IMG/VR virus record: IMGVR_UViG_3300045988_113164
Source: a virus
Direction: 5' to 3' (one strand)
DNA: 13,848 bases
Shown here: one piece after another, positions 1 through 13,848 of the stretch
Layout of the letters: each line of letters starts with the position of its first letter
Position numbering within the stretch: position 1 is the first letter of the stretch
Notes under the pieces: generated by a model
Told to the model about the DNA's origin: nothing
Database searches by the model: none
Seen by the model: the letters and a program-made list of their open reading frames with translations, nothing else
Program-made: the position numbers and the translations under genes

Positions 1-134
1 GTGGTAGTACTTTAGCACATCACAGTGGTAACGCGTTAACGTGGTAAAGTGTTAAAGTTCCCACATGCGCTCGTCTATGCACTGGAATTATTAACAGCAC
101 AAGTTTTAGTTAATATAAAATAGTTGTTGACAAA
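1..134. repeat. Left inverted terminal repeat (ITR-L), 134 bp
   Basis: I reverse-complemented 13715-13848 block by block. It is identical to 1-134, and the first mismatch is at position 135 (t versus a). GTGGTA occurs at 1-6, 25-30 and 41-46. The palindrome TAACGCGTTA is at 29-38. Confidence 0.97.
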
Positions 135-155
135 TTATAAAAATTGAGTTATAAT
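127..155 (+). promoter_or_regulatory. Left-end early promoter: TTGACA, 17-nt spacer, TATAAT
   Basis: -35 TTGACA at 127-132, inside the ITR. The spacer is 17 nt. -10 TATAAT at 150-155, outside the ITR. Both hexamers are perfect sigma-A/sigma-70 consensus. The first RBS and ATG lie about 45 nt downstream. Confidence 0.8.
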
Positions 156-199
156 ATTGACGGAACATGATAATAAGTTAATAAGAAAGGTTGGTTGTT

Positions 200-607
200 A
201 TGAAGGTCAAAGATTTATATTTATGTTGTGATAATATTGAGGTGGATGACATAGTGGAAATTATATTCAAAGATGATGACACATTGATGTATGTATGTTT
301 GGGAGCGGCTACATATGATATACTTGATGAAACTGTTGATTCTTTCAATGTTACTGACGAGGACGTCACTATAAAATTAAGTAGTAGCCCACGAAATGTG
401 GAAAGGAAGGAGGGCATGTTATTTAAAGATTTATATTCTGCATGTTCAAATTTAAAAAGCGCTATGAGCGTGGAAGTCACGAAAGGAACATATGAAGAGA
501 GGTTAACAGTAGACGAATGTTTGGAAAAATATGGCGCAGACGAAGTTGCACGTTTTAGAATGTGCGGTGTTACGTCACAGTTTCTGAGAGTTGTTTTGAA
601 AGGATGA
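200..607 (+). CDS. Early protein made of two fused copies of the terminal small-protein family (135 aa)
   Basis: RBS AGAAAGG at 184-190 and ATG at 200. The track's TTG at 191 is less likely. The N-terminal half starts MKVKDLYLCCDN. The C-terminal half starts at an internal Met (ATG 416) as MLFKDLYSACSNLK and contains LEKYGADEV. Both halves resemble the right-end proteins, which start MTLRKLFEMCTNCN (this copy also carries LEKYGEYKV) and MTLRDVLLACGNLKNG. The linker residues ERKEG are encoded by gaaaggaaggaggg, which looks like a relic RBS. Confidence 0.7.
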   Translation: MKVKDLYLCCDNIEVDDIVEIIFKDDDTLMYVCLGAATYDILDETVDSFNVTDEDVTIKLSSSPRNVERKEGMLFKDLYSACSNLKSAMSVEVTKGTYEERLTVDECLEKYGADEVARFRMCGVTSQFLRVVLKG

Positions 608-613
608 TAATAT

Positions 614-703
614 ATGAAAGAAACGATACAGATCATGATCATTGCGCTATTAGCGGTGCTACTTATCATAGCACCGCCTACGCTATATCTATTCGGTTTC
701 TGA
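614..703 (+). CDS. Possible 29-aa single-pass membrane peptide
   Basis: Read by hand: MKETIQIMIIALLAVLLIIAPPTLYLFGF. RBS GAAAGGA lies 9 nt upstream and overlaps the stop codon of the preceding gene. The ORF is too short for the supplied track and has a hydrophobic core. Confidence 0.35.
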   Translation: MKETIQIMIIALLAVLLIIAPPTLYLFGF

Positions 704-720
704 TGTTTCACATGAAACAT
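703..720. promoter_or_regulatory. 18-bp palindrome ATGTTTCA-CA-TGAAACAT, copy 1
   Basis: Perfect 8+2+8 inverted repeat. It starts on the last base of the TGA at 701-703 and ends 19 nt before the ATG of the terminal-protein candidate, directly 5' of its RBS. Confidence 0.75.
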
Positions 721-739
721 ATAGAAAGGAGAACACAAA

Positions 740-1333
740 ATGGCGAAATTCAAACCATCAGCCAAATTGAGTTTTGGTACACTTGAGCATTATAATCCTC
801 AATATCTCATGAATAACTATACACCGTCTGAAATACGAAAAGAATATTCCAGAATCCGCGCGATTGCGGTCAAACGTTTAACCAGACTCGTGAAAGGCGG
901 ATTCGGTGAAACATCGGTATATAAATATAACGTTTTCAATACGAAAAAGTTATCAGAACTTACAGAAAAGCAGATTCCTTTAGCCCTTTCTCAATTAGCC
1001 CGTTTTCTTGATAATCCACTCTCAACCGTCACTGGTCAGAAAGCACAGAGGAAGCAGAAAATAGAAAAGTTGCAATCATACGGTTATGATGTCAACGAAA
1101 AGAACTTTCAGTCTTTCGTAGACTTTATGGAACTGCTTTCACAACAGGCAATAGACTTGCAATACGATTCGGAAGCAGTAGTGGAACTGTGGGAAGCAAC
1201 AAGAGATAAAGTATCACCAGCGACTATAGCAAAAGATTTAGATTCATGGTTGGAGAATCGTTTTTCGATTAGTAAGTTGCCGGACATTGCATCAAAAGAT
1301 GCGGATGAGATTCTGCGACTATTAAAGGAGTAA
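740..1333 (+). CDS. Terminal protein (replication primer) candidate, 197 aa
   Basis: Lies immediately upstream of the protein-primed PolB with a 3-nt gap, as phi29 gene 3 lies next to gene 2. The basic helical segment EYSRIRAIAVKRLTRLVKGGFG resembles phi29 TP EYARLVKNTKAKIARTKKKYG as I recall it. An acidic YDSEA motif with Ser144 resembles the phi29 priming-loop FDSEG. Strong RBS AAAGGAG. Confidence 0.5.
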   Translation: MAKFKPSAKLSFGTLEHYNPQYLMNNYTPSEIRKEYSRIRAIAVKRLTRLVKGGFGETSVYKYNVFNTKKLSELTEKQIPLALSQLARFLDNPLSTVTGQKAQRKQKIEKLQSYGYDVNEKNFQSFVDFMELLSQQAIDLQYDSEAVVELWEATRDKVSPATIAKDLDSWLENRFSISKLPDIASKDADEILRLLKE

Positions 1334-1336
1334 ACT

Positions 1337-3370
1337 ATGATAGCAGATGTATATGCCTTTGACTATTCGATTTTTAAAAAAGCAGGAAATGTGAAAAGAA
1401 AGAGAGGTTCACGGAATAAGAAAAACTATAAAAATCTGGTTTGTGCTTTTGACATTGAAACAACCCGAATAAAAGAAATCGAGCAAGCCGTCATGTATAT
1501 CTGGCAATTTCAAGTTGACGAAAAAGTAACTGTGATAGGGAGAACATGGAGAGACTTCGACTACTTTATGAGGGCTATCGCATCTGACTTGGAAGATACG
1601 GAATATGTCGTTGTTTATGTTCATAACCTTTCTTTTGAGTTCCAGTTTCTTTCGGGAATCTATCCTTTTTCAAAGGAAGAGGTTTTCGCTTTGGACAAAC
1701 GAAAAGTTTGCAAGTGTGAAATGTTTGAGCATTTTGAGTTCCGATGCTCCTACATTCAAACAAACATGAGTTTACAGACATTTACAGACAAAATGAACGT
1801 TAAGCATAAGAAACTTTCCGGCGATCTTGATTATAACGTGGAGCGTTATTCATATACACCGCTAAGTGACGAAGAATTTGCATATTGTATTAACGATGTG
1901 CAAGGTCTTGTAGAAGCGATTAAGACGGAAATGAAAAATGATGGCGATACATTGTATACAATCCCGCTTACCTCAACCGGATACGTTCGGCGTGATGTGA
2001 AAAACGCACTTGAAGGCAACCGTTGGATTATGGGAATCCAGCCGGATTTCGATGTCTATCAAGTAGCAAGAGAATCGTTCCGCGGCGGCAACACACATGC
2101 GAACCGATTCTATGCCGGATGGATTCTTGAGGGTGTCCATTCCGCCGATCGTTCCTCAAGTTATCCGGGTGTTCAGTGCAACAGAGCCTATCCGGTCACC
2201 CGATTTCACAAGATTTCAAAACCCGTTCCTGATGCAGGTCAGATCATTGATCTAATGAAAAGAAGAGAAAAAGCAATTTTGATGAGGGTATCATTCAAGG
2301 GAGTGTCCTTAAATGATTACTCTTGGGGGTGTCCCTATCTGGCAAAAGACAAGTGCAGAACAATTGTAAATGGAGTATTCGATAATGGGAGAATATTAAG
2401 CGCAGATTACTTGGAGACTTCCATTACGGACGTGGATTTAAGAATCATAGTCGAAGAGTATCATATTGACGAAATTGTACCGATTGAAGTTTATACCGCG
2501 CGCTATGGAAAACTCCCCGCCGCTATGATTGAAACCATTTGTCTGTATTATAAGAAGAAAACAGAGTTGAAGGACGTAGAAGGGCAGGAATATTTTTATA
2601 TGAAAAGTAAAAATAAGCTTAACTCTATCTATGGCATGACAGCGCAAGACCCTGTCAAAGAGTCAATATTGTATCAAGATGAAGAATTTACAATTGATAC
2701 GTCAAAGACGAAAAAAGAACTATTGGAAGAGTTCATGAAACGGGCGTTCATTCCTTACACCTGGGGTGTTTGGTGTACCGCATGGGCACGGTATGAACTG
2801 GAACGGGGTATGCGTATGGTGACAGATCAAGGCGGAACGTTTATTTACTGTGACACGGATTCTATCAAATATTTAGGTGATGTCGATTTCACAATCTACA
2901 ATAACGAAAAAATAAAGTTGTCTAAAGAGAACGGCGCATGGGCTACAGACCCTCAAGGTGTGGATCATTACATGGAAGTTTATGAACAGGAGAAAGACGC
3001 TGATCGTTTCATTACATGGGGAGCGAAAAAGTACGCATACGAAGCTGACGGGAAATTAAAGATCACGGTAGCAGGAGTGCCGAAAAAAGCTGGGGCGGAA
3101 GAATTAAAGAGGAAAGGTGGCTTGGATGTGTTAAAGCCCGGTTTTGTATTCAGCGATTGCGGCAAACTGGAAACTGTTTACAACGACAAACCGGAAATAA
3201 CAAAATATAAAAATAAGGACGGCAAGACGATAGAAATAACGAAAAATGTTGTGCTTAGACCAACGACATATGCAGTAGGCATAACGAAGGAATATGAAGA
3301 TATTTTACAAGATGCTCTATTGTATAATCAATCAGTAAAAATCTTAAAAGGAACAAATTTATTATCTTGA
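1337..3370 (+). CDS. Family-B DNA polymerase, protein-primed type (677 aa)
   Basis: Motifs read in the translation: ExoI FDIETT, ExoII HNLSFEFQFL, ExoIII YCINDVQGL, motif A DRSSSYPG (Dx2SxYP), motif B KNKLNSIYGM, motif C YCDTDS and KxY GAKKYAY. Each parallels the phi29 gp2 motif: HNLKFD, YIKNDIQ, DVNSLYP, KLMLNSLYG and YCDTDS. Confidence 0.95.
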   Translation: MIADVYAFDYSIFKKAGNVKRKRGSRNKKNYKNLVCAFDIETTRIKEIEQAVMYIWQFQVDEKVTVIGRTWRDFDYFMRAIASDLEDTEYVVVYVHNLSFEFQFLSGIYPFSKEEVFALDKRKVCKCEMFEHFEFRCSYIQTNMSLQTFTDKMNVKHKKLSGDLDYNVERYSYTPLSDEEFAYCINDVQGLVEAIKTEMKNDGDTLYTIPLTSTGYVRRDVKNALEGNRWIMGIQPDFDVYQVARESFRGGNTHANRFYAGWILEGVHSADRSSSYPGVQCNRAYPVTRFHKISKPVPDAGQIIDLMKRREKAILMRVSFKGVSLNDYSWGCPYLAKDKCRTIVNGVFDNGRILSADYLETSITDVDLRIIVEEYHIDEIVPIEVYTARYGKLPAAMIETICLYYKKKTELKDVEGQEYFYMKSKNKLNSIYGMTAQDPVKESILYQDEEFTIDTSKTKKELLEEFMKRAFIPYTWGVWCTAWARYELERGMRMVTDQGGTFIYCDTDSIKYLGDVDFTIYNNEKIKLSKENGAWATDPQGVDHYMEVYEQEKDADRFITWGAKKYAYEADGKLKITVAGVPKKAGAEELKRKGGLDVLKPGFVFSDCGKLETVYNDKPEITKYKNKDGKTIEITKNVVLRPTTYAVGITKEYEDILQDALLYNQSVKILKGTNLLS

Positions 3371-3436
3371 CAGGAATTAAAAAGAGAGTTATCATAGATA
3401 TGCAACAAAGAACAATACAAAGAAAGGAGCAGAAAC

Positions 3437-3688
3437 ATGAAAGGAACTATTAGCAAGACAGTGGTAACCACTCTGTTGGAAGTGACTCGCTATAACGAAG
3501 AAACGAAAACAGAGGAAACGGTTACAAGAAAGTTCATGACACTGAGAACCCCCAGCTACGAACGCATTGAAAATTATCTCATGGAAGATAAAGGATATCT
3601 CGGTTTCAAGGTGCTTTCCAGCACGGAAGAAGTCTATGCCATGGAAGCCGATGAATTTATTAAAAATGCAGTGAAAAAGGAGAGATGA
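3437..3688 (+). CDS. Hypothetical early protein (83 aa)
   Basis: RBS AAAGGAG 8 nt before the ATG, and the ORF runs in the operon direction. I recognise no motif. By position it could be a DNA-binding or regulatory protein. Confidence 0.6.
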   Translation: MKGTISKTVVTTLLEVTRYNEETKTEETVTRKFMTLRTPSYERIENYLMEDKGYLGFKVLSSTEEVYAMEADEFIKNAVKKER

Positions 3689-3690
3689 CA

Positions 3691-4038
3691 ATGAAAATCA
3701 TTCGAAGCAAAAGTGAAAAGATTACAGTAAAAGAGAAATATCTCATGTCAATGAATCCCGAGATTCGTAGAATGAGAGATGCTGAGGGGATGAATGTTCC
3801 GGTGCTTAACTGGATGATCTATTCCGAAAAGGACAAAGAGGGAAATGAACAGATCCTTCTTTCCATCCTGTCTGAGGATAATGTTGCATATGCAACAAAC
3901 AGCCGGACTTTCATCGAAGCATTTTCCGTACTCTGTGACATGTTCGCAGACAGCGGGGAAGAGATTGCCGCTATTAAGGTAATTGGTGGACAGTCAAAAA
4001 CAGGACGGCACTATATCACCTGTGCCTATGCTGAGTAA
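3691..4038 (+). CDS. Hypothetical early protein (115 aa), a positional candidate for an SSB or DNA-binding protein
   Basis: GGAG at 3679-3682 sits 8 nt before ATG 3691. ATG 3685, used by the track, is only 2 nt from the SD. The ORF is followed by an intrinsic terminator. The functional suggestion rests on position only. Confidence 0.6.
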   Translation: MKIIRSKSEKITVKEKYLMSMNPEIRRMRDAEGMNVPVLNWMIYSEKDKEGNEQILLSILSEDNVAYATNSRTFIEAFSVLCDMFADSGEEIAAIKVIGGQSKTGRHYITCAYAE

Positions 4039-4083
4039 CTATTAACAAATTATAAAACTATATCTCATTTGTGTATTTCAAGT

Positions 4084-4113
4084 AAAGCCCCGTTCCGTTA
4101 TCGGGGCTTTTTT
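4084..4113 (+). terminator. Rho-independent terminator ending the early replication operon
   Basis: Stem AAAGCCCCG (4084-4092) pairs with CGGGGCTTT (4102-4110). The loop is 9 nt. The T-run at 4108-4113 is TTTTTT. Confidence 0.8.
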
Positions 4114-4129
4114 CCATAGAGGTGATTAT

Positions 4130-5170
4130 ATGAAGGAAAAGAACATTTATGACCGTAATGGTTTCATCAATATACCGGCTATTTATAACATACCAGTACC
4201 GTTCATATTTATTGTAGGCGGTCGGGGAACTGGAAAAACGTATGGTGTCTGCAAATTCGCAATCGAGAGAAAGATCAAATTCGCACTGATGAGACGAACA
4301 CAAACACAGTCTGATCTGATTTCCAAACCGGAATTTTCACCACTCAAACCCGTCCTGAGCGATATGAACCGGATGTTCAAGGCCGTTTCATTGACAAAAC
4401 AGAACAGTGCGTTTTATGAAACGGATATGGAAGGAACGATTATTTCACCAGAGCCGTTCTGTTATTCACTTGCACTGTCAACCATTTCGAATATGCGTGG
4501 TTTTGATGCCAGTGATATCTCCCTCATCTTCTATGATGAGTTTATCGCAGAAGCGCACGAACGACCATTGAAAAATGAAGCAGAAGCCTTCTTTAACTGT
4601 TACGAAACAATTAACCGTAACCGTGAATTGAAAGGGATTGCACCTGTCAAAGTGATCTGTGCGGCCAACAGCAATAACATGGCAAATGAACTCTTTATAT
4701 CGTTGGGACTGGTGCTGAGAGCGGAAAAGATGTATCAGAACGGAACATCTATCTGGATAGATAAAGAACGGGGTCTAGCACTGATTATTTGTCAAGACAG
4801 CCCGGTTTCCGAAGCGAAAGAAAAAACAGCATTGTACAATTTGGTGTCAAGGGATTCTGACTTTTATCAGATGTCATTAAAGAACGTGTTCACGAAAGAC
4901 AGAGCGGATAACATCGGCAGTAGAAACATCAAGGAGTTTAAACCATTAGTCCATGTGGGCGAAATGTATATCTATCGACACAAGTCACGACAGGAGTACT
5001 ACGTCACCTCATTTAAGTCAGGAGTATTCAAAGAGAACTACACCATGAGCGAAAATGATAAAGTGCGTTTCCGCTTGAAATATCGCTACCTGTGGATTGC
5101 TTTCCTATCACGCTCCTTGTATCTTGAGAACTACATCATCCAAGTTCTTTTTACAAAATGTTTCATGTGA
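4130..5170 (+). CDS. DNA encapsidation (packaging) ATPase, phi29 gp16-like (346 aa)
   Basis: Walker A FIVGGRGTGKTY parallels gp16 FVIGARGIGKSY. FALMRRT parallels FIYVRRY. Walker B LIFYDEFI parallels IVFDEFI. NRNRELKGIAPVKVICAANS parallels RNRERVRCICLSNA. Confidence 0.9.
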   Translation: MKEKNIYDRNGFINIPAIYNIPVPFIFIVGGRGTGKTYGVCKFAIERKIKFALMRRTQTQSDLISKPEFSPLKPVLSDMNRMFKAVSLTKQNSAFYETDMEGTIISPEPFCYSLALSTISNMRGFDASDISLIFYDEFIAEAHERPLKNEAEAFFNCYETINRNRELKGIAPVKVICAANSNNMANELFISLGLVLRAEKMYQNGTSIWIDKERGLALIICQDSPVSEAKEKTALYNLVSRDSDFYQMSLKNVFTKDRADNIGSRNIKEFKPLVHVGEMYIYRHKSRQEYYVTSFKSGVFKENYTMSENDKVRFRLKYRYLWIAFLSRSLYLENYIIQVLFTKCFM

Positions 5171-5175
5171 AACAT
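5158..5175. promoter_or_regulatory. 18-bp palindrome, copy 2 (centre TG, the reverse complement of copies 1 and 3)
   Basis: ATGTTTCA-TG-TGAAACAT. It spans the ATPase stop codon (5168-5170) and ends 1 nt before the -35 hexamer of the following promoter. Confidence 0.75.
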
Positions 5176-5176
5176 C

Positions 5177-5206
5177 TTGCTAAAAAAGAGGGATGCGTGT
5201 TATAAT
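5177..5206 (+). promoter_or_regulatory. Promoter with extended -10: TTGCTA, 18-nt spacer, TGtTATAAT
   Basis: -35 TTGCTA at 5177-5182. TG at 5198-5199. -10 TATAAT at 5201-5206. It lies in the 171-bp non-coding gap between the ATPase gene and the late genes. Confidence 0.65.
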
Positions 5207-5212
5207 TATAGG

Positions 5213-5317
5213 TGAAAAGGAAGTGCTAGAAACAATCCCGGAAGGATGCACATGTTCTATGTTTCGGAACAGGAATCTTTTTCGACAGGCGGTATATATA
5301 CAACCGCCTGTTTTATT
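5213..5317 (+). ncRNA. Candidate short transcript or leader (~105 nt) running from the promoter to an intrinsic terminator
   Basis: The predicted start is about 5212-5214. Possible hairpins are ATCC/GGAT (5235-5248) and TGTTC/GAACA. The 5' GAAAAG could pair with CTTTTTC at about 5276-5283. The transcript would end at the 5285-5317 terminator. No convincing RBS or start lies inside: ATG 5246 directly abuts GGAAGG with no spacer. Confidence 0.35.
5285..5317 (+). terminator. Intrinsic terminator or attenuator upstream of the late operon
   Basis: A 9-bp stem, ACAGGCGGT (5285-5293) pairing with ACCGCCTGT (5303-5311). The loop is 9 nt and is followed by TTTATT. Confidence 0.65.
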
Positions 5318-5341
5318 AAACGGGAAGAAAGAGAGGTGTCC

Positions 5342-5539
5342 ATGGATGCAAACACTATAATGACGTTGGTGCAGAATTTAGGTTTTCCTGTCATTTGTTG
5401 CGGGGCGCTGTATTGGCGTATGCTGAAAGAGTCCGACAATCATAAGGCAGAAATGGAGAAAGTTACTGACGCATTAAACAACAACACACAGGCACTCATC
5501 CGATTGGAAGAATCATTGAAAGGAGAAAAAGAAAAATGA
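5342..5539 (+). CDS. Small membrane protein (65 aa), YvrJ-like, possible holin-type function
   Basis: RBS AGAGAGG precedes ATG 5342. Sequence MDANTIMTLVQNLGFPVICCGALYWRML has one hydrophobic helix with a GFP motif, then a charged coiled-coil tail. This is the pattern I recall for the YvrJ family. The track start at 5246 would translate through the terminator hairpin. Confidence 0.6.
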   Translation: MDANTIMTLVQNLGFPVICCGALYWRMLKESDNHKAEMEKVTDALNNNTQALIRLEESLKGEKEK

Positions 5540-5874
5540 AACAGGAAGACATTCTAGCATTAGCAAAGGCAGGATTCACAAGGGATCAGATTGTTGCGCT
5601 TGCAGGTTTACAGGCCGCCCCGGTACAGCAGACCGCCCCGGTACAGCAGACCGCTCCGGTACAGCAGACCGCCCCGGTACAGCAGGCCGCTCCGGTACAG
5701 CAGGCCGCTCCTGCACAGCCTGGAACATCTGGCGACCCGGTTTTGGATGCCCTGTTGGGGCTTCGCGAAGATATGAAAAAACAGGCGTTGCTGTTTTCAT
5801 CTCAGCCGCCAACACAGCAGGAAACAAGCGATGATATTCTTGCGTCCATCATTAACCCGAAAGGAGAAAAATAA
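5536..5874 (+). CDS. Scaffolding protein candidate (112 aa) with a tandem APVQQ(T/A) repeat
   Basis: ATGA start/stop overlap with the upstream gene. It lies immediately upstream of the capsid gene, as phi29 gp7 does. It is small and acidic with helical ends around a PQ-rich repeat. Confidence 0.6.
   Translation: MKQEDILALAKAGFTRDQIVALAGLQAAPVQQTAPVQQTAPVQQTAPVQQAAPVQQAAPAQPGTSGDPVLDALLGLREDMKKQALLFSSQPPTQQETSDDILASIINPKGEK
5617..5724 (+). repeat. 18-bp tandem repeat, five good copies plus one degenerate copy (GCCCCGGTACAGCAGACC)
   Basis: Units at 5617, 5635, 5653, 5671 and 5689, with a degenerate unit at 5707. They encode APVQQT/APVQQA in frame. Confidence 0.95.
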
Positions 5875-5876
5875 AA

Positions 5877-7100
5877 ATGGTGAATGATTTATCTTTTGAC
5901 CAGCTGTCAACCGTGCTGACAGCGATTACGAATCAGGCAACCGGTGTGAATAATGTCGCGCCGATTGATACTGCGTCTTTTGTTAGCGTTGCGCAGATGG
6001 CGTTGAAAACTGGCTACGATCCCTTGACTACTGCAATTTCACAGGTGCTGTCAAGGACAATCTTTTCTGTCAGACCCTACTCACGAAAATTCAAAGGTTT
6101 GAATGTATCGAATCAGCGCTATGGAAATCATGTTCGTAAACTGCTGACTATTGATAAGCCCTTCGAGGATGATGACAGGTTAAAGCTGGTAGACGGGGAG
6201 TCTATTGATCAGTACCGGGTGAACAAACCGAAAGTTTTACAGACAAACTTCTACGGGGCAAACGTCTATCAGAAGTCAGTGACGATTTACAAGGATCAGT
6301 TAGACTGTGCTTTCTCATCACCGGATGAGTTTGCATCGTTCATTTCTATGGTAATGCAGAACGCTTCGGATATGATTGAACAGGCTCATGAGGAAACCGC
6401 GAGAGCAACAATCAACAATCTGATTTCCGGTATTTATGCGGCTGAGACGACAAGCGGCACCGCTAATACCATGGCGAAATCAAATGGTGGTAAACGCGCA
6501 ATCAATCTGCTGACCTTGTATAACCAGACGAACGGTGGCGCATTAGGGGTCAACGATATTTTCAAGGCGCAAAACTTTGAAAGCTTTGTAAAATTTGCGT
6601 TTTCAACGATTAACACGCTCGCAGATTTAATGACAGACAGAAACACCTTATTCTCTTCCCAGCTGACGAACTACACGGTTATTCGGCATACGCCGAAAGA
6701 CAGGATGAAATTTTATCTCTACACAGATCTGGTCAATAAGATCAATTCAGAAGTATATTCGACCGTATTCAATCCGGACTTCCTTAAGCTTGTTGATTTC
6801 GAAAGAGTCAATTTCTGGCAGTCAGCTTTGAATCCATCTCAGATTCAAAACAAACCTGTGATGTTAAACAAAGATGGAACTTTGAACACTGTCGGAAATA
6901 CAGATATCGGAAATGTATTCGGTGTTCTTTTTGATGAGGAGGCGGCGGGTTACACAACCGTAAATGAATGGTCACAGCCCAGTCCGTTTAATGCCCGTGG
7001 CGGATACTACAACCAGTTCTGGCACTTTACTGACCGTTACTGGAATGATTTCACGGAAAATGCGATTGTATTCTACGTTGCCAATCCATCTGATGAATAA
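5877..7100 (+). CDS. Major capsid protein, phi29 gp8-like HK97 fold (407 aa)
   Basis: [27 protein letters not shown] parallels gp8 [38 protein letters not shown] parallels gp8 RGLYWNYYYHVW. The position after the scaffold gene fits. Confidence 0.85.
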   Translation: [407 protein letters not shown]

Positions 7101-7117
7101 TGTTTCACATGAAACAT
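7100..7117. promoter_or_regulatory. 18-bp palindrome, copy 3 (identical to copy 1)
   Basis: ATGTTTCA-CA-TGAAACAT. It starts on the last base of the capsid TAA and ends 17 nt before the tail-knob ATG, directly 5' of its RBS. Confidence 0.75.
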
Positions 7118-7134
7118 GAAAGAAAGGAGTAAAC

Positions 7135-8532
7135 ATGGCATTATCAGTTACTCTTTATACATTCTCCAAACGGCTCAACAGTACAAAAAATCCCCCCGCT
7201 GAGGGGGGATTCACTGTACAAGCCGTCCTAAAAGACAACACCTCTATCATAAGACCGGAATTAGAAGTTGTTGAAAATGTGACTGCTTATAACTATGCCT
7301 ATATTCCCGCCTTCTATCGGTATTATTTCGTTCAAGATGTGATCTGGGAAAAAGGTGTGTGGCGCATTGTACTCTCAGAAGATGTTCTTGCCACCTATAA
7401 AACAGTGATCGGAGACACAACCGCCTATATCCTGCGATGCGCAACGTTCCAAGACCCGACAATTATTGATAGCTTATATCCTACGGTCGTTGGTGTAGAA
7501 AGCACTTCAAGCGTGGGTTCTTGGGACTGGGTGAACCCCGACTTGGATAAAGGAACTTATGTGGTAGGTCTGGTTAACAACAATGATACGGTCGCAGGCG
7601 GCGTTGCATACTACGCATTAACAGGTACAGAAATGGCGGCTTTTCGCGCATACATGCTAGGTTCTATCCAGTCTTGGGATCAGATCACCGATTTTGCGGG
7701 GGATGTAGCGAAAGCATTCATTGATCCATTTCAATACGTGGTTTCCTGCTTATGGTTTCCAGTTCCCGTCCCCGCTGATGAGGGAGCAACACCACTCGGC
7801 TTCGGGTTTTGGTCTACACCGGAATTAACAGGGCACAAGCTGATTTCCACCACGTCTACACAGACGTTGACACTGAAAAGACCAAAACGCCCTCACAATG
7901 AGGACTTGGTTTATTTGCGCTACCCGCCATTTGCAGAATACTACGCAGTAGCCGACCCATGGGGCGTGATCCCGCTGGACGGGAATAAAATTGTTGATGA
8001 TGTTCTTTTCACAGCAACATTCGACTTTGTGACCGGAAAAGGAATCCTGCGAATCGAAGCGAAGGTTGGCGAGGATACCCGGAACTATAGACTTTTGTAT
8101 GAAGGACAGGCGCAAGTGGGTGTGACTATACAGCTTTCCAATGTTACGTTCAACTACGAAAAATCGTTTTCCGGTCTGTCTGGCGCACTATCAGCGGCGG
8201 CGGGTGGACTCATTTCCGGTATCGCAAGTGCTTTTTCCGGTTCGGGAATTGCTTCATCCATGGAAGCGAGCAACAGCATTTTGAATACGACCGGAACAAA
8301 CAGCGGTATGGCGGCGATCGGGTTGGGTCACTTTGTTGCACTAAAAGCAAACTATTTTTCACAGGTCGCCTATGACAAAGCCGACAACGGCTCACCACTC
8401 TGTCAGCACAGGAAAATTTCTGATTGCACGGGCTATGTGAAAGTGGAAAACGGAGCAATCAATTTTTCCGCGCTCGAACCGGAAAAGAAAATGGTGAAAG
8501 AATTTTTAGAAGGAGGATTTTATTATGAGTGA
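7135..8532 (+). CDS. Tail knob / distal tail tube protein, phi29 gp9-like (465 aa)
   Basis: N-terminal YNYAYIPAFYRYYFVQDV...SEDVLATY parallels gp9 YIMFQNADYGNKWFYAFVTEL...EIDVLQTW. The Gly/Ser/Ala-rich hydrophobic segment GLSGALSAAAGGLISGIASAFSGSGIASS parallels the gp9 loop GGGISAGASAAGGSALGMASS. C-terminal GYVKVENGAINFS...KEFLEGGFYYE parallels gp9 NYVQTKDCFISG...RTIFDNGITLWH. Confidence 0.8.
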   Translation: MALSVTLYTFSKRLNSTKNPPAEGGFTVQAVLKDNTSIIRPELEVVENVTAYNYAYIPAFYRYYFVQDVIWEKGVWRIVLSEDVLATYKTVIGDTTAYILRCATFQDPTIIDSLYPTVVGVESTSSVGSWDWVNPDLDKGTYVVGLVNNNDTVAGGVAYYALTGTEMAAFRAYMLGSIQSWDQITDFAGDVAKAFIDPFQYVVSCLWFPVPVPADEGATPLGFGFWSTPELTGHKLISTTSTQTLTLKRPKRPHNEDLVYLRYPPFAEYYAVADPWGVIPLDGNKIVDDVLFTATFDFVTGKGILRIEAKVGEDTRNYRLLYEGQAQVGVTIQLSNVTFNYEKSFSGLSGALSAAAGGLISGIASAFSGSGIASSMEASNSILNTTGTNSGMAAIGLGHFVALKANYFSQVAYDKADNGSPLCQHRKISDCTGYVKVENGAINFSALEPEKKMVKEFLEGGFYYE

Positions 8533-8704
8533 GATTAAAATGTATTCATTACCGACAACCGTAGCTGTAGCCATTCTGGTGATTGGCGGGAATTATGGAA
8601 ATGGAACTGACCGTATTAAGCGGTTGAAAGCAGATGGTTTTGATCCTGTGCGGGTGCAGAAATGTGTAAATGATCTTCTTCCTATAGTCAAGAGGTATCG
8701 TTAA
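8525..8704 (+). CDS. 59-aa protein with one CW_7-like (Cpl-7-type) peptidoglycan-binding motif; not in the supplied ORF track
   Basis: Hand translation: MSEIKMYSLPTTVAVAILVIGGNYGNGTDRIKRLKADGFDPVRVQKCVNDLLPIVKRYR. GNYGNGTDRIKRLKADGFDPVRVQKCVNDLL matches the CW_7 repeat pattern as I recall it (G.WGNG.ER...L.AAGYDY.AVQ..VN.LL). RBS AAGGAGG lies 8 nt upstream. The ORF overlaps both neighbours, by ATGAGTGA upstream and TAATG downstream. Confidence 0.65.
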   Translation: MSEIKMYSLPTTVAVAILVIGGNYGNGTDRIKRLKADGFDPVRVQKCVNDLLPIVKRYR

Positions 8705-9786
8705 TGGCGGGCAATATTCAGGTGTCATATCAGTGGGCAATTGACACCTGCAACAAAAACAATGTCGGTTATTCTCAGACTTACAGAAATCAGCAGACAG
8801 TGAACGGAATCACTTATTACGATTGCAGTTCCTTCATCTGGTATGCCCTTCTTGCATCTGGTTTTGATGTAGTAGCCGCCCACGGCGGGCAATCATGGCC
8901 GTTCACTACTTATGATATGGGTAGTGTTCTGGATGCACTCGGTTTCAACCGTGTACCTGTCAACGATGTCTGGAAACCGGGAGATATTCTTATAAGGAAT
9001 AACCGCTATGGTAACCATACCGAAATGGTATACGAAGGTCGCCGAACCATGGGCGCACACAACTCACATTTACCTCTCAGCGAACAAGTGTCGATTAACA
9101 CGGGTGACAGTAACCCTGCCACTTGGGATACCTGTCACAGATTCGGAGGAGGTGCGGTAGGAGCAAAGGGAAGTAGTGCTTATGTAGTTGCGGCTATCTG
9201 TGGTAATTTCTGGCAGGAATCCGGCATCAATCCTGGCATCTGGCAGGACTTGAATCAGTCAGCCTTTACAGATTTATTAGTCGGTTTCGGTTTAGGGCAG
9301 TGGACAAATACAGAAGGAGACACCCATGGACGACTTTACAAATTACATGAATGGTTAATGAACAACGGCTACGCCGATGATGATGGGGTGGGTCAGCTAA
9401 ACTATCTGATTCACGAGAACGTCTGGTATAGCACTGGGGAAGCATCTGCCTACAAAAATCTGACTGAATTTTTAACCAGTGACAGCACAGATATTGCGGC
9501 GTTGACTCACGCATGGAACATTGGCTGGGAAGGAATCCATGACAGTTCGTGGGATGCCCGTGTGCAGTATGCGCAGAACTGCTATAACTACATCATCGCA
9601 CATGCAAATGACACATCCATCACGACCTGGGCAAAAGGTAACCGTTACCTCAGCGAAGCAGAGCGTTATAACAATGCAGTGTTAATTTATCGTTTCCTCA
9701 GCACCGGGGCTACACCCGGAACGGGAACAACGTTTCTGATCGCGGTTCTCAGTAAAAAGAAACGGAGGGATAGAAGAAATGTATAA
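8704..9786 (+). CDS. Two-domain tail-associated peptidoglycan hydrolase: N-terminal NlpC/P60-type cysteine peptidase and C-terminal phage tail lysozyme-like domain (360 aa)
   Basis: YYDCSSFIWYAL carries the catalytic Cys context. PGDILI...GNHTEMVY carries the His. The C-terminal AAICGNFWQESGINPG...GFGLGQWT is the signature I recall for the phage tail lysozyme family (GN...ESG.NP...G.G..QW). Functionally it corresponds to phi29 gp13. Confidence 0.8.
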   Translation: MAGNIQVSYQWAIDTCNKNNVGYSQTYRNQQTVNGITYYDCSSFIWYALLASGFDVVAAHGGQSWPFTTYDMGSVLDALGFNRVPVNDVWKPGDILIRNNRYGNHTEMVYEGRRTMGAHNSHLPLSEQVSINTGDSNPATWDTCHRFGGGAVGAKGSSAYVVAAICGNFWQESGINPGIWQDLNQSAFTDLLVGFGLGQWTNTEGDTHGRLYKLHEWLMNNGYADDDGVGQLNYLIHENVWYSTGEASAYKNLTEFLTSDSTDIAALTHAWNIGWEGIHDSSWDARVQYAQNCYNYIIAHANDTSITTWAKGNRYLSEAERYNNAVLIYRFLSTGATPGTGTTFLIAVLSKKKRRDRRNV

Positions 9787-10693
9787 CGGCATACCCTTTT
9801 CGGCAGATTATATCAATGCGGCTAACTCGGTGATTTCACCGAGTACCGTCCATTGCCGGAATACCAGCTTATCTCTTTATTTTCAACGATATCTGTTACA
9901 GAAAGCAATGAGTGTCTTCAAATGGGAAATGCCGCCGCTATGGGCGAAGAACTATACCCTCTATACGCTGTACTGCTGGGGCTTTTTCGCTGTAGTCAAC
10001 ACAGACAGATACGGCGTGATCCCGCAGGCCTGTGGTCTGCGGGGGTATGATGTAATGTATCAGCCGACCAACGCGATCATCACAAACCCACTCCTATCTG
10101 GGACACTAGAACCGCGGATTGGTTTGCAGTGCGAATTGGTTCGGCTACAGCCGGATTACGGCGGCATCATGGATATTGTTACCTATTATGCAGATATGTT
10201 AGCCCTGTGTGCGGAATCAGTAGGAATGAATCTTGTGAACAGTAAACTTGCTTATGTGTTCGCCGCAGAAAATAAAGCAATGGCGGAAACATTCAAAAAG
10301 CTGTATGATCAGATTGCCGCTGGAAATGTGGCGGCTGTGATTGACAAACAGTTATTCCGGGACGACGGCAAGGCGAACTGGCAGATGTTCAACCAGAACG
10401 TAGGTCAGAACTACATTGCGGATAGAGTGCTTTCGGATATGCGGAAAATCGAAGCTATGTTCTGCACGGACATAGGCATCCCGAATGCGAACACGGACAA
10501 AAAGGAACGCTTAATCACGGATGAGGTCAACGCAAATAAAGTTGAAACCCACTCCAAATGCGATTTATGGTTGGAAGAGCTGAAAGAATCCTGTGAGAAA
10601 GTCCGGGAGATGTTTGGAATCAAACTGGATGTTAATTGGAGATATAAAGGGGGCGAGGAAAATGGCAACATTGAGTCTACTGGGACTGTATAA
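9779..10693 (+). CDS. Portal / upper collar connector, phi29 gp10-like (304 aa)
   Basis: [23 protein letters not shown] parallels gp10 [41 protein letters not shown] parallels ACEKINELYGLNVKVKFRY. The size matches (309 aa in phi29). Confidence 0.9.
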   Translation: [304 protein letters not shown]

Positions 10694-11501
10694 CCATGAC
10701 GAATCCCTTCTGAATGGTTTGATTGAAAATTTACCGAACAAATTCGGAATACCGTCCAGTTACGAGGATTCCTACTACACCGATGTAACCATTGACCCTC
10801 AGACCGTAACAGAAAATCTGCTGGTCGAATGTGCTGAGTTTGAAATTTTGTATTCAGACTCCGACGCATTAAAGAGGATCATCACTATATGGTCTGCAAA
10901 AGAGAAACCCGTGTGGCAGAAAATGTTTAACACGATCTGCTATAAGTACAATCCAATCTGGAACAAAGATGGAAAAACTACGTGGACGGAACAGCAGACC
11001 ACAAGCGGAACTAAAACGGAAATGGAAAAAGGAACAAAAACAACCAGCGAGGACGGTTCAATCACTGATGATTATACCTCAACTAGCACCACGACAAATA
11101 CAACAACTGGTGCCGGCACAAATACCCGCGCTGGAAATGATGAAACAACCGGAAAGGTCAGTGCTTATGACAGCACGGATTTTCAGAACAGGGACAAGAC
11201 AAACAGTACCTCTAGTGAAAATAGCACAACGGAAAGCAACGAAGAGTTCACCGGAAAAGGAAACGTCACAAACAAAGGGAAGAAAACAACTACAAACGCA
11301 GGAGATGAAAAACATGATGTTTCACGTGAAACAAATGACAGTAATACAGGTGAAACAACTCATGAGCAACGAGAAACGGGTAACATCGGTGTTACTATGA
11401 CTCAACAGATGATCACCGCGGAACGTGAAATTGCCATGTTCAATATCATTGATTTTATCATCAATGATTTTAAAGAGCGTTTCTGTTTACGGATTTATTA
11501 A
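10662..11501 (+). CDS. Lower collar protein, phi29 gp11-like (279 aa), with a Thr/Ser/Asn-rich central region
   Basis: The start is reassigned to ATG 10662 (MATLSLLGLYNHDE), preceded by GGGGGCGAGGA. The track start at 10593 lies inside the portal gene. The position after the portal fits. YKYNPIWNKDG and the C-terminal GNIGVTMTQQMITAEREIAMFNIIDFIINDFKERFCLRIY match the lower-collar pattern as I recall it. Confidence 0.7.
   Translation: MATLSLLGLYNHDESLLNGLIENLPNKFGIPSSYEDSYYTDVTIDPQTVTENLLVECAEFEILYSDSDALKRIITIWSAKEKPVWQKMFNTICYKYNPIWNKDGKTTWTEQQTTSGTKTEMEKGTKTTSEDGSITDDYTSTSTTTNTTTGAGTNTRAGNDETTGKVSAYDSTDFQNRDKTNSTSSENSTTESNEEFTGKGNVTNKGKKTTTNAGDEKHDVSRETNDSNTGETTHEQRETGNIGVTMTQQMITAEREIAMFNIIDFIINDFKERFCLRIY
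11317..11334. promoter_or_regulatory. 18-bp palindrome, copy 4 (imperfect, intragenic)
   Basis: ATGTTTCA-CG-TGAAACAA. It matches the consensus arms at 15 of 16 positions, and the 14-nt core GTTTCACGTGAAAC is a perfect palindrome. It lies inside the lower-collar ORF. Confidence 0.5.
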
Positions 11502-11515
11502 AGGAGGATGCGAAA

Positions 11516-13021
11516 ATGGGATTATTCGATCAATTTCCCTACACAAATTTTCATGAACTGAACCTCGACTGGATTGTTGAGCAGATGCGTAGTCAGAAAG
11601 ATTACGTTGATAAAATTGATGATCATGTTGCCGAAGTTGATAAACATGTTACTGAGGTTGATAAACATGTTACCGAGGTTAATAACAATGTTTTAAATGT
11701 AGATAAACACATTGATGCAAAAGTGGCAGAAATAACACCACCTCTAGTCAAAAGCACTGTGGAACAGATGTCGGAAGATGGTAAACTGCTGGCAAATAGC
11801 GTATTTAACGTTGTTCTGCACGGGGCTGATAATACGGGTGTTACTGATGCCAGCTCCGCTATACAGTATACAATTGATAAGTACCATTTCGCTTATATCC
11901 CAAATGGACTTTATAAAGTTGATAAGACGTTAATAATTGATAGTGGATGTGTGCTGATCGGGCAAAGTTGCATTGATACTATTCTCAACGTCTCAGCAAT
12001 CAATGGTATTGTAACTAAAGATTTTTTCAGTAAAACCGCAACAGGAACGGAAGCGGGAATATATGGATTTACAATCGCCAATTTACATCTGACCGGACTT
12101 AATACAGAAAATGCTGGATATGGTATCGCTGTATACGGGTACAGGTATAGAATCACAAATTGCTTTATTGAAAAATTTCACACCGGATTATACAGCGAAT
12201 ACAACAAATCAACAGGCTTTGCCCCTAGTGGCAGTACAATGGAATCGCTCATCTCACATTGCTTAATACAGCGCAATATATCAACCGCTATGGTATTCAG
12301 AGGGCCGAGTGACTCGCGTATTGAGGATGTTGATTTTTCAAACAGCCCCTATGGTATCGTGTTTGAAACCACTGATAGCTCGTGGGCGTACGGAACAAAG
12401 GCAATTAACTGTCATGGTTATCGCATTACCGCCGTGGGATGTTATACAGTTAAAGATAATATTAGTCTGATCAATTGCATCGGAGAAAGTAGCTATAATG
12501 GTGTTGATATCGCAGGATCGGGAATCGTACTGGCTAATTGTAGTTTCTACAACAACGACACAAGCGGTATTTACTTTTCGACTGGTCGTGATATTTCAAT
12601 ATTCGATGCCACTCTGCAGGGAAACAAAGGCAGTGAAATCCATTTACAAAGTCAGCTTAGTGACAGCTATATCACTGCTAGAATCGTAGGAACACCTAGC
12701 GCAGTACTCAGCGGCGGAGGAGGCGTTGATATCAGAACTACTAGCATAAAAGTATATTCTAATGTTGATGCTAGTATCTATAATAGTCCTAAATCATTGC
12801 CAATCACTGGTGTAGGAGATGTAACCGCGAATACGGCGCACAAGGCATCTGATAACTATTGTGTGCTCGCCTATCAGACAGGCGGTGAGGGATTCAGCGT
12901 TAATGACGGCACAGGTGACAAACCGATCGGAAATGCGCCTTGCTTCTTTGTGCCTGCTGGAGGGACATGGAAATGTACAACAGAGCCGGGAAGTATGTAC
13001 TATCAGCCAATCCTGTTTTAA
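11516..13021 (+). CDS. Tail appendage / tailspike receptor-binding protein with a predicted right-handed beta-helix (depolymerase-like) domain (501 aa)
   Basis: The N-terminus FPYTNFHELNLDWIVEQM is a common tail-fibre anchor motif in phages of Gram-positive hosts. A heptad-repeat coiled coil follows (VDKHVTE x2 plus degenerate copies). HGADNTGVTDASSAIQYTID is a pectate-lyase-3-like start (GDG.TDD..AIQ). Repetitive G/N/I-rung sequence follows. The position corresponds to phi29 gp12. Confidence 0.75.
   Translation: MGLFDQFPYTNFHELNLDWIVEQMRSQKDYVDKIDDHVAEVDKHVTEVDKHVTEVNNNVLNVDKHIDAKVAEITPPLVKSTVEQMSEDGKLLANSVFNVVLHGADNTGVTDASSAIQYTIDKYHFAYIPNGLYKVDKTLIIDSGCVLIGQSCIDTILNVSAINGIVTKDFFSKTATGTEAGIYGFTIANLHLTGLNTENAGYGIAVYGYRYRITNCFIEKFHTGLYSEYNKSTGFAPSGSTMESLISHCLIQRNISTAMVFRGPSDSRIEDVDFSNSPYGIVFETTDSSWAYGTKAINCHGYRITAVGCYTVKDNISLINCIGESSYNGVDIAGSGIVLANCSFYNNDTSGIYFSTGRDISIFDATLQGNKGSEIHLQSQLSDSYITARIVGTPSAVLSGGGGVDIRTTSIKVYSNVDASIYNSPKSLPITGVGDVTANTAHKASDNYCVLAYQTGGEGFSVNDGTGDKPIGNAPCFFVPAGGTWKCTTEPGSMYYQPILF
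11636..11677 (+). repeat. 21-bp tandem repeat x2 (GTTGATAAACATGTTAC[T/C]GAG) within a longer degenerate heptad array (about 11606-11719)
   Basis: Units at 11636-11656 and 11657-11677 differ at one base. The flanking units are degenerate. They encode VDKHVTE heptads. Confidence 0.9.
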
Positions 13022-13023
13022 AT

Positions 13024-13049
13024 AAAAGAGGGCTTATAGCCCTCTTTTT
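13024..13049. terminator. Bidirectional intrinsic terminator between the convergent late and right-early operons
   Basis: AAAAGAGGGCT (13024-13034), loop TAT, AGCCCTCTTTT (13038-13048). An A-run precedes it and a T-run follows, so it can act on both strands. It sits between the stops at 13021 (+) and 13048 (-). Confidence 0.8.
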
Positions 13050-13251
13050 AAATTAAGCATATGATTTTATCACCGTTCTTATGAAAGAAGATTTTGAAAT
13101 AATCTACTTCCATTTTCATATATGCGGAATTTTTTTCAAAACAGCCACTCACTGTATCTTGATAGATACTCTTGTTATTCATATCTGTTATCATAACCAC
13201 TGAACCGTTTTTCAGATTGCCACATGCTAATAATACATCTCTTAATGTCAT
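13048..13251 (-). CDS. Terminal small-protein family member (67 aa)
   Basis: MTLRDVLLACGNLKNGSVVMI..., preceded by RBS AAAGGAGA. It is a paralog of 13265-13450 and of both halves of 200-607. Confidence 0.7.
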   Translation of the reverse strand: MTLRDVLLACGNLKNGSVVMITDMNNKSIYQDTVSGCFEKNSAYMKMEVDYFKIFFHKNGDKIICLI

Positions 13252-13264
13252 AATATTCTCCTTT

Positions 13265-13450
13265 CTATGTTCTCATCAAGATCACTTCTATGATTCTGCC
13301 ACGGATAGCAAAACAATAAACTTTGTATTCTCCGTATTTTTCTAGGCCGTCCAAGATTGGTAATACCTCGACATTGCCGTTAATCATAACCTTGAAAAAT
13401 TTCCTTTCGTTGCAATTGGTACACATTTCAAATAGCTTTCTTAATGTCAT
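13265..13450 (-). CDS. Terminal small-protein family member (61 aa)
   Basis: MTLRKLFEMCTNCNERKFFKVMI...LEKYGEYKVYCFAI...IEVIL, preceded by RBS AAAGGAG. LEKYG is shared with the C-terminal half of the left-end protein. Confidence 0.7.
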   Translation of the reverse strand: MTLRKLFEMCTNCNERKFFKVMINGNVEVLPILDGLEKYGEYKVYCFAIRGRIIEVILMRT

Positions 13451-13464
13451 GTGATTACTCCTTT

Positions 13465-13661
13465 CTATGCTTCTTCATTCTCCATTATAAATATAACTAA
13501 ACCAGCATCCTTCATATCAAACTTGTGAACCTTAAAATTTAATACTTCCTTTGGCATATAAAGATAACCACCTTCGTATATCAGCGTAGTTCCCTTATAA
13601 CACGTACTTCCGAGTTCAGTTTCCAACCAATGTACATATCCCGTAAATTTCTAATAGTCAT
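13465..13661 (-). pseudogene. Frameshifted member of the terminal small-protein family
   Basis: ATG at 13661 is preceded by AAGGAGGG. Frame 0 reads MTIRNLRDMYIGWKLNSEVRVIRELR and then stops at 13581-13583. The -1 frame continues KGTTLIYEGGYLYMPKEVLNFKVHKFDMKDAGLVIFIMENEEA to the stop at 13465-13467. Joined, they give about 65 aa that align with the paralogs. Confidence 0.6.
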
Positions 13662-13693
13662 TTCCTTGACCCTCCTTTTTATTTGTTAAATAA

Positions 13694-13722
13694 AGTATAG
13701 CATGAAATAACTATTTTGTCAA
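13694..13722 (-). promoter_or_regulatory. Right-end early promoter: TTGACA, 17-nt spacer, TGcTATACT
   Basis: On the minus strand, -35 TTGACA occupies 13717-13722, inside the ITR and mirroring 127-132. The spacer is 17 nt. An extended TG precedes the -10 TATACT at 13694-13699. The RBS and ATG at 13661 lie about 30 nt downstream. Confidence 0.75.
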
Positions 13723-13848
13723 CAACTATTTTATATTAACTAAAACTTGTGCTGTTAATAATTCCAGTGCATAGACGAGCGCATGTGGGAACTTTAACAC
13801 TTTACCACGTTAACGCGTTACCACTGTGATGTGCTAAAGTACTACCAC
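13715..13848. repeat. Right inverted terminal repeat (ITR-R), 134 bp
   Basis: Exact reverse complement of 1-134. Confidence 0.97.

What the first reader, a model, noticed from the sequence alone, without database searches (positions are those of the whole stretch)
1..13848. The window is a whole ITR-bounded protein-primed phage genome of only 13.8 kb
Perfect 134-bp inverted repeats sit exactly at both window edges. Between them is a full phi29-type gene set: TP candidate, protein-primed PolB, gp16-like ATPase, scaffold, gp8-like capsid, gp9-like knob, gp10-like portal, gp11-like collar, tailspike and lysin. At 13.8 kb it is clearly smaller than phi29 (about 19 kb). The ITRs are far longer than the 6-bp repeats of phi29. 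Nearly all genes are on one strand, which differs from the divergent early/late layout of phi29. It therefore looks like a distinct lineage of minimal protein-primed podophages.
Basis: partly seen in the sequence, partly recalled or inferred. Interest (0 to 1): 0.8.

Follow-up and report, generated by a model that had tools for sequence, protein, structure and literature searches.

The report
Small phi29-like gut phage genome
The window is a complete, or nearly complete, 13.8-kb linear genome of an uncultured phi29-type phage from the human gut; it is real, but it belongs to a large, already catalogued group of small protein-primed phages, and this same genome is already in GenBank.

Summary
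Bases 1-134 and 13715-13848 are a perfect inverted repeat (137 nt at 99%). Between them lies a phi29-type gene set.

Directly supported genes are PolB, a gp5-like SSB, the gp16 ATPase, the Phi29 capsid protein, the gp10 portal, a beta-helix appendage and a two-domain cell-wall hydrolase. The gp9 tail knob is supported by predicted fold. The lower collar has partial profile support. The terminal protein and scaffold rest on gene position only.

The ends look like real physical ends. Independent assemblies of relatives stop within 0-9 nt of window base 1. None of more than 140 related contigs, and none of the contigs listed for protein clusters of 713-785 members, exceeds about 14.6 kb. Several relatives carry sequencing adapters fused directly to their repeat ends. 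Cultured Amedibacillus phage AD70P2 also starts with 5'-GTG.

The novelty claim is overstated. Long terminal repeats and a one-strand layout with a few small inward genes at the right end are known from Cp-1. Astrithrvirus and AD70P2 share the one-strand layout, and Mycoplasma phage P1 and AD70P2 have long repeats. Smaller phi29-like genomes (10.4-12.3 kb) exist.

A 2024 review lists over 2000 phi29-like entries, including 12-15 kb gut genomes. The window's own proteins are in NCBI nr (DAU88254, DAU88256, DAU88257).

Verdict: an ordinary new member of a known kind, in an uncultured clade outside the named families.

The parts
1..134 (+). Left inverted terminal repeat and presumed replication origin. 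It contains GTGGTA three times (1-6, 25-30, 41-46), an imperfect internal palindrome (9-58, centred on AACGCGTT), and the -35 box TTGACA (127-132) at its inner edge.
   Evidence: Relatives' contigs start 0-9 nt from base 1.
127..155 (+). Left early promoter, TTGACA-17-TATAAT (12 of 12 matches). The -35 box lies inside the repeat and the -10 box outside it.
   Evidence: Both hexamers are conserved in all aligned relatives.
200..607 (+). Early ORF made of two fused tandem paralogous modules (200-415 and 416-607). The second module keeps its own ribosome-binding site and ATG. Function unknown.
   Evidence: Direct repeat D9. hhalign of module 416-607 against right-end ORF 13265-13450 gives 92%. 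No Pfam or PHROG hit.
703..720 (.). Copy 1 of the 18-bp palindrome ATGTTTCACATGAAACAT, just upstream of the ribosome-binding site of the TP-candidate gene.
740..1333 (+). Terminal-protein candidate (197 aa), ending 4 nt before the PolB gene. Predicted all-helical, with a conserved [ST][ST][VLI]xG loop (S95 T96 V97 G99).
   Evidence: AF2 pLDDT 88. No PDB match. Foldseek matches only uncharacterised ~200-aa proteins of gut podophages. Homologous to the ORF upstream of PolB in astrithr (97%) and AD70P2 (94%). Motif conservation.
1337..3370 (+). Family B DNA polymerase of the protein-primed type (677 aa).
   Evidence: Pfam DNA_pol_B_2 E 1.7e-7. PHROG 1907 E 5e-61. The only PDB sequence hit is phi29 DNA polymerase 1XHX, E 1.2e-9. 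The translation shows FDIETT, YCINDV, DRSSSYP, KLNSIYG and YCDTDS.
3367..3395 (+). Promoter-like site, TTGACA-17-TATCAT (11 of 12), ahead of the 83-aa and SSB genes.
3437..3688 (+). 83-aa protein of unknown function, in the position of a DNA-binding or regulatory early protein.
   Evidence: No hits. Conserved in close relatives.
3685..4038 (+). phi29 gp5-like single-stranded DNA-binding protein.
   Evidence: Pfam Phi29_Phage_SSB E 2e-6. hhalign against phi29 gp5 gives 94.8%.
4092..4107 (+). Terminator-like hairpin followed by a T-run, after the replication genes.
4130..5170 (+). gp16-like DNA-packaging ATPase.
   Evidence: Pfam Podovirus_Gp16 E 6e-16. PHROG 2150 E 3e-35.
5158..5206 (+). Palindrome copy 2 (5158-5175), abutting a TG-extended promoter (TTGCTA-18-TATAAT, 5177-5206). 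Proposed late promoter.
   Evidence: The same arrangement is conserved in relatives.
5246..5539 (+). Holin-like small membrane protein.
   Evidence: PHROG 4898 (holin) E 2e-6.
5536..5874 (+). Scaffold candidate (112 aa), assigned by position only. It contains six tandem 18-nt repeats (5593-5736) encoding (A/T)APVQQ.
   Evidence: Repeat family D1. No similarity to phi29 gp7 or the Cp-1 scaffold.
5877..7100 (+). phi29-type major capsid protein.
   Evidence: Pfam Phi29_MCP E 1.4e-15. NCBI nr DAU88254.1 'major capsid protein'.
7100..7117 (.). Palindrome copy 3, ending 5 nt upstream of the ribosome-binding site of the tail-knob gene.
7135..8532 (+). gp9-like tail knob (465 aa), with a Gly/Ser/Ala-rich low-confidence loop at residues 336-398.
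   Evidence: AF2 pLDDT 76. Foldseek PDB top four hits are phi29 gp9 (5FB5, 5FB4), E 8e-11 to 3.5e-10, probability 1.0, TM 0.53-0.57.
8525..8704 (+). Free-standing 59-aa protein consisting of one CW_7 cell-wall-binding repeat. Its ends overlap both neighbouring genes.
   Evidence: Pfam CW_7 E 2.4e-14. Sequence read. The same arrangement occurs in relative L069.
8704..9786 (+). Two-domain peptidoglycan hydrolase: N-terminal Amidase_5/NlpC-P60-like domain plus Phage_lysozyme2. It is the only lytic enzyme gene in the genome.
9779..10693 (+). gp10-like portal (upper collar connector).
   Evidence: Pfam Phage_connector E 5e-20. PHROG 2038 E 4e-27.
10662..11501 (+). Lower-collar (gp11-like) candidate (279 aa), with a Thr/Ser/Asn-rich middle. 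It contains palindrome copy 4 (11317-11334, one mismatch).
   Evidence: hhalign: AD70P2 gp03 99.5%, phi29 gp11 91% over 54 aa, phiCPV4 lower collar 77%. No Pfam or PDB hit.
11516..13021 (+). Beta-helix appendage or tailspike (receptor-binding protein). The most variable gene among close relatives.
   Evidence: Pfam Pect-lyase_RHGA_epim E 2e-11 and Beta_helix E 2e-10. Only one IMG/VR relative was found, at 79% identity. 42% identity in L069, whose PolB is 95% identical.
13048..13661 (-). Right-end early genes read inward: 13251-13048 (67 aa), 13450-13265 (61 aa), and a third gene split between two frames (13661-13581 and 13626-13465).
13694..13722 (-). Right early promoter, TTGACA-17-TATACT (11 of 12, TG-extended). 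The -35 box lies inside the right repeat.
13715..13848 (-). Right inverted terminal repeat and presumed second replication origin.

Best explanation
The window is the complete, or complete to within a few terminal bases, linear double-stranded DNA genome of an uncultured lytic phi29-like podophage. It comes from a human gut metagenome (run SRR413754).

Shown:
- 134-nt inverted terminal repeats.
- A protein-primed-type family B polymerase, a gp5-like SSB and a gp16-like packaging ATPase.
- A phi29-type capsid protein, portal and tail knob, a beta-helix appendage and a two-domain wall hydrolase.
- Near-consensus sigma-70 promoters facing inward at both repeat boundaries.
- Ends that coincide with the contig ends of independent assemblies.

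Inferred:
- The 197-aa protein encoded just upstream of PolB is the terminal protein. It would prime synthesis at both repeats, possibly through the conserved Ser/Thr loop (S95/T96).
- Early transcription would start at both ends. A promoter at 5177-5206, next to a conserved 18-bp palindrome, would drive the late structural and lysis genes.
- Unit-length TP-DNA would be packaged by the gp16-like ATPase, apparently without a phi29-type pRNA.
- The host is probably a Gram-positive gut bacterium. This rests on the CW_7 repeat, the wall-hydrolase domains and the nearest isolates infecting Amedibacillus and Clostridium.

It belongs to a large uncultured clade of 12-14.3 kb genomes. That clade is sister to Amedibacillus phage AD70P2 and Clostridium phage HM2, with Astrithrvirus next.
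For: Repeats.

Genes.

Promoters: conserved in relatives.

Completeness and real ends:
- Relatives' contigs begin at window-equivalent positions 0-9, and none goes further out.
- All related contigs seen are at most about 14.6 kb.
- Relatives carry their own terminal repeats of 55-419 nt.
- Illumina adapters are fused directly to the repeat ends in L023, L033 and L126 (both ends) and in L098, L108 and L083 (one end).
- Cultured AD70P2 also begins 5'-GTG and has terminal repeats.
- A second assembly of the same run gives the same molecule, with arms that differ by a 3-nt indel. The repeat is therefore not forced by the assembler.

Placement.

Mechanistic precedents: PMC5175343, PMC11476376 and PMC3362512.
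Against: - No similarity of the TP candidate to any experimentally shown terminal protein. [quoted passage not shown]
- The last few terminal bases may be missing, as is common for TP-capped DNA.
- No pRNA was found, so the packaging details may differ from phi29.
- Host evidence is weak. The only bacterial match is 43% identity over one domain to a Candidatus Fimenecus MAG.
- Promoter and terminator calls are consensus matches only. The total number of promoter-like sites is no higher than in shuffled sequence.
Confidence: 0.88

Rival explanations
1. The terminal inverted repeats are an assembly artefact, such as a fold-back chimera or a de Bruijn graph overlap. The contig would then be only a fragment.
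For: The source contig comes from a k=127 assembly, and 134 nt is close to k. Another assembly of the same run differs by a 3-nt indel and by 2 nt at one end. Some related IMG/VR contigs do carry artefacts such as retained adapters.
Against: - A pure k-1 overlap would give 126 nt, not 134-137.
- In the ENA version the arms differ by an indel, so every 127-mer is unique and the path is unambiguous.
- The same repeat sequence ends many independent contigs from other samples.
- Relatives have repeats of varied length, 55-419 nt.
- The repeat boundary coincides with a functional-looking promoter on both sides.
- Cultured AD70P2, Cp-1, P1 and phiCPV4 all have terminal inverted repeats.
Confidence: 0.03
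2. The sequence is a piece of a larger replicon: a prophage, a linear phage-plasmid, or a larger phage whose assembly broke at repeats.
For: Phage-plasmids of about 29-30 kb related to phi29-like phages exist, for example Enterococcus EF62phi and pBE32_2, listed in PMC11476376.
Against: - No related contig exceeds about 14.6 kb among more than 140 loci and the contigs listed for clusters of 713-785 proteins.
- No integrase, repressor, partition or plasmid-maintenance hit appears in Pfam or PHROGs.
- The gene set is complete for replication, packaging, virion and lysis.
- The genome-collection scan found only one distant hydrolase-domain match, and no integrated copy.
Confidence: 0.03
3. The genome is real and complete, but the 197-aa protein is not the terminal protein. 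Priming would use another protein, or a PolB-borne or host factor.
For: There is no detectable similarity to the phi29 or Cp-1 TP by sequence, profile or fold. At 197 aa it is shorter than the phi29 TP (266 aa) and the Cp-1 TP (230 aa). In Mycoplasma phage P1 the annotated possible TP is not next to the polymerase gene.
Against: - The gene sits immediately upstream of PolB, as in phi29, Cp-1 and phiCPV4.
- It is conserved across the whole clade and in astrithr and AD70P2 at the same position.
- Its all-helical prediction agrees with the helical phi29 TP (own knowledge of entry 2EX3; the fold search did not recover it).
- It has a conserved Ser/Thr loop.
- TPs are known not to be recognisable beyond close relatives (PMC11476376; PMC3362512).
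Confidence: 0.12

Closest known systems
Amedibacillus phages AD70P2 and AD70P3 (12.3 kb; filed under Guelinviridae in GenBank)
   Same: Nearest cultured relatives. Six proteins are detectable by tblastn: PolB 36%, ATPase 33%, holin-like 31%, MCP 31%, portal 31% and part of the knob at 35%. Profile homology exists for the pre-PolB protein (94%) and the lower collar (99.5%). Nearly all genes lie on one strand, there are terminal inverted repeats (55 nt perfect, 81 nt at 85%), and the 5' end is GTG.
   Different: Identities are only about 31-36%. The genome is 1.5 kb smaller and much more AT-rich (26.7% GC according to PMC11476376). No CW_7 ORF or related hydrolase was detected by tblastn.
Streptococcus phage Cp-1 (Cepunavirus, 19.3 kb)
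   Same: Long terminal repeats (236 bp). All genes lie on one strand except three small inward ORFs at the right end. Early promoters sit at or near the repeats, and the TP gene is directly upstream of PolB. The CW_7 repeat type is known from the lysin of the related pneumococcal phage Cp-7 (own knowledge).
   Different: 5.5 kb larger. Only the ATPase (28%) and portal (21%) are detectable by tblastn. PolB falls in a different branch. The 5' end is AAAG rather than GTG.
Salmonella phage astrithr (Astrithrvirus, 11.6 kb) with Acinetobacter phage Phanie and Pectobacterium phage DU_PP_III
   Same: Small genome with the same left-end order (small ORF, 197-aa ORF, PolB) and small minus-strand ORFs at the right end. 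PolB is 34% identical and MCP 24%. The pre-PolB protein is homologous at 97% hhalign probability.
   Different: Gram-negative hosts. The gene order of the structural module differs, with the terminase directly after PolB and the portal before the MCP. The lower collar is shortened (PMC11476376).
Bacillus phage phi29 (Salasmaviridae)
   Same: The same functional parts list: protein-primed PolB, gp5-type SSB, gp16 ATPase, gp8-type MCP, gp9 knob (by fold), gp10 portal, gp11 (partial), a gp12-like beta-helix and a gp13-like lysozyme domain.
   Different: 19.3 kb, 6-bp repeats, divergent early and late transcription units, a pRNA, and p4/p6 regulators. None of these is found here. PolB is only 25% identical.
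Uncultured human-gut phi29-like genomes (IMG/VR UViGs; GenBank MT839052 and MT835998; MAG TPA Caudoviricetes sp.)
   Same: Same species or genus. About 17 IMG/VR contigs have PolB 90-96% identical. MT839052 is 83% identical in DNA over 4.6 kb. The window's own MCP, PolB and portal are DAU88254.1, DAU88256.1 and DAU88257.1.
   Different: Nothing of substance; these are the same entity or close variants. The tailspike and the repeat length (134-419 nt) vary between them.

Membership tests
phi29-like protein-primed podophages (broad sense, as in PMC11476376) | Family B DNA polymerase of the protein-primed type | tested here: met
   Pfam DNA_pol_B_2 at 30.9 bits against a cut-off of 25.8. PHROG 1907 E 5e-61. 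The only PDB sequence hit is phi29 DNA polymerase, E 1.2e-9. Exo and Pol motifs are visible in the translation.
phi29-like protein-primed podophages (broad sense, as in PMC11476376) | Linear genome with inverted terminal repeats | tested here: met
   134-nt perfect repeat at both edges. The ends are corroborated by independent contigs and by adapter junctions in relatives.
phi29-like protein-primed podophages (broad sense, as in PMC11476376) | Terminal protein gene adjacent to the polymerase gene | tested here: inconclusive
   A conserved 197-aa helical protein is encoded 4 nt upstream of PolB. It has no similarity to known TPs. It is homologous to the same-position ORFs of astrithr and AD70P2.
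phi29-like protein-primed podophages (broad sense, as in PMC11476376) | Protein covalently bound to the 5' DNA ends | not testable with these tools
   Requires protease-dependent mobility shift of terminal fragments, or mass spectrometry.
phi29-like protein-primed podophages (broad sense, as in PMC11476376) | gp16-type packaging ATPase | tested here: met
   Pfam Podovirus_Gp16 at 59.2 bits against a cut-off of 25.
phi29-like protein-primed podophages (broad sense, as in PMC11476376) | phi29-type major capsid protein and gp10 connector | tested here: met
   Pfam Phi29_MCP 58 bits and Phage_connector 72.6 bits, both above their cut-offs.
phi29-like protein-primed podophages (broad sense, as in PMC11476376) | gp9-type tail knob and gp11-type lower collar | tested here: met
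   Knob: Foldseek against phi29 gp9 gives E 8e-11, probability 1.0. Collar: only partial support, hhalign 91% to phi29 gp11 over 54 residues plus gene position.
Salasmaviridae (phi29 and relatives) | Prohead RNA (pRNA) gene | tested here: not met
   No Rfam match at E up to 1. The only intergenic gap over 100 nt outside the repeat regions (608-739) is absent in relative L069, where the TP gene starts 13 nt after a 419-nt terminal repeat.
Salasmaviridae (phi29 and relatives) | Grouping with phi29 by PolB and sharing most proteins | tested here: not met
   PolB 25%, portal 24%, and only four proteins detectable by tblastn. The PolB neighbour-joining tree places the window in a different branch (simple NJ tree without bootstrap).
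Guelinviridae in the strict sense (Clostridium perfringens phages such as phiCPV4) | Grouping with phiCPV4 by PolB and sharing most proteins | tested here: not met
   PolB 23%, ATPase 27%, portal 26%, and nothing else detectable. Separate branch in the tree. phiCPV4 has divergent gene blocks and 28-bp repeats. Shared traits: the Dx2SSYP variant of polymerase motif A and the 18-bp palindrome.
Rountreeviridae (P68 and 44AHJD type) | Shared proteome with P68 | tested here: not met
   Only a 16%-coverage PolB match. Separate branch in the tree.
Astrithrvirus (genus) | Nucleotide-level similarity at genus level (ICTV uses about 70%; own knowledge) | tested here: not met
   Megablast of the whole window against 50,697 phage records found only MT839052. 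Protein identities to astrithr are 24-38%.

The most novel reading that the evidence does not exclude
Two features may be unrecognised common mechanisms of a family-level clade of small phi29-like phages.

First, the conserved 5'-GNG ends. They occur in the window, in cultured AD70P2 and at adapter-verified ends of distant relatives. They may mean that replication starts opposite the third template base and jumps back to the first. That mode is so far shown only for the tectivirus Bam35, not for a tailed phage.

Second, the invariant 18-bp palindrome (core GTTTCACGTGAAAC). It lies next to ribosome-binding sites and next to the proposed late promoter, and it is shared with a Clostridium perfringens phage of another family. 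It may be the operator, or an RNA target, of the early-to-late switch that replaces the phi29 p4/p6 system.
Probability: 0.25. Interest if true: 0.5.

Novelty: new member of a known kind. Interest (0 to 1): 0.25.

Why it matters
As a genome it adds little. It confirms that phi29-type phages of 12-14 kb with long terminal repeats are common in the human gut.

Its practical value is as a well-bounded reference for an abundant, uncultured and unnamed clade. It gives verified ends, a full gene map and a candidate terminal-protein family shared with Astrithrvirus and the Amedibacillus phages.

If the end-sequence rule (5'-GNG) and the conserved palindrome are functional, they offer simple, testable handles on how the smallest tailed phages start replication and time their gene expression.

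Compact protein-primed replicons are also of interest as orthogonal replication systems for directed evolution. A 2026 preprint, seen here only through its abstract, describes such a system (bioRxiv 10.64898/2026.09.28.754915, listed).

Tried and rejected
- pRNA. An Rfam scan at E up to 1 found nothing credible; the only hit was ar9 at 29.6 bits against a gathering score of 45. Region 608-739 folds better than shuffles (z -3.3). It is absent from relative L069, so it is not a conserved RNA gene.
- Terminal protein by homology. phmmer and a profile search against PDB sequences found nothing. Foldseek of a good model (pLDDT 88) against PDB found nothing. hhalign against the phi29 TP, the Cp-1 TP and phiCPV4 gp06 found nothing.
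- Knob and collar by sequence. phmmer and the knob profile against PDB found nothing. Only the fold search worked for the knob.
- Scaffold and the 83-aa protein. hhalign against phi29 gp7, the Cp-1 scaffold and phi29 gp4, gp5 and gp6 found nothing.
- Exact repeat-end search. The first 35 bases have no exact match in IMG/VR. Relatives were found through proteins instead.
- Adapter in L072. It looked like an end marker, but it joins an internal site and is uninformative.
- Host from bacterial genomes.
- Known operators. From memory I compared the palindrome with the cre, Rex, Cheo, CodY and TnrA consensus sites. None fits, and none was tested with a tool.
- tRNAs: none.

Full report
**1. The observation**

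The window ends in inverted repeats. Arms 1-137 and 13712-13848 are 99% complementary. Read side by side, the first 134 bases are identical, with the first difference at base 135. The next-longest inverted repeat is 33 nt at 85%, so chance is excluded.

The window is a human gut metagenome contig. The ENA record is ERZ917441, run SRR413754, contig k127_25110, 13,849 nt. That version is identical to the window except in two respects. It has a 3-nt AAT insertion in the right arm, and it stops 2 nt short at the right end. The repeat is therefore real, but 'perfect' depends on which assembly is used.

**2. Are these true genome ends?**

Four lines of evidence say yes.

- About 17 IMG/VR contigs from other samples have PolB 90-96% identical to the window's. 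Those that reach the left end start at window-equivalent positions 0, 2, 3, 4, 6 or 9, and none goes beyond. L020/L073 starts with the same GTGGTAGTAC.
- No relative is longer than about 14.6 kb. This holds for more than 140 fetched loci and for the longest contigs reported for hundreds of homologous proteins. It also holds for the contigs listed from the 90%-identity clusters of 713 (PolB) and 785 (portal) members.
- Relatives have their own terminal repeats of 55-419 nt. Examples are L068 (179 nt), L079 (178 nt), L069 (419 nt) and L054 (157 nt). L023 and L033 also score 150-179 nt, but those figures include retained adapter sequence.
- In more distant members, Illumina adapters are fused directly to the repeat end. 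This occurs at both ends of L023, L033 and L126, and at one end of L098, L108 and L083. Several adapter-free contigs of the L023 group start at that same base. That pattern is what a fixed physical DNA end produces.

The verified ends share a 5'-GNG start:

| Source | 5' end |
|---|---|
| Window | GTGGTAGTAC |
| L023 | GGGATAATC |
| L126 | GCGAAAACC |
| L098 | GTGATAGAT |
| L108 | GCGATAGAT |
| AD70P2 (cultured) | GTGCTAATTG |

Window base 1 is thus very likely the true end or within a few bases of it.

A fold-back or k-mer artefact is unlikely. A k-1 overlap would give 126 nt, not 134-137. In the ENA version the indel makes every 127-mer of each arm unique.

**3. Gene content**

Fifteen ORFs lie on the + strand, and two intact small ORFs plus one split ORF lie on the - strand at the right end.

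Supported by family models:

| Coordinates | Assignment | Support |
|---|---|---|
| 1337-3370 | PolB | DNA_pol_B_2; PHROG 1907 E 5e-61 |
| 3685-4038 | SSB | Phi29_Phage_SSB |
| 4130-5170 | Packaging ATPase | Podovirus_Gp16 |
| 5246-5539 | Holin-like | PHROG 4898 |
| 5877-7100 | Major capsid protein | Phi29_MCP |
| 8525-8704 | 59-aa CW_7 repeat protein | CW_7 |
| 8704-9786 | Wall hydrolase | Amidase_5/NlpC-like plus Phage_lysozyme2 |
| 9779-10693 | Portal | Phage_connector |
| 11516-13021 | Beta-helix appendage | Pect-lyase_RHGA_epim, Beta_helix |

The only PDB sequence hit for PolB is phi29 DNA polymerase, E 1.2e-9. The translation shows the exonuclease motifs, polymerase motif A as DRSSSYP, KLNSIYG and YCDTDS. 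DRSSSYP is the Dx2SSYP variant also noted for Clostridium phages in PMC3362512.

- Knob. The 465-aa protein (7135-8532) had no sequence-level hit. A model built on 23 homologues reached pLDDT 76. It matches the phi29 tail knob gp9 (5FB5, 5FB4) as the top four PDB hits. The scores are E 8e-11 to 3.5e-10, probability 1.0 and TM 0.53-0.57; the next hit has E 0.03. Its low-confidence Gly/Ser/Ala-rich stretch (residues 336-398) resembles the membrane-active loops described for gp9 (own knowledge).
- Lower collar. The 279-aa protein after the portal (10662-11501) matches AD70P2 gp03 at 99.5%. It matches the N-terminal part of phi29 gp11 at 91% over 54 residues, and the phiCPV4 lower collar at 77%. 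The 'lower collar' label is reasonable but only partly shown.
- Scaffold. The 112-aa protein upstream of the capsid gene is assigned by position only. It carries six 18-nt tandem repeats.

**4. The terminal-protein candidate**

The 197-aa ORF (740-1333) ends 4 nt before the PolB gene.

- It has no similarity to any solved structure by sequence, profile or fold, although the all-helical model is good (pLDDT 88).
- It has no profile similarity to the phi29 or Cp-1 terminal proteins.
- Its structural neighbours are uncharacterised proteins of about 200 aa from gut podophage genomes. One is virus sp. ctxAI8, which represents an MCP cluster in PMC11476376.
- It is homologous to the ORF in the same position in astrithr (97%) and AD70P2 (94%).
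- A loop motif [ST][ST][VLI]xG (S95 T96 V97 G99 here) is kept across the clade and in both isolates. It is a plausible priming site. This is an inference.

Failure to detect terminal proteins by homology is the norm (PMC11476376; PMC3362512).

**5. How it probably works**

- Replication (inferred). The terminal protein and PolB start at both repeats. The conserved GNG end fits initiation opposite the third template base followed by a jump back to the first. That was shown for Bam35, whose template end is 3'-ATAATA (PMC5175343). Ends that start GGG would also fit phi29/PRD1-style sliding back.
- The repeat. It contains GTGGTA three times and an internal imperfect palindrome. From about base 59 to base 134 it is nearly invariant among close relatives.
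- Transcription (inferred). The two best promoter matches in the window face inward at the repeat boundaries: TTGACA-17-TATAAT at 127-155 and TTGACA-17-TATACT at 13722-13694. In both, the -35 box lies inside the repeat, and both hexamers are conserved in relatives. Further candidates are at 3367-3395 and 5177-5206 (TG-extended), with a terminator-like hairpin at 4092-4107. This suggests early transcription from both ends and late transcription from about 5.2 kb onward. These are consensus matches only.
- Packaging. There is a gp16-like ATPase but no Rfam pRNA. There is also no conserved non-coding gap large enough for one. This agrees with the review's statement that pRNA is confined to phi29 and related Bacillus phages.
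- Lysis and entry. One holin-like gene and a single two-domain hydrolase are present. That enzyme may serve both as the tail lysin and as the endolysin. This is an inference.

**6. Placement and novelty**

By PolB, the nearest isolates are as follows:

| Phage | PolB identity |
|---|---|
| Amedibacillus AD70P2 / AD70P3 | 36% |
| Clostridium HM2 | 35% |
| Salmonella astrithr | 34% |
| phi29 | 25% |
| phiCPV4 | 23% |

A neighbour-joining PolB tree puts the window inside a diverse uncultured clade of 12-14.3 kb gut genomes. That clade is sister to AD70P2 and HM2, then astrithr. It is apart from phi29/Cp-1/phiCPV4, P68 and Mycoplasma phage P1 (no bootstrap values).

The features offered as distinctive are already known.

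- Long repeats: Cp-1 has 236 bp, P1 has 350 bp and AD70P2 has 55-81 nt.
- One-strand layout with small inward right-end genes: Cp-1, astrithr and AD70P2.
- Smaller genomes: 10.4-12.3 kb.

PMC11476376 reports over 2000 phi29-like entries, many of them 12-15 kb human-gut genomes. The window's own capsid, polymerase and portal proteins are in NCBI nr as MAG TPA Caudoviricetes sp. DAU88254.1, DAU88256.1 and DAU88257.1. GenBank MT839052 is 83% identical in DNA over 4.6 kb.

I rate it a new member of a known kind, with low interest.

**7. Things that may deserve follow-up**

- The palindrome. An 18-bp palindrome, ATGTTTCAYRTGAAACAT, occurs four times in the window against zero expected. Across 143 distinct instances in relatives, the core GTTTCACGTGAAAC is almost invariant and shows no compensatory change.
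- Where it lies. It sits 0-5 nt upstream of the ribosome-binding sites of the TP-candidate and knob genes. It abuts the -35 box of the proposed late promoter. In relatives it follows the left early promoter.
- Wider occurrence. It is kept in the sister group with about 54% PolB identity. It also occurs twice in intergenic DNA of Clostridium phage phiCPV4. Such strict conservation points to sequence-specific recognition rather than a generic hairpin.
- The small end genes. At least 416-607 (left) and 13265-13450 (right) are paralogues (hhalign 92%). In L069 the repeat is 419 nt and takes in the first gene. The repeat boundary evidently moves.
- Host. It is unresolved. The CW_7 repeat, the wall hydrolase and the nearest isolates point to Gram-positive gut bacteria. 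The only bacterial match is a weak one to a Candidatus Fimenecus MAG.

Noticed in passing
window 703-720, 5158-5175, 7100-7117, 11317-11334; also L140 (phiCPV4) 7845-7862 and 9948-9965: An 18-bp palindrome, ATGTTTCAYRTGAAACAT, occurs four times in the window against zero expected. Its core GTTTCACGTGAAAC is nearly invariant over 143 distinct instances in relatives. It lies just upstream of ribosome-binding sites or next to the proposed late promoter, and it is shared with a Clostridium perfringens phage of another family.
   Followed up: partly
L023, L033, L126 (both ends); L098, L108, L083 (one end); window 1-3: IMG/VR relatives retain Illumina adapter sequence fused directly to their terminal repeats, which marks physical DNA ends. 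All verified ends, cultured AD70P2 and the window start 5'-GNG.
   Followed up: partly
window 200-607 and 13048-13661: The small early ORFs at the two ends share an N-terminal M-x-[LV]-[KR]-[DK]-[LV]-x-x-x-C-x-N pattern. ORF 200-607 is two such modules fused in frame, and the second keeps its own ribosome-binding site. hhalign of 416-607 against 13265-13450 gives 92%.
   Followed up: partly
window 13465-13661 (- strand): The gene nearest the right promoter is split. A 26-aa ORF with a strong ribosome-binding site (13661-13581) overlaps a 53-aa ORF in another frame (13626-13465). This may be a frameshift, a pseudogene or an assembly error.
   Followed up: no
window 13763 region (right repeat arm) versus L065: The ENA assembly of the same run has an extra AAT in the right arm and ends 2 nt earlier. 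The two arms may therefore not be identical in the real molecule.
   Followed up: partly
window 8525-8704: A free-standing 59-aa ORF consists of a single CW_7 cell-wall-binding repeat. It overlaps the end of the knob gene and the start of the hydrolase gene. The same arrangement occurs in relative L069.
   Followed up: partly
window 5593-5736: Six tandem 18-nt repeats encode (A/T)APVQQ inside the scaffold-candidate gene (repeat family D1).
   Followed up: no
window 1-58: GTGGTA occurs three times (1-6, 25-30, 41-46), and an imperfect palindrome spans 9-58, centred on AACGCGTT. A TTCCCACA-like motif about 35-65 nt from the end recurs in the repeats of distant relatives.
   Followed up: no
L069 1-419 and 13300-13718: A relative with 95% PolB identity has a perfect 419-nt terminal repeat that includes the promoter and the first small gene. 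Repeat length varies from 134 to 419 nt among near-identical genomes.
   Followed up: no
window 11516-13021: The beta-helix appendage is by far the most variable gene. It is 42% identical in L069, where PolB is 95% identical, and only one IMG/VR relative was found, at 79% identity. This fits swapping of the host-recognition module.
   Followed up: no
window 600-745: The 132-nt gap before the TP-candidate gene folds better than shuffled sequence (z -3.3). It has a 9-bp GC-rich hairpin at 653-677. The gap is absent from relative L069.
   Followed up: partly

Follow-up and report, generated by a model that had tools for sequence, protein, structure and literature searches.

A previously undescribed family of small proteins at both ends of a phi29-like gut phage genome

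Four segments near the two ends of a 13,848-nt phage genome (the whole stretch of DNA analyzed here, called the window) form, as judged from profile and fold comparisons, a previously undescribed paralogous family of ~62-aa proteins. A and B are fused in one gene at the left end, and C and D lie at the right end next to E, a pseudogene that is probably a distant, borderline member. We hold the anatomy and evolutionary history of the family, as reconstructed below, with high confidence. Our overall account, in which a new family opens the operon at each end and would supply early host-directed binders, we rate at somewhat better than even (a probability of roughly 0.55).

Genome ends and family members

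The window is the complete genome of a phi29-like podophage of the protein-primed type and of gut origin, with a phi29-type gene set (PolB, phi29 SSB, gp16 ATPase, phi29 MCP, and connector). Its ends carry an inverted terminal repeat (ITR) that is 87%-98% identical to the ends of relatives, and the family does sit at both genome termini, as the first-pass annotation had proposed. The gene coordinates given there were all correct, and they are listed here with the other features.

1..137, no strand: left ITR, 137 nt, 99% complementary to 13712-13848
127..155, plus: left terminal promoter-like site (TTGACA, 17 nt, TATAAT), 12/12 sigma-70 consensus, the genome's top match
200..607, plus: A-B fusion gene, 135 aa, two family domains (both found by HMM) and a disordered linker
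200..385, plus: domain A, residues 1-62
373..387, plus: fusion scar, from DNA alignment of fused (window, L015) and separate (L083, L084) genes
386..415, plus: linker SPRNVERKEG, residues 63-72, homolog of the spacer between A and B in L083/L084, GGAAAGGAAGG included
416..604, plus: domain B, residues 73-135
614..703, plus: ORF for a 29-aa hydrophobic peptide, not a family member, with the family slot on one side and the putative terminal-protein gene on the other
13025..13047, no strand: GC-rich hairpin GAGGGC-TTATA-GCCCTC with A and T runs on either side, a direct sequence reading absent from the scan's list
13048..13251, minus: D, 67 aa, innermost member at the fiber end
13265..13450, minus: C, 61 aa, with the LEKYG motif
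13465..13661, minus: E, a 64-65-aa gene turned pseudogene by a frameshift, with one T missing near 13599-13601
13694..13722, minus: right terminal promoter-like site (TTGACA, 17 nt, TG-n-TATACT), 11/12, extended -10, the genome's second-best match
13712..13848, no strand: right ITR, pairing with the left ITR

The two top sigma-70 consensus matches genome-wide lie immediately 5′ of the two family arrays, the left one with its -35 hexamer inside the ITR, which agrees with the earlier claim that these are the first genes at each end. We infer that both sites probably act as promoters and that the arrays are transcribed early. In L092/L093, the right-end promoter and leader of the window stand at the left end, ahead of an intact E. 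About 6% of the 13.8-kb genome is taken up by the array, and most relatives have the 29-aa hydrophobic ORF at the same position. The hairpin, located between the convergent fiber gene and D, looks like a bidirectional terminator and may be one. An Rfam scan gave a single match, a sub-threshold sRNA at 13021-13116, and no phi29-type pRNA or other RNA gene overlapping the left-end region.

Pairwise identity among the segments is low (16%-30%). Shuffle tests on local alignments gave z = 9.3 for B-D, 7.0 for B-C, 4.7 for A-B, and 3.2 for A-D, with no pairwise significance for A-C or for any comparison with E. The low identity and the nonsignificant pairs could suggest that the resemblance is due to chance or composition and that the A-B fusion results from misannotation or sequencing error, but this explanation is already refuted by the HMM, fold, and fusion results. 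In leave-one-subfamily-out HMMs, trained on database members <38% identical to the tested segment and run against 15,197 ORFs, A, B, C, and D gave full-length matches (E = 2e-9, 2.4e-10, 1.3e-4, and 2.1e-9, respectively). All four carry the five invariant columns of the family (M1, C10, N12, V44, and F47), which are common to 204 database relatives. The motif M.[LIVF][RKEQH].[LVIAM]...C.N has 39 matches in the same ORFs, 38 of them in family genes adjoining genome ends. Thus, four of the five segments first proposed as related hold their place, E being borderline, and LEKYG does occur in two copies, B and C.

The AF2 model of B (26 sequences; pLDDT 88.7, pTM 0.71) has the order alpha-beta-beta-alpha-beta-beta: an N-terminal helix (MT[LIV][RK][DE]L...C.N), a beta-hairpin, a second helix, and a second beta-hairpin. 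The model of the whole A-B fusion, built from a shallow alignment (pLDDT 71.8, pTM 0.64; residues 63-70 at pLDDT <50), places the elements of A at H3-9, E18-23, E29-33, H39-42, E45-53, and E56-61. The predicted folds of A and B therefore match, with identical helix-hairpin-helix-hairpin order, which argues against chance and supports the shared architecture originally read from the sequence.

The family genes are protein-coding and under purifying selection. dN/dS is 0.043 for D (median of 109 pairs, as low as the capsid protein) and 0.135 for C; the comparison of the window with L015 gives 0.16 (A) and 0.31 (B). The proteins have a median net charge of -1, with pI <7 in 74%-81% of members. 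Domain A is strongly acidic (net charge -12, pI 4.05).

The statement that no known domain can be recognized in these proteins also stood up to searches of Pfam, PHROG, NCBIfam, and PDB sequence profiles. For A-B, C, and D, Pfam-A has no match at E ≤ 0.01; in PHROGs v4, only single members of the new family gave matches, all at E ≥ 0.0055 and to function-unknown families; NCBIfam 20 gave none at E ≤ 0.1 for A-B, C, D, or E-, F-, G-, and H-type members; and the PDB has no sequence match to the family. No enzymatic or DNA-binding domain and no transmembrane segment was detected in family members. A Foldseek search of the PDB returned nothing with E < 0.1 for either the B-domain model or the A-B model. 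The top matches of the B model, to ubiquitin-like proteins and protein G B1, are weak (TM-score 0.38-0.50, E 0.4-0.94), and this resemblance was set aside as nonsignificant. A match to the PDB entry of Nme1Cas9 with its inhibitor AcrIIC3 is likewise nonsignificant (E = 1.6), and no HTH regulator gene, as would be expected of an anti-CRISPR locus with an aca-type regulator, was recognized adjoining the arrays. In addition, p56, Ugi, and SAUGI are absent from the PDB sequence matches and from the top 50 Foldseek PDB matches. Among the terms searched, the phi29-like phage review (PMC11476376) yielded nothing on the family.

Fusion of A and B, and decay of E

The history of the A-B gene can be read base by base. 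In L083 and L084, A and B are separate genes (...ATAAAAATTAAG TAG TAG ...GAAAGGAAGGttgtatATG), and the A-run in the window and L015 is one A shorter than in these two. The former stops TAG TAG (382-387) now read AGT AGT AG (Ser-Ser-Ser): Deletion of one A turned the two stops into Ser-Ser, so that what had been the spacer, ribosome-binding site included, is now translated as the linker. The relic of that site, GAAAGGAAGG, is found inside the linker at 401-410, within GAAAGGAAGGAGGG (401-414), which is in frame; positions 401-415 encode E-R-K-E-G, and ATG 416 follows immediately. The suggestion that the linker is a former intergenic spacer with its ribosome-binding site is thus confirmed by the separate genes of L083/L084 and the one-A deletion.

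Stand-alone orthologs are known for both halves: for A, P0136 (61 aa), and for B, P0132/L085 and L083. The fusion itself is present in at least six distinct sequences, with fused orthologs at 49%-99% identity (P0121-P0124, P0111, and L015). Together with the purifying selection on both halves, this argues against an annotation or sequencing artifact, as does the loss of the internal Met in P0123 and P0124/L015, where the fusion is therefore obligate. Since the relic ribosome-binding site and ATG 416 are intact in the window, this phage may make both the A-B fusion and free B.

Further independent fusions are seen at the right end of L099, where a P0167-like module is joined to B, and in P0001, where C is joined to D; both L099 and P0001 are single short metagenomic contigs, for which assembly error is possible. 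Taken together, the sequences indicate that neighboring paralogs have fused repeatedly.

Segment E has taken a different course: It is a recent one-base-deletion pseudogene. At the lesion, DNA alignment gives GTGTTTATAA against GTG-TTATAA, and intact 64-aa orthologs exist (P0125-P0127). E lacks C10 and N12 but has M1 and V-x-x-F at the V44/F47 positions. It scores 13 bits against the family HMM (E = 0.084), and hhalign gives a collinear match (70.6%, E = 3.9e-5). With blastn, tblastn, and phmmer, the first 81 loci yielded no homolog of E; homologs surfaced only in a search of 5.8 billion proteins.

Could E nevertheless be expressed, either by programmed frameshifting or from an intact gene obscured by an assembly error? 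Its two reading frames combined rebuild a full-length P0125 ortholog, and the promoter, ribosome-binding site, and start codon are all preserved. However, the site (GTG-TT-ATA) has no slippery heptamer and no long homopolymer, and the intact orthologs work without a frameshift. A truncated 30-aa E gene call is recorded in six contigs, possibly not independent samples, which counts against a one-off assembly error. We regard an intact or frameshifted E as very unlikely.

Distribution, exchange between ends, and possible roles

Clustering of the family at 90% identity gives about 200 clusters, and at 50% identity 44. All come from ~13-kb gut phages, a group that is plentiful in human gut metagenomes and of which no member has been cultured. 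A DNA search of GenBank and a tblastn search with D recovered no cultured phage with the family; both found the same single record, an unannotated fecal fragment (MT839052). Iterated HMM, broadened HMM, and motif searches did not find the family in 60 more distant relatives (MCP ~50% identity), so its role must be dispensable or replaced there. Relatives with ~55%-58% MCP identity co-bin with MAGs of Acetatifactor, Wujia, and one of the Bacteroidaceae. A Lachnospiraceae host is suggested solely by such co-binning of more distant relatives; as a host assignment from genome collections, it was set aside as too weak.

Genomes carry one to five copies, with one to four per end. The ITR-proximal slot at either end is occupied by one of the subtypes A-B, B, E, F, G, or H, or is empty; D is always innermost at the fiber end, C is frequent (about half of right ends), and the outer slot is variable. 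A subtype that stands at the left end of one genome can be found at the right end of another, and the outer slot turns over among phages with MCP identity >77% and near-identical ITRs and promoters. L006 has a 426-bp ITR containing a whole family gene, and L019 has degraded inverted copies. Growth and shrinkage of the ITR would carry genes from one end to the other. The terminal location claimed for the family holds in the window and its close relatives but does not define it: In L090 and L091, which are distant relatives, a member heads the central early operon, 5′ of an SSB-like gene, a TP-sized ORF, and PolB.

Judging by where they lie, how small they are, and how they turn over, we tentatively place these proteins in a functional class of early, probably dimeric, host-takeover or anti-defense binders, at a confidence a little short of even. 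They would be expressed immediately upon DNA entry, and their action would be stoichiometric: small proteins, mostly acidic to neutral, that bind proteins of the host or the phage. They may form homo- or heterodimers, the recurrent fusions being single-chain dimers; dimerization is suggested by the fusions alone, to which the fusion model, at pTM 0.64, adds nothing decisive. Host takeover or counter-defense would fall to the variable outer members. D, found at all right ends examined and with a dN/dS of 0.04, is unlike an arms-race gene; a core function fits better, and D may perform a conserved core early task.

The same constraint on D at every right end is compatible with a rather unlikely alternative, in which the family, or at least D, comprises accessory proteins of the phage's own replication or transcription, functional counterparts of phi29 p6, p4, p1, or p16.7. 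Their roles would lie in ITR origin activation, in the early-to-late switch, or in organizing protein-primed replication. Members are located directly 5′ of the putative TP and PolB genes in the window and 5′ of the replication genes of L090 and L091, no p6- or p4-like gene was recognized elsewhere in the window, and a conserved 16-nt palindrome (TGTTTCACRTGAAACA), a possible operator, occurs there four times. On the other hand, family members are acidic to neutral rather than basic, have no DNA-binding domain, and find no Foldseek or sequence match in the PDB. They are also present in one to five copies per genome, with subtypes freely swapped, and the distant clade that has no family member still has a conserved palindrome and replication module. 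This conservation of the palindrome without the family makes it unlikely that the family binds it. A p6-like identity was rejected: There is no fold match, and p6 as described has an N-terminal beta-strand, an elongated novel fold, an oligomerization hairpin, and an acidic tail (PMC10899789). It is strand-first by its authors' description, whereas the family model is helix-first.

The rapid presence/absence turnover of the outer slot among such closely related phages would also be expected if the variable members mediated competition between phages, either by superinfection exclusion or by sabotage of a co-infecting relative. These phages probably co-infect and recombine, since modules are exchanged between ends. 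However, the family has no transmembrane segment, whereas known superinfection exclusion proteins are often membrane proteins, and sequence data alone cannot separate competition from anti-defense. We consider this explanation improbable.

Host-directed binding, our preferred reading, can be extended to the exchange itself, in a form that is distinctly speculative. The ITR-proximal slots would then be a cassette-exchange system yielding combinatorial sets of homo- and heterodimeric inhibitors, with a novel anti-defense fold, tuned to the defenses of gut Clostridia hosts. ITR expansion and contraction, by panhandle or end-to-end copying in protein-primed replication, would carry members from one end to the other and from one co-infecting phage to another, and gene fusions would fix favorable heterodimers as single chains. 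The system might thus be a miniature phage counterpart of the terminal multigene families of poxviruses and African swine fever virus (ASFV).

Most of the gene content still unexplained in phages consists of small early ORFans, which are also the source of many anti-defense and host-takeover proteins. Here, they take the form of a defined family, with a confident fold model, clear invariant residues, one universal member, and a set of swappable subtypes. One scaffold in conserved and fast-turnover versions constitutes a natural experiment. Fusion more than once predicts physical interaction of the paralogs. As genes move between ends, and one ITR has engulfed a gene, these phages could be a small model for ITR dynamics. 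With no cultured phage and a host hint from co-binning only, the candidate host-interaction genes are useful entry points.

Comparison with known systems

The nearest structural look-alikes are in BFVD, where Foldseek found only uncharacterized small phage proteins (57-143 aa; among them A0A8S5VFX8, A0A8S5TQU2, A0A1X9Q0W0, and A0A1W6JKN6 of Lactococcus phage AM4). They share a small alpha+beta fold with the family (TM-score 0.65-0.81, E 5e-4 to 1e-2) but only 9%-22% sequence identity, a likeness of predicted fold rather than shown ancestry. Beta-grasp domains (ubiquitin-like, protein G B1) have a compatible beta-beta-alpha-beta-beta core order (TM-score ≤ 0.5, E > 0.1), to which the window family adds a conserved N-terminal helix with the C.N motif.

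In phi29, ORFs 16.5-16.9 and gene 17 of the right early operon and p56 of the left end encode small, mostly nonessential or accessory early proteins; p56 is a ~56-aa acidic dimeric inhibitor of the host uracil-DNA glycosylase. These too belong to early operons of an ITR-bearing protein-primed podophage with strong sigma-A-type promoters, but we detected no similarity of sequence or fold to the window family. To our knowledge, the small phi29 ORFs do not form a paralogous family; they have no duplicates at the two ends and neither swap ends nor fuse.

T7 gp0.3 Ocr and the T5 pre-early genes (the latter in a terminal repeat) are end-located and served by the first promoters used; their products are small, often acidic, and bind host proteins. 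The position at the genome end is common to these first-entering genes and the window family. The T7 and T5 genes are single genes rather than a paralog family, and there is no homology.

By analogy only, a similar arrangement is that of large eukaryotic viruses. The ASFV families MGF110, MGF360, and MGF505 and the ITR-proximal host-range genes of poxviruses are diverged paralog arrays adjoining ITRs, with roles in host interaction; copies are gained and lost and are transposed from end to end by ITR expansion and contraction. Those genomes are 150-300 kb and encode much larger proteins without homology to the ~62-aa single domains described here, but the paralog arrays next to ITRs, the variation in copy number, and the exchange between ends are shared. 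The family is new, yet of a familiar kind.

Genome setting and extent of the family

At 13,848 bp, the window comprises the whole of a linear phage genome, with a 137-bp ITR that is 99% complementary between the ends; among close relatives, ITR length spans 137-426 bp. Its recognised products are a protein-primed DNA polymerase of type B, an SSB and a major capsid protein (MCP) of phi29 type, a packaging ATPase of gp16 type, and an upper-collar connector. An Rfam scan of the whole window returned only a sub-threshold sRNA match at 13021-13116 and nowhere a match to the phi29-type packaging RNA (pRNA), despite the phi29-type ATPase, connector, and capsid protein. A 112-aa ORF (5536-5874, plus strand) in the position expected of a scaffold or head-decoration gene carries five tandem QTAPVQ/QAAPVQ repeats.

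The sole GenBank relative is MT839052, an unannotated 4.6-kb human faecal fragment (83% identity), and relatives of ~13 kb are numerous in IMG/VR, with MCP identity of at least 77% in 20 loci and 47-58% in 60. The MAG bins of three relatives (L096, L097, and L098; MCP 54-58%) are assigned to Acetatifactor sp., Wujia sp. (both Lachnospiraceae), and one Bacteroidaceae bacterium, a weak and inconsistent hint of the host.

Family segments occur at both ends of the genome:

200-607, plus strand: A-B protein, 135 aa, a single gene with A and B fused
13048-13251, minus strand: D, right end
13265-13450, minus strand: C, right end
13465-13661, minus strand: E, right end, in two frames

The first-pass annotation had placed all of these correctly and had described a family of five copies. 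Leave-out HMMs, built only from database members <38% identical to the tested segment (database size 15,197 ORFs), recovered A, B, C, and D over their full lengths (E-values 2e-9, 2.4e-10, 1.3e-4, and 2.1e-9, respectively), so the homology of these four stands. Shuffle tests gave z-scores of 9.3 for B-D, 7.0 for B-C, 4.7 for A-B, and 3.2 for A-D, and none of the pairings of E was significant. E lacks C10 and N12 and scores 13 bits against the family HMM; a comparison of the E group with the family profile (hhalign) is collinear, at 70.6% (E-value 3.9e-5). E is thus a probable, not proven, distant member.

The N-terminal motif occurs 39 times among the 15,197 ORFs, in all but one case in family genes (38/39), and an alignment of 26 sequences has invariant columns at M1, C10, N12, V44, and F47. 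Run against 5.8 billion proteins, a profile search yielded 204 clusters at 90% identity; among the matches listed, nearly all are 62-68 aa long, none has a Pfam domain, and many come from contigs of 12-14 kb, the remainder from shorter fragments. When 1.84 billion representatives were searched exhaustively with HMMER, just 44 clusters at 50% identity emerged (E-value ≤ 1e-3). That no known domain is present, as had been thought, is borne out by searches of Pfam, PHROG, NCBIfam, and PDB sequences, none of which gave a match. One database protein (P0153, 212 aa) has three tandem family N-termini (MNRQDLYLCCKNLRK...) followed by out-of-family sequence; a fragment of a gene may have been amplified in tandem at the DNA level, or the repeats may be an artefact of assembly.

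An AlphaFold2 model of domain B from 26 sequences (pLDDT 88.7, pTM 0.71) has a helix at 3-9, strands at 18-23 and 26-31, a helix at 32-39, and strands at 43-50 and 56-61. In the model of the full A-B protein (pLDDT 71.8, pTM 0.64), linker residues 63-70 are disordered and the elements of domain A follow one another as in B, at a lower confidence that reflects the shallow alignment of A; this shared predicted order argues against unrelated folds for A and B. Foldseek searches of the PDB with both models gave no hit at E < 0.1; matches in BFVD were confined to uncharacterised small phage proteins of 57-143 aa (TM-score 0.65-0.81).

Origin of the A-B fusion and probable decay of E

Both halves of the fusion exist as stand-alone forms (A, P0136, 61 aa; B, P0132, 62 aa), and in the related loci L083/L084 they are neighbouring, separate genes whose junction reads ...ACTATAAAAATTAAG TAG TAG tttatgagttcgcgcaagacataGAAAGGAAGGttgtatATG. 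In the DNA alignment, the window and L015, which carries the same fusion, read ATAAAA-TTAAGTAGTAG, with one A fewer, so that both former stops now code for Ser-Ser and translation continues through the homologous spacer and its ribosome-binding site. In the window, GAAAGGAAGGAGGG at 401-414 lies in frame, codes for ERKEG, and is directly followed by the ATG at 416; the earlier proposal that this linker is a former intergenic spacer is confirmed by the alignment. Additional small indels in the fused genes preserve the open frame. The fusion is present in at least six distinct sequences (49-99% identity), and relative to L015 both halves are under purifying selection (dN/dS: A, 0.16; B, 0.31; dS 0.5-1.0).

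The internal Met is replaced by Ile in P0123 and in P0124/L015 (ATA in L015), which leaves the fusion as the sole form in which these can produce B. The window has a relic ribosome-binding site, GAAAGGAAGG, 5 nt ahead of the ATG and essentially as in L083, and so may also produce free B.

Other members are fused as well. In P0111 (L099, right end), B is preceded by a truncated copy of another paralogue, to which it is fused; this paralogue has 54% identity to P0167 (E-value 4e-18) and matches A weakly (E-value 0.004). P0001 is a read-through of C into D. Such repeated fusion of neighbours suggests, as a Rosetta-stone inference, that the paralogues physically cooperate.

Intact orthologues of E (P0125-P0127) are 63-65 aa long with N-terminus MTIRNLRDMYIGWKLNSEVRVY..., and the DNA alignment places a missing T in the window at about 13599-13601 (GTGTTTATAA vs GTG-TTATAA). 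There is no slippery site at the frameshift, and six contigs carry the truncated gene call of 30 aa; the window copy is best read as a recent pseudogene.

Occupancy of the terminal slots

At every right end the innermost position belongs to D, which adjoins a hairpin common to the convergent fibre gene and has a median dN/dS of 0.043. About half of the genomes have C upstream of D (dN/dS 0.135). The ITR-proximal slots vary in occupant, including further subtypes F, G, and H.

Occupants of the ITR-proximal slots in the window and its relatives
Right slot: E, window; F, L001, L006, L010, L013; G, L020; H, L019; A+B, L083/84; B, L085; otherwise nothing
Left slot: A-B, window, L015; F, L006; G, L011-13, L017, L021; H, L008, L019; E, L092-94; otherwise nothing

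The promoter and leader at the right end of the window are almost identical to those driving intact E at the left end in L092/L093, and the promoter region ahead of A at the fibre end of L083 matches the left end of the window. In L006 the ITR is 426 bp long (1-426 and 13293-13718; 99% complementary) and includes a complete F gene at each end; in L019 the inverted copies are degraded and displaced inward (176-386 and 13091-13304). ITR growth and shrinkage is therefore the likely vehicle carrying genes between ends.

The left slot lies upstream of a conserved hydrophobic ORF of 29 aa and of the putative terminal-protein gene (197 aa):

614-703, plus strand: 29-aa hydrophobic ORF, MKETIQIMIIALLAVLLIIAPPTLYLFGF

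This ORF is conserved in most relatives, has an extra copy at the right end of L008, and in some database entries (P0026, P0050) is read through into a D-type gene. At the other end, the tail fibre gene (pectate-lyase/beta-helix; 11516-13021, plus strand) has only 30-39% identity in most close relatives, against 77-95% for the MCP, and 81-84% in L001 and L004; this divergence points to swapping of a receptor-binding module right beside the conserved D gene.

Early position and possible function

Each array is immediately preceded by one of the two best matches to the sigma-70 consensus in the genome, with the -35 hexamer inside the ITR:

127-155, plus strand: left promoter-like site, 12/12 consensus
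13722-13694, minus strand: right promoter-like site, 11/12, extended TG

A third, near-consensus site (11/12; 3367-3395, plus strand) follows directly on the DNA polymerase gene, ahead of an 83-aa ORF and the SSB gene, and may act as an internal promoter of early or middle type. In L090 and L091, phi29-like genomes that are more distant and differ in layout, members head a central early operon, just upstream of an SSB-like gene, a TP-sized ORF, and PolB; in L090 the member is followed by an E-like 64-aa ORF with a similar N-terminus and no C.N motif. The common denominator would thus be the start of a predicted early operon, "early" rather than "terminal."

A 16-nt palindrome, TGTTTCACRTGAAACA, occurs at 704-719, 5159-5174, 7101-7116, and 11318-11333 (four observed, 0.01 expected by chance). 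Three sites flank gene boundaries: one precedes the putative terminal-protein gene, one is at the stop of the ATPase gene, and one follows that of the MCP gene. The palindrome, a candidate operator or RNA hairpin, is kept in 48 of 95 loci, the distant clade included, and in some relatives immediately precedes family genes.

No DNA-binding or catalytic motif is recognisable in the members. We tentatively read them, with a probability of about 0.4, as small early binders, probably dimeric; host takeover or counter-defence would fall to the variable outer members, and a conserved core task, also early, to D. The main rival, that the members and especially D are accessory proteins of phage replication or transcription, draws on the universality of D and the position of the family beside replication genes, but against it stand a charge that is mostly acidic to neutral (median net -1, pI < 7 in 74-81%, and -12 for A), the lack of similarity to p6 or p4, the variable copy number, and a distant clade without the family in which this replication module and this conserved palindrome are both retained.

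The initial observation is upheld, and its evolutionary interpretation was largely right. Above the ordinary are a gene fusion traced base by base, the exchange of cassettes between two ITR-proximal slots, and a single scaffold that serves both a strongly conserved member and members of fast turnover. The family itself is new; its kind, early accessory genes that have diversified at the ends of phage genomes, is familiar.

Follow-up and report, generated by a model that had tools for sequence, protein, structure and literature searches.

The window, by which we mean the whole 13,848-bp stretch of DNA that was analysed, is a complete linear genome bounded by inverted terminal repeats (ITRs) of 137 nt (positions 1-137 and 13712-13848). 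A 29-aa open reading frame (ORF) with its TGA stop codon at 701-703 is followed by the gene of a putative terminal protein (ATG at 740), which precedes that of a family B DNA polymerase (1337-3370). The genome further encodes a phi29-type SSB (PF17427), a phi29-type packaging ATPase (4130-5170, stop codon TGA 5168-5170), a major capsid protein (stop codon TAA 7098-7100) with a 465-aa gene next to it (ATG 7135), an upper collar protein, a tail lysozyme and a beta-helix tail spike, with a 302-aa ORF (10593-11501) situated between upper collar and tail spike. Judged by this gene content and by its ITRs, the window virus is a small protein-primed podophage.

Inward-facing sigma-A promoters of consensus or near-consensus sequence are located one in each terminal repeat (127-155 and 13722-13694), so that early transcription would begin at each genome end from identical sequence, and a further consensus sigma-A promoter is found at 3367-3395. 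The late promoter, a sigma-A-type element on the plus strand (5177-5206; TTGCTA-18 nt-TATAAT with a TG extension) that is kept in relatives, drives the holin, scaffold, capsid and tail genes. Terminator-like hairpins are seen at 4092-4107 and, by direct reading of the sequence, at about 13025-13050. Non-coding DNA makes up only 5.8% of the genome, so that about 94% is coding sequence.

A close public record exists only in the form of a 4.6-kb fragment from human faeces, named 'Bacteriophage sp.'. Among cultured phages, those nearest to the window virus are the Amedibacillus phages AD70P2/P3, classified as Guelinviridae, with identities of about 30% in the capsid protein and about 36% in the polymerase. 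As for the host, a polymerase search of 185k genomes yielded hints in the form of seven MAG contigs at no more than 49% polymerase identity, the bins of which are of mixed taxonomy, mostly Clostridia. Two local peculiarities of the genome may be recorded here. Six tandem 18-nt repeats at 5593-5736, within a 112-aa gene (5536-5874), encode Q-x-A-P-V-Q repeats, and relatives carry other repeat numbers and variants at this position. The right-most small ORF, on the minus strand at 13465-13662, lacks a proper start, while an ATG at 13661 with a good Shine-Dalgarno (SD) sequence opens a different frame that stops after about 26 codons; possible explanations are a frameshift, an error in sequencing, and the decay of a paralogue that belongs to the terminal small-gene family.

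A recurrent palindrome with the sequence of chromosomal parS

An earlier note on this DNA had singled out a palindrome, ATGTTTCA-NN-TGAAACAT, and its four copies all lie where they had been placed, three of them exact (starting at 703, 5158 and 7100) and one with a single mismatch (11317). The 18-mer ATGTTTCACATGAAACAT occupies 703-720 and 7100-7117, its reverse complement ATGTTTCATGTGAAACAT 5158-5175, and ATGTTTCACGTGAAACAA is found at 11317-11334. That such a recurrence cannot be accidental, as had been argued, is borne out by the statistics: at up to three mismatches to the 18-bp motif, the window holds five matches compared with 0.14 expected, and none of 200 shuffled sequences reached five.

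The consensus of 69 unique sites, collected from the window and its relatives, is A-TGTTTCACGTGAAACA-T, with every position of the 14-bp core GTTTCACGTGAAAC conserved at 81-100%. The canonical chromosomal parS, which is bound by dimers of ParB (Spo0J), reads TGTTNCACGTGAAACA in B. subtilis and in many other phyla, and mycobacterial parS reads GTTTCACGTGAAAC (PMC7022226). In terms of sequence, the palindrome is thus the canonical chromosomal parS, a site that had not been considered when the motif was compared with the LexA, CodY and cre consensus sequences and left unrecognised. Scored against perfect parS, four window sites have zero or one mismatch, compared with 0.10 expected. This comparison also reverses the original ranking of the copies, as the supposedly imperfect one (site 4, 11318-11333) is a perfect match to the consensus TGTTTCACGTGAAACA, while the three supposedly perfect ones each deviate by one central base: site 1 (704-719, TGTTTCACaTGAAACA), site 2 (5159-5174, TGTTTCAtGTGAAACA) and site 3 (7101-7116, again TGTTTCACaTGAAACA). 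The fifth match noted above (3881-3898, three mismatches) differs from parS at four of 16 positions, is not conserved and probably arose by chance.

Site 4 accordingly has a CG centre, and the three other copies have CA or TG. Our literature search found no published affinity values for the CACATG/CATGTG centre variants; as such variants also occur in the Bacillus phages Claudi and Goe4 and in the Enterococcus phage Athos, they are probably tolerated. We also considered restriction-site avoidance and CpG deamination as causes of the CA and TG centres and rejected both, the observed/expected ratio of CpG in the window being 1.05 and neither ACGT nor CACGTG being notably depleted. A stoperator-like element and a terminator were likewise discarded, the former as the site is symmetric and the latter as it has no T-run. 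Among the features expected of a chromosomal-type parS, a 16-bp palindrome matching TGTTNCACGTGAAACA, a frequency above chance and conservation as sequence rather than as structure are found here.

Placement of the sites and selection on duplex DNA

Site 1 lies within the 36-nt gap between the stop codon of the 29-aa ORF (701-703) and the ATG at 740, with an SD sequence 4 nt downstream, and the same slot is filled in relatives of clade A, the window's own clade, and of clade B. Site 2 overlaps the last codons and the stop codon of the packaging ATPase gene, with 12 of its 16 core bases inside the gene, and adjoins the -35 box of the 5177 promoter, as had been pointed out, at a distance of 1 nt counted from the 18-mer or 2 nt counted from the 16-bp core. 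The arrangement of parS followed by TTGCTA...TGTTATAAT is kept in clade A, where the distance from parS to the -35 box is fixed. Site 3 occupies the 34-nt gap between the stop codon of the major capsid gene (7098-7100) and the ATG of the 465-aa gene at 7135; this slot is kept in clades A and B and in the separate relative L045, and is taken by a different palindrome in L056 and L057. Site 4 lies in frame inside the 302-aa ORF, where it is decoded as D-V-S-R-E-T. Among 17 genomes, its mean column identity is 97%, compared with 88% in the flanks, which ranks it second of 241 sliding windows, and its conservation exceeds that of the flanks also at synonymous positions (four- and six-fold degenerate codons).

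The description of all four copies as lying at cistron boundaries therefore fails for copy 4, which sits in frame within an ORF, and copy 2 is mostly contained in the ATPase gene. The accompanying details were accurate, namely the stop codons touched by copies 1 to 3 (TGA 701-703, TGA 5168-5170 and TAA 7098-7100) and the SD regions (AAAGGAG) after copies 1 and 3, at 19 and 17 nt from the ATGs at 740 and 7135, respectively. With 5.8% non-coding DNA, the probability that at least three of four site centres fall into non-coding sequence is 7e-4, a generous value, since copy 2 was scored as non-coding although its centre (5166.5) is inside the ATPase ORF. The clustering at boundaries is best explained as tolerance: in a genome that is about 94% coding, and with a motif that contains TGA when read in one of its three frames, gaps between a stop codon and an SD sequence are the cheapest places for a 16-bp palindrome, and the stop codon itself can form part of the motif flank (TAA-TGTTTCA, TGA-TGTTTCA). 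As tolerance accounts for the pattern, translation need not be invoked.

It had also been proposed that the motif acts as RNA, forming a 7-bp hairpin 5' of the SD sequence that would serve as a translational operator, a processing site or a stabiliser of mRNA ends. An SD sequence does follow 3-6 nt downstream of copies 1 and 3 and of many copies in relatives, and folding yields the hairpin at each of the four window sites. An RNA operator would, however, be expected to keep its pairing by compensatory change, and of the 54 arm pairs that depart from the consensus among the 69 unique sites, none is compensated, which argues against a hairpin; the outer motif positions, moreover, vary asymmetrically. 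By itself the hairpin is weak (-6 to -8 kcal/mol), and together with its flanks it reaches z-scores of -0.6 to -3.2, those of copies 3 and 4 being unremarkable. Some copies are located inside ORFs (window 11318 and the polymerase gene of clade B) and others upstream of a promoter, where useful transcription may be missing, and phage families that differ in SD context nevertheless conserve the sequence. The uncompensated changes, the weak folding, positions unsuited to an operator and the conservation of site 4 together indicate that selection acts on the sequence of duplex DNA. We therefore consider an RNA element very improbable as the primary function, while a secondary effect at the RNA level may exist besides the role of the DNA.

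Occurrence of parS in relatives and in other phages

The earlier note had called for a search for conservation and position of the motif in related genomes. Among 61 relatives gathered via their polymerases (38-96% identity), 30 carry the motif two to six times per genome, often in the same slots (L001-L028, L030 and L045; polymerase identity 44-96%), and the same scan found it absent from the other 31. In clade B, copies are present in the polymerase gene of all members, another position lies directly upstream of a terminator, and a site at the ATPase/holin junction has no promoter-like sequence next to it. The number of sites per slot also varies: in the gap between the capsid gene and the next gene, which contains one copy in the window, L016 has three tandem parS-like copies with 26-27 bp spacing (6783-6853), which shows that site number per slot is evolutionarily fluid. 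Separately, single parS-like matches (AGTTTCACGTGAAACA and near variants) were seen in the polymerase gene of relatives otherwise free of parS (L187 at 2298, L188 at 2676, L189 at 2256, L050 at 2673 and L183 at 8620). In L188, L189 and L050 the match lies at an identical distance from where the polymerase match begins. These single matches may stem from conservation of the encoded peptide, without being functional sites.

We further counted sites with at most one mismatch to parS in a sample of 14 cultured protein-primed podophages. Phages of spore-forming hosts gave four in phi29, two each in Nf and B103, one each in Claudi, Goe4 and HM2, seven in phiCPV4 and none in GA-1. Those of other hosts gave none in Cp-1, C1, 44AHJD, CSA13 and astrithr, and two in the Enterococcus phage Athos. 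Sites are thus present in seven of eight phages of spore-formers, compared with one of six others (Fisher p=0.026), a difference that weakens to p=0.08 when close relatives are collapsed. The two sites of Athos (L319; 1252 and 4788), whose host does not sporulate, include one with the CACATG centre of the window and one perfect site in the gap upstream of the late genes. As Athos has sites without a sporulating host and GA-1 has none, entrapment of the phage genome in spores cannot be the sole use of these sites.

In the cultured Clostridium perfringens phage phiCPV4 (Guelinviridae; L184, NC_018083), all seven sites are intergenic (4812, 4838, 7846, 7871, 9949, 11824 and 11849), and six are grouped into three pairs with a spacing of about 25 bp; the paper describing this genome makes no mention of parS copies (PMC3362512). 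Like the window virus, phiCPV4 is a small protein-primed podophage, in its case of a gut Firmicute, and its sites are placed, in a manner we liken to that of the window, exclusively in gaps between converging or consecutive cistrons. It differs from the window in having seven copies, mostly paired and all CG-centred. In IMG/VR, among the matches listed for perfect parS, at least 27 of at least 120 loci hold two or more copies, compared with two of 120 for a control palindrome. Many of these multi-copy loci, again among the matches listed, are PolB (family B DNA polymerase) podophage contigs of 11-18 kb, for example L068, L082 and L109, which have four to six copies each within one mismatch.

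A host factor as the probable binding partner

The dyad symmetry had originally been taken to suit a dimeric DNA-binding regulator, a possible analogue of phi29 p4; on this view, a phage-encoded protein would use the palindrome as an operator to coordinate early and late expression. The first half of the idea agrees with the data, as the site is indeed dyad-symmetric and its arms are conserved as sequence (none of the 54 changes being compensated). A phage-encoded binder is another matter. One copy does adjoin the late promoter, and several small early proteins have no known function; the sequence is, however, identical to a ubiquitous host site, three of the four copies lie away from promoters, and the motif also occurs in unrelated families (Salasmaviridae and Guelinviridae) that share no small regulator. 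Domain searches of the phage proteins, small ones included, detected neither a ParB nor any other DNA-binding domain, and no p4 homologue was detected in the window. Of the candidates that had been put forward, the 83-aa protein and the family of terminal small proteins are confined to clade A, while the motif reaches clades at 44-55% polymerase identity.

We also compared all window ORFs with 67 related genomes by tblastn and blastp, and found none whose presence follows that of the motif through all three clades that carry it, with the single exception of p59. This protein is present in 18 of 18 members of clade A, 11 of 11 of clade B and L045, and in only one of the 31 motif-free relatives. 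Its 59 residues (window 8525-8704) comprise a hydrophobic N-terminal stretch and one CW_7 repeat (PF08230, E=2e-14), by which it is a predicted membrane-anchored, peptidoglycan-binding CW_7 protein, probably a marker of host range and not a DNA binder. That only a cell-wall module tracks the motif points to a trait linked to the host, and the occurrence of the same sequence in unrelated phage families makes the host factor ParB the parsimonious binder. An operator for a phage-encoded regulator accordingly strikes us as highly unlikely.

Discussion

Chromosomal ParABS centromeres consist of parS sites (TGTTNCACGTGAAACA) near oriC, and the 16-bp palindrome of the window is identical to them, with ParB dimers as the expected binder of both. 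The window sites differ in being viral, spread over a 13.8-kb linear genome that is capped by terminal protein and encodes neither parA nor parB, so that their function would be a parasitic use of the host system. We think it likely that the palindromes are copies of the host parS through which the phage hijacks chromosomal ParB (Spo0J) for the segregation of its genome or for its entrapment in spores. ParB dimers are known to nucleate at parS and to spread from there as CTP-dependent clamps (PMC12704722). On the phage, dimers of the host protein would nucleate on the four sites, about one per 3.5 kb, and then spread over the 13.8-kb linear genome, which the host segregation machinery would handle as if it were an origin region. 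In an outcome like that of phi29, the infecting genome would be carried into the forespore and survive in the spore; in a non-sporulating cell, the unintegrated phage genome would be partitioned to daughter cells. We infer binding of host ParB to the four sites and coupling to host segregation from the identity and distribution of the motif, and among the observations that count against this, three window copies deviate from the central CG and half of the relatives are devoid of parS.

The precedent is phi29, which is reported to have five parS sites through which host Spo0J brings the infecting genome into the prespore (Meijer et al. 2005, via PMC2731898), while Spo0A boxes simultaneously shut down the lytic cycle (PMC2731898). 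Scanned in the same way as the window, phi29 yields four copies of TGTTTCACGTGGAACA and one site with three mismatches, compared with 0.18 expected. phi29 (with Nf and B103) and the window virus are alike in being protein-primed linear podophages without a ParB of their own, and both phi29 and the window carry four to five dispersed copies of chromosomal parS. In phi29, the copy at 17243 directly follows the stop codon of the packaging ATPase gene, and its counterpart in the window, at 5159, lies at the end of the same gene. Their lineages differ, the window polymerase being only about 25% identical to those of Bacillus picoviruses, and so does the layout: the phi29 sites read TGTTTCACGTGGAACA and mostly lie inside genes, whereas those of the window have perfect arms, a varying centre and, in three of four cases, a position at a gene junction.

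The window thus has in common with the phi29 strategy that several parS sites are carried by the genome of a virulent protein-primed phage. A second element of that strategy, Spo0A boxes at early and late promoters, is not seen: boxes of the sequence TGTCGAA are not enriched in the window (one, compared with 2.6 expected), and none is found at the ITRs or early promoters. The sole exact box (5281-5287, minus strand) is found within the first late gene, some 70 nt downstream from the late promoter. As Spo0A boxes are not enriched and a phage of a non-sporulating host has the sites, spore entrapment is uncertain as the outcome in the window virus. The p4 sites of phi29 resemble the window palindrome in their dyad symmetry and the proximity of a late promoter, but the annotated p4 site belongs to the A2c-A3 promoter region and needs the phage protein p4, while the window motif is dispersed throughout the genome.

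Palindromic partition sites on phage genomes are also familiar from the linear plasmid-prophage N15 and from the plasmid/prophage P1, and the centromere sites of N15 are dispersed. These elements, however, have their own ParA/ParB proteins (SopAB) and element-specific sequences, whereas the window carries the host's own site.

Given a host protein as binder, it is conceivable that ParB is recruited for regulation and not for segregation. One possibility would be a copy-number timer, with ParB at site 2 holding the late genes off until replication titrates it; in another, hundreds of replicating genomes would soak up ParB like a sponge, disturbing segregation of the host chromosome or entry into sporulation. 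Such roles would fit the constant distance between site 2 and the -35 box throughout clade A, the perfect site ahead of the late genes of Athos, whose host does not sporulate, and the lack of enrichment of Spo0A boxes, the known repression device of phi29. Only one of the four sites is situated beside a promoter, however, and the junction site of clade B between the ATPase and holin genes has no promoter-like sequence in its neighbourhood; moreover, chromosomal ParB is not known for strong local repression. We therefore regard regulation as an unlikely primary purpose, although it could be speculated that ParB on site 2 influences late transcription.

Host parS on a protein-primed phage is a phenomenon of an already known kind, exemplified by phi29; what is new is its presence in an uncultured gut lineage. 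The use of host ParB through parS would thereby be extended from soil Bacillus phages to abundant, uncultured protein-primed podophages of 12-14 kb from the human gut, and to phiCPV4. If such phages enter spores or are partitioned without integration, nominally virulent gut phages could persist in, and be transmitted with, spore-forming Clostridia, which would have a bearing on phage-host dynamics, on faecal transplant material and on phage therapy against clostridia. The parS count would then provide a simple sequence marker for this lifestyle.

Not all relatives without parS lack recurrent palindromes. L056 and L057 (polymerase identity 42%) contain 11 and six copies, respectively, of a 14-bp palindrome, TTCAGT(CA/TG)ACTGAA, also written TTCAGTYRACTGAA. 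We found no match to it in the literature and, in the IMG/VR scan, essentially only single chance matches; the ORFs unique to L056 showed no DNA-binding Pfam domain. The copies of L056 are located at 405-466, 1308, 3027, 4011, 5893, 7073, 8525, 10963 and 12914, three of them in tandem with 24-bp spacing, and those of L057 between 301 and 8178. Some copies in these two genomes lie in the polymerase gene, and one occupies the junction between the capsid gene and the next gene, which is the slot of window site 3. It looks as if parS had been functionally replaced here with the site of another protein. One could go further and suppose that the copying of the host centromere is a general, evolvable trait of small protein-primed podophages that reaches beyond spore entrapment, for instance as a late-gene switch or as a ParB sponge, a rather doubtful proposition at present; if it is true, the exchange in L056 and L057 implies a second centromere-like protein-DNA pair in gut Firmicutes or their phages.

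Follow-up and report, generated by a model that had tools for sequence, protein, structure and literature searches.

A putative miniature counterpart of the phi29 packaging RNA at the head of the late operon in tiny gut phages

The longest internal non-coding gap in the genome of a small phi29-like phage probably holds the gene for a small non-coding RNA, a scaled-down counterpart of the prohead or packaging RNA (pRNA) of phi29; judging from its sequence and that of its relatives, we put the probability of this reading at roughly 0.6. Comparison of related loci indicates that a large group of tiny gut phages has conserved this small RNA gene. The pRNA has been regarded for almost 40 years as peculiar to phi29 and its Bacillus-phage relatives. 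Recent reviews describe it as unique to these phages (PMC11476376, PMC5066667), and the new pRNAs uncovered by a structure-based search from 2025 all come from phages whose names are of the Bacillus-phage type; the paper makes no mention of metagenomes, Clostridium or Streptococcus (PMC12670572). For the phi29-like phage asccphi28, the stated lack of a pRNA was the motive for study (PMC7823558). We found no earlier description of a miniature pRNA-like gap RNA in the literature, in agreement with the first-pass annotation of this DNA, which knew of no such arrangement in a small podophage.

Results

A non-coding gap in a complete phi29-like genome

The 13.8-kb stretch of DNA analysed here (the window) is a complete linear phi29-like phage genome with 137-bp inverted terminal repeats. 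Its protein kit comprises a protein-primed family B polymerase, a phi29-type single-strand DNA-binding protein, a gp16 ATPase, a phi29-type capsid protein and a gp10 connector, with Pfam matches in the window proteins to PF05894, PF05352, PF25622, PF17427 and PF03175. The closest solved relative of the ATPase is phi29 gp16 (7jqq, E = 2.8e-9). The only DNA similarity to deposited phages is in the right arm, to one unannotated faecal contig, and the gap itself has no meaningful match among deposited phage DNA. Rfam yielded no matches in the window, and we found no second pRNA candidate there. A promoter scan detected promoters facing inward near both genome ends, which bears out the earlier remark that the ends leave no room for such an RNA. 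The protein-coding genes that matter most for what follows are these:

4130-5170, plus strand: gp16-type DNA packaging ATPase (PF05894, E = 6e-16), the presumed partner of the RNA
5342-5539, plus strand: first late gene, a 65-aa holin-like membrane protein (phrog_4898 holin, E = 5.5e-7)
9779-10693, plus strand: gp10-type connector, or upper collar (PF05352, E = 4.7e-20; phrog_2038), the presumed docking site of the RNA on proheads

The gap spans 5171-5341. Because relatives carry indels of 1, 2 and 4 nt inside it, we take it to be non-coding. We rejected three open reading frames that overlap it (5193-5360, 5246-5539 and, on the minus strand, 5257-5439) on account of the same indels and of the holin start at 5342, which has its own ribosome-binding site. 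A holin-like gene also lies 3' of the RNA in relatives.

Promoter, terminator and palindrome

The promoter, terminator and palindrome that the first-pass annotation had described in and around the gap were all found where it had placed them, as was the gap itself:

5158-5175, either strand: 18-bp palindrome ATGTTTCATGTGAAACAT, abutting the -35 box and overlapping the ATPase stop codon
5177-5206, plus strand: sigma-A/sigma-70-type promoter, with -35 box TTGCTA (5177-5182), 18-nt spacer and extended -10 element TGTTATAAT (5198-5206)
5284-5317, plus strand: intrinsic terminator, with a 10-bp GC-rich stem GACAGGCGGU / ACCGCCUGUU (5284-5293 / 5303-5312), a 9-nt loop and the U-tract UUUUAUU
5320-5341, plus strand: leader of the first late gene, ACGGGAAG (in relatives CCGGG or UCCGG) followed by the ribosome-binding site GAGAGGUG (5331-5338)

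The extended -10 element consists of TG (5198-5199) and TATAAT (5201-5206), and the start of transcription is predicted near 5211-5214. The promoter scores 10/12 plus the TG, which puts it among the five best sites that the scan found in the window. Alone it proves nothing, because the window shows no general enrichment of promoter-like sites (36 found, 32.6 expected); it is conservation that carries weight. Of 83 distinct related loci, 70 have, upstream of the RNA, a -10 box with a score of at least 5/6, and in 43 of the 83 the box ends 8-9 nt before the model start. Within the window's own clade TGTTATAAT is invariant, and the spacer is free to vary.

The terminator folds at -16 kcal/mol (z = -6.4), and none of 200 shuffles folds as well. 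Our terminator scanner missed it because its 9-nt loop exceeds the scanner's limit of 8 nt. In relatives the stem is conserved and the loop varies in length. This separate hairpin is confined to the window's clade; in other clades, either helix A of the RNA (see below) followed by a U-run takes the terminator role (several divergent clades) or no terminator is evident (many). A free small RNA would therefore need processing in the many clades that lack a terminator after it. In the window, the sequence predicts an RNA of about 105 nt whose 3' end is set by the terminator. Readthrough must nevertheless occur, at least partly, because no promoter fits between the terminator and the first late gene. 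The features of a discrete transcript found in the sequence are the promoter at 5177-5206, the terminator at 5284-5317 and the conservation of the promoter in relatives.

The palindrome behaves differently from the rest of the module. The motif TGTTTCAYRTGAAACA occurs in four exact copies in the window, against 0.06 expected, and of 204 fetched loci 68 contain the palindrome. Among these it occupies three different positions with respect to the RNA; other clades have it over the promoter or downstream of the RNA. In six close relatives (L012-L017) it is degraded at the 5158-5175 site, and the promoter, RNA and terminator are kept there. It is probably an operator for a phage regulator and no constant part of the RNA module.

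A three-way junction supported by covariation

The structured core of the RNA is 70 nt long (5214-5283). Helix A leads into a three-way junction, from which a C-E arm and a D hairpin project:

5214-5221, plus strand: helix A, 5' strand GAAAAGGA, paired with 5276-5283 in the fold
5223-5226, plus strand: helix C, 5' strand GUGC, paired with GCAC at 5248-5251
5227-5234, plus strand: 8-nt bulge UAGAAACA on the 5' strand, equivalent to the CE or right-hand loop of pRNA; its GAAACA (5229-5234) is complementary to the D loop
5235-5247, plus strand: helix E (AUCC/GGAU) with the pentaloop CGGAA (5239-5243), from covariation
5248-5251, plus strand: helix C, 3' strand GCAC, contiguous with the 3' strand of helix E
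5253-5271, plus strand: hairpin D, with stem UGUUCU/GGAACA and loop AUGUUUC (5259-5265), equivalent to the D or left-hand loop of pRNA; UGUUUC (5260-5265) pairs with the bulge
5272-5275, plus strand: purine-rich junction strand GGAA between helix D and helix A; about 6 nt and AAGAAA-like in most relatives
5276-5283, plus strand: helix A, 3' strand UCUUUUUC, from the fold and covariation

Because the core by itself is not unusually stable (z = -0.8), the case for the RNA rests on covariation and not on energy; the lower value for 5213-5320 (z = -3.65) is owed mostly to the terminator. We ran a covariance model, R1, on both strands of 95 sources totalling 572 kb. It returned exactly one match per locus in 89 viral contigs among the 95 sources, always on the strand of the ATPase gene, and 40 further matches in 73 independent GTDB (MAG) contigs, none of which had been used for training. 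At loci with the RNA, the packaging ATPases are just 27-50% identical to that of the window, and the RNA core has a mean pairwise identity of 48% (minimum 24%).

All four helices covary. Paired cells amount to 85%, compared with 52-54% in shuffles, and both sides change at 23-24 of 25 pairs. The covariation score is 0.78-0.80, a value that none of 500 shuffles reaches (0.18-0.19) and that compares with 0.09-0.18 for slid partners. The covariation analysis that the first-pass annotation had proposed as a check thus shows that homologous loci covary strongly in structure. Of the individual helices, A is 95% paired and both of its sides change at 7/7 modelled pairs; it has 8 bp here and 7-14 bp in relatives, without a conserved bulge. 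Helix E is 99.6-100% paired, with both-side changes at 4/4 pairs, and its CGGAA pentaloop is near-invariant (at least 90% conserved, against the mean identity of 48%). Helix D is 86-94% paired and shows a compensatory change from U-A to C-G in L008 and L012-L017; in the latter six relatives, helix C changes register with its pairing preserved.

The contigs that carry the 73 GTDB loci are all short: they reach about 15 kb at most, and the majority measure about 12-15 kb, the size of a phage genome. The RNA family is confined to such 12-15 kb phage-like contigs and, across these 73 loci, never sits beside cellular genes. Model R1 gave no significant match on phi29, AD70P3 or CI130P2. The RNA of AD70P3 was recognised by eye and folding only, and because R1 missed it, the model is too narrow to mark the outer limit of the family.

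Pairing between the bulge and the D loop

Bulge and D loop can form 4-7 canonical pairs, and the two partners change together: GAAACA/UGUUUC becomes GAAACC/GGUUUC in L012-L017. In two independent sets, 88% and 71% of the sequences can form at least four Watson-Crick pairs between bulge and D loop of the same RNA, compared with 12% and 11% for mismatched partners; none of 10,000 permutations of bulges and loops reached the observed value in either set. The sets contain 26 and 20 distinct complementary bulge/loop pairs, and more than 40 sequence versions are seen overall. As far as the sequences go, covariation alone is compatible with pairing inside one molecule or between molecules. We tried the lengths of helix C and helix D as a test of these two possibilities and rejected it, the ranges being too similar. 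By analogy with phi29, we infer that the pairing is intermolecular and would build a ring on the prohead.

The RNA heads the late operon

In every clade examined, the RNA lies at +1 of the late operon and is never a stand-alone gene. In the window it sits mid-genome, not at a genome end in an outward early unit. The first-pass annotation had argued for a pRNA from the adjacency of the packaging ATPase gene. This argument fails: in a clade with an inverted late arm (L107), the RNA stays with the late operon, which it heads, 8.4 kb from the ATPase gene, and we rejected the idea that it belongs with that gene. This constant role as 5' leader of the late operon is also what a cis-acting element would show.

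In about half of the clades, UCCGG or CCGGG stands just 5' of the first late ribosome-binding site; it is the reverse complement of the invariant E loop, CCGGA. Among the window's relatives we found no conserved, mutually exclusive terminator/anti-terminator pairing. One candidate anti-terminator, AACAGG (5269-5274) with CCUGUU (5307-5312), was rejected because it is lost in L008 and L010.

Comparison with phi29 pRNA

The gap RNA has much in common with phi29 pRNA (RF00044, Phage_pRNA). Both are encoded by protein-primed podophages with a gp16 ATPase and a gp10 connector, and both have their own sigma-A-type promoter and end at a terminator. Their topology is the same, with the two ends paired as helix A, a three-way junction, a C-E arm and a D hairpin, as judged from the folds of four divergent members and of phi29, the Rfam consensus line and covariation in all helices. 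In both, a bulge of 8-9 nt occurs on the 5' strand only, and its 3'-most bases, abutting helix E, pair with the D loop; this pairing covaries across relatives, and the primary sequence is barely conserved. Both also carry a dispensable-looking 3' hairpin after the core (domain II in phi29). The consensus, compared with the pRNA three-way-junction model as the first-pass annotation had suggested, therefore has the pRNA arrangement, including covarying interlocking loops.

There are also clear differences. The core of the gap RNA is about 70 nt, compared with 117-120 nt in phi29, and its 7-14 bp helix A lacks the CCA bulge, whereas in phi29 helix A docks the ATPase, has about 25 bp and includes a CCA bulge that is essential. 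The gap RNA has its single-stranded junction spacer between D and A, phi29 between C and D, and the invariant CGGAA of the E loop is a feature of the gap RNA. Its gene is at +1 of the late operon, unlike that of phi29, which is at a genome end in an early unit. The connector of the window begins with MYNGIPFSADYINAANSV... and has no arginine/lysine cluster; it lacks the basic N-terminal tail that binds pRNA in phi29. Finally, neither the window nor any of five relatives matched RF00044 at E up to 10, whereas the phi29 control scored 145 bits. The earlier suggestion of a structured, pRNA-related RNA is therefore partly upheld, by covariation and by the three-way junction; its link to the ATPase gene was mistaken, and the RNA falls outside the Rfam pRNA model.

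Discussion

The conserved late promoter is placed to start transcription at the first base of helix A. If the gap encodes a packaging RNA, the terminated RNA of about 105 nt would be the abundant product. Copies of the RNA would link bulge to loop into a ring on the connector of empty proheads, as in phi29, and this ring would dock the gp16-type ATPase to package the protein-capped genome. Polymerases that pass the terminator would make the late mRNA for holin, capsid, connector and tail. The terminator would throttle late transcription; with only a fraction of polymerases reading through, one late promoter could therefore yield a surplus of the RNA relative to the structural proteins. The adjacent palindrome would be the probable operator that times the late promoter.

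It is possible, if somewhat unlikely, that the RNA instead acts in cis, as a late-operon leader that folds into an intramolecular pseudoknot, and that its resemblance to pRNA is convergent. Such a leader might make polymerase resistant to terminators, act as an attenuator that senses a protein or ligand and ends transcription at helix A or at the hairpin downstream, or control translation of the first late gene. Its constant place at the start of the late transcript, which it follows on rearrangement in preference to the ATPase gene, speaks for a leader, as do the terminator after it in the window's clade and the complementarity of UCCGG/CCGGG to the E loop. Covariation fits pairing within a molecule as well as between molecules, and helices C and D differ little in length, which would put bulge and D loop at similar heights above the junction. 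However, the linker of 1-2 nt between these helices seems short for a side-by-side arrangement, many clades lack a terminator, and the anti-terminator pairing that an attenuator might use is not conserved. In an Rfam scan with E up to 10, covering the window and five relatives, the gap gave no match to a riboswitch, ribozyme (hammerhead, twister, others), EAR or leader. The restriction of the family to phage-like contigs, away from cellular genes, also counts against a leader of this kind, and the exact pRNA topology, in phi29-like phages with no other pRNA candidate, would be a striking coincidence. Known leaders offer partial parallels. The put RNAs of HK022 and the EAR of Bacillus, which confer resistance to terminators, are also structured RNAs of about 70-120 nt that come first in the transcript of a long operon and have terminators downstream of them; but put consists of two simple stem-loops, EAR has a different fold, and neither combines a three-way junction with covarying bulge-loop pairing. 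The gap RNA, moreover, has no Rfam match, and its closing helix, followed by a U-run in several clades, would terminate rather than antiterminate. The purine riboswitch aptamer is likewise a three-way junction of about 70 nt whose arms touch via loops, with an intrinsic terminator upstream of the regulated genes. In the gap RNA, by contrast, the contact is made of canonical bulge-loop pairs, there is no conserved junction pocket or alternative anti-terminator, and the RNA, again lacking an Rfam match, is found only in phage genomes.

The two functions might also be combined, though we regard this as doubtful. The RNA would then have two jobs, as the leader of the late transcript, setting the amount or translation of late mRNA, and, once released, as the packaging RNA of the motor. 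Leader control would act through termination at helix A or the next hairpin and through pairing of the E loop CCGGA with UCCGG/CCGGG, and capture of the RNA by proheads or the connector would feed back, coupling assembly to transcription. The pRNA would be ancestral to phi29-like phages, and the long form of the Bacillus phages derived. Much less probable is the second proposal of the first-pass annotation, a switch like that of lambda pR'-tR', in which a phage protein would load at the palindrome and cause polymerase to ignore the terminator, the short transcript being a by-product like 6S RNA. As in lambda with Q, a late promoter gives a short transcript ended by a strong terminator directly 5' of all late genes, with no room for another promoter, and the statistically significant palindrome abuts the -35 box. 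But the transcribed region is under strong structural selection, which is unexpected for a by-product and absent from 6S RNA, and the dedicated terminator is found in the window's clade only, not across the family. The palindrome is degraded in the six close relatives and elsewhere lies over the promoter or after the RNA. In lambda, Q depends on a promoter-proximal pause and on a binding element within the promoter. Pfam and PHROGs scans of the 19 main ORFs of the window revealed no homologue of Q, N or another antiterminator; ORFs 10969-11400 and 615-693 lay outside these scans, and several small ORFs are unannotated. Taken together, this leaves the lambda-style proposal with little support. 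In Firmicutes, 5'-terminal stem-loops stabilise mRNAs, and helix A lies at or beside the predicted start in all clades; even so, it is hardly credible that the RNA guards the 5' end of the late mRNA against a 5' exonuclease and does nothing more. A simple hairpin would suffice for this, and the CGGAA loop, three-way junction, bulge-loop covariation and adjoining terminator would go unexplained.

Should the RNA be a cis-acting leader, it would represent a new class of phage regulatory RNA governing a whole late operon. Should it be a packaging RNA, as we favour, the human and animal gut virome would commonly contain RNA-dependent packaging motors, and pRNA would have arisen earlier, at the root of a much wider phage group. 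It would also supply a natural scaffold of about 70 nt, with more than 40 orthogonal interlocking-loop pairs, for pRNA-based RNA nanotechnology. Because the RNA is carried by a cultured relative, Amedibacillus phage AD70P3, the packaging question is directly testable. We also folded a terminal-repeat unit of asccphi28, which offers a lead from a single sequence.

Gene content of the phage and the gap downstream of its ATPase gene

The window is a complete linear genome of 13,848 bp with inverted terminal repeats of 137 bp that are 99% complementary. Its main genes are as follows:

1337-3370, plus strand, family B protein-primed DNA polymerase
3685-4038, plus strand, phi29-type single-strand DNA-binding protein
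4130-5170, plus strand, gp16-type packaging ATPase
5342-5539, plus strand, holin-like protein
5877-7100, plus strand, phi29-type major capsid protein
8704-9786, plus strand, tail lysin
9779-10693, plus strand, gp10-type connector
11516-13021, plus strand, beta-helix tail protein

Three small genes at the right end are transcribed inward. Given this gene content, that phi29 gp16 is the nearest solved relative of the ATPase by sequence, and that among deposited phages only an unannotated contig from human faeces is closely related at the DNA level, we conclude that the window is a small phi29-like gut podophage.

The gap between the ATPase and holin-like genes (5171-5341) is non-coding, because close relatives vary there by 1-, 2-, and 4-nt indels. 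The promoter that the first-pass annotation placed in the gap is present as described (TTGCTA at 5177-5182, an 18-nt spacer, and TGTTATAAT at 5198-5206), scoring 10/12 plus the TG. The proposed terminator is likewise borne out; it consists of a 10-bp GC-rich stem (5284-5293/5303-5312) with a 9-nt loop followed by UUUUAUU (-16 kcal/mol, z -6.4). As a class, promoter-like sites are not enriched in the window (36 found, 32.6 expected), so the evidence for this promoter is its conservation: a sigma-A-type promoter, often a perfect TTGACA-17-TATAAT, lies upstream of the RNA described below in nearly all clades. The distance of 8-9 nt from the end of the -10 box to the start of our RNA model would put the transcription start at helix A, where the RNA begins. 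A terminator hairpin separate from the RNA occurs only in the window's clade; at loci L025, L096, L098, L102, and L107 and in phage AD70P3, helix A and a U-run take the terminator role, and in many other clades neither arrangement follows the RNA.

Conservation and covariation of the RNA

In 18 close relatives, the ATPase protein is 96-99% identical to that of the window, whereas the gap DNA is 79-92% identical. The changes are concentrated in the promoter spacer and downstream of the terminator; the roughly 70 nt between promoter and terminator (5214-5283) are kept or compensatorily changed. The same architecture between the ATPase and holin-like genes is found in 80 further viral contigs whose ATPases are 43-50% identical. 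A covariance model of the RNA (R1), trained on 48 sequences, gave a single match per locus in 89 of 95 sources (572 kb, both strands), with all matches on the ATPase strand, and 40 further matches directly 3' of the ATPase gene among 73 GTDB contigs outside model building. ATPase identity among carriers falls as low as 27% (locus L103), and pairwise identity of the RNA itself averages 48% with a minimum of 24%.

The 73 GTDB relatives of the ATPase (L130-L202) all come from bacterial genome bins. Their contigs are short, about 15 kb at most: the majority are complete at 12-15 kb, and about 20 are shorter fragments. Phage genomes of this kind are often binned into MAGs, and the sources here are mainly gut or rumen Clostridia MAGs (Lachnospiraceae, Acutalibacteraceae, Oscillospiraceae, Christensenellaceae), which suggests the host range.

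The RNA folds as a three-way junction with these elements:

Elements of the RNA
helix A: 5' and 3' ends of the RNA paired, 7-14 bp
spacer between A and C: 1 nt
helix C: 4-6 bp
bulge: 7-9 nt, on the 5' strand only
helix E: 3-5 bp, topped by a CGGAA pentaloop that is at least 90% conserved
3' strand of E into C: contiguous
spacer before hairpin D: 1-2 nt
hairpin D: stem 4-6 bp, loop 5-9 nt
spacer between D and the 3' strand of helix A: purine-rich, about 6 nt

We measured covariation on 68 distinct training-derived rows and 38 distinct independent rows. Standard pairs fill 85% of cells compared to 52-54% in shuffles, and the covariation score is 0.78-0.80 compared to 0.18-0.19 in shuffles, none of 500 of which reached it, and 0.09-0.18 with slid partners. 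The case rests on these two measures because the count of pairs altered on both sides (23-24 of 25, against about 21-22 of 25 in shuffles and 15-22 with slid partners) does not discriminate; it was reached by 9 of 500 shuffles of the training-derived rows and by 159 of 500 of the independent rows. Structural covariation in homologous loci, the check proposed in the first-pass annotation, is thus present. Helix E is paired in 99.6-100%, and divergent members folded independently by minimum energy recover the same shape.

The bulge and the D loop interlock: the D loop is complementary to the 3'-most 4-6 bases of the bulge. In the window GAAACA (5229-5234) pairs with UGUUUC (5260-5265), the nearest divergent clade has GAAACC with GGUUUC, and other versions include GCACA/UGUGC, GUGC/GCAC, AACC/GGUU, UGCAC/GUGCA, GGUCA/UGACC, AACCAA/UUGGUU, GACCA/UGGUC, and AGACGA/UCGUCU, with 26 distinct complementary pairs in one set of sequences and 20 in the other. 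In a register-free test of every bulge against its own D loop and those of other sequences, at least four Watson-Crick pairs formed with 88% and 71% of own partners in the two sets, compared to 12% and 11% of mismatched ones; none of 10,000 permutations reached the observed mean complementarity.

Comparison with phi29 pRNA

The phi29 packaging RNA (pRNA), both as folded here and in the Rfam consensus, likewise runs A, 1-nt spacer, C, 5' bulge, E, and D, and the last four bases of its 9-nt bulge (AACC) pair with its D loop (GGUU). The gut RNA follows this plan in miniature, with about 70 nt compared to about 117. Unlike in phi29 pRNA, helix A is short and without a bulge, and the E loop is the invariant CGGAA. 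The junction spacer, which separates C from D in phi29, here separates D from A. The window's connector also has no counterpart of the basic tail at the N-terminus of phi29 gp10. The Rfam pRNA model (RF00044) does not match the gut RNA, although it scores the phi29 control at 145 bits. We therefore place the gut RNA outside the curated pRNA family, as a variant that shares the pRNA design.

Reviews from 2016 (PMC5066667) and 2024 (PMC11476376) hold that pRNA is, as far as is known, confined to phi29 and its relatives among the Bacillus phages. A 2025 structure-based search added 12 pRNAs, all from phages with Bacillus-type names, and is silent on metagenomes, Clostridium, and Streptococcus (PMC12670572). 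We found no family matching the gut RNA in Rfam 15 and no description of it in the full-text literature, where subscription journals are thinly covered and an earlier mention is possible.

Genomic position and function of the RNA

The first late gene's ribosome-binding site always lies 10-60 nt downstream of the RNA. The adjacency to the ATPase gene from which the first-pass annotation had argued does not hold throughout: in the L107 clade, in which the opposite strand carries the late genes, the RNA stands first in that arm, at a distance of 8.4 kb from the ATPase gene (L107, 12918-12986, minus strand; also L109-L115). Its position there shows that the RNA moves with the late promoter rather than the ATPase gene. 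In this clade UUUUU directly follows helix A, and the two together look like the terminator itself.

We regard it as close to certain that the gap encodes a conserved structured RNA of the pRNA design; this much of the earlier pRNA-like reading stands on covariation and fold. We estimate a probability of roughly 0.6 that the RNA acts as a packaging RNA, because the phi29 motor proteins are present, nothing else in the phage is a candidate pRNA, the agreement in fold is detailed, and the unit runs from promoter to terminator. Its position at the head of the late operon would suit an RNA required together with proheads, and the terminator would let it outnumber the late mRNAs. The main rival is a cis-acting leader of the late operon with an intramolecular pseudoknot. 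It is favoured by the invariant leader position, by the terminator, and by a UCCGG or CCGGG motif, complementary to the E loop, upstream of the ribosome-binding site of the first late gene; we consider it possible but on the unlikely side. The other earlier reading, a lambda pR'-tR' module in which a Q-style antiterminator loads at the adjacent palindrome, is a weak candidate: the transcript is under structural selection not expected of a by-product, the terminator and palindrome are not conserved parts of the RNA module, and we found no antiterminator homologue among the window's scanned ORFs.

About half of the clades have this motif, as (A/U)UCCGG or CCGGG, 10-15 nt upstream of the first late gene's ribosome-binding site (window 5320-5327, ACGGGAAG; L066 3628-3633; L081 3629-3636; L102 about 2640). 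The invariant E loop CCGGA is its reverse complement, and the motif is seemingly absent where the E loop varies (CAGAA, CUGAA, and CGAAA clades), which suggests a possible long-range pairing or a common protein site.

The palindrome TGTTTCAYRTGAAACA has four exact copies in the window (704-719, 5159-5174, 7101-7116, 11318-11333; 0.06 expected) and a degenerate one at 3882-3897. It occurs in 68 of 204 fetched loci of distant relatives, often 5-10 nt upstream of a ribosome-binding site or adjoining the late promoter; folded as RNA it gives a weak hairpin (-5.7 kcal/mol), and it is probably the operator of a phage regulator. In the window's clade, GAAACA and AUGUUUC of the RNA (5229-5234, 5259-5265) are identical to half-sites of the palindrome at 5158-5175; the loops of other clades are unrelated to these half-sites, and the identity may be coincidence.

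Related RNAs in other phages

The cultured Amedibacillus phage AD70P3 (OP172639.1) carries the miniature RNA 3' of its ATPase gene (6290-6372, minus strand), with a promoter (TTGACA-16-TATATT), helix A, UAUCC/GGAUA loop pairing, the loop CCGAA, and a U-run (UUUUAUAUAU). The RNA is not annotated in the record, and AD70P3 offers an experimental system for it. Phages of Clostridium innocuum (CI130P2, L104, L105, L117-L129) have an RNA of about 115 nt, from promoter to U-tract, between the polymerase and ATPase genes:

L100 (Clostridium phage CI130P2), 9998-10126, minus strand, C. innocuum-type RNA

Its topology is pRNA-like: helix A is long, the loops pair as ACCA/UGGU, and helices C and D show compensatory changes. 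Neither RF00044 nor R1 matches it and the records lack an annotation; in form it seems intermediate between the miniature RNA and that of phi29.

The phi29-like Lactococcus phage asccphi28 has been described as showing no evidence for a pRNA (PMC7823558). Its 577-bp terminal repeats each hold an annotated outward promoter (P1/P8) with an annotated terminator (T1/T4) at a distance of about 300 nt; these units (23-401 and 18362-18740) contain no ORF, match the phi29 pRNA gene in position and direction, and have a fold z of -3.1.

Other features of the genome

The terminal repeats of the window (1-137, 13712-13848) stop within the -35 boxes (TTGACA) of both inward-facing terminal promoters, and inside each is an imperfect palindrome with AACGCGTT at its centre. 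The 465-aa tail gene and the lysin gene are separated by a 59-aa ORF (8525-8704) made up of one CW_7 cell-wall-binding repeat, which may be a binding module encoded on its own or part of a neighbouring gene split off by a frameshift. A strong terminator-like hairpin on the minus strand (7188-7212; GGGGGG/CCCCCC stem and T6), inside the plus-strand ORF 7135-8532, might block antisense transcription. The end of the polymerase gene has a promoter-like site with a score of 11/12 (3367-3395). Immediately upstream of the ATPase gene is a plus-strand terminator-like hairpin with T6 (4092-4107), given which the ATPase gene would be expressed by readthrough.
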